A stretch of DNA of 64,000 bases. It comes from Eledone cirrhosa (taxonomy: Eukaryota). Positions 1-64,000 of this stretch are shown piece after piece. The stretch is from the NCBI GenBank assembly GCA_964016885.1, contig OZ024743.1, positions 19,344,001 to 19,408,000 on the forward strand, in the 5' to 3' direction. Both the position numbers and the translations under genes were made by a program. How positions within the stretch are numbered: position 1 is the stretch's first letter; each line of letters starts with the position of its first letter. Under the pieces are notes generated by a model that had not been told where the DNA came from, made no database searches, and was given only the letters and a program-made list of their open reading frames with translations.

Positions 1-900
1 AATTTTGGTCTAGACAATTCCATTAGTTCACACTGTCTGTTGAGGTTGATTTTGCGTATTTTTTTTATTTAGCACATCATTATTATTGTTTAATTTTTAA
101 GATATTTTTTGTTCAGCTTATGTTTTAAGCATTTTTGTCAAGTCATGTTTATTGGTTACATTTTTGTTATCAAATTAGTTCTTTATTATTATTGTTGTGT
201 TGTTCTTTTCTGTTAAATAATGGTATTGTAGGAATGACCTCCATTGTATTTCTGACCTTTTGCCGTAGTAGTATCATTATTACATGAGAGTTTCTGTGTC
301 GGTGTGTAATGGTTACATTTGTTGTTGCAAACGAATTCTTCAAAAACATTGACCATAATTTCTATTGAGATCAAATTATCCAAAATGTATTAGTACGAAT
401 TGAGATTTTCTTTTCCTAAGCACAATTTATGGGCTGCCATGTGTTCATTCACTGCTCGTTGTAAGTTTATTGACAAGTATTGTTGCAGAGTGAATTTTGT
501 AAATGTTAACCCTTGTTGTCAGGATGTTCTCATTTATATCTTTCCGGGCTATTGGGTATATATATATAGGTCGAATTATACCTAGATCACCCCTTTTAAA
601 CATTATGTTATAGCACATTTGAAATCTCACTCTTCGTGGTTGGATTGTGTCAGTAACATGTTTCTAGTTAGTTTTGTAATTTTATCAATTTCATGTCAAG
701 GATTAGTACTTCTGTTAACGTTTCAGTTTTCCTGGAGTCACTTCTTTATAGCGCTACCATCTGTTTTTGTCGTTATAGGCTTGCTGTTATACTGGAGGAG
801 CGTTGAATTTAAATGATACATAGGCATCTTTTTTTGTTTCGGATAATTGTATTTTCTGATTGTAGCAAATAGAAACATGGTAGCGTCAGTTGTTTTTTTT
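1..900 (-). mobile_element. Highly decayed Penelope-like element fragment (thumb/GIY-YIG region)
   Basis: Minus-strand fragments RPIY..KD...VNIYKIH and LQRAVNEH resemble a PLE linker/GIY-YIG region; many stops and frameshifts. Confidence 0.35.
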
Positions 901-1375
901 TTGTGTGTACATCTTACATTCTCAAAAAATACAGATTTGGGATTAATTAAAACATGCTGAAACGTGGCTTCCACAAAGGACAGAATTTAAACTACTGATA
1001 TCCGAAAGGGCTGCCAGGATGAAATTCTTGTAAATATTATTGTTTCCAAAGCAGGCTATATCAATCACATTAAATCACACATTCTCACCAAAATAATCAA
1101 AAGACACCAATGTCTTCTTTTCACGTTCGGTTTACAGCAAGGTACATAAATGCAAGCTTGAACTGCAAAGACATATATCATGAGAGATTCATTCCTTTGA
1201 CATAGCTAATTAATTCTGTATAGAAGTTGAGTTTCACGTATCATGAATTCTCTAGGCCTCATAAATCATTCGCTGGTTTAAAAGTCTTATCAGAGCACAG
1301 GACAGTGAACGGAGTTTGACCGAACAATAAGTAGTGAGACAGCTGTCATCTGACAGGATGAAGCAACAATCATTT
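900..1375 (+). mobile_element. Possible decayed RTE-type LINE 3' end
   Basis: SKAGYINHIKSH (about 1045-1080) and GLKS-like fragments resemble the C2H2-type C-terminus of RTE ORFs; weak. Confidence 0.3.
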
Positions 1376-1762
1376 TATGTGTGCGTTATCCAATTTGCAA
1401 AATAGGTAATGCGACATAATCTCTATCACTAAGGTAATATTTGTAATCACATATAAAGAACTAATTATATTATTACAGTTCTCATATTTGTCTGTCAGCG
1501 TTTGCATTTTTGGTTGTTTTAATTTGTTTTGTTTGATAGTTTGTTTGTGTTTATTGGTTTTCTTTTTACCCTTTCAATTCCAGGAGGAAGACTTTATGGA
1601 ATGGCCAGACTTATATAAGTAGCCTATAAAACTCAACCAAACTATATCATCAAATGTGATCTAAAATGTACAATATCGGATCGGAAAAAATCACTGGATT
1701 ATTACAGCTGAAAATCTTTGAAAACATGTGCTCAAACAAGGACGTATTATTAGATTTGTATA

Positions 1763-1953
1763 GCGGTAGATTGGCAGTATCGGTAGAGGGTCTGACGCCA
1801 TGCTTTGCAGCAAAGAGTTACATCCCTTTATGGTCTGAGTTCAAATCCCACCGAGGTTAACTTTGCCTTTCATCCGTATGGGGTCGATAAAATAAAGTAC
1901 CAGTAATGTACTGGGTAATTTCTGGCCTTGTGCCAAAAGTAGAAACAATTATT
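1763..1953 (+). mobile_element. tRNA-derived SINE (family 1)
   Basis: A-box-like TGGCAGTATCGG, B-box GAGTTCAAATCC, body AACTTTGCCTTTCATCC...GGGGTCGATAAAATAAAGTACCAGT; at least five other copies in the window. Confidence 0.85.
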
Positions 1954-2277
1954 AGATTTTTATGACTACAAGGGGTCACGATAAACACAATTTACAAACG
2001 ATCATATTTCTTTCGTGCAGGTCTACATCAAATTCTATTGATATTTATAGAAACACCCACATTGGGGTAGGTGATTATGTCATCTCATGTGAACATTGGC
2101 ATAGCTGTCATTATGTGAAAAGTCCCCATTCTGCCTATTTCCTCCGCGTTTGGGGTTTTAGATATTGGCTGGTTTGACTCTAACGGTAACATTGTATGTT
2201 TGACCTCTCAATCAGTCGCAGAAGACTAACAATTACATAACTGCTGCCACTACTACCACTATATATATATATATATA

Positions 2278-4669
2278 TAGGAGCCATCAAATTTTGTAGA
2301 GTGGTCCTTCCACGCTCGATACAATGGGCCTGATCTTCAGGTCGGGTCCCTGTTTGTGTGTTTTCACGAGGTAGTAGAAGGCGGGTAGTCTGCTGTTCCT
2401 CGTGAGGAGGTTGTATCTCAGATTCTTCGGGAGCTTCCGCCAGTCGCAGATGTTGGTCCAGGCGGCATTGATGTGCTCTTCTATTTGCGCGGGAGTGATT
2501 CCCGTGACCTTGGAGTAGGGGTTGTCATCGTCAAGATGTTGGAGGGCCTGGGTGTTGTAGGCCTCTCTAGTGATGACGCAGAATTCTTTGCCCTTGTCGG
2601 AGGGGAGATAGATGAGGTTCTTCGATTTTAGGTTGGATTTTAGGAAGGACCACTCTACAAAATTTCATGGCTCCTAGCCAGAATACTCAAACGCGTCTTA
2701 GACACCTTGCCGGGACACGTTAACAGCTCCGAGGAGGTGTTGAAGCGCCTACATCAAATGGATCCCGACACCAGAAAGAATAACAGATATGCCTTCAGCC
2801 TTGATGTAGTCGCTCTCTACACCTCGGTCCCGACACTCCCGGCCGTCAATATACTGATGGAACGCGTCCAATCCACCGACCAACACTGCTTCGGGCTCAC
2901 CACCACTGACATCCACCAACTCCTATCCATCGTCGTCGACAACAGCTACTTCGGATTCCTTGACCAAATATACCAACAAACCTCGGGACTGCCCATGGGA
3001 TCAAGCCTCTCGGGTGTGCCAGCGATCTCTTACATGGACAGCCTCGAGCGCAAGGCACTCAACGCCTGCCACCCCAACGCCGTCGCCTTTTTCTCAAGGT
3101 ACGTGGGCGATATCCTCATCCTCACATCTTCCCAAGACACGGCGAACAGAATCTATGAGACGTTCAACAACACGGACGAGAACATTGACTTCAGTGTTTA
3201 ACATCCCAACGAAGACGGGTCACTTGCCCTCCTCGACTTCCGAATCAACATCACGGAACAGGGAAGGATCCACTGCAGCTTCTACCGAAAGGCAGCCTGC
3301 AGGGACCTGTTCGTCCACTACAAGTCCGCCCTCCCTAACAGTGCCAAAAGAGGATAGATCACGAACGAGATCGCGCGAATCAAAAACGGATGCAGCGATC
3401 CGGCGAGTGGTGTCACTCACACCAAGCGATTCCTCGAGGTGCTGGAGACGAACGGGTACCCTACCTCGTTCACAGACAGAGTAGAAGACACCAGACACAA
3501 GAGATAGAGAGGCACCCAAGGCAAGTGCTTCCTTAAAATGCCACACCTGGGCGAGAATACCACCAACGCTATCCGCAAGGTTATACGGAGGGAGGGCCTC
3601 GACACCCACCTGGCCCACTCGGGCCCCTCCCTTCGAAGATGCCTCTCCAGGAAACCCGAGAAATCAACTGACCCGTGCTCCCTCAGAGACTGCCCGATGC
3701 GCCATGCGAACTGTTGCCTACGCACATACGTCGTGTATAAGATAGAATGTAACAAGTGCAACCAATACTATATAGGTAGCACAATCCGACCTTTGCACAT
3801 CCGGATCAAGGAACACACTAAAACCAGGGCCTCGTCTTTCCGGAAACACATAGACAAATGCGGAAACAAAGACGGAAGGCCCATTGTCACAATTCTAGCG
3901 ACTGAAAGAAACGTCGGCACGTTACGTATCAAGGAAGCACTTTCGATCAAACGCCGAGAGCCACGAATAAACAATCGATCCGAGACAAACGAAATGAGGT
4001 GGTTGGTTTAAGTTAACAAACGATGCAGCAAAACACACACCCACACACACACAGAGTAGCATTCCACCATACAAACATACTACACTGCCAATACAGAGGA
4101 ACAAGGCAACAACACACGCACACATACACACTCAAGCGAGACAACAACACACGCACACACACACACAGTAACATTCAACAAAAAGGCAGATAATGGACTG
4201 ACAGATAGCGCCACCCCACTCCTAAAATTGAAAGAACTACTTCGGCCGCTGACCTCTGCCCGACCGACCCCATTTCACGATCTTGCCCGCTCTGTTGAAT
4301 ACCTCAGAAATTCAGAACAACGAACAGCGGAGGACGCGTTTCGCACCTTTCCGACAGACAAACTTTCCCCACCCCGGAAAAAGATCACAGTTGATGGATT
4401 GGAATCAGAAATATATAGGGACAATTAAATCTCTCCCAGGGTAACTCTCTCTCGTGTTGTTATTTTTATTTTATCCTTTACGCTCTTTCCTTCATTCCTC
4501 TACACGTCTTATACACACCACGCATCTCAACGTACACTCACTTACATCTCTCTCTCCACCACCGGATCTTGTTACCCGGAGATTTACCCATTTACATTGT
4601 CGAGGCTTCCAAACGACTTAAAGAAATTTACCTTAGTATTCCACAATGCTTCAAGCAAACTTCAATACT

Positions 4670-4670
<1 letters not shown>
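2278..4670 (+). mobile_element. Penelope-like retroelement (C-terminal GIY-YIG; Nematis-like motifs) with 5' inversion
   Basis: Inverted segment 2278-2642 encodes PSDKGKEFCVI, FYYLVKTHK, IRPIVS on the minus strand; forward part encodes RT and GIY-YIG; flanked by (TA)n and (TC)n(TA)n. Clade assignment is from memory of motifs. Confidence 0.88.
2643..4011 (+). pseudogene. PLE reverse transcriptase + GIY-YIG endonuclease, disrupted
   Basis: SLDVVALYT, GLPMGSSLS, RYVGDI (YVDD mutated), LETNGYP, VVYKIECNKCNQYYIGST..L..RIKEH; in-frame stops at 3199 (TAA), 3355 (TAG), 3505 (TAG). Confidence 0.9.
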
Positions 4671-5223
<553 letters not shown>

Positions 5224-5252
5224 ATAACTTGTGTGTTACACCTCTATTTTTT

Positions 5253-5310
<58 letters not shown>

Positions 5311-7742
5311 CGGGATAACAAGTTATCGTTTTAGGCAATCCACTTATAGGTAGTCCAGTTAGAGTACTCTGTGTTGTGGATGGTATTAACGAATGGCTTA
5401 GTTTGACTCAACAAGACGCTTCCATAGTGATGCAGCGAGTTCACGGTGATGTCTATGTAGGTTATACTTGGAGTAATAATAATTCAAGAAATAAGAGTAA
5501 CATGGTTAGCTGTATAATAAGAGCTTTAATCACAGTGCTGTCAATTGTTTCAATCATCTGGCAAGTTTCGAGTTCGTTAATCGCTAGATATTGCGTCAAT
5601 CGATCTCTAATACTTTGTTTATAACCAGTTAATTCATCAGAGCGAGCGAATGTGAGGATAATACGCAAGGCATGGCTTTTATAGAAGAGTGGTATTAGAC
5701 CAGAACAATAATATCAATAACAAAATAACTAGATACTGAATAATTAAAATAATAACATCAATATAAGTAAGAAATAAAATGTAATGATAAGACTAGCATG
5801 GTAAACGAACTGATATGATAGAGATGTATGAAGTTGACATGTGAAAACTACTATAGGTTACATTAGATGTAGTTTTTTGGGGATGAAGAGATAACTAATA
5901 AAATGTTCTTAGAGTCAGATTTTGGAAATCTACCCCTTTATGTGCGATTATGAGGAATCTAGATACAAGTGTGCTGTGGGTCTAAAAGCACATTAGTAAT
6001 AAACCGGAGATTGATTTATGGTTTGACAGATAAGTATTTTCGTTGTATCAAGTTAGTTAGATTGATAGAGTGAGTCTATAAAGATATATGGTTCTTAGGT
6101 AGTATTAAGTGAAATTGTAGATTCGGTATTTTAAGGTTTAGGTGGCTTATTCTAAATGTTGGGATTGCTAGTTCGAATCATGGGGGTTTAGTTTTGACAA
6201 CATCAATGGCAAATAGCTTATAATTAAGACAATAAATCAAAAATAAAATATGCATAGTAAATAGATAGAGAACATGATGAATAAAATTAGGGATAGGGTA
6301 CACTGAGATGATCATAATAATAATAAGAAGAAAATAAGAAAATAAGAGTTTCAAGCAGTGTAAGTGTAATAAGATACTGTACTTAGAATTAAGTTCATCT
6401 GTTAGAGATCATGGGTGCTAATATGAGATATGTAGATATAATTGTTTGGTCTGAAAGAATAAACAACGGCAAAGGCTAGATTGATTTATGGGCGGACATG
6501 ATAATTGGTAGATATGTGTAGATATTACTGCCCCATCTTGATGATATAGATGTAGGGAGGCTGGAAGGTGTTTACAGAGGATTATGGTTCTGAAGTGGAC
6601 TGTGTGAGAATGCGGATTTCATGCGTTAAATTTTAAATGATTTACCATTAATTTCGGGGATGCTGGTTCGGATCACGGTGGTTTAAATCTCGTAAATTTA
6701 GTAGCAATCCTATGTCTGCAGAAAAAAGACTTTTCTATTTTGCTGTTAAGTAGCATTTTATCGTACCTTAAGATATATAGCAATTCAAGGTTGCAGAGTC
6801 CGCAATAGGACATACTGCTGCTATAGGCCTTTGCGGTCACTAATTTCGACCAGCTAACATTGTAATCAAGGTTTTTGTCCTTAAGTTGCCAGATTTTATT
6901 GGCGAGGGTTGTGGAATTCACCAGTGCACGGTTCTTCATTGAATGTCTGTGTACATGCCATCTCTTTCTAAAAGCACCCGCGGTGGATCCAATGTAGTGC
7001 CACGTGGAGTTGTCCGAGTGTACAGTACACATGTACACTAAGCTAGAATCCAGGCATCTATTCCCTAATGGGCACTTATTTGGGCAATTGCAGTTTGAAT
7101 TATTATTCCGTGCAACTTTCATATTGCGGTTCTTCAAATTGTTATGTGCGGGTTGCGATTCATGCCTATTGAAGTTTTGATTTGGTGTGTTCCGATGCGT
7201 TTGTGGTTGTGATACTGTTATGTGTTTGTGTTTAGTGTTTGGTGCTATGTTGTGTATTGGTGGGGTAGTTTCCTTAGAGATATTCTTGTGGTTGATTTTA
7301 CGTATATGCGATTCTATGTTGGCTGCAATTGAGTATGAAAGTTTTATAATTTTTCTATTGAAGATTTTATGGTATCTATGTGATGTAGTGAAGGGTTTAT
7401 CTATTAGTTTAAAAACAAAAGGCAGATTATCTTATAGAAGAGTTGAAGATCGGATTAAACCATAGGTATTTTCTTTCTCCAGTTCTTCTATAGTTTTGTG
7501 TTTTTTCTTATTAGTGTTCAGTATAATGCTAATACCACTCCTCTATAAAAGCCATGCCATGCGTATCATCCTCACATTCGCTCGTTCTGATGAATTAACT
7601 GATTATAAACGCGGTTTTGGAGTTGGATTGACGCAACATCTAGCGATTAGCAAACTCTAGATTTACCAGATCAAGGAAACAATTGTCAGCACTATGAATA
7701 AAGCCCTTATTGTACAGCCAACCATGTTACTCTTATTTCTTG

Positions 7743-7750
<8 letters not shown>
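5311..7750 (-). mobile_element. 5'-truncated PLE (Hydra-clade-like) with inverted pseudo-LTRs
   Basis: Thumb remnant YLWFNP..HRYHKIFNRKIIKLSYS (about 7300-7475), GIY-YIG ORF, inverted repeats 5475-5698 and 7529-7750, (TA)n on both sides. Confidence 0.85.
6673..7137 (-). pseudogene. GIY-YIG endonuclease domain of PLE (fragment)
   Basis: CNCPNKCPLGNRC, LVYMCTV..YIGST..FRKRW..H, CGLCNLE, LLN...CRH. Confidence 0.85.
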
Positions 7751-7835
<85 letters not shown>

Positions 7836-8526
7836 ATGGGGAGAAGAATACTGCATGGTTGCACATGGATAACATGTTATAAAATGAGTCCCTCATCAGT
7901 GATTTGACAACGGTCATTGGTATTTAATTGCATTAAAAATCATATACCTCACGTTGGTGCAATAATAACTAAAATAAGTTATTAGGACAATTAAAACGCG
8001 TAAAGCGAGTGAGACAAGTAAACAAACAGGGGAAAGCTAACCGAAGATGGGAAGAAACACAAGCTACATAGTTATTCTATCAGTATAAGCTGGGTGAATA
8101 TATGAGCGAGTAAGAATAGACCTTTCGCGATGAATCCGATGTAAGAAAGAAGGAAATCGTTTTCGTAGCGAACGGGGGGAAGTGAGAAGGGGAGAAACAG
8201 TGAGTGAGTGAGTGGAAGTGCGAGGAAGAGGTCAGTAGAGAGAAAGTGTTAACTGACATGACAGAGGGGACGAAAGAAAGTAACATAAAATACATACTTA
8301 CATATATATGGTATAGTCACACCTGTGATATAATGATTAGAAAACTTCAATACACTAAGATTATCCTTGAGAATTGCAGGAAAAGGCCATTGTTACGGTT
8401 GTTTATATATATGTTAATCCAAGTATTTAGAAAGTTAACACAATTCACTTGCTTTTGAATGGAACATCCTGAGAGCAACGGATACATTTCAAAGTTATTA
8501 TATTGTATATTTAAATCAAAACTAAT

Positions 8527-9714
8527 ATATATATATAGTTCATACATAGGTGCGACCACCACTACGTTTAAGGAGCGGTGGTATAACCATAGAAGGTCCT
8601 CTAAACATAGGCTGAAACGATCCCAAACTAGACTGGCCGATTTGATCTGGGACCTCATGGACAGGAACATCGAATTCCAGATCATATGGCAGTCAAAAGA
8701 CGCGTGGCCCAACTGCCCAGTGACAGAAACAACTGCAGGTTATGCCTGGTCGAGGCGGCTGAGATAATTAAATTAAAATCTGCCATAAACTATAGGTCGA
8801 ACATAATTATCAATTGCAGACACACCAGGTTGAACACCTTTTCTGCACAAACATTCGGCTGAGGGCCGCACACTAACCATGACCCAACATAATATTAACC
8901 ACCTTTGCCCTGTCTCGCCGTCCCTCATCTCAGTGCATTTGTTTTATAACATGTAACCCTTTGTAAGTCTAACTTTTGTATATATCATGCCGCATACATA
9001 ACCCCCACCAAAAGACACATCGCCATACACACCTCATATTAGTACCATTGTATTCTAACTGTCCTCTTTGTCAGATTTTACCTTGTAATCCATTGTAGCA
9101 TCCGATCCTCTAAATATAATGTCGATCATATCACCCCATCTCCACCACCAACACCACCAACACCGCACACATCGCTTTTTGTTTACCATCCCACACCCAC
9201 AAGCTTGTTCCCCCATGTTCGCTCTATCTGTATTATCCTACAATCATTCGTTAAATTCGATCCTATAAATATACTGTCGCACACACCACCACCGCCACCA
9301 CTAGATACAACTCCATACTTCAACAATCATTAACATCATTAACATCACCAATATTTATCACCCCTCCCTCCCGGTACCATTGTGTTATATATGCCCTCTC
9401 TGTCATTTTTACCTTGTAAACCACCGTAACATCTGATCATGTAAATATATTGTTGAACATATCACCCCATCGCCACCACCACACATCGCTATATGTTCAC
9501 AACCTTGTTTTCCCCGCGTTCTCTATGTCACTTTTTAACCTGTAACCCATCGTATAATTCGATCCTGTCTATTTGTTGTCGCTCACAACACCACTACCGC
9601 CACCCCAAGGCACTTCTTCATACTCCAACAATCATTAACATCATTATCATCGCCAACACATACTTTCCCTCCCTAAACAATGCAAGTGTGTGTGTCTGTG
9701 TGTAGTTATGTATA

Positions 9715-9787
<73 letters not shown>

Positions 9788-10520
9788 ATATATATTTATA
9801 TGTACCATACCATCTCCATTGGCACTCCCCCTCCCTCTATCTATGTACTACGCCATCCCCACTGACACTCCCCCCTCTCTCTATATACACACATACACAC
9901 ATGTGTGTATGTATATATGTGTGTGTATATGTGTATATGTGTGTATGTGTGTATGTGTGTGTATGTGTAAGGTATGTGTATATATATGTCAGTGTGTATA
10001 TACGCATGTGTATGTATACAACGCCTTTGGCAGACTAAGTGTGTCTAGATATGTATCTCCTCATTGTATTTAACACCATCAACACATCCGCCACACCACC
10101 ATAAGCACCATTACCATAAACAAGAACACCACACCCACACCACACACACTAAACTGCCACAAATACACGCCAATCTGTCTACCGACAATCCACCACCCCC
10201 ACACCACAGTCTAACCCAGCCAGTGACCGTCACCAGCATCTTATCATCACATCCACGCCCACCTACAATACAGGCGAAAACATCCCTATTCCACCAATCA
10301 AAACGAGCCTTACTGACCAACATATGAACTTCTGACTTTATCACATAGCATGTACACATTTTCTACTAGCATTTTAAGGGGTCCGTCGATCTGCGGATTA
10401 CTGAGCCGGGTAAGATCGACACAGATCGAACCTTGAGCTGATCAGTGGCGAAACGCGCGTCACCTACCAATAAATATAATGAAGGAGTAACCAATCGTCC
10501 TTGTTATATTTTCAATATAT
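8527..10520 (+). mobile_element. 5'-truncated PLE (Hydra-clade-like), GIY-YIG remnant plus long 3' region
   Basis: Begins at (TA)n with YIGATTTTFKERWYNH..LADLIWDL, then CRLCLVE..INYRS..CRH after a frameshift; tandem units of about 160/320 bp at 9040-9680; GAAAC-GCGC-GTC half-hammerhead and AATAAA near 10450-10475; right boundary uncertain. Confidence 0.7.
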
Positions 10521-10539
10521 ATATATATATATATATATA

Positions 10540-10975
10540 TAACGAAGGAAGTGTGGTGAGGAACCAGGGTGACGATAACGCACCAGAGTACTCGATAATC
10601 TCCCTTTCTTTCTCTCTTCCTTTTCTACTCTATCTTCCCCAATTTCACCCTTTAAGATATATAAAGAAACCATGATTCAGCCATTCGTTCTGAAGATTTC
10701 GATGTGCGAACAGCATTTGAAAATCGAGTACAGCATGACTAGGCTGTGTAACTATTAAAGAAACTTTTGTAAACACTTGGAATAAATTACCTTTTTATGA
10801 TGTCTACCTGTTTTATTAATCATTCTTTATCTACACACCGGAATATAGAAGAATCGTAAACCAAGTTTCTTTAACTCTTCTTTTGTAACTCGTTTAGTAA
10901 TCTCTCACCGTACGTCGACTCTACCTAGTGTTATAATCAACCATTACTGCATTCAAGATAATCCTAAGCATTTCT

Positions 10976-10980
<5 letters not shown>
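10540..10980. mobile_element. Non-coding (TA)n-flanked PLE-like remnant
   Basis: 10540-10592 is the reverse complement of the element end at about 27109-27162. Confidence 0.45.
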
Positions 10981-11057
<77 letters not shown>

Positions 11058-11409
11058 TTATATTTAATTTATTGGGATACAACAAGCAAATATTTTTATA
11101 ACTGATATAAAGCACTCACCAAATTATTGGAGTAAAAATACGATATATTATTTTAAATCTAATGGGATTTAAACATATCCGACACTAATTTGCATAATAG
11201 ACTAAATATATTTAGTAACCCCACTATCCGGGAGCTTCCAACAGAAATGGTCGCATTCTTTAAGGGTATGTCAGTATTTATTTATAAAACTGATCTATAT
11301 TATATTTTATCTGATGAAGGCGCACCATAATTTGACTTGGTGTCCTTGAAATATGTATAATGAAATAACTATGGTTTTATAAATATAGTTTCCATTTGTT
11401 AATATATCG

Positions 11410-11468
<59 letters not shown>

Positions 11469-11935
11469 GTGTGTGTGTATATATATATAATATATATGTA
11501 TGTATATATATATATATATATGCATGTGTGTGTGTGTGTGTATGTGTGTGTGCAATATGCAGCAGGCGATATGGATATAAATGCCGATGAAAGAGTTGAC
11601 GAGAAGAGATAAGATCTGGAAACAAGAATGCATGGTCACTTTGAAAAAAATATAGCGTATCAATTATAAAACAATATTGTGGACATAGCTTCAGCAATAC
11701 AGTTTGAAAAGTACCACTGAGAAATTTATAATTGTAGGACAACTCCAGATGTATCCTACCAATTCAGTGAAGTATAATATCTACAAAGCCCTGACGCCCA
11801 AAATGCATTCTACCTACACTGACGTATTTTATTAATACTTAAAACCTTTACATGTAATAACACTATTATACACTACTAATATTTTAAATAATTCATAATA
11901 GATATCCTCATTATATATTATTTCTTAATCCATTC

Positions 11936-12050
11936 TTAGTTCAAATCCCGCGAGGTCAACTTTGCTTTTCATCCTTACGGGGTCGATAAAATAAAGTATC
12001 AGTAATGTATTCGGTAACTGCTGGCCTTGTGCCAAAAGTAGAAACATTTA
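11936..12050 (+). mobile_element. SINE family 1, 5'-truncated
   Basis: AGTTCAAATCCCGCGAGGTCAACTTTGC...CCAAAAGTAGAAACA. Confidence 0.8.
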
Positions 12051-12169
12051 TTTCTTAATGCAGCACATTTAATTTGATGGGCGAATAGAGGGCGAATGAA
12101 AACATGTTGGCCACATGCAAGTTTTGTGTCACTGCATATTGACTAAGATATTGTTTTCCCCAAGCCCTC

Positions 12170-12550
12170 TAATGTCATTTTTACAACTGAAAAGCGAAAG
12201 AAATTTTTGTATTTAAATAACATGCAGTTATTTCTTCGTTTATACTCTCCGATTGCGTTACTTAAGTTTAGTGCGAAAACAGTGTTTCGTATGGATTTGA
12301 GAAATAAAAGATCTATTTTCAAAAGGATATTTCTGGAATATAAACCGTATGTGAAATTCATTATTTCCTTTAATACTGTCTATTTATAAGACCTGCTTTC
12401 TCTTTCGGTGCATAATGTATAATGATTTGATTCAATCTTAATACTTGCCTTGTGGTGAACTATAAATAGATAATTACAGAAAGCATATAATCACCATAAT
12501 TACAGATGTTCTTATATTATTAACCTTCGACACGAAAGTTCTGAAAATTC
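12170..12550 (+). repeat. Diverged direct repeat, copy 1 (copy 2 at about 15400-15850)
   Basis: Shared blocks TATTTAAATAACATGCAGTTATTTCTTC, CTGCTTTCTCTTTCGGT, ATATAATCACCATAATTACAGAT. Confidence 0.8.
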
Positions 12551-12669
12551 TATTTGTATTTTGTGTTTTGACACTCAATCAAGCTGAGAAAAGAACAACG
12601 CCCACCATTGTCTATATTATACGTTACCGATAGTATTTTAAATGGTTCTGTGGATCACAAAGAAACAAG

Positions 12670-13185
12670 GTTTATTTGGTGGTTCATCACTGAGACCGGT
12701 ATCTGTGTAGATGTAATCTATAACAACGAAAACAGCAAAAGTAACGGAAATTATCAATTGCTAAATTCTAATATTTTACAATAAAATATCTTAATAACTA
12801 AATTCAATTATTTATTATAAATAAGTTTAATATCGAATAACTGAATTTAATAATTAAGATATTTCAATATAAAATAATTGAATTTAGTAATTAATAAATT
12901 TCATCATTTTTGCAATTGATGTTGTTATCAACTATTACTGTATAGATACCGATAAGGGCGGTGAATTGGCAGTATCGGTAGAGGGTCGGACGCCATGCTT
13001 TGACGTATAGAGTTACGGCCCTTGCCATTCTGAGTTCAAATCCCGCCGATGTTAACTTTGCTTTTCATCGTTACGGGGTCGATAAAATAAAGTACCAGTA
13101 ATCTACTGGGTAATTGCTGGCCTTGTGCCAAAAGTAGAAACAATTACTGTATAGATACCATTCTCAGCGTTGAACCACTAATGAA
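12670..13185. mobile_element. MITE-like imperfect palindrome interrupted by a SINE
   Basis: Left arm GTGGTTCATCACTGAGA..GGTATCT...CTAAATTC mirrors the right arm once the SINE is removed; true termini not resolved. Confidence 0.55.
12951..13142 (+). mobile_element. SINE family 1, full length with 17 bp TSD
   Basis: TSD ATTACTGTATAGATACC at 12934-12950 and 13143-13159. Confidence 0.92.
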
Positions 13186-13463
13186 AATAACTCTTTACAA
13201 ATAAGATATCTTTGCAGCATATACATTCGACAATAGCAATCGCTGTATGCTTTTCAATCTCACAGAATCGCATGGGAAGATATTAGTGATTTTGCTGGCA
13301 CTAGATAACATTTTCGAAGAATATTAACGAATAGTTATCTATAGAAAAAAGTTTGAAAGTGGAATTGAAAGCGAGAACGAAACACTTTATTTTCTGAGTA
13401 ATGCATAGGTAGGCCTTAGTACAGAAAAATCAGATTGTGACGTCCAATAAATGTCTATAAAAA

Positions 13464-13604
13464 TAATTGTTTCTACTTTTGGCACAAAGCCAGCAATTAT
13501 CCCAGGGTACTTTATTTTATCGACCTCATAAGGATGAAAGGCAAAGTTAACCTCGGTTGGAATTGAACTCAGATCATAAAGGGCCGTAACTCTTTGCTGC
13601 AAAG
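13464..13604 (-). mobile_element. SINE family 1, partial
   Basis: Reverse complement of the family-1 body and B-box. Confidence 0.8.
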
Positions 13605-13606
13605 AA

Positions 13607-13795
13607 ATGATTGTTTCTACTTTTGGCACAAGACAGGAAATACCCAGTTCATTACTGGTACTTTATTTTATCGACCCCGTAAGGATGAAAGGCAAAGTTA
13701 ACCTCGGCGGGATTTGAACTCAGAATAGCAAGGACCGTAACTCTATGCGTCAAAGCATAGGGTCCGACCCTCTACCGATACTGCCAATCCACCGC
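13607..13795 (-). mobile_element. SINE family 1, full length
   Basis: Reverse complement of the 1763-1953 type; GCAAAGAAAT on both sides. Confidence 0.88.
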
Positions 13796-14194
13796 AAAGA
13801 AATAATGTTTAGTCAAAAGGACAAACGACAATTCCAGTATTTATTCAAAGCAAATTAGAAAAGTTGAAGATAAAAATGACAACGGAGGAAATTATTACGC
13901 GTCTATGAACGAGTTAACACTAATTACAGAATATTAGCCTCCACATTTAATATGTCTCTTCAACTTGTCTTTCAAAGATTTTAATAAAAAAAAAAAGAAA
14001 AGTCACAATAAACGTTTAGAAAAATTTCTGTTTTAGAAACTCCAGATATCAAAACCGTCCTGAGAGTTCAAATTGTGGATAAGGGGGATATATAAAATAA
14101 TAGAAGTTAATAATTTTACTGCTTTTGGTGGTTTTCTTTGCGTTGTTTTTCTCAGCAGATTCCACCGTTATTTGTACGAATCATAATTGCTCAT

Positions 14195-14230
<36 letters not shown>

Positions 14231-14854
14231 CATTATGAAGAGAGAAGAAACATTTAGATATAATTAGTAATAAAATGTATCATACCTAAACTGCTCCTAG
14301 ATTCCTCGACTACGTAGTTTCGTGGCATAAAGAAAAACAATACATCATAAAGATATAGAGTCCCTGCGAGGTCTGCCGACTTATCAAGAGGATACCTCAT
14401 TTTACTAGTCTCAAGAACGCGTCTACACGACGTGAGAAAGAATCCCAAAAGGCGGAGGGGGAGATAGTCACGCGATATAACGGTCGAGAAACAGAGCTAA
14501 GCCTCTTATAACCCCGAAGAAAATACCACAGAGGCGGAGGGGGTATTTATATCGAAGCCGTAGAAGAGGTGGTGAAGGAGGCGAGAAGTATGAGTAATGG
14601 CAGCTTTCCAGCAGTCACCACACTTCAAAGATTACTCAACCAGAGGGAGTTATTAACAATATATTTAGAAACACACAGATACATGCGGACACACACATAT
14701 ACATGAATGCATCCACACTCAACCGTGAGTTAAGGGTGCCAACCTCACCGATGTTGCTCAATGAATGACTGGGACAGACCAATCCGGTTGAACTAGACTG
14801 AACCAGTATCAGAGTTAAAAATCAGAGTTAAAAATACATGTATCTGTGTGTTTC

Positions 14855-14860
<6 letters not shown>
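14231..14860 (-). mobile_element. Non-coding hammerhead-bearing element between two (TA)n tracts (PLE derivative or retrozyme-like)
   Basis: Contains the hammerhead at 14303-14392 and a 27 bp inverted repeat (about 14659-14685 / 14837-14863). Confidence 0.6.
14303..14392 (-). ncRNA. Type I hammerhead ribozyme, U3-A8 core variant
   Basis: Minus strand: TCCTC-TTGATAA-GTCGGCA..TGCCAC-GAAAC-TACGTA-GTC-GAGGA; stems I, II and III all pair. Confidence 0.8.
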
Positions 14861-14907
<47 letters not shown>

Positions 14908-14944
14908 GTACATTACATTCATACATAGTGTAAGGAAGGTGATT

Positions 14945-15260
14945 CGCAGTTACGATGATGAGTTTTCCAGTTTATCCGATCAACGGAACAGCCTGCTGGT
15001 GATATTAGCGTGCAAGTAGCTGAACGTTCCACAAACACGCGTACCTCTAACGTAATTCTCAGGGAGATTTGACGTGTCAGAGAACGTGACAAGGCTGGCT
15101 CTTCGAATTACAGGTACAACTCATTTTGCCAGTTGAGTGAACTGAAGCCACGTGAAATAAAGTGTCTTGCCCAAGAACACAGCGCGCCGCCGGCAATCGA
15201 ACCCACGACATTACGACTGTGAGCCGAATTCTCTAATAAAAAGCCTCACGCCTTCACTCC
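14945..15260 (-). mobile_element. tRNA-derived CORE-like SINE (family 2)
   Basis: Minus strand: B-box GGGTTCGATTGCC followed by CORE-like TGTGTTCTTGGGCAAGACACTTTAT. Confidence 0.75.
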
Positions 15261-15399
15261 ATAAATACATACATATATTCATACATACATAAGTACTTAA
15301 AATCCAATAAATTCTATCGTATGTTTGTATCGTCAGCGCCAACAGCCTCTCTAGCTCTAAATAACAATGAGTATAAGGTTACAGATTTTCTACATATAC

Positions 15400-15850
15400 G
15401 TAATGTTATTTTTACAACTTAATTCCGAAAGAAAATTGAATATTTAAATAACATGCAGTTATTTCTTCCTTAATATCATTCCATTGGATTACTTAGGGTT
15501 AGGGTGAAAATAAACTTTCGTATTGGTGTTGAGATGCAAAGTATGCGCTGTCATCGTTGTAAATGTTCTCTATGGATCTATTTTGAAAAAGATATTTCCA
15601 GAATAGTAATTATGTGATAAATAAATCACTTTCATTGATACGCGTGTAATTTTAAGAGCTGCTTTCTCTTTCGGTACATAATGTACAATGATTCAATCTT
15701 AATATATGGGGTGAATAGGTCTGCAGTGCCTTCCGGTGCATCGTGGGAAGTTTTGTAACTATAAACCGATAATTACAGAGAGGATATAATCACCATAATT
15801 ACAGATATTCGCATATAATTATCGTTCAAATCCAAAGTTCTCAAAAATGT
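15400..15850 (+). repeat. Diverged direct repeat, copy 2
   Basis: Homologous to 12170-12550 with insertions. Confidence 0.8.
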
Positions 15851-16374
15851 ATGAAATAAATATTGAACTGTGAAAACAAGAAAATTTGAGTGATTTCAAA
15901 TTATTAGTCGTTTCTTCTATTTTGAAAATCAACCAATTGATAGTAAAAGCAAGTAAGAAACTCTTGACTTGCCAGATGTAGTAGTAAATCGCCCCCAAAT
16001 AAACCACTAATTAAACGAAACGAAAGGTTATAGTGCATAAACTTATGTCTGCAATAACTGCAGTGTTAGACACGGTTCAACATAGCTGGTCATTGACACG
16101 CCCTATTAGAGCTGTCGTGAACATTATGTATGTTCGTAATTACACACATATATATATACATAGACGTGTCTGAGGAACCTGCGAATCCAGAGTCAGGTTC
16201 TATCCACACACAGATCGCACCTCGAGCTGTTCGAAACAATTGTAATACGTAATACATTGAGTTCCGATGCATCACTTATTCTTCGTTTTCCATTTTATCA
16301 TTCTCTGCTCCGTAGGAGCATAGAGTGCTCAACCGGCATGCCTCCTATGGACGCATCTTAGCTACCATAAGACG

Positions 16375-16404
16375 TATATATATATATATATATATATACA
16401 AAAT

Positions 16405-16444
<40 letters not shown>

Positions 16445-16448
16445 AAAT

Positions 16449-16484
<36 letters not shown>

Positions 16485-16517
16485 AAATCTTATATATATA
16501 TATATATATATATACAA

Positions 16518-16550
<33 letters not shown>

Positions 16551-16605
16551 CAAAATCTTATATATATATATATATACAAAATCTTATATATATATATATA
16601 CAAAA

Positions 16606-16648
<43 letters not shown>

Positions 16649-16660
16649 CAAAATCTTAAG
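16375..16660. repeat. Compound minisatellite [(TA)n-CAAAATCTTA] x about 8
   Basis: Direct reading. Confidence 0.92.
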
Positions 16661-17499
16661 AAAATTAACAGAGAGGGGACAAGACAAGGAACGGAAACGA
16701 TAAACTTTAAAACATTATATTTTTAGAAACAAAAATAAAAATGGAGGTCACAAAAATACTGGTTCCTCGGCCGTTTAGGTAGACGTTGTCAGTTACGATC
16801 CCTGCCAACGGTTTAGCTGGTTTATCCAGGGTCACAACGTCAGACTCAGGCCGAACGCTGCCCAATAGAGTAAGACACGAGAGGCAAAGCATTAATTTAT
16901 AGCAAGTAAGCTGCAACAAGTGCAGATAGAATTTTATGTGACACCAGAGAAAAGGTCTGGTACCTCTTATAGAACGAGAGTCTCATGATTGAAACAAAGG
17001 AAAGAAATGAAGTTAAAAAGAAGGAAGAAACAATTCAAGTAGAGGAAAGTATGATATCGCGTTAAAATTGTAAGGCATTGGAATAAATGTGGGGAGAAGA
17101 GATAACAAGTCTGTCACATTAGCATTGATAAACTTAAGAAAATTAACAAACAGAGGACAAGACAACAAACGGAATCAAGTCAAAACGAACAACAATTGAG
17201 AGATCCGTAAGCGTAATTTGAGCATTCCAATGATAACATACAGGGGCTAGTAATCCTTTTTGTGGCGTCGCCCACTTTAACATGGAACATTTTTCTACCC
17301 CGTGCATGTATAGAAAATATTCAAAAGCAATGTTTGATAAAATGTTTGGTTCGTAAACAGACATTTTATAATGTAGTAAATAATAGCAAACGAACGTAAC
17401 AAACAACGCGAACTTATGCAGCGGCTGCTGCTGCTACTACCTTATTAAAGAACAACATTTAAAACTCTAGCTAATTAAATTTAATTATAAAACATTTAA

Positions 17500-18600
17500 T
17501 TAGGTTACATGGTCGAAGTTGGTTTTATGGTTAAGGTTAGCGAATATGTCACCAAGGAAAAGATTTCACATTGTGAAGCCATCAGATAAGGGAATAATGA
17601 ACTTTTTTTATAAAAACAAAATTTACTCTATCAAACAGTTCGACAATATGGACAACGCAGTTGCCTTTTGACAACAATTGTACTTCCGTATTATCCAAAA
17701 GTCATCGTCATTATCAAGGCAGATATAGCCTGTTATCGATATTTTTAGCGACTAAATGCTACTGCTGAGTTACACATTGAACTGTTGTAACAGGATCCGA
17801 CTGTTCAAATTTTAAGAGAGAAGAGAAACCTCTGTATCTACCTACAATCTTTCTATCAGACACATAGGCAACAATATTGTTAAATGGCATGATGTGCTCA
17901 TTAAAAAATAGCTTCTATAATTTTGAAATAGGGGTAAGTTTGGCGTGAAGAAACGATTGATCAGTCAACGGCATTTCCATTAAAAACAAACGAACATACA
18001 CCACCATAAAGCATTGACTTCTGACATATGTTAATTCATTAACTTGTATGGGAAATCCATAATTCCGTAGATTATATGTGAGTTGATGTTTGCCTTTCAA
18101 TTTATACATCGAGTTTTCTTATAGAATTGTCTACATAGTTGTGTCAGGCATTTTATGCTTTACAGTTCAGAGAACTTCATTAATAATAGATCGAAGTAAT
18201 ATTACTTCTATAGTAATTTTCCTTCTTTCTATGTTGATTACTGGCATCTGGTTCGCAATCATCCAGCTATCTTGCTGCGTAGTTGTTTTCTGAAATTCCT
18301 GGATCAACATTTCCATCTTTTCTGATGAAGTGTTAAGTTGTAATAAATATGACAAAGGTTTTTCCTTCGGGTCAGCATTCTTAGAATATAAATGATGCTT
18401 TAAGGTTCATGGCTTAGTTGTTTAATGTTTGGTTGCAAATAATACACATAGGTAGTTGACTGCACGGTGGAAAAGTGATAAACTCATAAGATAAATAATC
18501 ATTGCTACATTGGTGACAAAATTTCTTAAATGTATACATTGGGTATTTACAAATACAATACACAGAGAAAATAGGTGGAGCAATAGAAAACAACATTTTC
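17500..18600 (-). pseudogene. hAT (Charlie/Buster, ZBED5-like) transposase fossil
   Basis: KKFCHQCSNDYLSYEF..LPMCIICNQTLNN, FPIQVNELT (about FSLQLDEST), VVYVRLF, TEVQLLSKGNC (about TEVRWLSKG), FLGDIFANLN, in the expected order. Confidence 0.72.
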
Positions 18601-19386
18601 GTTCAAAAAATACGTATGCTATAATACATAAATACGAAAACTCAAGAGCGTTGCAATCTCTTCAAGTGACTATCTCAATAATTTCAAGTGACTATCTTAA
18701 AAAGAAAATTATCTTTTCATATGAGCATGCGCATTGAGCTTTGGAAATATCCCATCTTGGGGTTCTCATACTTTTCTGGCATTGTTATCCGATAGAGTAC
18801 TTTTGTGAATATCAGCGGCCGAAATGGGGTTCCACCTAAATATCGTTGCACTATGCCGTTCCACTTTTAAATGTTATCGTGTTTGCCTATGATACGAATC
18901 TTTTCGTAGCTGGTAAAGACTATCTCTCATTATTCGAAGAAGTGATCATTCAATTATCTCTCATAAATGACTGATATTCAGCAAATAATCTTTTTCTAAA
19001 TGTAGAGAAAACTACGTACCACCTATTTTATCAGCTAATGATGACGATCTGCATTTACTGTCCCCATATATACAAAGTTTCGGGTAATCCTTATTGACAA
19101 AAATTTTACTTTTTTAATTGTACATTCGAGCTATAGAATCCAAACAATCGACACAAATTGGAATAAACCCCTTCAATTTGTTGGCCTGCCCTATACCTAA
19201 TATAGAAACTTCTCGTATTTTTCGTTCTTGGTTTTCTATTTCCCTGAGTGGTTGAAACAAGTGTAAGGTATTAATATACATACATATGCATATACATATA
19301 TACATGTGTATACATAAATACATAAATACACAAACACACACGCGAACCGACGCACACATATGTATATATATATATATGGATGCATG

Positions 19387-19439
<53 letters not shown>

Positions 19440-20046
19440 TATATATATTATGTATATAAATGCAGACACAAGTGTTTGCTTAGGTGTCTGTGACTGTACT
19501 TTCGTGTATGTTTGTGTTTTCGTCTCCCTGTATTATGTATAAATCGCTTACGACGCCAAAGCCTAGAGTCATTCGAAACAACACTGATGATAAAGGAGAA
19601 GAAACGAAAAGCCACATAAGTGATATATTTAAATCTGGGCCGAAAACGATGCTGGCTGTATTGATTTTCCTCTCAACTGGATCACAAATGTTGGCATCTT
19701 AATGAAAATACATGACGCTAACATAAATCCTTCGGTACATTTGAAATACGATTTAACGCTAATCGTAACTAATGGCTTGGTCCACAAAAGTATTTGTTTG
19801 AAAACATCAAATCCTACAGAAAGTTCTTTGCACAAACAACAAAACTGTTTGTCGATATTTTTTTCGCAGATCACAAGCAATAGTGGTTTATCATATTCAC
19901 CTCAGATTTCTTTTCTCCTCCTATTATATTCTATATTCTTCATTGCGTTCTATTCATTTTATCAGCAATTTCCATTCTACGCTTTTTTCCTGTCATGACA
20001 ACCGCATTGTTGCCCTTATTCCGACTAATGTTTCCATAATAAGTAG

Positions 20047-20050
<4 letters not shown>

Positions 20051-20124
<74 letters not shown>

Positions 20125-20132
20125 CATCATCA
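20051..20132. repeat. (ATT)n microsatellite
   Basis: Direct reading. Confidence 0.95.
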
Positions 20133-20169
20133 CCTTCATGAATATCATTAATATTTCTGTCAGGTTTTG

Positions 20170-20360
20170 ATGAGTAGAAGCGGTTGAGACCCGAATAGAA
20201 TGCTTTGGCATATATTTTCCGGCTTTTTACAATATGCGTTCAATTACATCCGAGATCAAATTTGCCTTACAGCCTTTTGAGATCGATAAAATAAAGTAGC
20301 AGTCAAGTACTGTGGTCAATGCAGTCGACTTTCCTCTGCGCGAAATAACTGAGCTTATTT
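20170..20360 (+). mobile_element. Diverged SINE related to family 1
   Basis: TCAAATTTGCCTT..GATCGATAAAATAAAGTAGCAGTCAAGTACTG; a similar weak copy lies near 21370-21530. Confidence 0.6.
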
Positions 20361-20649
20361 CTGTTTTCGGTCCCACTGCGTAAAATGATGGTCATGTTTA
20401 TTTACCATTGTCGCAATTCAACTGAAGTTTCGTGAGTGTCATTGGGTAGACGGCAAGTATTTGGAATTCCGATAAATGGACTGTACCTATATTTCGAAGG
20501 ACTAGCATTATCATACGTGTCACACAAATTAAATATAAGAACTTCGTTAAGCCTACAAGTATGAGTGGAATAATCGTTGTCTTCACAAATAGTACATTCT
20601 GCCTCAGCAAAACTGGGACATTCATCACGAAACCAACTAGAGTTCATTT

Positions 20650-23500
20650 ATTTCTTTTTATTTAGATTTGGCTTCTTTGTCCTGATTTCAAATAATGCTT
20701 CAATTGTTTCCGATTTTAACCCATTCCTTTTTCCATTCGTAAAATATTTACTACTTACGTACATCACTTGCGCCATCCAACAACACATCCTTATTCTTGA
20801 GAATGATTAGAATAGCATAAACAAGAAAACCTAGAATACACACCAACAACAAATGTATCCACCTTTCATGTTCTTATTATAGTAAATACCCTGCAGATTA
20901 TATTGTATTATGGTGTTATACAACATATAGATTATACCTGCACCTGATACTTCTTTTGGATACATCACTGAGATGCTATATTTTATCGAAATTTCTCTGG
21001 ACACCTTTCTAACAATTAATAATGCATGTTCTGAAAATAATACATAAAGATTTCAGTTGAAGCAAGAGAAGAAACAAGTCAAATGTGGATAATCTCTTTC
21101 AGAATGTATTTGCCAAATGTGGGAAGTAGTTCTACTCAATTATATATTTCGCCATGAAAATATAACTCATTACTAAACGAAATACTTTCTATCCAAACTA
21201 TCATGGTTCAGCATTTTATATCTTATGTACGGTATGTTACTAAAATGTGAGATACTTCACTGAGTCAATTTCAAATGATGAAGCTGAATATTATTAGTGT
21301 ACATGGGAGTAGAGTAAACATTTTTTACAGTTTCCAGGGCAACGCACACAATTGTTACGAGAATTGCTCCGGTTCTCTGCGCATTAAGTTCAAAACCCTT
21401 TGAGGTCAACGTGAACTTTCATTCTTTTGGAGTCGATAAAGTTAACAGGAACTCTGTGCTGTTGTAGCAAACTCTGCATTTGCCTGTAAATCCTGGATGC
21501 ATTGGTGGATCAAATACGGAAAAGACCTGATTGTGTCTGCTAGTGACTTTATAAAAATATTATATGCTACAAAATCATACTCAATTGCAAGTGAACACCA
21601 TCAAATTTTATGTATGGGTGGGCATGTGTTAAGTTTATGAAGTGTATCATAGTTTTCTATAGTAGAGCCAATAACGCTGTATGCAAGTAAAAATTCGAAG
21701 GAGATCAGGTGATAAGAGGTTTTGATTTTGTTGGTAGGATATTTTCATATTCGATGCCATTGAGCATCCAAGCAAGCAGCAGACTTGTACATATCAGATC
21801 AAAAATAAAAGCAAAAAGTGAAATTTAATGCCCAACTAATGTATTGTTTTACAATTATTTCAGAAGGCTGATTAATCATGATGAATCGATATAGTGACTA
21901 ATTGATAGTAGTTATACAACTCCATATTATTAATCTTGATACAATAGATCCATCTCACAGTCGTCATCAGACGAAATCAACGGGAATCTTTATTATAATT
22001 ATATATATACAGGTTGGAATATATTGAGTATAAACTGGGACAAATAATAACTATATAAACATTTACAATCAAAGTATAAAAGAATTGAAGTAAAAAATAA
22101 AAATAGAAGATAGAACAAAAAAATTGAAACTCAGATTGGCAAAATGTACATCACATATTCAGACCTACAAGAATTTAACACCACTATATATAAATAAACA
22201 CAGATAGGACGAAAGAAAACAAAGAAAATGAAAATAATTGGATAGTGGACCTCAAGCTGTGGTGTCTGTACTAACTACAAAGCTAATCATAGCCATGATA
22301 AAGTTAAATGAAACACCAATGGTCTCTCTGCTCGGAACGAAGCGAGACTTTATTTGAATACATACAAAAAGAGAAAACTCATCGTTTGAACAGCCGGTAA
22401 AACAGTTCTCCTTGTCCTCCTCCTCTTTCAATCTTTTCTATATCTTATCTACCTGTCACCCACCTTGTGGATTGTCTCTCTGTTGACCATGGGCCGTGGC
22501 CTCTGTCCTCTGAAGCATTTGTGCCCAACGCTGTCTTTGACAGCATTTAGCTGTTTTAACGGCTGCGGTGGAATGGGGTGATACTCGAGCACTGCGGCAG
22601 CGTTGCCTGGAGTGATATCCACATAGAAGACTCCACTGGTGACAGCATCTCCATCATCGTCGTCAGTATCTACAACAACTAGGAAAATGATAACAACTAA
22701 TAAAACCACAAATCCTACCCTGACAGCATTAATAACAGCCACAGCAACATTTAGAACAGTGTTGTTCGCAACTGTTTGTCGGTGGTGAGTTGAGCATCGA
22801 AGATTATGATTGAACAATGAAATTGATCGATAGCGAAACTATTGTAATATGCAATAAAGTTCATTTATGGTGTGAACTTCACTTAGTGTCTGCTTAAAGA
22901 TATCGTTGCTTTAAAGTCACAATACCTTCTCCTAGTCGTCACGTAAAATTCTAAGTGTACCTGTTATGGCTTAATTATTCTAAGTTCTTCTCTTCCACTC
23001 CACAGAAAGGGCTTTGGCTTGTGGCTGATGCTGTGACCTCGGATGGACAAGCAGTGCCATTCATCAGTATCGAAACACGAAAGTCTATCTTGACAGCTGA
23101 AGAAGACGGAGTTCTGTGTCTTTCCTTTGTCGTATTATCTAAAATAAACTCTGCGGTTTCCCCTTCAAAAAGGATTTGTTTCGTTCATTTTCTTCTATTT
23201 GTTAGTTTTTCTAATTCTGTTATAACCAATCTGTGATGAATGTGTTCTTTCTTTTCCTCCCAATATTTTCAAGAGATTAAAATTTTAAAACCATATTTTA
23301 CATTTTTCTTGATTTTTGTCTTTTCTTCTTTCTTTTATATTTTCTTCTTTTTCCATGCCCCCCTTCAGTCTTTATATCGTTGCTATAAAAAGCACAATAC
23401 CTTCATATAGTCATCACATAACATTCTATGCGTACCTGTGATGGGTAATTAGCATAATTTATTACTTTATCTTGTCTTTTACGCCACAGGTAGGGATTTG
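20650..23500 (-). mobile_element. Possible very old hAT transposase fossil, fragmented
   Basis: FTNGKRNGLKSETIEALFEI (about 20680-20750) resembles the hAT dimerisation motif; LSIRGHS (about 23030-23055) resembles the LxFRGH motif; continuity not established. Confidence 0.3.
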
Positions 23501-23736
23501 GCTCCGGGTGTACCAGAATTGTCATCCGTAGTGGTCGAAACTGCGAAAGTCCATCTCGTCGGCTGAACAACTTGGACTTCTATGTCATTCGTTTGTCTTT
23601 ATATTTTCAAAAACAATTGTATAAGGTTTCCCCTTCAAATTGAAATGTTTCGTTCTGCCTTGTCTCTTTGTTAATTTTCCTAATTATTATACATATATAT
23701 ATATATACACACACACATATATATGCGGTCACTTAG

Positions 23737-24702
23737 ATGGAACCACCCGTAGCAAAAGTAAAAGGACACGTAATCGACACCCTAACGTCCTATGGTTCCA
23801 CCCCCTACTCTCGAAGTGTGGCCTCCAACATACCCCGGATATTCTTCGAAGCCTTAGAGAAGAGCTTCCCACCCAACCATAGGTATAGAAACATTCTTAA
23901 TAGGAACAATATAAAAATATCCTTCTCTACTACTCCTAACCTAGCAGGCATCATAGGAACAACGAACCACAGTAAGATCACCAAGACACAGCACCTCGAC
24001 ACAGACGCACCTACACCTGACAATAACTATATCGGCCTTAACAACTCCCTGACAGCATCCAATAGTGTTGGCAACGGCATCCGCAGACGCAACCAGAATG
24101 ACCGCGAAGTGACTGGGGAACATGCAGAACATGACGTGTGGAATAACAATCGCACCATCCCGCGTGCTGTGGGTTGTAATTGTGCTAACGACAGCTGCGG
24201 TAGCGTAGGTAACAACGTAGGCAGCAACAATGATAGCCTTACCGTGGGAAATAGACGGAACCGCCACAGAAATTGCAACTGCCGCGACAGAAGACGTTGC
24301 CCCCTTAGAGGATACTGCTTGACTGATAGGGTTATATATAGATGCACTATTACTAGCCACAATAGCGTTAAACATTATATAGGGGCCACCTCAGGCCCGT
24401 TCAAAATTAGGTTTCGAACACATCTCCACTCTTTCACAAATAGAAAACTAAGGCACTCCACTTCGCTCGCGGACTACATCACATCACTAAAGGACTTAAA
24501 CATCAGCTTCTCCACGCACTGGGAGATTGTCGGCCGGGCTGCACCGTACAACTTCAAGAGGAAATGCGATATTTGCCTCATGGAGCTATACCACATCATA
24601 ACTGCACCCCACGAGCTCATCAACAGCAGAGCTGAAACAGCGATAAGTTGTACACATCGCTTAAAAATATCCTTCTTTAGATGGGTTAAGAATGAAGAGT
24701 GA
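23737..24702 (+). pseudogene. PLE thumb/linker + GIY-YIG endonuclease (RT core missing)
   Basis: VLWFHP (other frame) joins PYSRSVASNI..FPPNHRYRNILNRNNIKISFS; CNCRDRRRCPLRGYC, VIYRC..YIGATSGPFKIRFRTH, CDICLME, LINSRAE..CTH. The listed ATG is probably not a real start. Confidence 0.88.
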
Positions 24703-24995
24703 AATAGTACACTGGATCTCCCTGCAACAGTTCTTAACACCCCGGCGGGTAGGCGCAGCAAAATAAGACCCGGAAAACAATCCTTGCATACCAGACCCAG
24801 CGTCAGACAAACCGATGCGCCAAAAAAAAAAAAAATAAAAATTATCCGGGAAAGACTGCCGTAACACCGGCCAGAGTTAACTCCCTTGACCTGCTGCAAA
24901 ATCAAAACAAGATATTTTTGCGAGCAATGAATCTTGATGTAGATTTAACCCCCAAAACTCTTTCCAAACTATATAAGGAACACTTGTGATTATTT

Positions 24996-25040
24996 ATGCC
25001 CTTGAGAAGCCCAACTGGGCAAAACGTACGTAGGTGATAT
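24996..25040 (+). ncRNA. Minimal hammerhead ribozyme (U3-A8 core, G12 mutated)
   Basis: CC-TTGAGAA-GCCCA-AC-TGGGC-AAAAC-GTAC-GTA-GG. Confidence 0.6.
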
Positions 25041-25104
25041 TTTAAATAAACATGTTTTAACGGTCTATTCTCCGATTTTTACTTTCCCACGTATATATAC
25101 ATAT

Positions 25105-25169
<65 letters not shown>

Positions 25170-25171
<2 letters not shown>

Positions 25172-25368
25172 GGAAAGTTTGAACAGGAACAAGACAGAGA
25201 GGCAGTACAACGAATGTTTATTAATTTCACGCTCTTGAGAGTGGGGTGGTGGTGGGGAACGAAGTTTCGGGCATAAGCCCTTCTTCAGGTGAAAAATGTG
25301 TGGGAAGAGAGATCAAAGGGTGTGTAGGGGAGTGGTGGAGAGACATATAGCAAAAAGGGGGTGGGAGG

Positions 25369-25370
<2 letters not shown>
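25170..25370 (-). mobile_element. PLE-like 3' end with hammerhead core
   Basis: Minus strand TTTCAC-CTGAAGA-AGGGC-TTAT-GCCC-GAAAC; the terminal about 70 bp recur at 27190-27262. Confidence 0.6.
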
Positions 25371-25415
<45 letters not shown>

Positions 25416-25463
25416 TATAAATACATATATATATATATACATATATATTTATATATGTATATA

Positions 25464-25503
<40 letters not shown>

Positions 25504-25518
25504 CATATATATAATTAC

Positions 25519-25571
<53 letters not shown>

Positions 25572-25576
25572 TATAC

Positions 25577-25613
<37 letters not shown>

Positions 25614-25689
25614 TATATATATAAGTGTCTGTCTATATACAGAAACTCACGTATACTTGTATATACACATACACATACATACATACATG

Positions 25690-25774
<85 letters not shown>

Positions 25775-25776
<2 letters not shown>

Positions 25777-26910
25777 AGGAAAAGCGAAGTAGTTTCAGAT
25801 GTTCAAGTCTTTTAATAATAATGCTGTGATATATATTTCAATGGCGAGAGTGGCCACACTGTTCTGTGCGCCAGTTTCGCGACATCGTCAGACAGCTTGT
25901 TACATAATAAGGTTATGTTTCCGAGGCAATTCAAATTGAATCGACATGGGAACGGACGAAGTATGTGCTTTTGGGTTCTTCGTCCGTTCCCCTGTGAGTA
26001 CCAATTCACCCCCACTGGTCTGCGCAAGCGCAGGTCCAGGGGGAAGTTGACCATTAGCTACCGCATATTTCATCGAAATTCGCTTAGTCAGTTCCCCCTC
26101 TCAGCCAAACAATGACCCATTCAAGCCTGCACCGTAGTTTACTGCTACCCATCCCCTCTGTGGCAGTCAGCCGAGGCCAGTGGGGATGGGAGAGTGTTAG
26201 TATTTACAGGTCTCTCTACTACCTCTCACTAAGCATGGACTGTATAACTGACCATCAACCCCCAAGAGAATATATTTAATTCTATGTATCATGGTTTCAT
26301 ATTGAAAGTTATAAGTGAAATTAGAACTAAAAATTACAATTTGAAATCGAAAATCCTAAATGAAGTATCAGAAATTAAAAAATTAACAATTAGAAATTAA
26401 ACAATTAAAAAATGTTCAAGTGAGAATACGGATTGAGGTGAGTAAAAAATATATATATTGAAGTGAGTAAATACTATGCAGAGAGATGTTTAATTAAGAA
26501 GCTCTGAAAGGGGTCCTAATGTTACAGTTATATTATCTACATTCTGAACGATGGTACCGTACAGTAGAACAGAGGGTAAATTACAGTATGAAAGGTAGTA
26601 GTTAATCGGGTACATAGTCATAATTTCCATCACATAGAACAAAACCAATAAAAACATATATATATTTCAATGGCGAAAGTGGCCACACTGTTCTGTGCGC
26701 CAGTTTCGCGATATCGTCAGACAGCTTGTTACATAGTAAGGTTATGTTTCCGAGGCAATCCAAATTGAAATATATATCACAGCATTATTATTAAAAGACT
26801 TGAACATCTGAAACTACTTCGCTTTTCCATATTCGATAATTACTCCGTCACTCCTATGTGGAATAAGTACGTTGAGTGCTTGAATTGAATTCCATCAATG
26901 TTTACCCTAA
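25775..26910 (-). mobile_element. Non-coding PLE derivative with direct and inverted terminal repeats carrying hammerhead-like motifs
   Basis: Direct repeats about 25830-25940 and 26657-26770; 26765-26828 is an inverted copy of 25778-25841; (TA)n flanks. Confidence 0.7.
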
Positions 26911-26952
<42 letters not shown>

Positions 26953-26955
<3 letters not shown>

Positions 26956-27159
26956 AATATGTATGATCCCGAGGCAGAGCTCAAGCCGTTTCGACGGCTA
27001 TTTCTGGACTCGTCCAGAATAGCGTCCAGAAATAGCCGTCGAAACGGCTTGAGCTCTGCCGTCGGGGTCATACATATTCCTATTACCCCCTCTACTACCC
27101 TAAGTATTGAGTACTCTGGTGCGTTATGGTCCATCTGGTTCCTTACCACACCTCCTTCG

Positions 27160-27165
<6 letters not shown>
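26953..27165 (+). mobile_element. Short PLE end with 5' inversion and 3' half of a hammerhead
   Basis: Inverted repeat 26956-27009 / 27024-27078; GAAACGGC-TTGAGCTCT-GCCGTC at 27041-27063. Confidence 0.65.
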
Positions 27166-27192
<27 letters not shown>

Positions 27193-28620
27193 GGAAAATT
27201 TGAACAGGGACAAAACAGAGAGGAAGTACAACGAATGTTTATTAATTTCACGCTCTGGAGAGTATACATGTATGTGTATATGTACATACATGTATACGTG
27301 AGTTTTTGTATATAAACACACGCTTACATACGCTTACACGCGCGCGCAAAGACTGAAGATTGACATATATAGGTTTATGTATATTTGTATGTGCATATGT
27401 TTATGAAAAATACGCATATGTACAATTGGAATTTTTTCCCAGTACTGTAATTACTGTCGAATATTAAGATGTGAATGTTTACAATCATTTTATTTAGCTT
27501 TTATGGTCAGACACACAGTCAAAAGATTTTACCATAGTGATTTTATAAGCATGACAGTTTGATAAAAACAAACAAACAAGTAGTATAAACTAAAATAAAA
27601 TATCAGCATATTCCAATTTTCTATAAATCTATTTCGCTGATTTTTCTAAGCCGGTATAGACTCAGCAAGATGATGTTTACTTTGGTTTTATGCATTTTTT
27701 TTTGTTGAAAAAAAAATTATTTTAAGCTATCGATGTTGGTATTAGAAAATTGAAAACAAAATTAATTCGAAAGTGCAGTTGTTATTTAGGTATAAAAGGA
27801 ACATACTTAGCCATAATGAAATATATCGCCTCTTGTGTTTACGCTGCTTTACAACGATAGAAAATGTATAGGAGTAATTTATGCTGAATCATATGACTAG
27901 AGTTGTTAACGTTTCAAAATATTTGGCTGCATCGTGTTCAGTCGCTCTACATTAGTACATAATGGAAATTATTTTTGTATTGGTTAATAGGATGGGCATG
28001 GAATATATTAATAAAATGTGATTTAATGTTTGAATATATTTGGCTGGTGTAGAAGAGAGGGTGAAGTAATAAAACACAAGATTTAACGTATAAAATCACT
28101 TCGTTTCATTTGTCTCTGTTGAAATTAGAACGATGAAATACATACCAGTAATATGGTATCGTTTATATGCCTGAGTAAGACTTTCAAAGAGATATCCAAT
28201 GTCTCTACGATGATTGGTTTTTATATAGATATCTTAAAACTTGTAAACTATGTCTCATAGTGCTTAACATATCATTCTAATAACGATTAGAATACATAAT
28301 TCCTTACGAATTTGACTGGGAGAAATATTTTTGTACTCTGTCCAAACAAATTTAATCTCTGTTGGCTTTCAATGGTCATGCAATTCCTTCGTGCAATCCT
28401 AATGTTAAAAATGGTAGCAAGTAGATAACGCGTGCATCAACTTGCATCTATCTATGTGTCTGTGACTTTAGTTCAATATAAATTAAGTTAGCTATGTTAT
28501 GACTGTTAGGAATGTTAGTTATGTTAAGTGTGGTACATTCGGCATCTTCATATTCTTCATAAAAGAGAACATTGAGAGATGGATGAATAGATTGTCCCAT
28601 TGATAGCTAGTTAGCTAAGC

Positions 28621-28661
28621 TAGATATATATATAGAGAGAGGGATAGATAGAAAGATAGAT

Positions 28662-28729
<68 letters not shown>
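28621..28729. repeat. (GATA)n tract, left end of Tx1 array
   Basis: Direct reading. Confidence 0.95.
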
Positions 28730-28731
<2 letters not shown>

Positions 28732-29000
28732 CTTTCTTTTTATTTGCCACCAGGGCATCAAAAGTGGGACAAGTACAAAGGGGGGAGTTTACATGCAAAG
28801 GCGTCCTCAATATGGAGGAGGCAATAACAAGATATAAAATTATAAAAATAAAATAAAATATAACAAAGTAAATTTTATAACAAAATCCTCAATAGGGAGG
28901 AGGCGCCCTGGTGGGTCGCACACACCACCGAAAAAAGTGTGCAACACTCTCCTCAGGAGCACAGAGAGGGGGTGCTCCCTTGATCTTTCATCTTCCTCAC

Positions 29001-32000
29001 CTATAGTCTGATGTAGAGTGAAGGCCCATTCACACGAGCCATTCTCGCCACTTTCACCCATCTTTCATAAAAACGGCTGGGGTGCAGCACCTCTCTCTCC
29101 ATCCTGATCCTTCTTCCGAAATGATATCGGAAGAAACGGACCAGTTGTTGGCCAGAGAGAAAGGTGTCTGACCTCAGTCCTTTCAGACGCGTCCACCATA
29201 CAACCTCTTTCGCCATGGCTATTACGCACAGAAACACCGCCTCTCCTTCGTTTTTGAAGAGGGGAGGCGGCTTGATCGTTACAATAGACTTGGTGGTCAA
29301 CCGGATCGGTCCCACCCTTGACAGCAGTTGTTCGACATAGCTCCACAGATCTGCAATGCCCGAGCAGTGTACCAATGCGTGTGCAACGATTTCCTCGACG
29401 CACACGCATCTGGGACAGATCTTTTTCGAGGGGTCCCTATCAGGGTGCCCGTGTCTGTAGAGTCTTTCTCGAACGGGCAGAGACCCTCGGTAGCACTGCC
29501 AGGCCAGGGACCTCTGGAAGTTATCCATGGGTCCCGGGCTGAATGTCCTACCGAACAGGTTGGCCAGTTCGTCTTCCTCCATGCCTAGGGCTTCTCCGAG
29601 GGCGTCGTCGCACCTGCTAACCACCAGCCCTCTATAGAATGACGAGGTGGATTCTCCACTGACAGCCGGGTCCGCCTGCCAGAGAGCCGTGAGAGCCTGG
29701 GTACACTCGGTGTGCCAGGCGCCGACTTTTCTCGGTCTTTGCTTGATCCAGGATTGCAGCTCGGTGAGTGAGACGAGTCTGGGAAAGGCTCGCCTCATAA
29801 AGGGGGCCCACACCGGTTGACCCGTGAGGAATACCTGGAGGTGCCGTAGCCTTAATACGTGTTTACGCATCATTAGCCACGGCATCCCCAGCCCTCCTTT
29901 CGAAGGGTGTTGACAGCAGATGGAACTCCTCACCATAGGAGCCCGCTTCTTCCAGAGGAATTGGAAGAGTTCGCGTTCCATTTTGGCGAGCGTTTCCCTT
30001 GGGCAAGGCACGACGGTCAGGCGGTAGTAGATGACGGACGCTATATAAGTGTTCGCCACCTCCGCCCGACCTTTCAGGGACAGTTTGCACTCGGCCCACT
30101 TCTGGGTCAGTGCAAACACCCTGTTCGTTACCTCACCCCAGGTCTTCTCCACCTGGAAGTCTGGTCTGAACAAGACCCCGAGCAACTTCACCGGGCCCTC
30201 CGTCCAGCGCCCGACGACGCCATCGGAGGGCATCGATCTGCCCCTCCACGTGCCGAGTTGCAAACCGATCGACTTGTCCCGGTTCAGCTTAGCCCCTGTA
30301 AACGTTTCGTACTCCCCCAGTAAGGTGCCGATCGCCCCGATTTCCGAGGCCGATGACACCATAACTGTTACGTCGTCGGCGTAGGCTGACACCGCTTTCC
30401 GCAATCCCCGTTCCAACGGGATGCCCTGCAACAACTCCAACTTCCGCAGCAGTGGATATAGAGTCATTACATACAGAAGGGAGGAGAGAGGGCACCCTTA
30501 TCGGATGGACCGCGCGATTTCGAACGGCTCCGAGAAGTAGCCGTTCACCTTGACCCGAGAGCAGCAGCGGCTGCTGTGCATGGCATTGATCCAGCCCCTG
30601 AAAACGGGTCCGAAGCCTGCTGCCGCTAGCACTGCATCCAGTTAACCATGGTCAACCCTATCGAACGCGTTAGATTGATCCAAGTTGATCAGGGCCCCAC
30701 CAAAGCCGGGTTCGTTCCCAACCCTCTCTATGATGTATCGCATGAGATGGAGGTTGTCGTGGATGGACCTGGACGGGATAGCACATGTCTGCGCATCTCC
30801 CACCAGGTTTCCCACGACAAGCGCCAACCTCTTTGCTAGCACCTTGGCCAAAATCTGTAACTCTGTATTTAGCAGGGTTATGGGCCTGAAATTATTTATA
30901 TCGTCCCCCTTGTTCTCGTCCTTCCTCACTAGCGTGACTACGCCCTTGGTCACAGCACAGGAAATTCTCCTGTTCTGTTGCCAGTTGCAGTGGACCGCCT
31001 CGAGGAGATCGGGGAACAAGTCCGGCATAGCTTGATACAGTTCGTATGGAAGACCATCGAGACCCGGGGATTTGTGTTTGCCGCATTGGCTTTGCACGTC
31101 CTCTATCTCAGCGGCTGAAATCGGCTCCTCGCAGGACTTCGCCTCCCTGTCCGAGAGACGCGGCAGGCCGTCATGGTATGGACCGAAGTTCACATCCCCA
31201 ACCGTCTCCCGCCCCTTCCGAACAATCCGGCAAAGTGCTTTTGAAAAGCCTCGCACATCTGCTTAGGTTCAAGGATCACCCGTCCATCCTGGTCTCACAA
31301 AGACCGGATAGTGGATATGCTCCCTCTTTTGGCTTCTGTCACGCGGGCCCAGCTAACAGCGTTTCCCAGAACACGTATTTTGCTTCGGACGATGCAGCCT
31401 TCGTGTTTCGCGTCGAAGAACTGGCCCAGGCCGTTCTCGACGCTAGCACTCTGGCCACGCCGCCGCTTCTAATTGCCTCTTACACTATCTACCTGCTCCC
31501 TTTTCTTCCTATTTCTATTTGAGGCTAACTCTTTACTAAATTCTATAGAGACTACTCTAATCTCTCTTTTGAGAGATCCCCACCACCTGTTGTTGACGAT
31601 GGCGCCCGTCAACCGCTCCTTAACTAAAGTGCTAATCCGGTTCCTGTAAGCCTTACTTGCCGGTAAGGACAAGTTGAGCTTCCAGTAACCGTGTCCCTGT
31701 CTATGCGTTCTGTCAAGGTTGACCATGCAGCTCACTAATTTGTGGTCTGAATAGCCAACCATGCTCATTTTTGGACAACTTAAAAAGTCCTTATCCTTAT
31801 TTCTAACTAAGAACCTATCTAGGTACGACCTAGATGATCCGCTACGATTTGCCCAAGTCCAGGTTGGCGCAGTCGGAAAATCTAGTCGAAATATATCGGC
31901 CAGGTAAAATCGACCGATTAACCCTTTGAGGCTATTATACCCCTGTCTATCGGGACAGGCCCCTACGTAGTCCCAGCGTGCATCTAGGATACCATTCCAG

Positions 32001-32421
32001 TCCCCCACTAATAGCAAGGAGCGGGACGTCCCTAGAAAAGTCTCCAGACGATGGAAGAAGTCCGGCCGCAGTGACCCGAAAGGGCCGTAGGCGGCTATCA
32101 ACCTAAACGTTCCGCCTTCACCACTGCCAATGTCCAGGACCACTAGTCGACCCTCCGGGTCCAAATGAACCGTCTGTGTTGCGAGACCTAGATGTGTTTG
32201 CAGCAGAACGACAACCCCACCCCACCTCCGGGCTGACACAGAGATGCGTGCATTTCAAAGTCATCAAAGGTGGGGGCCTGCTGTCGCACGTTGCTGATCC
32301 GGGCCTCGCAAATAACCATCACATCTATACGTTGTGACCTGAGGTCATTTAGAAGCATTGCTTGCTTCCAAGTTGAGCCCAGGCCACGCGCATTTAAATA
32401 GCCTACTCTTAGCATAGCCAT
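29001..32421 (-). pseudogene. Copy A ORF2 (APE endonuclease, RT, CCHC), frameshifted
   Basis: LVGDWNGILD, SYLDRF, YSDH, KSPGLDGLPYE, NFRPITLLN, AFDRVDH, AYADDV, CPRC..HALVHC. Confidence 0.93.
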
Positions 32422-32449
32422 GTTGGTGGTGAAGAGAAAAGGCACTTGC

Positions 32450-34250
32450 CTCTCTGCCGCCCGGGTATCGGGCTGCACAATTTCCATGAGGGTGGGGGAT
32501 GGGTTGTTGGGTGGGGTGGTGGTTTGTGGAAGTGTAGGGGCATCAGTGTGTTGTGTGGTTGGGGTGTTTGGAGTTGTGTGGGTGTTTGGGGAGGGGGTGG
32601 GATAGTCTTTTAGGAGGACGCGGTTAATGGGCCCGATGCTATGGGGGGGGGGGACACGTCCTCTTTAAAGTTGTCTTTTAGAGTTTTATAAGTGTCCTTT
32701 GGGGCCTTAATCATTTTGAGGTGGGGGAAATAACCTGCCTGGGTGAAGTTAGCCCTTGGGTTATTATTAATTTGTTGTTGTACACAATGTTTAACAGTTT
32801 TTTGTTTCTTGTGTTTATGTATGTGTATGCATGTTTTTGTTTTTGTATGGTGTTTTTTGTTTGCTGTTGTTGTGTGCTCTTTTGTGTTGGTGTCAGTGTT
32901 ATGTTTTGGGGAGTGGTTGTTTTCATTGGTGTGTTTTCTTTTTTTTCTTATTTTTCTTTTGATTGTGTGGAAGTGCTGCTCCTCGACTGACGACGAACGA
33001 GGGTCATCTTCCGCGTTGGAGAGGAGGGGTATATTTTCGGGTTGTGTTTGCGGTGCGGGTGTTTTGGGAATTGTTTTTTTTTTGAGTGGGGGGATGGGTT
33101 GGACATTGTTTTATTTTGGTTTGAGCTGTGGTTGTTGTTTTTATAGTGGTGGTTATGGTGGTTGTGTTGGTTGTGCAGTTGTTGGTGGTGTAGGCAGGAT
33201 TGGAGTTTTCTTATTAAGTTGGGGACAGAGAGCCCTCAGGTGACCTCTGGTTCCACAGAGGTAACACGAGGGCCGCCTACCCTCAACGGTAATGTTGATG
33301 AAAGTTTGATCATCCAGTATGACGCGTTCAGGGATCTGGGCGATCCTTTCGGGCCTCATTTGAACTACAAGTTCGAGGCTCGTTCCACTGAACGCATCAC
33401 TCGATGCCTTTCCCATGGACACCAGCGTGTCATCATCCAGTTTCAGGAAACCTGTCAAAACCCACCATATGTCTATAATCGGCAGGATGGTGTGGATATT
33501 TATTTGTTGTGGCCTTCTACCCATGGACGTAGGGTAGAAGGTGTATGCGGTGGATGTAATTGGATTGATGGACAGTTTCACTGCTGTGTCCCTGTCCTTC
33601 ATGAGAATGGATAGACTCCCGTAGTGTCTATCCTTCTGAATGAAGGTGATGTCCTTCATGACGTCTTTTAAAACCAGCTCTATCTCACTATGTGATGGTT
33701 GAGCTCGTTTTTTGCTTTTATTTGAAATTGTCCTAAACATGACAGTGTTTAGGAGTCTCTGGCTTTTTACTTCCGGAGGGGAGTGGATAGAAAATGCACC
33801 ATTTTCCCCGTACACTATATCTTTTTTGGTATCTGCCAGTAGCTCCTTCGCTTTGGTTATATCTACTGGCAGATAGTCGAGGGTTTTCCTTGCCGTCTGG
33901 GCGAAGGAGACCTTTTCCTTTTTTGTGTTGCTGTTGTAGTTGGTGGTGTTGTTGTTATCATTGTTGTTGTTATCAAAGTTATTGGACTTGAGGTTGTTGT
34001 TATTGTTATTGGTGTTGTTTTCGTCCGTAGCATTGTTGTTGTTGTTGCTGGTGCCGCTGGTTGTTTGGTTTGTTGTCATGGCAACGTCAAGTTGTCGGTC
34101 AGCAGGTGGAGAAAATCCTTCCTCTGGTTGACCTTTGTCTTTGGCCTCTGCTACTGTGAGTGTGGCAGGGGGAAGCTGTAAGCTTATCTTCCCCTTTCCT
34201 CCTTCGAATGTTGGTGAAGGAGCTTCAGCCGTTTTAAAAAATGTTAACAT
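32450..34250 (-). pseudogene. Copy A ORF1 (nucleic-acid-binding, CCHC knuckle)
   Basis: GRRPSCYLCGTRGHLRALCP; N/T-rich N-terminus; stop at 33153 and disrupted C-terminus. Confidence 0.85.
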
Positions 34251-34454
34251 TTCAACAAAAGAAAAACTTTTTGTTTAACTATTTCGCCTAAAGGCGTAGA
34301 ATATTTTGAGAGACTGACCAGATCAAAATTTGACCTGGCAGTCCTTCTACAAAATGGTACAAAAATTAAAGTTTACAAACAGGAATTTCTATAGAAATTT
34401 AAACAGAACTTACTCAGCAAGTTTCACGCGTGTATCCATCCCAGACATAGATAT

Positions 34455-35350
34455 GTTTCTTTTATTTGCCACCAGGGCATCAAAAGTGGGACAAGTACAA
34501 AGGGGGGAGTTTACACAAAAAGGCGTCCTCAATAAGGAGGAGGCAATAACAATGTATAAAAATAAAATAAAATATAACAAAAAATAAAATTTATAACAAA
34601 ATCCTCAATAGAGAGGAGGCGCCTTGGGGGGTCGCACACACCCCCGAAAAAAGTGTGCAACCCTTTTCCTCATGAGCACAGAGAGGGGGTGCTCCCTCGT
34701 TCCTTCCTCCTTTCCACCTACAGGCTTATGTAAAGAGAAGGCCCATTCACACGGGCCATTCTCGCCACTTTCACCCACCTTTCATAAAAACGACTGGGGT
34801 GGAGCACCTCTCTCTCCATCCTGATCCTTCTTCCGAAATGATATCGGAAGAAACGGACCAGTTGTTGGCCAGAGAGAAAGGTGCCTGACCTCAGTCCTTT
34901 CAGACGCGTCCACCATACAACTTCTTTCACCATGGCTATTACGCACAGAAACACCGCCTCTCCTTCATCTATGAAGGGTGGAGGCGGCTTGATCATTACG
35001 ATAGACTCGGTGGTCAACCGGATCGGTCCCACCCTTGACAGCAGTTGTTCGACATAGCCCCACAGATCGGCTACGCCCGAGCAGTGTACCAATGCGTGTG
35101 CAACGGTTTCCTCGTCGCACACGCATCTGGGACAGATCTTTTTGGCGGGGTCCCTACCCGGGCGCCTGTGTCTGTAGAGTTTTTCTCGGACGGGTAGAGC
35201 CCCTCGGTAGCACTGCCAGGTCAGGGACTTCTGGAAGTTGTCCATAGGTCCCGGGCTGAATGTCCTACCGAACAGGCTGGCCAGTTCGTCCTCCTCCATG
35301 TCTAGGGCTTCTCCGAGGGCGTCGTCGCACCTGCTGCGTACCAGCCCTCA
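34455..35350 (-). mobile_element. Tx1 copy B, 5'-truncated (ORF2 C-terminus + 3'UTR)
   Basis: ORF 34718-35299 matches the copy A C-terminus; truncation point abuts (GATA)n. Confidence 0.93.
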
Positions 35351-35377
35351 GAGATAGATAGATAGTTATATAGATAC

Positions 35378-35426
<49 letters not shown>
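35351..35426. repeat. (GATA)n spacer
   Basis: Direct reading. Confidence 0.95.
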
Positions 35427-35427
<1 letters not shown>

Positions 35428-35660
35428 TTCTTTATTAGCCACAAGGGTGCAACGAGAAAGGGGACAATACAAAGACATGCCGGGGATTTTACATACAGTC
35501 GTGTAAAAAATATAAAAACAAACAATTTCAACAATCGAAATCCCCAATAGGGGGGAGGCACCACAAATGGGTTGTTTAATACCCCGTCGATAGAACAACC
35601 CTCAACTCGAGGAGCGTGTTGTGCAAGTGCTCCTTTCTTCCTTTTGCTCTCTTCCTCAAC

Positions 35661-38600
35661 CTACAGGCTTATAAACAGAGAAGGCCCAATCACTCGGGCC
35701 ATTTTCGCTTCATTCACCCACCTTTCAGTAAATTTACTGGGGTGCAGTGCCTCTCTCTCCACCCTGATTCTCCTTCTAAAGTGATACTTAAAGAAGGGAA
35801 TCAATTGTTGTCCGGAGAGAAAGGCATCTGTCCTCAGTCCTCTCAACCTCGTCCACCATATAACTTCTTTCACCATAGCCACCGTACAGAGGAAAACTGC
35901 CTCTATTTCGTTTTTAAAAGAGTCTGGCGGTTTGATCCTTACTATGGACTCGGCAGTCAACTGTATTTGTCCCATACGCGACAGCAGTTGTTCTGCATAG
36001 TTCCACAGTTCGCTTACGCCCGGGCAGTGTACAATTGCGTGCAGAACTGTTTCAATGTCCTGCGGACATCTTGGACACGTCCTCTTGGAAGGATCCCTGC
36101 CAGGGCGTCCGTGCCTGTAGATCTTGTCACGAACCGGTAGAGTTCCTCGGTAGCACTGCCAGGCCAGGGACCTCTGGAAGTTGTCCATAGGTCCCGGGTG
36201 GAAAGTCCTACCAAACAGACTGGTGAGCTCATCGTCTTCGACGCCCAGAGTCTCTCCGAGCACGTCGTCGCCCTTGTAACGTACAACCCCTCTATAGAAT
36301 GTCGAAGTGGAGTCTCCACTGATTGCTGCGCCCGCCTGACAGAGGACTGTGAGCGCCTGAGCGCATTCAATGTGCCAGGCCCCCATCGTTTTCGGTCTTT
36401 TCTTCACCCAGGAGTGCAGCTCCGTTAGCGAGAGGAGCTGTGGGAAAGCCTGTCTCACAAACAGTGCCCACACCGGTTGGGGGTCGGTGAGGAATACCTG
36501 GAGCTGCCGCAGCCTCAGCGCATGTTTGCGCATCATCAGCCACGGCATTCCCAGCCCTCCGTTGGAAGGGTGCTGACAGCAGACGGATCTCCTCACCAGC
36601 GGAGCCTGCTTCTTCCACAGAAACTGGAAGAGCATGCGTTCCATCTTGGCGAGATGTTCACGGGGGCAAGGCGCGACAGTCAAGCAGTAGTAAATGACGG
36701 ACGCTATGAAAGTGTTCGCCACCTCCGCTCGACCTTTCAAGGACAGTTTGCAATCTGCCCACTTCTGAGTGAGTGCAAACACCTTGGCCGTGACCTCGTT
36801 CCAGTTTTTCTCCACCTCGAGGTCTGGACCGAACAAGACCCCGAGCAATTTCACCGGTCCTTCCGTCCAGCGTCCAACGACGCTGTCGGATGTCATCGGT
36901 TTGCCTCTCCACGTACCGAGTTGCAAACCGACAGACTTGTCTGGGTTTAGTTTGCTCCCGTCAGCGTTTCGTATTCTTTCAGTATGTTGCCGATCACCCC
37001 GATTTCCGAGGTGCTCGACACCATTACCGCAACGTCGTCGGCATAAGCCGACGCCGCTTTGCGCAGTCCCGGTTCTAGGGGGATGCCCTGCAACAGCTCC
37101 AATTTCCGCAGTAGTGGCTCTAGAGTCAATACATACAGAATGGAGGAGAGAGGGCGTCCCTGTCGAATGGAACGCGTGATTGCGAACGGCTCCGATAGGT
37201 AGCCGTTCACCTTGACCCTCGAGCAGATGCTGGTGTGCATCGCCTCGATCCATCCTCTGAACACGGGACCGAAACCGGCCGCCTTGAGAACCGCTTCCAA
37301 GTATCGATGGTCGACCCTATCGAATGCCTTAGACTGATCCAAGTTGATCAGAGCCCCACCGAAGCCGGGTTTACTACCCACCCTCTCTATGATGTATCGC
37401 TTGAGGTGGAGGTTGTCGTGTATGGACCTGGTCGGGATTGCACACGTTTGCGCTTTCCCTACCAGGTTCTCGACGACAAGCGCCAACCTCGTCGCTAGCA
37501 CCTTGGCCAAAATCTTTAACTCTGTGTTGAGCAGAGTTATGGGCGTGAAGTTGTTAATTTCGTCCCCCTTGTTCTCGTCTTTCCTGATCAGCGTTACTAC
37601 GCCCTTGCCTGCAGAACTGGGAATTCTCCCGTTCTGCTGCCAATTGCAGTAGACGGCTTCGAGGACGCCAGAGAACAAGTCCGGCATGCCTATGTAAAAT
37701 TCGTAGGGTAGACCATCTAGACCGGGTGACTTGCGTTTCCCGCAGCGGCCCAGAGCGTCCCGTATCTCAGTGTCCGTGATCGTTCTTTCCCAGAACTCGG
37801 CGTCGGTGTTCGAGAGACGCGGCAGGCCGTCGAGGTATGAACTAAAGTCCATTGCCCCGTTCGGCTCACCGTCGTTCTGCTCAAACAGTCGCGCAAAGTG
37901 CCGCTGAAAGGCCGCGCACATTTGCTTGGGGTCAAGTAGCACGCGTCCGTTTTGGTCTTTCAAAGACCGAATCGTGGACTTGTTGCCACTTTTTGCCTCC
38001 GCCACTCGGGCCCAGCTGACAGATTTCGCTCCTTCGTTTCATAGAGCACGTGTTTTGCTTCTGACCACGCAGCCTTCGTGTTTCGCATCGAAGAACTGGT
38101 CAAGTGCCGTTCTCGACGCTAACACTCTAGCTGCGTTGCCACCTCTAAGTGCCTCCTCTACCTTGGCTACTAGTTCTCTTTCTATTCTGTTTTTCTCTAA
38201 GGCTAACTCTCTGCTATACCATATCGATTCTATTCTAATTGCTTTCTTGAGAGAGTACCACCATCTATTGTTGACGATGGCTCCCGTTAACTGTTGCTTG
38301 ACTAGTCTACTTATCCGTTCACTGTAAGCTTTACGTGCCGGCAACGACACGTTCAGCTTCCAGTATCCGGGACCATGTCTATGTATTCTATCACGGTTGA
38401 CTAAGCAGACGACTAAGTTATGATCTGAATAGGCAACCATGTACATTCGTGGACAGCTTAACATCTCCTTGTCCCTTTCTCTAATGAAGAACCTATCTAA
38501 ATACGATCTAGATGTCCCACTGCGGTTTACCCACGTCCACTGTGGTGCAGTCGGGAAATCCAGTCGATACCTATCGGCCAGTTGGAATTGGCCGATTAAA

Positions 38601-39106
38601 GTTTTGAGGCTGTTGCACCCCGCTCTACTGGGACATGCTCCCACATAGTCCCATCGTGCATCTAGGATACCATTCCAGTCCCCCACTAAAAGTAAGGAGC
38701 GAGACGTTCCCAGAAAAGACTCTAGACGCTTAAAGAAGTCTGGCCGTGATTGCGATTGCCCGGTCGGGGCATAAACGGCCACCAGTCTGAAGGCTCCACC
38801 TCCAATACTGTTCACGTCTAGGACTACCAGTCTACCCTCCGGGTCCAAGTGTACTTGCTGTACTCCGACGTCCAGGTTCTTCCGAAACATAACAGCCACT
38901 CCACCTCCACCTCCTGGCTGACAGAGAGATGCGTAAATCTGAAAGTCGTCGAAGATGGGGGTTAGTTGCTGCCTGTTGTGGATTCTGGACTCGGTGATGG
39001 CTATCACATCCATACTGTGTGACCTAAGGTCGTTTAAAAGTTGGCCCTGTTTCCAGGGCATCCCTAGGCCACGCACATTCACGGTTCCAACTCGTAAACC
39101 AGCCAT
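35661..39106 (-). pseudogene. Copy C ORF2 (APE-RT-CCHC), stop and frameshift
   Basis: ORF pieces 38039-39106, 36947-38005, 35661-37253 carry the APE, YADD and CCHC motifs. Confidence 0.93.
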
Positions 39107-39149
39107 GTTGGTGAAGAAATGTTGGAGAAAAAGGACGAAAGGTGCACTT

Positions 39150-41030
39150 ACCTTTTCGTTTCCTGGAGATCGGGTTGTTCAATCTCCATTTGGGTGCTGG
39201 ATGGGTGTTGGGTGGGGTGGGGAAACATTTCAACAGGACGCGGTTGATGGCTTTGTGGCAGGGGTTGCCCACGTCCTGTGAAAATTTAATTTTTAAGTCT
39301 TTATAGGTTTCCATAGAAACCCTTATAAGTTTAAGGTGTGGAGACGATTCTGCCTTGACGAAAGTTTTGCCCTCCGTCTCCACCTTGGGGTTTTGGGAGA
39401 TGACCTCCATCAAACTCTTGTTGTTTGTGTTGATGTATGCGTATTGTTGTTTGTGTTTTTGTTGTGTTGTTTTAGTTTGTTGTTCATCCGGGAGTTTTCT
39501 TTTTATGGTGGGTGCTTGTGTTTGGGGTGGTGTTGGTGCTGGTTTTGCTGATAGGGGGATGTTTGACTGTGGTGTTGTTTGTGTCTGTGGTTGTGTGTTG
39601 GTGTTGGTGATTGGAGTTTTGGGGGTTTTGTGGTGTCTCTTTTTTTGTTTTTAGATTTCCGCGGTTCTCCCTCTTTTTCACTTAAAGAAGGAGAAGCAGC
39701 TTCATCCGTCGATGAATAATCATCGTCAGGTGTGTGGGGTAAGGGTATGTTGTGTGGTGGTGGTGGTGTTTCGGTATGTGTGTTTGTGGTAGTGTTTGAT
39801 GGAGTGGGATGGAGTGGGGATGTGTTCTTCAGGGGTGTTTTTTCTGTTGTTGTTGGTTGAGTGTCTGTTTGTTTTGGTGTGGTTGCTCGTTTCGTCTGTC
39901 GTTGTACTTGTGGTGGTGGTGGTGGTTGTTTTGGTGTTGGTGTTGGTAATAGCGTTTTTTTTATGATGTTGTTGTTGTGTGTTTGTGGACAAGAGGCTTT
40001 TAGCTGAGATGTGCTACCACAGCGAAAGCAATGAAATTTTCGTCATTCTACCGAAATGTTTATTTTGTTGTTATTATCAATAACGACTCTTTCGGGTATT
40101 TAGGAGATTCTCTCCGGTTTCGTTTGCAACAGAATCTCAAAATCGGTGCCCGCCCACCTTTGTAGAATAGATTTTCGTATCGAAAGTATTATGTATGTTT
40201 CTGGCTCTACGAAGCCAGCCAAGATCCACCAGATGTTAATGCTTGGGGGTATGTTTTTTATTTTTATTTTTTGTGTCCTTTTCCCCATGTATGTAGGGAA
40301 AAAGGTGTATGCTTTTGACACTATTGGTGTCACAGAGTTTTTTGGGGCGAGTGCCTCACTTTTAAACAGTACGGAAACACTTCCGTACTGTTTTCCTCGC
40401 TGGAGAAAATCGACATTTCCTATAATCTCCTTGAAAGAATCTTCTATATCTGCTTGATTAACAAATGTCGGTGTTCTTGACGAATTTGACACAGTCCTAA
40501 AGGTGACTGATCGGCGGTTTGTGTCTTCCTTTATTTCAAGGGGTGAGTTAATTCTAAACCCACCTCTTTCTTCGAAAGTTACAAATGTTCTCCCTTGCTG
40601 GAGCATATCTCTTGCGTTGGAGATATCAAGATTTATAAAATCTTGTTTCTTGTTCACTGTGTCAGCGAAAGACATTTTCTTTTTTTGTGTGGTGGTGTTG
40701 TTGATAATGATGTTATCGTTGTTTGAAATTTTATGTGTAGATGTATCTGTAGAGTTGTTGATGTCTTTTTCATGTGTATGTATGTCAATGGGTTTTTTTG
40801 CTGTGTTTTCCTGTGTGTTATTGTCATTTTTCTCCGCTTCGGCGGTAGAAATCGTAAAATTTTCAAATGTTGATATAATTTTTTTCTTTTATGACAGTTG
40901 TATCTATGGCAACGTCCATAGCAGCAGAAGCAGATATAACGTTAATATATGCCTCTTTCTCTCTCTTTTCTCTATTAATGTTCTCCAGCGTTCTAGTGTT
41001 GCTCAAGTTTTTTACTTTGTAAAATCTGAT
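39150..41030 (-). pseudogene. Copy C ORF1, disrupted
   Basis: SFAD..FFPTYMGKRTQKIKI core and KAINRVLLK C-terminal block; start uncertain. Confidence 0.8.
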
Positions 41031-41214
41031 ATTTTAAAACAAATTCTTTGAAATAAAATGTTCGCCCCTACAGGGGCGAAACATAGGATTACCACCCAGC
41101 TGACAATTCAGCTTGGGGGTTAATCTACAAAGTGTTGTATTTTTTTCAAACAATTAGATCGGTTTTTTGCATAGAAATTAACAAAAAACTTACCGGCGAT
41201 ATTCCACACGTCAG

Positions 41215-41216
41215 AC

Positions 41217-41311
<95 letters not shown>

Positions 41312-41377
41312 AAGTTAGATAGATAGATAGATAGATACATACATAGATAGGTACATACAGAGATAGATAAAGATAGA
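41215..41377. repeat. (GATA)n spacer
   Basis: Direct reading. Confidence 0.95.
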
Positions 41378-41592
41378 TTTCTTTATTTACCATAAAGGCA
41401 TAAAAAGAAGGGACAAATACAAAGGGGGAGTTTACATATAATCGAGTAAAAAGGGTGTAACATGAAAATAATCGAAAATAACCTCAAAATGGAGGGGACG
41501 TGATGGGGGTTGCACACACCCCCGAAAAAGTGTGCAATCCTTTGCCCGGGGAGCACATGGAGAAGGTGCTCCCCTCTCCTTTACTTCTTTAC

Positions 41593-44500
41593 CTACAGGA
41601 TGGTATACAGAGAAGGCCCATTTACACGAGCCATTCTCGCCACTATCACCCACCTTTCATAAAACTGCCTGTGGCCAAGCACCTCTCTCTCCATTCGTAT
41701 CCTTCTTCCGAAGTGATATCGGAAGAAGTAGACCAGACTATGGCCAGAGAGGAAGTTGCCTGACCTCAGACCTTTCAATCGTGTCCACCAAACAACCTCT
41801 TTCAACATGGCTATTACGCACAGAAAAACCGCCTTTGCTTCCTTTGTGAAGAGGGGGGGGGGGGGGGGGCGGTTTGATTGTCATCACGGACTCGGCGGTC
41901 AATTTAATCGGCGCCACCCGCGACAGCAGTCGTTCGGCGTAGCCCCACAGATCAGCCACGCCCGGACATTGCACCAATGCGTGCGCAACGGTTTCTTCGT
42001 GACGCACGCATCTAGGGCAAATCTTTTTTTGAGGGATCCCTGCCCGGGCGCCCGTGTCTGTAGAGCCTCTCTCGAACGGGTAGAGCCCCCCGGTAGCACT
42101 GCCAGGCCAGTTACTTCTGGAAGTTGTCCATTGGTCCTAGGCCGAAAGTCCTACCGAACAGGCTGGCCAGTTCGTCTTCTTCCATGTCCAGCGACTCTCC
42201 AAGGGTGTCATCGCTCCTGCTAGCCACCAGCCCTCTATAGAATGATGAGGTGGATTCTCCACCGATGGCCTGGTCCGCTTGCCAGAGAGCCCTGAGCGCC
42301 CGAGCACACTCAGTGTGCCAGTCTCCCAGTTTTCCGGATCTTTGCTTGACCCAGGACTGTAGCTCGGTGAGCGAGACGAGTCTCGGAAAGGCTCGTTTCA
42401 CGAACGGAGCCCACACCGGTTGACCAGTGAGGAATACATGTAGGTGCCGTAGCCTTAATGCGTGCCTACGCATCATCAACCACAGCATCCCCAGCCCTCC
42501 TTTCGAAGGTTGTTGGCAGCAGATGGATCTTCTCACCATAGGAGGACGCTTCTTCCAAAGAAATTGGAAGAGCATGCGTTCCATGGTGGTGAGTGTTTCC
42601 TTAGGGCAAGGCACGACAGTCAGGCGGTAGTAAGTGACGGACGCTATGTAAATGTTCGCCACCTCCGCCCGGCCTTTTAGGGACAGCTTACACTTGGCCC
42701 ATTTCTGGGTTAGTGCAAACACCTTGTTCGTAACCTCGTTCCAGTTCTTTTCCACCTGGAGGTCCGGTCCAAACCAGACCCCAAGCAACTTTACCGGGCC
42801 CTCCGTCCAGTGTCCGACGACACCGTCAGGAGGCATCGGTCTGCCTCTCCACGTTCCGAGTTGCAGCCCGATGGATTTTTCCCGGTTCAGTTTCGCTCCT
42901 GACAACCTTTCGTACTCCTCCAGTAAGGTACCGATCGCCTCGATCTCCGAGTCGGTTGATACCATTACTGTTACGTCATCGGCGTAGGCCGACACCGCTT
43001 TGCTCAATCCTGGTTCCAGGGGGATACCCTGCAACAACTCCAACTTCCTCAGTAAAGGCTCGAGAGTCAATACGTACAGAAGGGAGGAGAGAGGGCACCC
43101 CTGTCGAATGGATCGTGTGATTTCGAACGGCTTCGAAAGGTAGCCGTTCACCTTGATCCTAGAACAGATGTGGTTGCTATGTAGGGAAGTGATCCAGCCT
43201 CTGAAAACAGGACCGAACCCAGCCGCCGCTAGCACCGCATCCAGGTAACCATGGTCGACCCTATCGAAGGCCTTAGACTGATCCAAGTTGATCAGGGCCC
43301 CACCGAAGCCGGGTTTGTTGCCAACCCTCTCTATGATGTATCGCATGAGGTGGAGGTTATCGTGAATGGACCTGGATGGGATAGCACATGTCTACGCATC
43401 TCCCACCAGGCCACCCACGACAAGCGCCAACCTCTTTGCTAACACCTTGGCCAAAATCTTTAACTCTGTGTTTAGCAGGGTTATGGGCCGAAAATTATTT
43501 ATACTATCCCCCTTGTTCTCGTCCTTCCTCACCAGCGTGACTACGCCCTTGGCTACAGAACAAGGAATTCTCCCGTTCTGCTGCCAATTGCAGTAGACCG
43601 CTTCGAGGAGTTCGGAGAAGAAGACTGGCATTGTTAAATAAAGTTCGTAAGGTATACCATCGAGACCTGGAGATTTGCGTCTGCTGCATTGGCTCAGCGC
43701 ATCTCCGATCTCATCAGCCGAGATTGGTCCCTCGCAGGACTCTGCCTCTTCGTTCGAGAGACGCGGCAGGCCGTCGAGGTATGGACCGAAATCCACGCCC
43801 CCGCCCGGACCCTCGCCCCCCCCCCGAACAATCGGGCAAAGTGCCTTTGAAAGGCCTCGCACATCTGCTTAGGCTCCCGGATCACCCGTCCATCTTCGTC
43901 TTGCAACGACCGGATGGTGGATCGATTTCCACTCTTAGCTTCTGTCACGCGGGCCCATCCAACGCCTTTGGCCTCCTCATTACCTAGAGCACGTATTTTA
44001 CTTCGAATGACTCAGCCTTCGTGCTTTGCATCGAAAAACTGGTTCAAGGCCGTCCTCGATGCCAGCACTCTGGCCACATCTTCGCTCTTGATTGACTCTC
44101 CTAATTTACCTGTTAATTCTTTCTCGTTTCTATTCCTATCGGCAGCTAACATCTTGCTATAACTTATTGATTCTGTTCTAATTTCTCTTTTGAGAGATGC
44201 CCACCATCGGTTGTTGACGATTGCACCCGTCAACCTCTCCTTAACTAATCTGCTAATCCGGTTTCTGTAAGTCTCTTTTGCCGGTAAAGACAAATTAAGT
44301 TTCCAGTAACCGGGACCCTGTCTATGTGTTTTCTCGAGATTGACCACGCAGGTCACTAATTTGTGATCCGTGTAGCCAAACGTGCGCATTTCTGGACAGC
44401 TTAATATGTCCCTATCCTTACTTCTAACTAAGAATCTATCTAAGTACGATCTAGATTGACCACTGTGGTTTCTCCAAGTCCAGGTAGGCACAGTTGGAAA

Positions 44501-45044
44501 ATCTAGTCGATATCTATCGACCAAGTTAAAACGGTCGAGTAACCCCTTGAGGCTGTTACACCCCCCCTCTATTAGGACATGCTCCTGCATAGTCCCAACG
44601 TGCATCCAGGATGTCATTCCAATCCCCCGCTAGAAGCAGGGAACGCGACGTTCCCAGAAAAGTCTCCAAACGCTGGAAGAAGTCGGGCCGTTCAGCTCCG
44701 AAAGGGGAGTAGACGGCGACCAGTCTCAAGGCCGCACTTTCACTACTGCCAACGTCTAGCACCAACAAACGACCCTCCGGGTCGGAGTGCACAACCTGTA
44801 CGGCAAGACCCAGGTGTTTTTGCAGCAGTACGACAACCCCACCCCCACCTCCAGGTTGACAGAGAGATGCATGCACCTCAAAGTCATCGAAGGTGGGGGC
44901 CAGCTGCCGCACGACGCTGATTCGAGTCTCACAGATAACCATTACATTTATACTACATGACCTGAGGTCATTTAGAAGCTTTGCTTGCTTCCAAGTTGAG
45001 CCCAGGCCACGTGCATTCAAACATCCTACTCTTAACACATCCAT
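41593..45044 (-). pseudogene. Copy D ORF2 (APE-RT-CCHC), disrupted
   Basis: LAGDWN, YTDH, RQGCPLS, AYADDV; several stops and frameshifts. Confidence 0.93.
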
Positions 45045-47009
45045 GTGGGCGGCAGAGCCAAAGGAGAGTGTAGAGACCTACCTTTCCGCTTCCCGGGTTC
45101 GGGTTGCACGACTTCCATGGGGTCGGGGGTGTTGGGTGAAGGGGTGTCTTGTGGTGGTGTGGGGTCGTCAGTGTGTGGTGGGGTTGGGGTGTTTGGAGTT
45201 GTGTTGGGGAGGGGAAGGGGAGGGGGAAATCTTTTTAGTAGGACGCGGTTTATGGGTTTGACAGAGGGTGGTCCTACGTCCTCCTTAAAATCCTTTTTTA
45301 GTTTTTGGTAGAGGTTCATTGGGATCTTTATTAATTTTAAATGTGGGTAGTTTTCTAACGAAACAAAGTTTACACCTTCGGTTTGTACCGAAGGATTATT
45401 GTTTATGAGTTCATTTAATTTATTATCGTTTCTGTTGATGTAAGTATAGTGTAATGTCTTTTTTTCGGATGGTGTGTGTGTTTCGAAGAGGGGAGGGGCA
45501 GGTTTGGTTTTGTTTGTTGCTGGAGGGGTGTTTTCTGATTTGTTGGATTGTGTTGATATTTGGGTGGGGGTTGTTTGGCGTTGTGTGTTTTGCACATGTT
45601 TTCTTTTTTTCCTTTTAATCTGTCTGAAGGACTCCGTTTCTTCCTCCGAATTCGTTGGGTTATCTTCAGTGTTGGAGGGAAGAGGTATGTTTGCTGGTAA
45701 TGTTTCCGTGTTTGTTTTCTTTGTGGGGGAGATGGATGTCACTATGTTAGACTGTGTTGTGTGTTGTGTCTGCGGTGGTTGTGTTGTTTTATTGAGTGAG
45801 AGGTTGGGTGGGCCTGTATTTTGTTTTGGGGTAATGTGTTGTGACTGTTTGTGTTGTGACTGTTTGTGTTGTGGTGGTGTTGTGGATTTACTGAGGGACG
45901 GGTTGGGTGGGACTGAGTTTTGTTGTTTGTTTATCTGTTGTGGTTGTGGTGGTGGTGGTGGAGCTGGTGTTGGTAGCAGGGTTTTCTTTTTGTTGAGTTG
46001 GGGACAAGCGGCCTTCAGGTGCCCTCTGCCTGCACAGATATGGCAGGACGGCCTTCTCCCCTCCACGCTAATGTTTATATACCCGTGGTCCTCTAATAGG
46101 ATTCTGTCGGGTATTTGGGCGATGCGTTCAGGCTTCATTTGTACTACCAGCTCTATACCTGTTCCACTGAACGCATTGCCTGTGGTTTTCCCAATGGAAA
46201 TCACGTTGTCATTCACTGGATCGATGAAGCCAGCTATGAGCCAGCAGTAGTCCACATCTGGCATCATTGCATCCAGCCATATGCGTTGAGTTCTTTTCCC
46301 CATATAAGATGGATAAAAGGTGAAATTTTTCGAACGAATCGGTGACAAAGCACATTTTTTTGCCGCCGATTCGTTCTTCATGATAATTGCTAGGCTTCCA
46401 TACAGTCTGTCTTTTCTTATGAAAGTGGTTTCATTAAGTACTTCTGTGAGTACTGTTTTGATATCTGCTTGAGAAGGCTGTTCAGGTTTTTTTGTACTGT
46501 TGTTGATGGTCCGAAACTTGACCGTTCGGCTTTCAATGTCTTTCGTGAATTCTTGAGGCATTTTTACCGATAAAATACCATTCTCTCCTTCACTTATGTA
46601 TTGTTTGGCGTCCCTGATCCTTCGTACCACATCTGAAATGTTTTCCGCTATATAAGTCAAAGATTTCTTTGTTTTCTGTGCAAATGAAATCTTGTCGTCT
46701 GCTTTGTTTTCTGATATGGTGTTATTTTCAAATGTTATTTTTGTCTTTGTTGTGTCTTTGTTTGTGTTATTAGTATTGTCATGCAATTTTTCAAATTTTT
46801 TTTTTTTTCGTTGTTGGAATTCAAGTCCAGATTTGTGTTTTCGTCATTTTTTTTTTTTCTCCGCAGATTCGTCTGTTTTTATTTTAATTTTTCCTTCCTT
46901 CTCTATGACGTTAGTTGGGAAGGAAGGGGGGGGACTAAAGCGTGCGAGCTTACAACTCTTACCGCTGTCCCCCCCCACCACCACTATTTTCGTTCGCTGC
47001 GTTTAACAT
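45032..47009 (-). pseudogene. Copy D ORF1 (584 aa open from 46786; probable ATG at 47009, frame broken near the 5' end)
   Basis: GRRPSCHICAGRGHLKAACP, P/Q/T-rich linker, KPINRVLLK; overlaps the ORF2 start by 13 nt. Confidence 0.88.
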
Positions 47010-47242
47010 TTCTGTTAGACGATTGAAATTTTTTACACAAAATTTTTTAAAACAGGTTTTTCACATCTAGGAGGGGTAAAGATGAGCTGACCCACCGCCT
47101 GACAGTTCAGACGGAGGGTCAAGCTACACAATTGTATCAAAATTAAGTTTGAACTCACAAAATTTCCTCAATAAATTTGAACAAAACTTCTGTGCGAAGT
47201 GAATGACATCCACACTGTAGAACAGACGACAGCTAGATTGAC

Positions 47243-47315
47243 AGAGATAGATAAAGATAGATTGATAGAGAGATAGATAGATAAATAGATAGATAGATGG
47301 TTGGATATATAGATA
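47243..47315. repeat. Degenerate (GATA)n spacer
   Basis: Direct reading. Confidence 0.9.
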
Positions 47316-47688
47316 TGTTTCTTTATTAGCCACAGGGGCACAAAAGAAGGGGACATATACAAGGGGAAGTTTACATACAATAAAAACGTGTAAAATGTTA
47401 TCACAAATACAATTTAAAAAGTTAGTCGATTTTCCCCAATAGGGGGAGACAGTTCATATGGGTAACACATGCCCCCGAACAAATGTGCAACCCTCAACTC
47501 CAGGAATACGAAGAGTTTGTACTCCTTTCCTCTTCTCCTCCTTTCCTCAACCTACAGGCTGATATAGAGAGAAGGCCTATTCACTCGGGCCATTCTCGCC
47601 ACTTTCACCCACCTTTCATAAAACTTGCTGGGGTGCAGCACCTCTCTCTCCATCCGGATTCTTCTTCCAAAGTGGTATTTGAAAAAAA
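47316..47688 (-). mobile_element. Tx1 copy H1, 5'-truncated
   Basis: ORF2 end KYHFGRRIRMERE..SLYISL plus a 3'UTR closely matching copy F; short GATA tract at 47689-47707. Confidence 0.92.
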
Positions 47689-47707
47689 AGATAGATAGAT
47701 AGGTAGG

Positions 47708-48222
47708 TTTCTTTATTTGCCACAGGGGCGTACAAAAATGGGACATTACAAGACGTGACGGCGGGGGTTTTACATAAAATGTTTAACATTGATGAATAAC
47801 AATAAACTATATATGAAATAAAACAATCGAAATCTCCATTAGGGGGGACGTTACTGCGGCGTTGTTTTACACCCCGTGGATAGAACAACCCTCAACACCA
47901 GGAACACGCGTTTTAGGTGTTCCCGTCTTCACTCTGTTTATCTTCCTCAACCTATAGGTTTATATACAGAGAAGGCCCATTCACTCGGGCCATTTTCGCA
48001 ACATTCACCCACCTTTCAGCGAATTTACTGGGGTGTAGCACCTCTGTCTCCACTCTCACCTTCCTTCTGAAGTGGTACTGAAGGGGATGGCTTCTTGTGA
48101 GGAGAGAAAGGTGTTTGCCCTCAGTCCTTTTAACCTTGTCCACCATATTACCTCTTTCGTCATAGCCACCAGACAGAGGAAAACCGCGTCTCCTTCATTC
48201 TTAAATGAAGGCGGCGGATGAT
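47708..48222 (-). mobile_element. Tx1 copy H2, 5'-truncated
   Basis: ORF2 end plus a 3'UTR closely matching copy E; GATA tract at 48223-48253. Confidence 0.92.
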
Positions 48223-48464
48223 CGATAAATAGATAGATAGATAGATAGATATATTTCTTTATTTGCCACAGGCACGTACACAATTGGGACATTACAAGAC
48301 GTGACGGCGGGGATTTTACATAAAATCTTTAACAATGATAAATAACAATAAACTATATAAATATAAAACAATCGAAATCCCCATTAGGGGCGTGGGTGTA
48401 ACATACTGCCGGGTTGTTCTACACGCCATGGAATGAACAACCCTCAACTCGAGGAACACGTTTT

Positions 48465-50745
48465 GTTGGTCTCCGCTGATTGCCGTTTCCAGGCGCCCAT
48501 TTTCGGTCTTGACTTGACCTAGGACTGCAGCTCTGTTAGTGAGACGAGTTGTGGAAGAGCTCGTCTCACAAATGACAGCCACACCGGTTCGCCTTTCAGG
48601 AATACCTGGAGATGGCGTAGCTTCAGCGCGTGTTTGCGCATCATCAGCAACGGCATGCCCAGCCCTCCGTTAGAAGAGTGTTGACAGCAGATGGATCTCC
48701 TCACCAATGGAGCCTGTTTCTTCCAGAGGAACTTGAAGAGTAAGCGTTCCGTGAGGTATTCGCGGAGACAAGGCATGACTGTTAAGCGGTAGTAGATGAC
48801 TGACGCTATGTAAGTATTCGCCATCTCCGCTCGATTTATCAAGGAGAGTTTGCACTCAGCCCATTTCTGGGTGAGTGCAACACCTTCGCCGTGATCTCGT
48901 TCCAGTTCTTGTCCACCTGCAGGTCTGGACAAAACCAGACCCAGAGCAATTTCACCGGTCCTTCCGTCCAGCGTCCAGCGAAACTGTCGGAAACGGGACC
49001 GAAGCCGGTCGCCTTGAGAACCGCTTCCAAATATTGATGATCGACCCTATCAAATGCCTTAGACTGATCTAAATTGAACAGAGCCCCACCGAAACCATGT
49101 TTACACCCTACCCTCTCTATGATGTATCGCATGAGGTGGAGGTTGTCCTGTATGAACCTGGTCGGGATTGCACACGTTTGCGCTGCCCATACTAAATTCT
49201 CGACGACAAGTGCCAACCTCGCTACTAACACCTTGTCCAAAATGTCTAAATCTGTGTTGAACAGAGTTATGGGCCTGAAATTGCTTATCTCATCCCCCTT
49301 GTTCTCATCTTTCCTGATCAGCGTCACTACGCCTCTGCCCACAGAACTGGGAATCCTACCGTTCTGCTGCCAGTTGCAGTAGACGGCTTCGAGGACGCCA
49401 GAGAACAAGTCTGACATGCCTATGTAAAACTCATAGGGTAGACCATCTAAACCGGGTGATTTTCGTTTCCAGCAGCAGCCTATTGCATCTTCTATGTCGC
49501 CCGCTGTCATCGGCCTTTCGCAGATCTCTGCATCCGTGCTCGAGAGTCGGGGTAGGAACTGAAGTCCAACACCTCACTTGACGTACCCCATTGCACGAAC
49601 ATTTGTGCAAAATGTTGCTGGAAGGCCATGCACATCTGTTTGGATTCAAGTAGAATGCGTCCATCTTTGTCTTGCAAAGACCGAATAGTGGATTTGTTGC
49701 CTCTTTTCGCCTCTGCCACTCGGGCCCAGCTAACAGCTTTGGCTCCCTCGTTTCTTAGAGCACGTGTTCTACTTCTGACAATGCAACCTTTGTGTTCACG
49801 TTGAAGAACTGGTCTAGTGCCGTTTTCGCCGCCAGCACGTCAGCTGTACTGCCATTCCTAAATGCCTCTTCTAATTTAGCTACCAGTTCCTTTTCGGTTT
49901 TGTTTTTTTCTAAAGCTACTTCCTTGCTAAATGCTATCGATTATATTCTAATTGCTCTCTTGAGAGAGTTCCACCACCTGTTGTTGACGATCGCCCCCGT
50001 CAAGTGGCACTTAACTAAGGTGATAATCCGTTTACTGTAGGCCTTACGCGCCGGAAGTGACATGTTTAGCTTCCAGTATCCGAGTCCCTGTCTGTGTTCT
50101 ATCAGGGTTGACTACGCAGGTGACTAATTTGTGGTCTGAATAGGCAACCATGTGCATTTGTGAACAGTTTAATGCTTCCTTAAATACGATCTAGACCCCA
50201 GTGCGGTTGCTCCACGGCCATAGTTGTACACTTGGGAAGTCTAGTCGATTTCTATCAGCCAGTTGGAATTGGCTGATGAGATTTTTTAGGCTATTACACC
50301 CCACTCTATTATCACAAGCTCCTACATAGTCCCAACGTGCATCTAAGATGCAATTCCAGTCCCCCGCTAACACTAAGGAGTGAGACGTTCCCAGGAATGG
50401 CTCCAGACGGATATCCCAGTCGTGGCATATACGGCCACCAGTCTGAAAGCACCACCTTCGCTACCATTCACGTCCAGGACCACCAAGCTGCCCTCCGTGT
50501 CCAAGTGAATCACCTGTGCTTTGAGATCCAAGTTTTTTCGAAACAGAACAGCAACTCCCCTTCCCCATCCTGGCCTACAGGGAGATGCGTAGATCTCAAA
50601 GTCATCGGACATGGGGGTTAGCTGCTGCTTGTCGTGAATCCTGGACTCGGTGATGGCTATCACATCTGTACAATGTGACCTGAGACCATTTAAAAGCTGG
50701 CCCTGTTTCAGGGCATGCCCCGGCCAGGTACTATCAGACACCCAA
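48465..50745 (-). pseudogene. Copy E ORF2 remnants
   Basis: LAGDWN, KSPGLDGLPYE, LDQSKAFDRVDH fragments. Confidence 0.88.
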
Positions 50746-50789
50746 CTTGGTGAAGAAGAGTTAGGGAGAGAAAAGGCAGAAACACTTAC

Positions 50790-52647
50790 AGTTTCGTTTC
50801 CTAGAGGTCGGGTTGTTCGATCTCCATGTCCAGATTGGGGGTGTTTGGGGAGGTAGAAAATCCTTATAGCAGGACACGGTTAAAAGGTTTTTGGCAAGGG
50901 GGGACCACATCATGTGGGAAGGTACCTTTCAATGTTTCATGTTGTAGGATGGATACCCTGATTAGTTTGAGGTTTGGGGGTGCGTCGTTGGTGGGGAAGG
51001 TTTTCCCTTCCGTTAGGATAGTAGAGTCCTTTCGGAAAGTTTCTAGTACTTTGTTTGTTGTTTTTATGCAAGTGTAATGTGTTTTGTTTTTTCTGTGTGC
51101 TGTTTCTGTTTGTAGTTTTCTTTTTGTGGTTGGGGTTTGTGATTGTGGTGGTGTGGGTGTTTGTTTTGTTGGTGAAGTGTTTGGTTGTGTTGGTGGTGAT
51201 TGTGTTGTTGGTGTGTTTGTCGTTTGTGGCAGTGTGTTTATGGTCGGGTTGTGTGTGTGCGTGTTTTCTGTAGATGTTTTTGTTTTTGTGGTTTTTTTGT
51301 CTCTTTTTTGTTTTTTGGATTTTGGGGGTTCCTCTTCATTCTCACTTGGAGATGTAGAGGTTCCCGTGTCTGAGACTTCTGAATCAGGGGTAGATGGGAG
51401 GGGTATGTTGTGTGGTGGAATGGTTGTGACAGGGAGGGAGGAGACAATGGAGGGTATTTCAGTGGGATTTTTGTGTGTGTGGTTGTCTCTGGTCTGTGGT
51501 GGTGTGGGGGTAGATGTTGCAGGTTTCTGTGTTGTGATTTGTTTGGGGTGTTGATGTTGGTGTTTTGGTGTTGGTAATAACACCTTGTTTGTCCTCGGTT
51601 TATTTAGAGAGGGCAAAAGGCCTTTAAGTGTGTGGTTTTTCACACTTATAGCACCGAGGTCTTTCCCCTCCACTAAAATGGAGATGACTACTTCCTAAAG
51701 GACGATCCTGTCCGGGATTTTCTCAACTCTCTCTGGCCCCATTTGTACCAGAACCTCGATGCAGGTTCCAAACCAGTTATTTCGGTCTGTGCTGTCTACG
51801 GATAGGAGTGTGTCCTCATCCTTCTTCAGGATGCAGCGTAGGATCCACCATATGTTGACCTCTGTTGGGATCCTGGTTATTTTTATTTTGTAGGATCTTC
51901 TTCCCATTTATGTGGGGAAGAAGATGTGTTGATCCGTTATTTATTGGGTGAACCGAGTGATTTGAGCCAAAGTTTCGCTCTTAAAGAACACTGACACACT
52001 TCCATACTGTTTAGCTCTTTGGAGGTATGCCACGTCTGGCTTGATATCTTTTAGTGCAGCTTCAATAGTGCTTGTTAGAAGCGTTATGGGTTTTTTTGCT
52101 ATTGATGTGAACTGTTCTGTAGTGTAGTTTCTTTTTCTGTGTCATCTCTCTTACCTTTGGGGGTATGTGTATGTGTGGGGTGTCTCTCTCAAACGTCACA
52201 TAGTTGGAAGCTTCTTCCAAATATTGGGCCTTTTGGGAAATGTCCATGGGGTAATATTTAAAATCCTGTTGCTTAGCAACGGTTGCTGCAAATGAAATGT
52301 TGTTATTGTTGTCGTTGGTGGTGATGATGGTCCATTTCGTTGTGTTGCCGCTGATTCCTTTTGTTGTATTGTTGTTGTTCTCATTTATTGTGTTGTTGTT
52401 GCTTGTGGTGGTGTTAGTATTTGTTACACATTCTTCCTTCTGTGCGTGGATATATGTGACGTTTGTGACGTCATGCGTGTTCAGTTGCTTACAAGCAACT
52501 GAAGCTTGTTCCTCTTCTAAATCTTGAGGCGATAATGGTGGCATTCCTTTGTCCGTGTCTGCTACTATCTGCTAGTCAAGTAGCCATTGCTTTCCCTTCC
52601 CATCTTCTTGTATTGACAAAGAAGCCGGTGCCTTTGCTTCGGCCATT
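50790..52647 (-). pseudogene. Copy E ORF1, disrupted
   Basis: ISFAATV, MGRRSYKIKI..VNIWW, KPFNRVLL. Confidence 0.8.
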
Positions 52648-52858
52648 TTTTTAAAATTAAAGTGTTTTGCAAAACGTTTTCGAAAATATGTTGGATGTTT
52701 TTGCCCTGAGGGGCACGATATTTTGGCAGACTGACAGATCAAAATTTGACCTGTCAGTCCCTCTACAAATTGGTATAAAAATAAAAGTTCACAATGACGA
52801 ATTTCTAAAGAAATTTAAACATAATTACCGAGCAAGTTGAACACATGTGTCCATCCCT

Positions 52859-52916
52859 AGATAGATAGATAGATAGATAGATAGATGGAGAGATAGATAG
52901 ATATATATATAGATAT
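52859..52916. repeat. (GATA)n spacer
   Basis: Direct reading. Confidence 0.93.
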
Positions 52917-53155
52917 GTTTCTTTATTAGCCCCAGGGGCAGAAAAGAAGGGGACAAATACAAAGGGGGAAGTTTACATACAATAAAAACGTGTAAAATGT
53001 TATCACAAATGGAATTTAAAAAGTTAGTCGATTTTCCCAAATAGAGGGAGACAGTTTATATGGGTAACACATACCCCCGAAAAAAATGTGCAACCCTCAT
53101 CTCCAGGAGTACGAAGAGTTTGTACTCCTTTCCTCTCCTCCTCCTTTTCCTCAAC

Positions 53156-56100
53156 CTACAGGCTGATATAGAGAGAAGGCCCATTCACTTGGGCCATTCT
53201 CGCCACTTTCACCCACCTTTTATAAAACTTGCTGGGGTACAGCACCTCTCTCTCCATCCTGATTCTTCTTCCAAAGTGGTATTTTAAAACAAGAATCAGT
53301 TGTTGGCCGGACATAAAGGTGTCTGACCTCAGCCCTTTCAACCTTGTCCACCATACAACCTCTTTCGCCATAGCTATCACACAAAGGAAAACCGCTTCTC
53401 CATCGTTTTTGAAGGAGGGTGGCGGTTTGATCATGACAATGGATTCGGTGGTCAACTGTATTGGTCCCACCCGCGACAATAGTCGTTCTACATAGCCCCA
53501 CAGGTCATTGAACCCCGGGCAGTGTATGTATGCGTGTACGACGCTTTCTTCGTCTCGCACGCACCTCGGACAGATCTTTTTTGCAGGGTCCCTGCCCGGG
53601 CGCACATGTCTGTAGAGCTTGTCTCGAACTGGTAGAGCTCCTCGGTAGCACTGCCAGGCCAGGGACTTTTGGAAGTTGTCCATCGGTCCCGGGCGGAAGG
53701 TCCTATCGAACAGACTGGCCAGTTCATCTTCCTCTACTTCTAGAGTTTCACCGAGCGCGTCGTTGCACTTGCTGCGGATAAACCCTCTATAGAATGACGA
53801 AGTGGAGTCTCCACTGATCGCCGGGTCCGGCTGCCAGAGAGCTGTGAGCGCCTGAGCACATTCGATGTGCCAGTCGCCCATTTTCCTCGGTCTTTGCTTG
53901 ACCCAGGACTGCAGCTCGGTCAGCGAGACGAGTCGTGAGAATTCTCGCCTCACGAACGGCGCCCACACCGGTTGTCCGGTGAGGAATACGTAGAGATGCC
54001 ACAGCCTGAGCGGGTGTTTGCGCATCGTCAACCACGGCATCCCCAGCCCTCCGTTAGAAGGGTGTTGGCAGCAGATGGATCTTCTCACCAAAGGAGCCCG
54101 CCTCTTCCAAAGGAATCAGAAGTGCGCGCGTTCCATTTTGGCGAGCGTTTTGGCTGGACAAGGCACGACGGTCAAGCGATTTGCGAGGCGCTCGACACCA
54201 TTACTGTCACGTCGTCGGCGTAGGCCGACGCCGCTTTCCGCAGTCCCGGTTCCAGAGGGATGCCTTGCAATAGCTCCAACTTCCGCAGTGGTGGCTCGAG
54301 AATCAGTACGTACAGAAGGGAGGAGAGAGGGCATCCCTGTCGAATGGATCGCGTAATATGGAACAGCTCCGAGAGGTAGCCGTTCACCTTGACCCTTGAG
54401 CAGATGTTGCTGTTGTGCATTGCAGCAATCCAGCCCCTGAACACGGGTCCGAAGCCTGCCGCCTCGAGCACCGCATCCAGGTAACGATGGTCAACCCTAT
54501 CGAAAGCCTTAGACTGATCCAAGTTGATCAGGGCCCCACCGAAGCCGGGTTTACACCCTACTCTCTCTATGATGTATCGCATGAGGTGGAGGTTGTCGTG
54601 TATGGACCTGGTCGGGATTGCGCATGTCTGCGCTTCTCCCACCAGGTTCTCGACGACAAGCGCCAGCCTCTTTGCCAACACCTTGGCCAAAATCTCTAAC
54701 TCCGTGTTTAGCAGAGTTTTTTGGCCGGAAGTTGCCTTTGTCATCCCCCTTATTCTCGTCCTTCCTGATTAGTGTGACCACGCCCCCGGTTACAGAACTG
54801 GGAATTCTCCCGTTCTGTTGCCAGTTGCAGTAGACCGCTTCCAGGAGACCGGAGAATAAGTCCGGCATTGCTACGTAAAATTCGTAGGGTAGACCGTCGA
54901 GACCTGGAGATTTGCGTTTGCCGCATTGGCTCAGCGCGTCCCCTATCTCAGCGTCTGAAATCGGCTTTTCGCAGAAATCGCCTCGCTCTCCGAGACTCGC
55001 GGTAGGCCGTCGAGGTATGAACCGAAATCCATAGCCTCTCCCGGCGCGCCGCCCCTCTCGAACAGTTGAGCAAAGTGCCGCTGAAAAGCCGCACACATCT
55101 GCTTCGGCTCACGTTTCACGCGTCCGTTTTGGTCCTTCAAAGACCGAATCGTGGACTTGTTGCAACTTTTTGCCTCCGTCACTCGGGCCCAGCTAACAGC
55201 TTTGGCTCCCTCGTTTCCTAGAGCACGTATTTTGCTCTGACAACAAAGCCCTCGTGCTTTGCGTCGAAGAACTGGTCCAAGGCCGTTCTCGTTGCTAGCA
55301 CGCTGGCTACGTTGCCACTTCTAATTGCCTCTTCTACTTTATCTACCAGTTCCTTCTCGGTTCTATTTCTATCTAACGCTAATTCTTTACTAAAAACTAT
55401 CGAGTCTAATCTAACTGCCCTCTTGAGAGAGTACCACCATCGGTTATGACAATGGCCCCTGTCAAGTGCTGTTTAACTAAAGTGCTAATCCGTCTACTGT
55501 AGGCTGTGCTTGTCGGTAACGACAAGTTCAGCTTCCAGTAGCCGGGTCCTTGTCTATGGGTTCTATCAAGGTTGGCCATACAGGTCACTAGTTTGTGATC
55601 TCAATAGGCAACCATGAATATTTGTGGACAGCTTAACATGTCCCTATCCTTATTTCTAACTAGAAACCTATCTAGGTACGATCTAGATGTTCCGCTACGA
55701 TTACTCCACGTCCACAGTGGCGCAGTCGGAAAATCTAGTCGATATCTATCGGCCATGTCAAATCGGTCGATTAACTGTTTGAGGCTGTTACACCCCCCTT
55801 TATCTGGACATTCTCCCACATAGTCCCAACGTGCATCTAGGATTCCATTCCAGTACCCCATTAAAAGCAAGGAGCGGGACGTTCCCAGAAAAGTCTCTCG
55901 ACGTTTGTAGAAGTCCCGGATGGGGCATATGCGGCCACCAGCCTGAAGGCTCCACCTTCACTACCGTCAACGTCTAGGACCACCAGTCGACCCTCCGGGT
56001 CCAGATGTACCGTCTGTGTTACGAGGCCCAGGTGTTTCCGCAGTGAAACGGCAACTCCGCCCTCACCCCCCGGTTGACAGAGAGATGCGTAGATCTCAAA

Positions 56101-56262
56101 GTCATCGAAGATGGGGGCCAGCTGTCGCTCGCTGTGGATCCTGGACTGGCAAATGGCTACCACATCCATACTGTGCGACCCGAGGTTGTTTAAGAGTTTG
56201 CCCTGTTTCCATGGCATCCCCAGGCCGCGTACGTTCACACATCCAACTCTTATATTGGCCAT
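53156..56262 (-). pseudogene. Copy F ORF2, disrupted
   Basis: APE, RQGCPLS, AYADDV and CPRC..HAYIHC in fragments. Confidence 0.92.
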
Positions 56263-56295
56263 GTTGGTGCTGAAAAGTTAAAAGAGGAAAAGAGA

Positions 56296-58206
56296 TCACT
56301 CACCCTTCGTCTCCTGGGGACCAGTCCGCACGATTTCCATGGGGGTGTTGGAGGGGTTGTCTGGATGGGAGGTGGTTTCTGGCGGGGTGGGGACGGAGAT
56401 GTTTGGTGGGGTGGGGTCTGGTGGGATGGGGGTGTCTGGGGTGGGGAGACATTTGAGAAGGACGCGGTTGAGTGGTTTCACGCAGGAATTCCCCACATCC
56501 TTCTCAAATGTTTCTTTTAGGGACCTATAAGTTTGTATAGGGACCCTAATCAGTTTTAGGTTCATTCTTTTGCTATTTTTAATAGAGTGGGCGAAAGTTT
56601 TCCCTTCGGTTTTCACCGAAGGGTCGTTCGTGATGGTCTCCATTAGTGTTTTGTTTTCAGTGTTTATGTAAGTGTAAGTGTAATTTTCTTGTGTTGTGTT
56701 TGTTTTTGTCTGCAGTTCTTGTGTGCGCTTTCGTTTTGTTGTAGGTATTTTGTTTTCAGGAGGTGGGGGGTTTTGTTTGTGATGTTATTATAGTTTGTGT
56801 CGGTGGTTGTATGTTTGTGGTAGTGTTTGCTGGTTTTTTGCATTTGTGATGTCTTTTCTTTCTTTTCGAGCGATGAGGTTCTCCCTCGTCTTCACTGGGT
56901 GATGGCGAGATAGCCTCATCTGTTGTATCGTCTGTGTGATTGGGGAGGGGTATGTCTTGGGGAGCTGTTGTGTCTGTATGTGATTTTGCAGTGCTTTTAG
57001 GTGGAGTGGGGTTGGGTGGGACTGTGTTTGTTGTGGTTATTTTTGTGTGCTGGTGTTGTTGTTGTGGTGGTGTTGGTGGTTGTGTTGTTTTGATGGGTGT
57101 CGGCAGAAGAGCCTTTTTTTATCATTAATTTAGGACAGGAAGCCCTCAGGTGACCCCTGCTAAAGCAATGGTAACATGAAGGCCGCCTACCCTCAACCAA
57201 AAAGTTTATGTAGGTGAGTCCGCCCAGGAGTACACGTTGTGGGATCATAGCTATTCGCTCTGGGCTCATTTGCACCAGAACTTCAATGCTAGTCCCATTG
57301 AATACATCTCTGGGGGACTTTCCTATTGACAGTATTCTGTCTTCATCAAAATTGATCAAGCCGCACATTATCCACCATATGTTCACCTTTGGTGTGACAC
57401 TCGTGATTCTGATCTTTTGTGTCCTTTTTCCCATGTATGTAGGGAAAAAGGTGTACAGGTTGGATACAATTGGCGACACAGAGTAATTTTTGGCCGTCAA
57501 TTGATCCTTCATGAGTACCGAAATACTCCCAAAAAGTTTGCTTCTTTGAATGAATGCAATATCATTCATTGAATTTTTGAAAACCTCAATTTCTTTCTGT
57601 GACAATTGGACTGGTTTTCTGGTAGAATTGGAAACTGTCCTAGAAACTATCGTTTTGAGAGCAGTTTCCTTGCAAATTTCTACCGGAGAATTGATGCTGA
57701 AAGCACCATTTTTTTCGAAAGTGACATATCTCCTAGCGTCCTTTAAAAGTTGTTCAGCATTTGTTATGTCGAGATATATCAATTCCTCCTTTTTTTTTAA
57801 CTTTCTCTGCAAATGAGATTTTTGGTTTCTTTGTGGAATCCGTGTTGTTGGTGTTGTCATTATTGTTGTTATTGTTGTTGTTATTCTTGTTGTCACCGAT
57901 GTTGGTATTATTCGTATTTTCCTTGGTGTTGTTGTTGTCTTTGATGCTGCTGTTATTGGTGTTGTCTTTATTTTTTTCTTTGTTGTTGTTATCATTGTTG
58001 CTTTTATCATCATTATTGGTGTTGCGGTTATTTTTGTTGTCATTGAATTTTTTGGTGTCATTTGTGTTGTTTGGATATGAATTCGTTTTTACATTTTTAT
58101 TTCATCTTTCCATCTCTATAGTATCTAGTGGAGAAGACGTTGTTGACTGCGAGCATTGTAGTCTTATCGCCTCTCCACCACCATTATCGTTGGACGCAGC
58201 GTTCAT
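56296..58206 (-). pseudogene. Copy F ORF1, disrupted
   Basis: GRRPSCYHCFSRGHLRASCP; KPLNRVLLK. Confidence 0.85.
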
Positions 58207-58425
58207 AACGTAATCAAACTTTTACAATATTTTTTGCAAGATTCGATGGAGAAATTTTTTTTTTCAAATGGATATTCCGCCCCCGTAGGGGCGAAATTGA
58301 TTTGACCACCACCTGAAGGTCCAGCCGGGGGGTCAAGTTACACAATGATATAAAATTTAACTAAAGAATCACATTTTTTTCTTACATAAATTAACGGAAA
58401 CTTCTCCGCGAAGTTACACACGTCT

Positions 58426-58436
58426 GATAAAGAGAG

Positions 58437-58528
<92 letters not shown>
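58426..58528. repeat. (GATA)n spacer
   Basis: Direct reading. Confidence 0.95.
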
Positions 58529-58530
<2 letters not shown>

Positions 58531-58756
58531 GTTTCTATTTATTTGCAACGAGGGCACAAAAGAAGGGAACAAATACAAGGGGGCGGAGTTTACATAAAGG
58601 AAAGAGTAAAAAATAAATAACAAATATAAAATTAACAATACAGTTCTCAATAGGGAGGAGGCGTTTTGGGGGTTACACGCACCCCCGTAAAAGTGTGCAA
58701 CCCTTTTCCTTAGGAGCACAGAGAGGGCGTGCTCCTTTGCACTTCCACCTTTCCAC

Positions 58757-61700
58757 TTACAGGCTGATAAAGAGAAAAGGTCCATTCACACGGGCCATTC
58801 TCGCTCCTTTCACCCACCTTTCATAAAACTTGCTGGGGTAGAGCACTTCTTCCTCCATTCTGATCCTTCTCTTAAAATGGTATTTAAAGAAAAGGACCAG
58901 TTGTTGGCCGGGGAGAAAGTGTCCGACCTCAGCCCTGTCAAACGTGTCCACCATGTAACCTCTTTCACCATGGCTATTACACAGAGGAAGACCGCCTCTC
59001 CTTCATTTTTGGAGGGGGGAGGCGGCTTGATCGTTACAATGGAGTCAGTGGTCAACCGAATTGGTCCCACCCGTGACAGCAGTCGTTCTTCATAGCCCCA
59101 CAGATCGGCAACGCCCGAGCAGTGTACCAATGTGTGCGCAACGGTTTCCTCGTCGCGCACGCATCTGGGACAGATTTTTTCGAGGAGTCCCTACCCGGGC
59201 GCCCGTGTCTGTAGAGCTTTTCTCGAGGTGCCGTAGTGTTAATGCGTGTTTACGCATCAGCAGCCACGGCATCCACGGCCCTCCTTTCGAAGGTTGTTGA
59301 CAGCAGATGGATCTCCTCAACAAAGGAGCCCGCTTCTTCCAAAGGAATTGGAAGAGTGCGCGCTTCATGTTGGTGAGCGTTTCCCTTGGGCAAGGCATGA
59401 CGGTCAAGCGGTAATAGATGATGGACGCTCGATCTCTCAGGGATAGTTTGCATTCCGCCCACTTCCGTGTCAGCGGAAAAACCCTGTTCGATACCTCACC
59501 CCAGTTCTTATCCACTTCGAGGTCTGGCCCTAACCAGACCCGAGCAACTTCACCGGGTCCTCCGTCCAACGTCCGACTACGCCATTGGAGGCCATCCGTT
59601 CGACCTCCACTCGCCGAGTGGCAAGCCGATTGACTTGTCCCGGTTCAGTTTAGCCCCTGTAAACGTTTCGTATTCCTCCAGTAAGGTGCTGATCACTCCG
59701 ATTTCCGAGGCGGTTAATAGCATTACTGTCACGTCATCGGCGTAGGCCGACACCGCTTTCCGCAATCCCGGTTCCAAAGGGATGCCCTGTAACAACTCCA
59801 ACTTCCGTAGCAGTGGCTCTAGGGCCAATACATACAGAAGGGAGGAGAGAGGGCATCCCTGTCGGATGGACCGCGTGATTTCGAACGGCTCCGAGAAGTA
59901 GCCGTTCACCTTGACCCTAGAGCAGATGCGGCTGATGTGCATGGCAGTGATCCAGCCTCTGAAAACGGATCCGAAACCTACGCAACTAGCACCGCATCCA
60001 GGTAACGATGGTCGATCCTATCGAACGCCTTGGATTGATTCAAGTTGATCAGGGCCCCACCAAAGCCGGGTTCGTTCCCAACACTCACTATGATGTATCG
60101 CATGAGATGGAGGTTGTCGTGAATGGACCTGGACGGGATGGCGCATATCTGCGCATCTCCCACCAGGTTGCCCACGACAAGCGCCAACCTCTTTGCTAAC
60201 CCATTGGCCAAAATCTTTAACTCTGCATTTAGCAATGTTATGGGCCCAAAATTACTTATTTCATCCCCCTTGTTCTCGTCCTTCCTCACTAGCAAGACTA
60301 TGCCCTTGGTCACAGAACAGGGAATTCTTCCGTTCTGTTGCCAGTTGTAGTAGACCACTTCGAGGAGATCGGAGAACAAGTCCGGCATACTTAAATACAG
60401 TTCGTATGGAAGACCATCGAGGCCCGGAGATTTACGTCTGCCGCATTGGCTCAGCACGTCCCCTATTTCAGCAGCTGAGATAGGCCTCTCGTAGGACTTC
60501 GCCTCCTCGTCCGAAAGACGCGCCAGGCCGTCGAGGTATGGACAGTGGTCCACATCCCCATCTGGCCCCTCGTCGCTTCCGAACAATAGGTCAAAGTGCC
60601 TTTGAAAGGCCTCGCACATCTGCTTAGGCTCAAGGATCACCCGTCCATCCTGTTCTCGCAAATACCGGATAGTGGATCTAATCCCACTTTTGGTTTCTGT
60701 CACGCGGGCCCAGCTAACAGCTTTGATCCCCTCGTTTCCCAGAGCACGTATTTTGCTTCGGACAACGCAGCCTTCGTGTTTTGCGTCGAAGAACTGGCCT
60801 AAGGCCGTTCTCGACGCTAACACTCTGGCTACGTCGCCGCTTCTAATTGCCTCTTCTACACTATCTACCAACTCCCTTTCCTTCCTATTTCTATCTGAAG
60901 CAAACTCCTTACTAACTCCTATTGAAGCTACTCGAATCTCTCTTTTGAGAGAGCCCCACCACCTGCTGTTGATGATGGCGCCCGTTAACCGCTCCTTAAC
61001 TAATGTACTAATCCGGTTCCTGTAAGCTTTACCTGCCGGTAAGGAGAAGTTGAGCTTCCAGTAACCGGGTCCCTGTCTATGCGTTCTATTAAGGTTGACC
61101 ATGGAGGTCACTAACTTGTGGTCTGAATAGCCAACCATGAGCATTTTTGGACAACTTAAAAAGTCCCTATTCTTATTATAACTAAGAACCTATCTAGGTA
61201 CGATCTAGATTGACCGCTATGGTTTCTCCAAGTCCAGGTTGGCACAGTCGGAAAATCTAGTCGAAATCTATCGGCCAGGTCGAATCGGCCGATTAACCCC
61301 TTGAGGCTGTCACAACCCCCTCTATCAGAACATGCCCCTACATAGTCCCAACGTGCATCTAGGATACCATTCCAGTCCCCACTAAAAGCAAGGAGCAAGG
61401 AGCAAGGAGCGGGACGTCCATAGAAAAGTCTCCAGACGATGGAAGAAGTCCAGCCGCGTTGACCCAAAAGGGCCGTAGACGGCGACCAGCCTAAAAGCTC
61501 CGCCTTCACCACTGCCAAGGTCCAGAACCACTAGTCGACCCTCCGTTCCAAGTGTACCGTCTGTGTACCGATGTTTTTGCAGCAGAACTACAACCCACCC
61601 CCACCTCCGGGCAGACACAGAGATGCGTGCATCTCAAAGTCATCAAAGGTGGGGGCTAGCTGTCGCTGCTGATCCGGGCCTCGCAAATAACCATCACATT

Positions 61701-61796
61701 TATACATCGTGACCTGAGGTCATTTAGAAGCATTGCTTGCTTCCAAGGTGAGCCCAGGCCACGCGCATTTAGACAACCTATTCTCAACACAGCCAT
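58757..61796 (-). pseudogene. Copy G ORF2, disrupted
   Basis: GDWNGILD, YSDH, KSPGLDGLPYE, RQGCPLS, AYADDV. Confidence 0.92.
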
Positions 61797-61824
61797 GTTG
61801 GTGGTAAAGAGAAAAGGTACTTAC

Positions 61825-63610
61825 CTCTCTGCGTCCCGCACAATTTACATGGGAGTGGGGGATGGTTGTTGGGTGGGGTGGTGGTTTGTGGAAGTGTAGG
61901 GGCATCAGTGTGTGTTGGGGTTGGGGTGTTTGGAGCTTTGTGGGTGTCTCGGAGGAGGACATTTTTTTAGGAGGACAGGGTTAATGGGTCTAACGCAGGG
62001 GGGCCCCACGTCCTCTTTAAAAGTGTATTTTAACATTTTGTAAATGTCCATTGGAGCTTTTATCATTTTTAGATTGCTTGTGTGAAATTCGAACCTTCGG
62101 TTTTTATTAAGTTGTTATTATAAATAACGTTTAACAGTTTTTTTGTTTATTGTATTTATGTAAGTATATGCATATTTTTCTTTTTATGATGTTTTTTGTG
62201 TTGATGTCTGTGTTATATCTTGGGGAAGGGTTGTCTGACGACGAAAGGGGTCGTCTTCCGTATTCGAGGGGAGGGGTTCATTTTTGGCTCGTGTTTGTGG
62301 TGTGGGTGATATTGTATTTGTTTTCTGTGTGGGCGGGATGGGTGAGATTGTTTTCAGTTGTGTTTTAACTTGTGGTGTTAGTTGTTTTTGTGGTGATGGT
62401 GGTGGTGGATGTTGTGTTGGTAGTGTTGTAGTTGTTGATGTGGGCAAAATCGGTGTTTTTTTGTTTGCTTAGGAACAGGCAACCCTCAGGTGACCTCTGC
62501 CACCACAGAGGTAACAACGGGTCGTCTACCCTCCACTGTGAGGTGTAAGTAGGCAAGCCCATCCAGCAATATGCGGTCGGGTATCCTAGCAATTCGTTCT
62601 GGCTGCATTTGCACCAGAACTTGCAGGCTAGTTCCACCGAACACGTTGCTGAAAGACTTACCTACCGAAATTACTGCATCCTCTTTCAAGTCGAGGAGGC
62701 CACACAGTACCGCCCAGAAATCAATATCTGGATCGATTATGTGTATGGTCAATCTTTGTGTTTTTCTTCCCAAATAAGTGGGGAAGAAGGTAAATAAGGG
62801 GGACACAATTGGGGCCAGGGAATGTTTTTCGGTCGTCAATTTATCTTTCATTTGGATGGATAGACTACCGTAGAGTCTATCCTTCCGAATGAATACGTTT
62901 TTCAGATGATCTTTTAAAGCCAGTTCAATCTATGTCTGTGTGAGTTGTACTGGCTTTCGGGTTTTGTTTGATATTGTCCTATAAATAATAGTTTTTAAGC
63001 TATTTTCCTTTTTTAGCTTTGGGGGAGAATTTAAAGAAAATAGACCATTCTCCTCCAAAGTTATATACTTCCGTGCATTTTCCATTTGCTGGGCCATGTT
63101 GGAAATGTCAATAGGTTCATACACAATGGGTTTTTTTTATGGTTTGAGCGAACGTCATTTTGTTCGCCACCTCTATGTTTATATTTGTCGAAATGAGGTT
63201 GTTTTCTTTTTTTTTTGTTGTTACAATTATCATTTTTTGTTGTGTTTGTGTTATTTATGTTGGTGTATGCGTTCACATTATTTTTCCGTTGGGGTTAGAC
63301 TCCATTTCTTCAAAAAGTTCACTTATATTTTCAGTATCCGAGAGACTTGTAGTCACTGCTACTACCTCTCTTTCACCTTTGCTGGTGGGTGTGGCACCGT
63401 GAAAAGTCGAAACGGCATCCATTAATGTTGGCAATTTCTCCGAGTCAATTTTTTTCACATATTTTTCATTAAGGTTAGGCTCCATTTTTTCTAAGTTTCT
63501 AATAATCATTTTTCTTTCAGTGGAGAGGGTTGTTGCCTCCGCTACCCGCTCTCTTTCGGTTTGTTTAGTGGGCGTCTCATCGGTACCTGTGGTAATGGCT
63601 TCCATTACCA
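61825..63610 (-). pseudogene. Copy G ORF1, disrupted
   Basis: FFPTYLGRKTQRL, TVEGRRP followed by a frameshifted knuckle; start uncertain. Confidence 0.8.
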
Positions 63611-63846
63611 CTAGCGTAGAGACAATCACAATATTTTTAGGATCAAAAATGTCACCCCAAAAGGGGTGAAATAAATTAACCCTAATGTCCGAAGACCCAG
63701 GCAAGGGGGTTAATTAACACAATAACGCAAGAATACAGGCACACACTTACTGTTAACCTGTAATATATCCAATAATCGACGAGCCGATGTGAAACACGTC
63801 TATACCATCCGGAGATAGATAGACAGATATACAGATAGATAGATAT

Positions 63847-64000
63847 ATTTATTTATTAGCCACAAGGGCGCACAAGAAAAGGGGACCATACAAAGACATG
63901 CTGGGGATTTTACATACAGTCGTGTAAAAAATATAAAAACAAACAATTACAACAATCGAAATCCCCAATAGGGGGAGGCGCCACAAATTTGTTGTTTAAT
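63847..64000 (-). mobile_element. 3'UTR of the next Tx1 copy (array continues past the window)
   Basis: Closely matches the copy C 3'UTR (35427-35580). Confidence 0.9.

Follow-up and report, generated by a model that had tools for sequence, protein, structure and literature searches.

The 64-kb stretch of the Eledone cirrhosa genome analyzed here (the window) contains ten APE-RT LINE copies between positions 28,731 and 64,000. All of them lie on the minus strand and, as the first-pass annotation had described, are separated only by GATA-type spacers, 12–166 nt long within the window (Table 1). The array extends past the end of the window. In total it comprises 12 head-to-tail copies over ~52 kb, closes at extended coordinate 80,573 (contig position 19,424,573) with one last (GATA)25 tract, and contains no N bases. 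The contig measures 378.8 Mb and the array lies 19.4 Mb inside it, bordered on each side by a GATA tract and ordinary host DNA.

Table 1. Features of the LINE array within the window
Feature	Position	Strand	Remarks
Split host microsatellite, left part, (TA)5(GA)3..(GATA)16+	28602..28730	.	TRF period 4, 32 copies; sequence
Copy A, full length, ORFs broken, subfamily A	28731..34442	-	Best dispersed relative 95.2% vs 91.6% in array
GATA-type spacer of 12 nt, combining the head of A with the tail of B	34443..34454	.	
Copy B, 5'-truncated, 0.9 kb	34455..35349	-	5' flank begins with AGAGATAG step
GATA tract, 19 units	35350..35427	.	
Copy C, full length, broken, subfamily C	35428..41212	-	Dispersed copy 97.9% vs 88.5% in array
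GATA tract, 42 units	41213..41378	.	Ends in the left 22-nt copy of the D target-site duplication (41357-41378)
Copy D, full length, youngest subfamily	41379..47239	-	Dispersed copy 98.7% vs 81.3% in array; ORF1 open (603 aa), ORF2 broken
Degenerate GATA tract	47241..47315	.	47241-47262 is the right copy of the D 22-nt target-site duplication
Copy E, 5'-truncated, 0.37 kb, subfamily G	47316..47689	-	
Copy E2, 5'-truncated, 0.5 kb	47707..~48223	-	95% to dispersed copy; flanked by 17-nt and ~31-nt GATA spacers
Copy F with both ends, deleted internally in places	48255..52857	-	
GATA tract, 14.5 units	52858..52915	.	
Copy G with both ends, ~300 bp deleted at 54,177	52916..58426	-	Dispersed copy 96.4% vs 94.5% in array
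GA-rich head of G plus (GATA)23	58427..58529	.	
Copy H with both ends, ~360 bp deleted at 59,222	58530..63810	-	95% to dispersed copy over 351 bp
Degenerate GATA tract	63813..63848	.	
Copy I 3' end, subfamily C	63849..64000 (continues)	-	I, J, and K run on to the final (GATA)25

Dispersed copies mapped by BLAST on positions 28,501–64,000 gave 1,531 pieces, all on one strand. Uncovered gaps of at least 40 bp corresponded to the left flank, the GATA tracts, or the ORF1 and 5' parts of copies F and H, whose subfamilies were absent from the BLAST library. The entire 64-kb window contained no (TATC)3 on the plus strand and no tRNA gene; the longest TA run in the array was (TA)5, in agreement with the earlier observation that long (TA)n tracts are absent. 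The truncated copies B, E, and E2 directly contact a GATA tract at their 5' truncation points, as had been noted for truncated copies. The 5' flank of copy B opens with a sequence typical of subfamily A heads, which suggests that B was likely inserted at the head of copy A. No intact ORF2 was found among the array copies, the longest stop-free pieces being 551 aa in the window and 654 aa in copy K. Beyond the window, copy J is interrupted by a 217-bp foreign repeat, and the GATA tract at the I/J junction (~69,300) has been lost by deletion.

Pfam confirmed the RT and APE domains of the array elements, and intact two-ORF copies of subfamily D are present elsewhere in the genome. An intact ORF2 of this subfamily (1,156 aa) comprises an N-terminal APE domain (PF03372, E=6e-8) followed by RT (PF00078, E=6e-27), and a C-terminal zinc-binding motif scored just below the cut-off (PF13966 zf-RVT, E=8e-6, 26.9 bits vs 27.5). 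ORF2 matched human L1 ORF2 with E=4e-51 and R2 with E=1e-20, and its APE catalytic positions could be aligned with those of human L1 ORF2. ORF1 contains one CCHC knuckle (Pfam E=0.29) and gave no Pfam match to Transposase_22. Its atlas neighbours at 0.90–0.92 bear zf-CCHC, with RRM_1 in 10% of the members of one neighbour; RRM/CCHC-type animal ORF1s have been called consistent with Tx1 (PMC5203782). The copies carry AATAAA within ~10 nt of the 3' end and show the hallmarks of target-primed reverse transcription, namely 5' truncation, target-site duplication, and a fixed 3' end downstream of the poly(A) signal. In the tree, built without a named reference, the 16 GATA rows formed one side of a 100/98 branch, which agrees with the single lineage proposed earlier; none of the 120 homologues listed was named Tx1. 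The array elements represent an L1-group LINE lineage, likely of the Tx1 clade. The copy number of the GATA-seeking lineage was estimated at ~40,000 per genome (8 copies in 600 kb; 95% range 17,000–79,000). Contigs of four sequencing runs cover most of copy D, and no RNA was among the runs listed as carrying the element.

The flanks of dispersed copies were tabulated for the best 30 of 577–2,395 candidates per query, some of the loci being mutual neighbours. From 120 loci we left out a mosaic (L026), two loci running into related pieces (L104 and L107), a duplicate of L092 (L093), four self matches, and two loci that were not extended (L013 and L029). The remaining 110 copies, 70 5'-truncated and 40 full-length, represent subfamilies other than E2, F, and H. 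In this best-match sample, at least three exact GATA units were present at the 5' junction of 45 of the 70 truncated copies (64%) and at least two units in 51; for full-length copies, in which part of the 5' flank belongs to the element itself as a GA-rich head specific to the subfamily, the numbers were 37 and 39 of 40. GATA of the opposite polarity was found at 0 (at least three units) and 1 (at least two units) of the 110 5' junctions, and the genomic background in 600 kb of evenly spaced samples was 0.108% and 0.377%, respectively. The frequency among truncated copies of this sample exceeds the >20% of flanks of one type used to define target-specific families (PMC4494074). Therefore, GATA acts as a target and not merely as a tail, as the first-pass annotation had suggested. 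The specificity for (TATC)n proposed there stood as regards preference and polarity, but not strictness, because a lone AGATA or ATAG is also accepted: eight truncated copies reside in non-microsatellite targets, and in all eight the duplication ends in ATA or ATAG. Two GATA units were missing at 19 of the 70 truncated 5' junctions, nine of which, as judged by eye, had neither GATA nor a duplication. Pure (TA)n adjoined the 3' junction in several copies (L011, L013, L103, and L113).

A loose duplication caller (55 "informative" copies) was too permissive and gave way to a strict one, which was controlled by shuffling. Locus-specific target-site duplications, with a median length of 18 nt, were identified in 22 of the 110 best-match copies (mean of 1.0 and range of 0–4 in 20 shuffles). 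The other 88 copies gave none, an outcome to be expected in pure repeats, although it proves nothing. The 22-mer that flanks copy D, at 41357 and 47241, otherwise occurred only at this same locus in the 1.94 Mb compared. For 10 of the 12 array copies, all except B and F, a closer relative was found outside the array than within it, which indicates repeated insertion. Together with the target-site duplications, this bears out the independent insertion inferred earlier.

A sister family of the same genome prefers another microsatellite and is a natural control for the GATA preference. AAT was present at 22 of its 29 3' ends and 5 of its 8 truncated 5' ends, and GATA at none of its ends; conversely, AAT was found at 0 of the 110 5' ends of the GATA families in the best-match sample.

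We therefore consider it highly probable that a host GATA microsatellite received about twelve separate insertions, all on the same strand, from GATA-preferring subfamilies of one LINE lineage, and that the array grows by splitting and duplicating its target. By analogy with target-primed reverse transcription, the APE domain would nick the strand that carries GATA, either at AGATA/ATAG or immediately after it. The 3' end released in this way would pair with a short UAUC stretch located after the poly(A) signal of the RNA and prime reverse transcription, and this pairing could fix the orientation of the insert. A second nick ~9–24 nt away would duplicate a part of the tract. Each insertion would thus leave a usable target on both sides, adding one site to the locus, so that occupied loci could gain further copies in a Yule-type process and grow from inside. 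In the best-match sample, a relative was found within 480 bp on the same strand for 57 of the 110 copies and on the opposite strand for 2. The neighbour rates predicted by rough calculations are ~27% for random use of tracts and 43–52% for the splitting model. At the fitted mean, the splitting model predicts only ~0.07 arrays of at least 12 copies; therefore, extra tract-to-tract variation or selection is needed.

A variant of this explanation, which we regard as a serious possibility though not the favoured one, is that the endonuclease nicks with loose specificity and the target is chosen mainly by RNA-DNA pairing at priming, through the UAUC tail and the GA-rich head. The eight insertions for which a lone AGATA/ATAG was enough fit this variant, as do the subfamily-specific target-like heads of full-length copies: 15 of 29 copies of subfamily A start with AGAGATAG, and such heads were found in 4 of 5 copies of subfamily C and 9 of 13 of subfamily G. 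Moreover, the APE domains of the GATA and AAT families share 57–60% identity, with little difference between them in the hairpin region. On the other hand, a few conserved APE positions do distinguish the two target classes, subfamily D shows the same preference although it lacks a fixed head, and most insertions occurred in real tracts in spite of the much greater abundance of lone AGATA. In addition, the endonuclease is described as setting the target in such elements (PMC8869645, PMC4494074).

The first-pass annotation had proposed that each copy writes a long (TATC)n 3' tail that serves as the landing site for the next one, extending the array in one direction. This is improbable. Long pure GATA is indeed common at the 3' junction (at least three units in 34 of 70 truncated and 36 of 40 full-length copies of the best-match sample), 32 of the 110 best-match copies have the 3' end of a relative on their 5' side, and L154 was inserted within the short tail of an older copy. 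However, in all 22 copies with a locus-specific duplication only 0–3 nt were added beyond the fixed 3' end, with up to 6 nt allowed, and a search allowing long tails yielded one further copy with 7 nt added; long tails in pure repeats may escape detection because they are invisible there. The 3' tracts were not longer than the 5' tracts (medians of 17 vs 20.5, p=0.36, and 31.5 vs 40, p=0.008, the 5' tracts being longer). Older relatives adjoined copies of the youngest subfamily equally often on the 3' and 5' sides (11 of 29 each), and no age gradient was found along the array, in which the youngest copies, D and C, occupy the middle. In L138, the duplication takes in the final bases at the truncation point of an older copy. 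Array growth thus likely proceeds by target splitting and duplication, without synthesis of new tails.

An origin of the array from a few ancestral units multiplied by tandem or segmental duplication, or from an error of assembly, is very unlikely, although subfamilies recur in it (A/B/K, C/I, and E/G/J) and copy B has its best match in the sample in copy K (96.5%). Exact tandem copies do exist elsewhere (L092/L093); in another array, the adjacent copies L144 and L145 are 100.000% identical over 5,817 bp and share the same 18-nt spacer, which shows that copies are sometimes duplicated, either in tandem or during assembly. But pairwise identity of the array copies at the studied locus is 70–97% and only 72–91% between neighbours, the order of subfamilies is non-repeating, copy D has its own target-site duplication, and the sequence is free of Ns. 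Tandem duplication as the origin of this array was rejected for the ten copies with closer relatives outside.

There is equally little reason to assume wide insertion without active targeting, followed by survival and pile-up in GATA-rich neutral regions or by later expansion of tracts from short seeds. Short AGATA seeds duplicated at insertion could expand by slippage, and selection may add to clustering. Against this stand the strict strand polarity and the sorting of the AAT sister family to another repeat. A 200-kb sample held 281 TA tracts and 14 GATA tracts, an excess of about twentyfold, yet TA rarely forms the 5' flank. Long 5' tracts are already present in the young subfamily D (mean identity 98.8%), and degenerate tract variants were duplicated exactly.

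Telomeric arrays of the HeT-A/TART type occupy chromosome ends and lack target-site duplications. Addition of copies with their tails to a chromosome end would give the uniform polarity and the contact of truncated copies with the next tail, but it is ruled out here by the interstitial position and the target-site duplications, and the youngest copies are in the middle.

Waldo, Mino, Dong, and Togen belong to the R1, R4, and NeSL-related clades. The clades thus differ from that of the elements described here. These non-LTR elements are also specific for microsatellites, and their units (ACAY, AC, TAA, and TG, respectively) differ from GATA (PMC3812793, PMC4640811). Kibi and Koshi are Tx1-clade families of teleosts targeting (TC)n and (TTC)n (Kojima and Fujiwara 2004, as cited in PMC4494074 and PMC3812793). 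In both cases, an APE-type non-LTR element enters a microsatellite with a pyrimidine-rich strand, but the E. cirrhosa lineage is set apart by its target, (TATC)n or a lone TATCT/CTAT-type site instead of (TC)n or (TTC)n, with relaxation to a lone AGATA/ATAG, and by its octopod host. The crocodilian Tx1-1_Crp group, inserting on (TTCC)n/(TTTC)n, likewise combines several families of one genome with a preference for tetranucleotide microsatellites; the repeat unit is different, and long arrays are not described in the passages of PMC4494074 devoted to it. SINEU-3 and Tx1-Mar form tandem insertions that sandwich a target-site duplication, which resembles our case in the sequential insertion beside an earlier copy via the duplicated target and in the use of truncated copies as proof of independent insertion; in that system the insertions target a Mariner transposon and make up short tandems, unlike the 12 LINEs over 52 kb found here (PMC4494074). 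Young Tx1-class LINEs are also known in Octopus vulgaris, with 13 recently active L1-Tx1 families and 421 insertions, but the word "target" is absent from the main text of that report (PMC13282606).

Microsatellite targeting by Tx1 elements is therefore already known. A Tx1 or other non-LTR element targeting TATC/GATA was not found in open-access PMC and bioRxiv, while Fig. 3 of PMC4494074 or Repbase could list one. Because such behaviour has been described before, what is gained is a new target together with a test system and not a new kind of element. More speculatively, and with considerable doubt about the picture as a whole, these LINEs may be a still-active octopod radiation in which sister lineages switched microsatellite (GATA vs AAT) within one genome, a site of about five bases is read partly via target-like sequence at both RNA ends, and target multiplication leads to interstitial polar arrays of 50 kb.

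How APE-type elements target microsatellites is described as not well understood (PMC3812793). The intact young GATA-seeking copies and the AAT-seeking sister lineage are a ready pair for swap experiments, and, if the proposed explanation is true, such natural copies would allow a direct test of whether the endonuclease or RNA pairing sets the choice of microsatellite. The proposed explanation would also account for the formation of same-strand LINE arrays of tens of kilobases away from telomeres. In practical terms, GATA microsatellite markers in such animals are often flanked by repeated LINEs, as was the case for 6 of the 26 GATA tracts sampled.

Up to 28.6 kb, the window consists of AT-rich host DNA with numerous TA tracts, and past this point it is GC-richer and contains (GATA)n runs. 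Self-comparison and sequence reading revealed ten minus-strand copies of a single LINE family with only GATA-type spacers (12–166 nt) between them, as the first-pass annotation had described; (TATC)3 on the plus strand was not found within the window. Both ends are kept in seven copies, B, E, and E2 are 5′-truncated, and the window end cuts copy I. Pfam searches identified APE and RT domains. The window occupies 19,344,001–19,408,000 of G000:C4, a 378.8-Mb contig of the 3.0-Gb genome. The full array comprises about 52 kb and 12 copies without any N; within the window, all 1,531 hits from dispersed copies fall on a single strand. Beyond the window, the tract at the I/J junction is gone, and copy J contains an internally deleted 217-bp piece of a dispersed TA-associated repeat (6 matches in 600 kb of genome samples). 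The 5′ end of copy F is subfamily-A-like (74%) and its 3′ end E2-like, which suggests part exchange between subfamilies; the dispersed copy L026 is likewise mosaic. A broken Penelope-like element lies outside the array.

Features and their coordinates (window numbering, carried on past 64,000 as extended coordinates on contig G000:C4, unless another location is given)
Feature	Position	Strand	Remark
Penelope-like element	2644–4011	+	RT (PF00078) and GIY-YIG (PF01541) pieces
Copies A and F, compared segments	34,301–34,443 vs 52,718–52,857		Mixed ends in F
Target duplication of copy D	41,357 and 47,241		22 nt
Repeat piece inside copy J	73,424–73,640 (extended)		
Copies I, J, K and final (GATA)25	to 80,573 (extended)		Array past window
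L064–L066, sister LINEs	94,853–100,724; ~105,000–108,640; 110,500–116,475 (extended)		
L070, relative	156,000–161,700 (extended)		(ATT)4(AGT)n 3′ flank
L144/L145 / L209/L210, adjoining D copies	G000:C1, ~348.91–348.93 Mb		
L020, L072, L075, L081, L086, L092, L109, L142			Insertions in non-microsatellite DNA

The proposal that GATA is the target and not just a tail was upheld by the flanks of dispersed copies. The sample comprised the 30 best matches for the 3′ ends of each of subfamilies A, C, G, and D, out of 577–2,395 candidates per query; 60 loci were extended, and 110 copies with both junctions were retained, leaving out four self matches and L013, L029, L026, L104, L107, and L093. In this best-match sample, 45 of the 70 truncated copies and 37 of the 40 full-length ones had at least three exact GATA units at the 5′ junction, and 51 and 39, respectively, had at least two; the background, from identical testing of 600 kb of genome sampled at even intervals, was 0.108% (three units) and 0.377% (two units). 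The reverse polarity was found in 0/110 copies with three units and 1/110 with two. A further set of subfamily-A 5′ ends gave 21/29 with at least three units and 25/29 with at least two. One of the 3′-end queries carried 7 nt of tract, a bias restricted to the 3′ flanks of that set. The evenly spaced samples yielded eight copies free of best-match selection, five of them in two small arrays; by eye, six had GATA-type 5′ flanks, one sat at a lone GATA and had a short duplication, and one had none. Since full-length A, C, and G copies have subfamily-specific GA-rich heads, missing in D, their 5′ flank is partly element-borne, and truncated copies provide the cleaner test. At the 5′ junction of L165 (copy L014), a short inverted copy of its own 5′ end lies between the head and the GATA tract.

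The sister family next to the array served as a control. Of its 29 3′ ends, 22 carried (AAT)4, as did 5 of its 8 truncated 5′ ends; GATA was present at none of these tested ends, and AAT at 0/110 5′ ends of the GATA families. In a midpoint-rooted RT tree of 38 rows, with F absent and without named reference families, the 16 GATA rows formed one side of a 100/98 branch; L070 branches beside this clade. L064–L066 are three same-strand sister LINEs with (AAT)n flanks; they share about 70% identity with the GATA families and are interleaved with a different LINE type that has its tail, likewise AAT-type, on the other side.

Specificity is not absolute, since 19 of the 70 truncated copies in the best-match sample had fewer than two GATA units on their 5′ side. 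Eight were inserted outside microsatellites, each with a clean duplication ending in ATA or ATAG, and two in TA/GA mixes; the remaining nine, which may have lost their flank, showed no tract and no duplication. In one minisatellite family, a TTAGATA variant is occupied by a GATA-family copy (L072) and a TTAAATA variant by an AAT-family copy (L253), sites differing by one base, with one case each.

Could the array have arisen by tandem duplication? Exact locus-specific target-site duplications with non-periodic sequence were found for 22 of the 110 copies, compared with an average of 1.0 over 20 shuffles; their lengths were 9–45 nt (median 18), the three longest extending into repeats. Array copies are mutually 70–97% identical, neighbours at most 91%. 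Copies A, C, D, E, G, I, and J have nearer relatives among dispersed copies than in the array, as do H and E2 (95%, 3′-end searches), and K matches even-sample relatives at 97.5–98.0% versus 96.5% in the array; the best match of B in the sample was K, the comparison covering all array copies but F. Copies D and C, the youngest, lie in the middle of the array. These duplications, together with outside relatives for 10 of the 12 copies, bear out the earlier claim of repeated independent insertion. Elsewhere, at least two adjoining full-length D copies (L144/L145 / L209/L210) are 100.000% identical over 5,817 bp, with equal 18-nt spacers, open ORFs, and a third D 5′ end alongside, representing a recent tandem duplication, concatemer, or assembly duplication; therefore, duplication or assembly error contributes to some other arrays.

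The first-pass annotation also inferred that the element's own tail seeds the next landing site. This is made unlikely by the 0–3 nt added past the fixed 3′ end in all 22 strict duplication cases (one further case, with 7 nt, appears if long periodic tails are permitted), by 3′ tracts not longer than 5′ tracts, and by the relatives of subfamily D, located on the 3′ side in 11/29 and on the 5′ side in 11/29. In other respects, its observation was real and its reading largely correct. Random use of tracts predicts 27% of copies with a neighbour and practically zero arrays of 12 in a rough model. In the best-match sample, where some loci neighbour each other, 57 of 110 copies had a same-strand relative within 480 bp and 2 of 110 an opposite-strand one. 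A model adding one site per insertion, equally rough and likewise fed with 8 copies and ~25 tracts per 600 kb, gave 43%–52% with a neighbour and 0.005–0.07 arrays of 12, a number that rises if tract quality varies. Numerous spacers are within 30 nt, about one duplication length; at L138 the duplication reaches into the truncation point of an older copy, taking in its final bases, and at L154 a copy was inserted within the short tail of an older one. Short added tails, two-sided neighbours, and duplication-sized spacers thus argue that an insertion would split the tract and duplicate part of it, leaving usable target on either side for later copies.

In target-primed reverse transcription, as outlined in PMC13295347, an endonuclease nick frees a 3′ end that primes on the 3′ end of the RNA, and a staggered second nick yields the duplication. 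Beside the observed preference, polarity, duplication, short tail, and two-sided use, the endonuclease would nick the GATA strand, whose ..AGATA-3′ end could pair with UAUC downstream of the poly(A) signal and prime there, probably fixing polarity; a second, staggered nick would produce the target duplication. Catalytic positions of human L1 are conserved in the APE domains. The APE domains of GATA and AAT families differ at a few conserved places, e.g., in LCQ versus SRP ahead of the glycine run and in one hairpin residue preceding SYLDR, which may be regarded as leads only. In the youngest subfamily, D (L202), GDWND follows the catalytic aspartate, and in other subfamilies GDWNG. Intact ORF1 (643 aa) and ORF2 (1,156 aa) were found in at least the D copies L136, L140, L144, L145, and L147, and ten full-length D copies have a mean identity of 98.8%, so the lineage was likely recently active.

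By predicted domains, the elements belong to the L1 group, and the putatively CCHC-type ORF1 makes Tx1 membership likely (available text of PMC5203782). The sole named animal homologue among 120 listed was an Argonauta hians protein (67%, covering 40% of the query), which points to a probable octopod host. For Octopus vulgaris, 13 recently active L1-Tx1 families are described, the word "target" being absent from the accessible part of PMC13282606, and the accessible parts of PMC8869645, PMC4640811, and PMC9004415 name no TATC target. No TATC/GATA-targeting element was found in the open-access literature searched; Repbase and Dfam entries and the supplements of PMC4494074, outside the scope of the search, may bear on this. 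According to the consulted sections of PMC4494074 and PMC3812793, Kibi and Koshi (Tx1) target microsatellites in a similar manner, but by its target the Eledone lineage is neither. Sections of PMC4494074 describe the same working manner for crocodilian (TTCC)n/(TTTC)n Tx1 families and, for SINEU-3, tandem insertion around a duplicated target, which the array resembles. The habit of microsatellite targeting is thus known, and the target unit is a new variant as far as the literature was searched; added here are the genome-wide junction count and the corrected mechanism of array growth.

Follow-up and report, generated by a model that had tools for sequence, protein, structure and literature searches.

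LINEs are thought to depend on an unspliced, bicistronic RNA, and HAL1, the ORF1-only derivatives of L1, are known as genomic elements. Splicing that separates the structural protein from the enzymes has been described for LTR elements. In Drosophila copia, an LTR element with a single ORF, the intron spans all of POL (PMC5580714, citing Yoshioka 1990). Arabidopsis EVADE and barley BARE1 make an shGAG RNA from a conserved donor at the end of gag; according to the available text of the same source, their introns are short (protease region), splicing supplies a stop codon soon after the junction and is coupled to early polyadenylation, and U1 additionally represses premature termination (PMC5580714). 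Among LINEs, human L1 carries a conserved functional donor in its 5' UTR, which is described as seeing little use, as harming the element and as being retained for the sake of a RUNX3 site, and its spliced RNAs (SpIREs) keep ORF2 and leave retrocopies (PMC5860796). Introns are also listed for transcripts of L1, Tad, kangaroo-1 and Penelope in a paper on TART (PMC1636488). Kibi, Koshi and the crocodilian Tx1 elements have two ORFs, an APE endonuclease, RT and zinc finger, and insert into microsatellites; in the available part of PMC4494074 a donor between the ORFs is not reported. In Octopus vulgaris, 13 L1-Tx1 families were recently active (PMC13282606), and the stem 'splic' does not occur in the available text of PMC13282606 or PMC9115989. 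In the titles and abstract openings that we searched, a scope outside which most subscription papers and Repbase Reports fall, we found no account of ORF2 being spliced out of a LINE; work on Tad transcription, copia and the splice sites of zebrafish ZfL2 may hold partial precedent.

The window analyzed here, a 64,000-nt stretch of Eledone cirrhosa contig OZ024743.1, contains between 28.7 and 64 kb a minus-strand, head-to-tail array of nine L1/Tx1-type LINE copies nested in (TATC)n (Table 1). Six copies have ORF1 (A, C, D, E, F and G) and three are 5'-truncated. Each copy in the window terminates in AATAAA + (TATC)n, and tail and target within the TATC runs are not separated by target-site duplications. 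Family C is young, its best 40 copies being 98-100% identical, with the window copy among them. An intact relative encodes an ORF1 of 639 aa and an ORF2 of 1148 aa with endonuclease (PF03372), RT (PF00078) and zinc-finger (PF13966, below cut-off) domains, and the closest solved structure to ORF2 is human L1 ORF2p (E 4e-54). The APE endonuclease, RT and C-terminal zinc finger, the separate ORF1, the 5' truncation and the simple-repeat tail after a poly(A) signal place the elements in the L1 group. Like Kibi, Koshi and the crocodilian elements, they combine two ORFs with a microsatellite setting, whereas their tails are AATAAA followed by (TATC)n or (ATT)n. The Tx1 label fits this layout and setting, on which it was assigned rather than on a tree with named Tx1 elements. 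ORF1 is 595-651 aa long, with a weak zinc-knuckle match (E 0.05). A word search with the ORF1 of copy D gave no homologue, and no Pfam family matched it.

Table 1 Features of the LINE array, in window positions. A slash in a donor marks the predicted exon-intron border.
Feature	Position	Strand	Remarks
LINE copy A, ORF1 + ORF2, decayed	28731..34450, limits approximate	(-)	AATAAA + (TATC)n end
Copy A donor, GC variant GAG/GCAAGT	32444..32449	(-)	Same mutation destroys ORF1 stop; family form GAG/GTAAGT
Copy A ORF2 stop TAG, candidate acceptor	29001..29003	(-)	CAG 7 nt upstream
5'-truncated copy B, without donor	34455..35352	(-)	ORF2 stop TAG 34718-34720
LINE copy C, young family	35425..41221	(-)	
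Copy C donor AAG/GTAAGT, phase 2	39146..39151	(-)	TAA inside is the ORF1 stop (..ETKR-stop)
Copy C pyrimidine-rich spacer, CCAAC at end	39107..39145	(-)	Precedes ORF2 ATG (39106)
Copy C internal acceptor-like site TTCTATAG, ORF2 +2816	36292..36299	(-)	Rival acceptor
Copy C short GGCCC..GGGCC stem, last ORF2 codons	35683..35700	(-)	
Copy C AG, 7 nt ahead of the end of the ORF2 stop	35668..35669	(-)	
Copy C ORF2 stop TAG	35661..35663	(-)	Acceptor of the initial annotation
Copy C 3' UTR hairpin	35611..35633	(-)	Covariation across families
LINE copy D	41380..47230, limits approximate	(-)	ORF2 ATG 45044; stop TAG 41593-41595
Copy D donor AAG/GTAGGT	45076-45081	(-)	Shifted 1 nt relative to its family, where TAG is the ORF1 stop
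Two 5'-truncated copies	47300..48231	(-)	ORF2 stops 47552-47554 and 47952-47954
Copy E, decayed	48260..52860, limits approximate	(-)	Donor ACT/GTAAGT 50784-50789
LINE copy F	52905..58437	(-)	ORF2 ATG 56262; stop TAG 53156-53158
Copy F donor AGG/GTGAGT, phase 1 (..KGE-stop)	56298-56303	(-)	
Copy G, decayed	58530..63830	(-)	ORF2 ATG 61796; stop TAA 58757-58759, CAG 7 nt upstream
Copy G donor GAG/GTAAGT	61819-61824	(-)	

The initial annotation of this array had read ORF2 as an intron, on the basis of six donor-like motifs at the end of ORF1 and eight ORF2 ends. The coordinates, letters and minus-strand orientation of these motifs are correct, but only five copies, not six, have both ends (donor/ORF2 end: A 32449/29001, C 39151/35661, D 45081/41593, F 56303/53156, G 61824/58757), because the ORF2 end of copy E, with its acceptor, was lost by a deletion near 48455-48489. 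The ends at 34718, 47552 and 47952 belong to 5'-truncated copies. We found the donor 28-45 nt from the ORF2 ATG, as described (A 28, C 45, D 37, F 41, G 28; the ATG of E is mutated). The GC-type donor, which had been counted among the variants that U1 pairing tolerates, is a mutation in copy A alone, other copies of its family having GAG/GTAAGT. The donor flanks had been called poorly conserved; this holds across a wider set of families, but in the window the ORF1-side flank is fairly conserved (M-E-I/V motif).

We searched the 3.0-Gb genome with an ORF2-start pattern that is blind to the donor, which returned 11,074 places. Scored over the nine positions of the 5' splice-site consensus, 29 of the first 30 places had a donor of at least 8/9 located 15-55 nt before the ATG, compared with 13 of 1091 other 40-nt windows taken from elements of this kind. 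This genome-wide result is stronger than what the initial annotation could show from the window. By eye, the donor was visible at about 98 of the 100 ORF2-start places listed. Forty elements were then picked to cover the families, giving a tree of 44, in which the nine main families are 64-88% identical over the first 1.4 kb of ORF2. Across these nine families, -2A, -1G, +1G, +2T, +5G and +6T are invariant, while -15 to -3 and +7 to +16 contain zero invariant columns. For comparison, ORF2 has 208 fourfold sites in the alignment, of which 52 do not vary, and only 5 of 39 invariant Arg codons end in G throughout. With 14 representatives, -1, +1, +2 and +6 were still invariant; family N, known from one copy with a partly deleted ORF2, carries T at +5 and was omitted from the invariance count. 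The spacer between donor and ATG ranges from 25 to 52 nt among families and lacks AG in most of them. The match of this site to U1 is thus conserved beyond coding need. Protein constraint alone can give a donor-like AAG/GTGGGT, which is found within an E-R-W-V motif in seven of nine ORF2s.

In most families the ORF1 stop lies inside the donor (..AG/G TAA GT, at +2..+4), which the initial annotation had overlooked, and the donor variants GTAAGT, GTAGGT and GTGAGT correspond to the three stop codons. Since the ORF1 stop is part of the donor and the ORF2 stop supplies an AG, both ends needed testing against translation signals. Families P and K and one F subfamily have a phase-1 donor that encodes G-K or G-E before a later stop (..GK-stop, ..GE-stop); the stop is displaced to +6..+8 and the donor is still whole. 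Family K is in another phase than its sister family Q, yet both carry AAG/GTAAGT. The stop codon therefore does not explain the donor, which stays intact through the frame changes of ORF1. Together, these comparisons show that the donor is a real and deeply conserved feature of this LINE clade, unreported in the literature searched. It was absent in all 29 of the distant L1-group relatives compared (the complete, non-redundant ORF2s among 80 distant metagenome loci).

We propose, with a probability of roughly 50%, that this donor is used for partial splicing and so yields a copia-like, ORF1-only mRNA. ORF2 would be removed from some of the transcripts, with the ORF1 end joined to an AG that coincides with the ORF2 stop or lies slightly ahead of it. 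The product, ~2.3 kb in family C, would encode only ORF1p, and the unspliced RNA would serve as both ORF2p message and template for retrotransposition. With the donor strong and the acceptor weak, splicing would stay incomplete, as it does in retroviruses. The established basis of this proposal is the donor motif, its conservation beyond the needs of stop and codons, and nearby AGs that give a terminated ORF1 frame; from it we infer the use of U1, the junction and exact acceptor, control of the ORF1p:ORF2p ratio and exclusion of spliced RNA from reverse transcription. On these grounds ORF2 may plausibly be an intron. The broader claim, that an octopod LINE clade of ~11,000 copies treats ORF2 as a retained intron whose spliced RNA is barred from retrotransposition despite its 3' UTR, is tentative, and we put it at a little short of even odds.

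The likeness to copia lies in one intron over the whole enzyme region and a message for the structural protein only; the appeal of the initial annotation to copia, as an element spliced to a gag-only RNA, agrees with the available text of PMC5580714. The differences are that copia is a single-ORF LTR element in which splicing has been shown, whereas here splicing is proposed for a two-ORF LINE whose ORF1 has its own stop, usually in the donor. The Eledone elements share with EVADE and BARE1 a conserved donor at the end of the structural ORF, but the proposed intron is ~3.5 kb and polyadenylation would take place at the usual signal. A near-perfect donor at the ORF1/ORF2 border, kept through deep divergence and changes of frame, indicates that a LINE puts the spliceosome or U1 to positive use. 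If the proposal is correct, a non-LTR element would have a retrovirus-like expression strategy of the kind already known from LTR elements, and the large excess of ORF1p over ORF2p that LINEs produce would have a new explanation. With ~11,000 copies of the ORF2-start motif, nearly all of those sampled having the donor, host transcripts could be altered too.

We next consider the candidate acceptor. The ORF2 stop is TAG in eight of nine families and TAA in family Q, which is among the commonest in the sample. By a simple score, the stop AG is outscored by 0-1 of ~260 AGs in families J, M, D, A, F and C, by 3 in P, by 12 in K and by 87 in Q. The TAG/AG letters of the acceptor pattern in the initial annotation are correct, as is the TAA at 58757 with a CAG just upstream (7 nt), but the pyrimidine tract is no richer than the amino acids predict: pyrimidine counts near the stop match the expectation from synonymous shuffling of the last six codons (P 0.15-0.95). 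This bears out the caveat, already raised there, that conservation of the acceptor is partly protein-driven. A clear shared branch point was not seen by eye in the alignment 18-40 nt upstream of the acceptor. The purine-rich stretch after the ORF2 stop is also known in human L1 (PMC5860796), so it is not specific to splicing. A GGCCC..GGGCC stem in the last ORF2 codons pairs in >90% of cells, and covariation of this stem, looked for across families, was not found. These observations make the stop-codon AG only suggestive as the acceptor.

Removal of the intron would delete the ORF1 stop, so the second exon must provide one. With the TAG alone as acceptor, translation would stop immediately in families J, M, D, P and K and would add 27-79 residues in A, F and C. 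Tested in each family's own phase, this TAG-only rule was matched by 5 families, by 3 only in the other phase and by 2 in neither; at 5/10 it carries no signal, and we rejected it. Only a flexible version passed: with an AG allowed from -20 to +3, a stop within at most 3 codons in the family's own phase was available in 10/10 families (AGs used -13 to 0), compared with 5/10 in the other phase and 10-11/29 in donor-less relatives. This test is post hoc, its thresholds having been set after the data were seen, and the families represent perhaps four or five independent states. The in-frame AGs that it needs, AAG in A, C and the F representative and GAG in N and in Q, where it is a rare one, would be weak acceptors. 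In copy C, the AG 7 nt ahead of the end of the stop, combined with the phase-2 donor, would let ORF1 terminate at the ORF2 stop. The flexible-acceptor result lends modest support to splicing in the vicinity of the ORF2 end. We rejected, as a shared mechanism, a mini-intron that would begin at the donor and close at an AG ahead of the ORF2 ATG: a CAG occurs there only in F and P, and the intron would measure <45 nt.

Spliced RNA that was reverse transcribed would be expected to leave copies without the donor-to-TAG interval, as the initial annotation had predicted; we found none in the genome. The exact junction of family C had 0 genome matches versus 491 exact unspliced donors, and a family C probe open to other acceptors had one match, an unspliced variant. 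A junction pattern shared by A/C/D/E/F/P gave five genome matches, all unspliced point variants, and probes for families P and J gave 0 each. The family Q probe gave 11 matches: nine carried small local changes, one was an inversion and one ran into unrelated DNA, so that a join to the 3' UTR was not among them. These probes covered families C, J, P and Q and, through the shared pattern, A, D, E and F, in A and F for acceptors other than the one at -7; the control count of exact unspliced donors is that of family C. ORF1 was joined to the 3' UTR in 0 of 55 copies picked on ORF1 alone, and an ORF1 end directly preceded the 3' UTR at 0 of 126 UTR starts, from loci mostly chosen around ORF2. HAL1 has the layout of the predicted spliced RNA, ORF1 followed by 3' UTR, but is genomic, whereas none of these 55 copies has that structure. 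Human L1 differs in the same way, its spliced RNAs leaving retrocopies (PMC5860796). With the predicted junction just ~230 nt short of the 3' end, a retrocopy would show it even when truncated, and the predicted spliced RNA would retain the 3' UTR including its covarying hairpin. The absence of retrocopies thus means that splicing is rare in the germ line or that ORF2p is strictly cis-acting; cis action of ORF2p is described for L1 (PMC5860796). In four contig sets of unrecorded kind, the copy C joint of 39152 to 35660 was absent among the 15 joints listed out of 260, the listing of loose ends giving 24 out of 3685. In one of these sets (X4, 88 Mb) the cover of ORF1 and ORF2 is more even than elsewhere, but contig depth in sets of unrecorded kind cannot rank the parts of an element, and we take the comparison as evidence neither for nor against splicing.

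The strength of the donor, together with the lack of an acceptor both conserved and canonical and of any spliced retrocopy found, would also suit a site that U1 snRNP binds and that is seldom spliced, where U1 would keep the full-length RNA from being cleaved too early at AATAAA signals of the A-rich ORF1, or would stabilize it in some other way. AATAAA or ATTAAA is present 295-345 nt upstream of the donor in five of nine families, and the donor of EVD suppresses premature termination (PMC5580714). We consider this explanation unlikely: family K is without the upstream signal, M has only one, far upstream, and ORF2 contains only 0-1 AATAAA, so there is little downstream to protect. U1 binding also does not predict the in-phase stop after terminal AGs. 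The donor could instead be spliced to a different acceptor, for example the internal TTCTATAG at ORF2 +2816, which in phase-2 families would fuse ORF1 to the zinc-finger end of ORF2. That AG occurs in 9/9 families, is in phase 2 and has the best mean score (14.8 versus 13.4 for the stop AG); however, it was singled out as the best of 119 conserved AG columns, sits inside a conserved F-Y-R motif and is out of frame in phase-1 families. No retrocopy of this kind was revealed either by the probes for C, J, P and Q, which admit about half of possible acceptor sequences, and we regard splicing to another acceptor as rather improbable.

The motif might also only mimic a donor, serving translation, in which ribosomes would terminate at the end of ORF1 and cross the pyrimidine spacer to reinitiate at the ORF2 ATG, or acting at the DNA level, for example as a factor site or an internal promoter. 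In phase-2 families +2..+4 is the ORF1 stop, and G at +5 gives a strong termination context. The last ORF1 codon is a conserved Arg, the spacer and the CCAAC-ATG context are conserved too, and a LINE donor retained for a factor site has its precedent in the RUNX3 site of human L1 (PMC5860796). Mimicry is nevertheless rather improbable, as the motif remains whole when the stop moves to +6..+8 (P, K and the F subfamily), where GGT makes up 27/108 Gly codons and AAG 67/302 Lys codons of ORF1, and the invariant positions fit the U1 consensus. Shared descent without function would draw on the relatedness of the families and on the ~25% chance that each position, taken alone, has of staying invariant. 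Six invariant positions amid variable flanks, a spacer of 25 to 52 nt and a motif that survives frame changes largely refute this explanation, which we consider extremely improbable. Partial splicing of ORF2 remains the reading that we prefer.

Homologues of these elements were found in other octopods, ORF2 in Argonauta hians (62%) and ORF1 in Octopus sinensis and O. bimaculoides. Searching with a profile built on the C-terminal domain of ORF1 retrieved 15 homologues from other sources; three of them terminate in GK and another three in R, a hint of a like ORF1 terminus outside this genome.

We found a hairpin in the 3' UTR, 30-55 nt downstream of the ORF2 stop, that covaries across the LINE families. 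In the cross-family alignment of the ORF2 3' end and 3' UTR (alignment A3), 85.7% of the cells were paired, a value reached by none of 500 shuffles (0/500), and the pairing was better than that of every slid version. On this comparative sequence evidence, the hairpin is a likely 3' recognition element for ORF2p.

The tails adjoining these 3' ends varied among families. The 3' ends of families Q, P, and N (loci L052 and L053) carried (ATT)n, the window's families carried (TATC)n, and family K had neither, and therefore the tail or target type switched within the clade. Some copies (at L209 and L234, and window copy A) were found to combine a 5' part from one family with a 3' end from another, which suggests inter-family recombination or template switching.

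Within ORF2, the internal acceptor-like TTCTATAG followed by a purine was the same in 9/9 families, synonymous positions included. Around the ORF1-ORF2 junction of family C, 24 codons upstream of the ORF2 ATG stay open in the ORF2 frame, overlapping the ORF1 end. The donor-like site of a distant relative (locus L082) lies 32 nt upstream of the ORF2 ATG, contains that element's own ORF1 stop, and scores 7/9 against the donor consensus; it may be a chance match.

Features located in the window and elsewhere.
Feature	Location	Strand	Remarks
3' UTR hairpin	window 35611-35633	-	covariation; equivalent place in all families (alignment A3)
TTCTATAG, purine next	window 36292-36299	-	cross-family comparison
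ORF2 frame open upstream of ATG	L038:6060-6131	-	family C
GAG/GTAAGA donor-like site	L082:1960-1994		distant relative, 31% identity
Family J ORF2 starts	G000:C1:4225256-4255762		n=6, consecutive
Two open frames	window 23737-24944	+ and -	321 aa (+), 156 aa (-); outside LINE run

The ORF1 homologue XP_036364761.1 (P0123) from Octopus sinensis has a modeled C-terminus, ..TLGK-KWKQN, that extends beyond the usual GK end. Its best match within the E. cirrhosa genome was family K (32%), and comparison with the family K 3' UTR at locus L222 revealed FERWKN* encoded directly after the ORF2 stop. Judged from these sequences, XP_036364761.1 may be a spliced gene model; the frames such splicing would need are incompatible with family K's own AGs.

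The six consecutive family J ORF2 starts in this interval of the searched genome (G000:C1:4225256-4255762) were spaced ~5.7-7 kb apart, forming a tandem run that resembles the window's.

What the first reader, a model, noticed from the sequence alone, without database searches (positions are those of the whole stretch)
34275..63811. Conserved, covarying multi-hairpin RNA structure in the Tx1 5'UTR
Seen in the first about 170 nt of copies A (34275-34442), C (41055-41214), D (47060-47225), E (52695-52858), F (58265-58425), G (63645-63811): sequence differs but the order of helices is kept. Small 5' hairpin (D ACTTC-GCACA-GAAGT; F AACTTC-GCGGA-GAAGTT; G ATCGGC-TC-GTCGAT), an AT-rich hairpin (A AATTTC-TATA-GAAATT), a long hairpin (C CCCCCAAGCTGA-ATTG-TCAGCTGGGTGG; D CCGTCTGA-ACTG-TCAGGCGG; E GACTGACAGGTCAA-ATT-TTGATCTGTCAGTC) and a GC hairpin (C TTCGCCCCT-GT-AGGGGCGAA; G TCACCCC-TTTT-GGGGTGA; weak in D). 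Several mismatches are G-U in the element-sense strand, favouring an RNA role. Established: R2 and some RTE/L1Tc elements use 5' HDV-like ribozymes to release themselves from longer transcripts. Inference: this may be a processing, translation or packaging element for copies embedded in read-through array transcripts. I could not fit it to the HDV, hammerhead or twister consensus.
Basis: partly seen in the sequence, partly recalled or inferred. Interest (0 to 1): 0.75.

Follow-up and report, generated by a model that had tools for sequence, protein, structure and literature searches.

The report
Hairpins around a LINE leader's mini-intron
Jumping genes of one group, in what is probably an octopus-like animal, keep two fold-back stems at their front end around the end of what looks like a tiny intron, and the stems likely slow its removal so that whole RNA survives to be copied; they do not match known self-cutting RNAs.

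Summary
The six 'copies' are the 5' ends of six different Tx1-like LINE families stacked in a (TATC)n tract. All nine quoted strings are present. Across 12 diverged leaders (33-80% identical), only the long hairpin (H4) and the GC hairpin (H5) co-vary: matched arms beat swapped arms in all 1000 neutral tree simulations. The small 5' hairpin is marginal and the AT-rich one unsupported. G-U outnumbers A-C 18:8. No ribozyme match. All 12 family-majority leaders carry a splice donor with a YAG 59-69 nt downstream. H4 starts at that acceptor or encloses it, with the branch point. Six of 12 also carry a perfect Drosophila-LINE downstream promoter motif. No spliced retrocopy was found (0 of 726 in family D). 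Best reading (0.45): an internal promoter plus a retained mini-intron whose splicing the hairpins damp, as in Penelope. Splicing itself was not seen, and no RNA data were available. The scan noted the hairpins and splice signals before on other pieces of this genome. The covariation test, constant intron length and promoter motif are added here. New variant of a known kind; interest 0.45.

The parts
28731..64000 (-). Head-to-tail stack of Tx1-like APE-RT LINEs of different families separated by (TATC)n; continues beyond the window
34430..34437 (-). A: position of the DPE-like motif (degenerate)
34408..34413 (-). A: donor-like GTAAGT (site 1), in the 3' arm of the small hairpin
34308..34347 (-). 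A: long hairpin H4; its first base is the G of the TAG acceptor, 67 nt from the donor
   Evidence: end counted from the fold
34285..34296 (-). A: GC hairpin H5 (short)
41206..41213 (-). C: DPE-like motif, 7 of 8
41188..41193 (-). C: donor-like GTAAGT (site 1)
41086..41127 (-). C: TAG acceptor (69 nt from donor) and long hairpin H4
41061..41080 (-). C: GC hairpin H5, holding a second pyrimidine-rich YAG
47204..47239 (-). D: fixed 5' end (47239) and DPE-homologous motif (5 of 8) starting at +29
47186..47200 (-). D: small 5' hairpin H1
47153..47158 (-). D: donor-like GTGAGT (site 2)
47085..47125 (-). D: long hairpin H4 enclosing a branch-like TTGAC (47118-47122), pyrimidines and the CAG acceptor (47099-47101), 60 nt from the donor
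47059..47080 (-). D: GC hairpin H5 (weakened by a G>T change in this copy)
52823..52852 (-). E: DPE-position motif and site-1 donor (GTAAGT in the family majority, changed in this copy)
52725..52765 (-). E: TAG acceptor and long hairpin H4
52702..52715 (-). E: GC hairpin H5
58418..58425 (-). F: DPE-like motif, 8 of 8
58367..58372 (-). F: site-2 donor (GTGAGT in the family majority, changed in this copy)
58302..58336 (-). F: long hairpin H4 enclosing TTGAC and the CAG acceptor (58313-58315)
58275..58296 (-). F: GC hairpin H5
63794..63801 (-). G: DPE-like motif, 8 of 8
63745..63750 (-). G: donor-like GTAAGT (site 2)
63674..63715 (-). G: long hairpin H4 with a TAG (63682-63684) 69 nt from the donor
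63652..63671 (-). G: GC hairpin H5
39146..39151 (-). C: second donor-like GTAAGT at the end of ORF1 (likewise in A, D, E, F, G)
35661..35663 (-). C: ORF2 stop TAG that also reads as a pyrimidine-rich acceptor

Best explanation
The first 170-200 nt of these Tx1-like LINE families hold two co-varying hairpins at the 3' end of an intron-like segment, and the hairpins likely act in the RNA as a brake on splicing. Shown: H4 and H5 keep pairing while sequence turns over; each family majority has a donor and a YAG 59-69 nt later; H4 begins at or encloses that YAG; a DPE-like motif sits 20-22 or 51-53 nt before the donor; no spliced retrocopy was found. Inferred: Pol II starts about 28 nt upstream of the motif; part of the RNA is spliced and translated; H4 (with H5 over a second acceptor, and weak H1/H2 over the donor) slows splice-site recognition so that unspliced RNA remains to be reverse-transcribed, and the intron is inherited.
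For: Covariation of H4 and H5: 0 of 1000 tree simulations each, repeated by permutation on family majorities; G-U 18 vs A-C 8. Donor plus YAG at 59-69 nt in 12 of 12 majorities. On single copies 11 of 12; 10 or more was reached by 0 of 7500 simulations at the fitted rate shape and 10 of 7500 at a generous one. The donor sits at one of two sites and the acceptor moves with it: site 1 with 67-69 nt (A, E, C, P, Q, M), site 2 with 59-60 nt (D, F, I, N, H) or 69 (G). One I-like copy (L363) has site 1 and lacks site 2. Branch-like YTRAY at -21 in D, F, I, N, at the foot of H4. Donor predicted paired 0.80 vs 0.64 for other GT 6-mers. D family: 0 spliced among 726 copies with the exon-1 motif, against about 2% for human L1 (PMC5860796, passages). 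Penelope has the same layout: internal promoter, RGACGTGY, a 75-nt intron 46 nt from the start (PMC2377424, passages).
Against: No spliced molecule was seen in any form. Absence of spliced retrocopies fits the brake, but equally fits no splicing at all. Acceptor AGs are not more paired than other AGs (0.82 vs 0.76, p 0.26). In site-1 families H4 lies mostly downstream of the acceptor. H has only a short H4 and A only a short H5. The 55-75 nt window and the motif rules were set after seeing the data; N needs GTAGGT and F has two candidates. The donor shift may be a single event on the leader tree. GTRAG could be a protein site in DNA, as argued for the L1 donor (PMC5860796). The stricter pair-type measures were not significant. 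H5 is missing from 6 of 6 checked M-family copies whose match stopped short; 22 of 40 hits stop there.
Confidence: 0.45

Rival explanations
1. H4 and H5 are RNA handles for the element's own proteins or for translation control of ORF1 (RNP assembly, 5' integration, scanning), independent of the splice signals, which serve U1 binding or intron-aided expression.
For: H4 and H5 co-vary and favour the sense strand; they lie 30-60 nt before the ORF1 ATG; in site-1 families they would stay in a spliced message; acceptor masking is not above background.
Against: No conserved loop sequence. In five or six lineages H4 encloses the branch, pyrimidines and AG at a fixed 59-60 nt from the donor. H5-less full-length copies are common in family M.
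Confidence: 0.3
2. The inverted repeats and GTRAG act in DNA as parts of the internal promoter, and RNA folding is incidental.
For: A DPE-like motif is present (8 of 8 in 6 of 12); antisense strands fold nearly as well; the human L1 donor is kept as a RUNX3 site (PMC5860796, passages).
Against: Stem sequences are replaced while pairing is kept, which a sequence-reading factor would not favour; G-U exceeds A-C 18:8; donor-acceptor spacing is kept.
Confidence: 0.12
3. The leader is a self-cleaving ribozyme of unknown fold that frees the element from read-through RNA.
For: HDV-like ribozymes do this in R2 and other LINE clades (PMC3774820, passages); 5' ends are sharply defined; a new fold would escape my descriptors.
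Against: No Rfam match; strict HDV-like 0 of 12, relaxed 2 of 12 vs 24 of 180 shuffles, no hammerhead core (descriptors recalled, no positive control); the strong helices lie 100 nt or more from the 5' end; the first 30 nt differ most between families; a promoter motif offers another source of the 5' end.
Confidence: 0.06
4. An ancestral palindrome persists without selection.
For: All leaders share one ancestor; RNAalifold consensus is weak.
Against: Neutral simulations from four real leaders never reached the observed native pairing or arm specificity of H4 and H5 (0 of 1000). The simulations lack indels, recombination and slippage.
Confidence: 0.07

Closest known systems
Tx1 clade LINEs: Xenopus Tx1; microsatellite-targeting Kibi (TC)n, Koshi (TTC)n, crocodilian (TTCC)n/(TTTC)n families (PMC4494074, passages and section 15)
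   Same: Two ORFs, APE endonuclease + RT + zinc finger; 38% RT-region identity to the Xenopus TX1 protein; insertion in a microsatellite.
   Different: Target is (TATC)n. No 5' structure, intron or promoter motif for Tx1 appeared in the passages read or in my searches.
Penelope of Drosophila virilis (PMC2377424, passages)
   Same: Internal promoter with RGACGTGY, short 5'-UTR intron close to the start, intron kept in genomic copies.
   Different: Different retroelement class; splicing shown there, not here; no hairpin over the acceptor described in the passages.
Human L1 5'-UTR splice donor and SpIREs (PMC5860796, passages)
   Same: Conserved donor in a LINE leader; authors raise sequestration in RNA structure as a possibility.
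   Different: L1 leaves about 2% spliced retrocopies, here 0 of 726 in D; here the intron length is held at 59-69 nt across a donor shift.
Drosophila jockey, I, F, G, Doc internal promoters (consensus and +29 to +36 position from PMC1636488, passages)
   Same: 8 of 8 match in 6 of 12 families; homologous 5-of-8 motif at +29 from D's fixed start.
   Different: In the other families the motif is only about 6-17 nt from the boundary, so the start would fall in the target repeat; activity untested.
R2 HDV-like 5' ribozymes (PMC3774820, passages)
   Same: Structured RNA at the 5' end of a site-specific non-LTR element.
   Different: No double pseudoknot or catalytic core found.

Membership tests
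Tx1 clade LINE | ORF2 with APE endonuclease, RT and C-terminal zinc finger; ORF1 with zinc knuckle | tested here: met
   Pfam PF03372, PF00078, PF13966; CCHC knuckle read in ORF1 translations
Tx1 clade LINE | RT groups with Tx1 in a clade-wide phylogeny | tested here: inconclusive
   Only named LINE hits are TX1 proteins at 37-38%; no tree with other clades was built
Tx1 clade LINE | Target preference | tested here: met
   5' ends abut TATC-like tracts in nearly all listed copies
HDV-like ribozyme | Nested double pseudoknot with P1-P4, L3 and catalytic C | tested here: not met
   Rfam none; strict descriptor 0 of 12 (recalled descriptor, no positive control)
HDV-like ribozyme | Self-cleavage | not testable with these tools
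   needs an in vitro assay
Hammerhead, twister, pistol ribozymes | Conserved core motifs | tested here: not met
   Rfam none; crude recalled motifs 0 of 12
Spliceosomal (U2-type) intron | GT donor, YAG acceptor, branch-like motif, workable length | tested here: met
   12 of 12 donor + YAG at 59-69 nt; branch-like YTRAY found in 9 of 12
Spliceosomal (U2-type) intron | Removal seen in RNA or in retrocopies | tested here: inconclusive
   No spliced retrocopy in D, A/E, C/K pattern searches; no RNA run on record to test
Inr-DPE internal promoter of LINEs | RGWCGTKY motif | tested here: met
   8 of 8 in F, G, Q, I, N, P; 7 of 8 in C; degenerate in A, E, D, H, M
Inr-DPE internal promoter of LINEs | Motif at +29 from a mapped start and needed for transcription | not testable with these tools
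   Spacing fits only D's fixed end; no start site mapped

The most novel reading that the evidence does not exclude
These LINEs balance spliced and unspliced RNA as retroviruses do: a hairpin-gated mini-intron, with a second intron spanning ORF2, yields an ORF1 message while whole RNA is copied. Transcription starts inside the (TATC)n target, so the target repeat supplies the start site and the RNA carries a few target repeats that prime clean 5' joining.
Probability: 0.22. Interest if true: 0.72.

Novelty: new variant of a known kind. Interest (0 to 1): 0.45.

Why it matters
LINEs copy themselves through RNA and should lose introns. A lineage that keeps a mini-intron at constant length, with a structure over its acceptor, would show how a LINE can use host splicing and still pass on the whole element. 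Little appeared in my searches on how Tx1 elements are transcribed. A promoter motif whose start falls in the target repeat would give microsatellite targeting a functional payoff and might explain the many 5'-complete copies. All of this is testable with small reporters and long-read RNA.

Tried and rejected
Rfam scan of 28-64 kb: 4 matches at E<=5, none on a leader, none at gathering score. Ribozyme descriptors: nothing above shuffles. Sequencing runs: no RNA holder listed. Contigs of three runs of unknown kind were laid on family D: no joints; run X4 has no cover on the first ~170 nt, but its kind is unknown and contig breaks can be explained by variants 30 nt downstream, so this is not used as evidence. 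Spliced-retrocopy patterns: D 0 of 7 non-GT hits with 719 intact; A/E 0 of 7; C/K 0 of 4 and 0 of 9, one locus shared. No intact-copy count was made for A/E or C/K; F, G and the other families were not tested; exact patterns miss mutated copies and some exon starts. ORF2-spanning intron: 0 and 3 hits, none reading into the 3' exon in the matched letters. ORF1 tree as the null tree: rejected because it disagrees with the leader groups; the leader's own tree was used. No ancestral leader was available, so simulations start from real leaders. Junction uniformity (variable in D, 21 types in 30 copies; more uniform elsewhere) is biased by query overlap, and the unbiased recount was noisy and inconclusive. 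A step in TATC content at the predicted start is gradual only. Hairpin-linked deletions: 12 gaps in 73 copies, too few and partly misaligned to test. Metagenome scan for other hosts: 3 distant loci at 23-24%, not examined. A proposed fifth hairpin before H4 has no folding signal (1 of 21).

Full report
Setting. From 28.7 kb to beyond the window end lies a head-to-tail stack of about 5.8-kb minus-strand elements and fragments separated by (TATC)n. ORF2 carries APE endonuclease, RT and zf-RVT domains. The RT region is 64% identical to an Argonauta protein and 38% to the Xenopus TX1 protein, so these are Tx1-like LINEs in a probable cephalopod (inference). I took 30 copies per family; 80 of these 180 have another element's 3' end within 400 nt upstream.

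Sampling. To avoid choosing leaders by their hairpins, I fetched 135 neighbouring stretches and located 5' ends through ORF1. This gave further families (H, I, J, K, M, N, P, Q) and three leaders of a sister lineage in (ATT)n. Twenty-one leaders were aligned by sequence. Twelve were used as lineage representatives, 33-80% identical; the other nine are near relatives of these, and the ATT-lineage leaders were left out of all tests. Family majorities for Q, I, N, P, M and H rest on 4-12 copies.

The observation. All nine quoted strings are present, but some owe their look to private changes. The long hairpin H4 and the GC hairpin H5 fold better than shuffles (z<-2 in 14 and 16 of 21); the small 5' hairpin H1 and the AT-rich H2 mostly do not (3 and 4 of 21). 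Each family's 5' arm pairs better with its own 3' arm than with another family's: H4 -18.8 vs -12.5 and H5 -14.1 vs -11.4 kcal/mol, with no such effect in a control segment. Against site-independent evolution on the leader tree, started from four real leaders, 0 of 1000 runs reached this for H4 or H5, 47 for H1 and 174 for H2. On family majorities a plain permutation gave p<0.00002 for H4 and H5, 0.03 for H1 and 0.007 for H2 with shifted windows, without tree correction. Against this: RNAalifold kept only 7 pairs; two of five pair-count measures were not significant and a one-column slide scored nearly as well, partly because A-type leaders pair in a register shifted by one. G-U exceeds A-C 18:8 in H4+H5, with 37-38 other mismatches: a modest lean to the sense RNA.

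Not a known ribozyme. Rfam gave nothing on the leaders. Recalled descriptors found no strict HDV-like fold and no hammerhead core in 12 majorities; relaxed HDV-like hits (2 of 12) matched the shuffle rate (24 of 180). R2 ribozymes need a double pseudoknot at the cleavage site (PMC3774820, passages); here the strong helices are simple hairpins 100 nt or more inside. An unknown fold is not excluded.

Splice signals. Every majority has a donor-like GTRAGT (GTAGGT in N) at one of two sites and a YAG 59-69 nt later (12 of 12). Site-1 families (A, E, C, P, Q, M) have TAG at the foot of H4, 67-69 nt on. Site-2 families (D, F, I, N, H, G) have the donor about 32 nt later and the YAG inside the hairpin, 59-60 nt on (69 in G), with a branch-like motif at -21 in D, F, I and N. 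Neutral simulation rarely keeps this (0 and 10 of 7500), though the rules were set after seeing the data. H5 holds a further pyrimidine-rich YAG in many leaders but not in G, I, N or Q. Donors are predicted paired more than other GT 6-mers (0.80 vs 0.64); acceptors are not (0.82 vs 0.76). A second donor lies at the end of ORF1 (58 of 72 rows by a strict rule, several misses being offsets), and the ORF2 stop reads as an acceptor. I checked these two after reading an earlier scan note.

No spliced copies. If spliced RNA were copied, intronless elements should exist, as for human L1 (about 2%; PMC5860796, passages). Family D has 719 copies with the intact donor and 7 with changes, none spliced. 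A/E and C/K searches found only point changes, small indels or unrelated breaks. This fits suppressed splicing, spliced RNA that is not copied, or no splicing.

Promoter motif. Drosophila LINE promoters share RGWCGTKY at +29 to +36 (PMC1636488, passages), as does Penelope, whose 75-nt intron starts 46 nt after the start site (PMC2377424, passages). Six of 12 majorities match 8 of 8 and C matches 7 of 8; where the motif is recognisable it lies 20-22 nt (site 1) or 51-53 nt (site 2) before the donor. In D the aligned motif matches only 5 of 8 but starts exactly at +29 from the first fixed base. In the others it is about 6-17 nt from the boundary, so the start would lie in the TATC tract (inference). 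In R2, carried target sequence goes with uniform junctions (PMC3774820, passages). D's junctions are variable, but my unbiased recount was inconclusive.

Mechanism and verdict. Most likely (0.45) the leader is an internal promoter plus a retained mini-intron, and H4, helped by H5, damps use of the acceptor so that unspliced RNA remains for reverse transcription. Covariation, motif positions and the lack of spliced copies are shown; transcription start, splicing and the brake are inferred. A protein-binding or translation role for the hairpins is the main rival (0.3).

Literature and prior notes. Eight searches listed no paper whose title or abstract opening describes a Tx1 5' structure, intron or promoter. 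I read passages of PMC4494074 (plus section 15), PMC5860796, PMC2377424, PMC3774820, PMC1636488 and PMC13282606 (13 recently active L1-Tx1 families in Octopus vulgaris; no UTR text); no supplements. Repbase entries and subscription papers were not searchable. Earlier scan notes on other pieces of this genome report the hairpins, the splice signals and GATA targeting; a word search of the notes for the promoter motif found none. Class: new variant of a known kind. Interest 0.45.

Noticed in passing
tree; e.g. window A and E leaders, L248 and L318: Leader groups and the ORF1 tree disagree (A, J, E share a leader but not ORF1; the two M copies likewise), suggesting leader swapping or recombination between families.
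   Followed up: partly
L248, L389-L394 vs L318, L383-L388: Family M: the same deletion of H5 between short direct repeats in 7 copies; 22 of 40 hits stop at that point. The deleted copies do not form one clade in a weak tree, so it may recur by slippage across the folded hairpin.
   Followed up: partly
L245, L283, L316, L184: A sister Tx1 lineage sits in (ATT)n tracts; its leaders also show a donor-like motif near +31-36 and GC hairpins before ORF1.
   Followed up: no
window 39146-39151, 35661-35663 and equivalents: Donor at the ORF1 end and acceptor coinciding with the ORF2 stop, followed by a purine-rich stretch: a possible ORF2-spanning intron. No retrocopy lacking ORF2 seen.
   Followed up: partly
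G000:C1:348917507-348929426; window 47059-47239: Family D is young (40 best hits about 100% identical over 250 nt) and forms same-family tandem arrays at about 5.8-kb spacing.
   Followed up: no
window 47212-47239: D's extra 5' segment looks like decayed TATC/TGTC repeats that became part of the element.
   Followed up: no
L165:1-330, L180:1-330: Two loci share the same chimera: an F element joined within ORF1 to an N-type leader lacking its first ~35 nt.
   Followed up: no
window 47245-48460: Three short 5'-truncated element ends are stacked between D and E.
   Followed up: no
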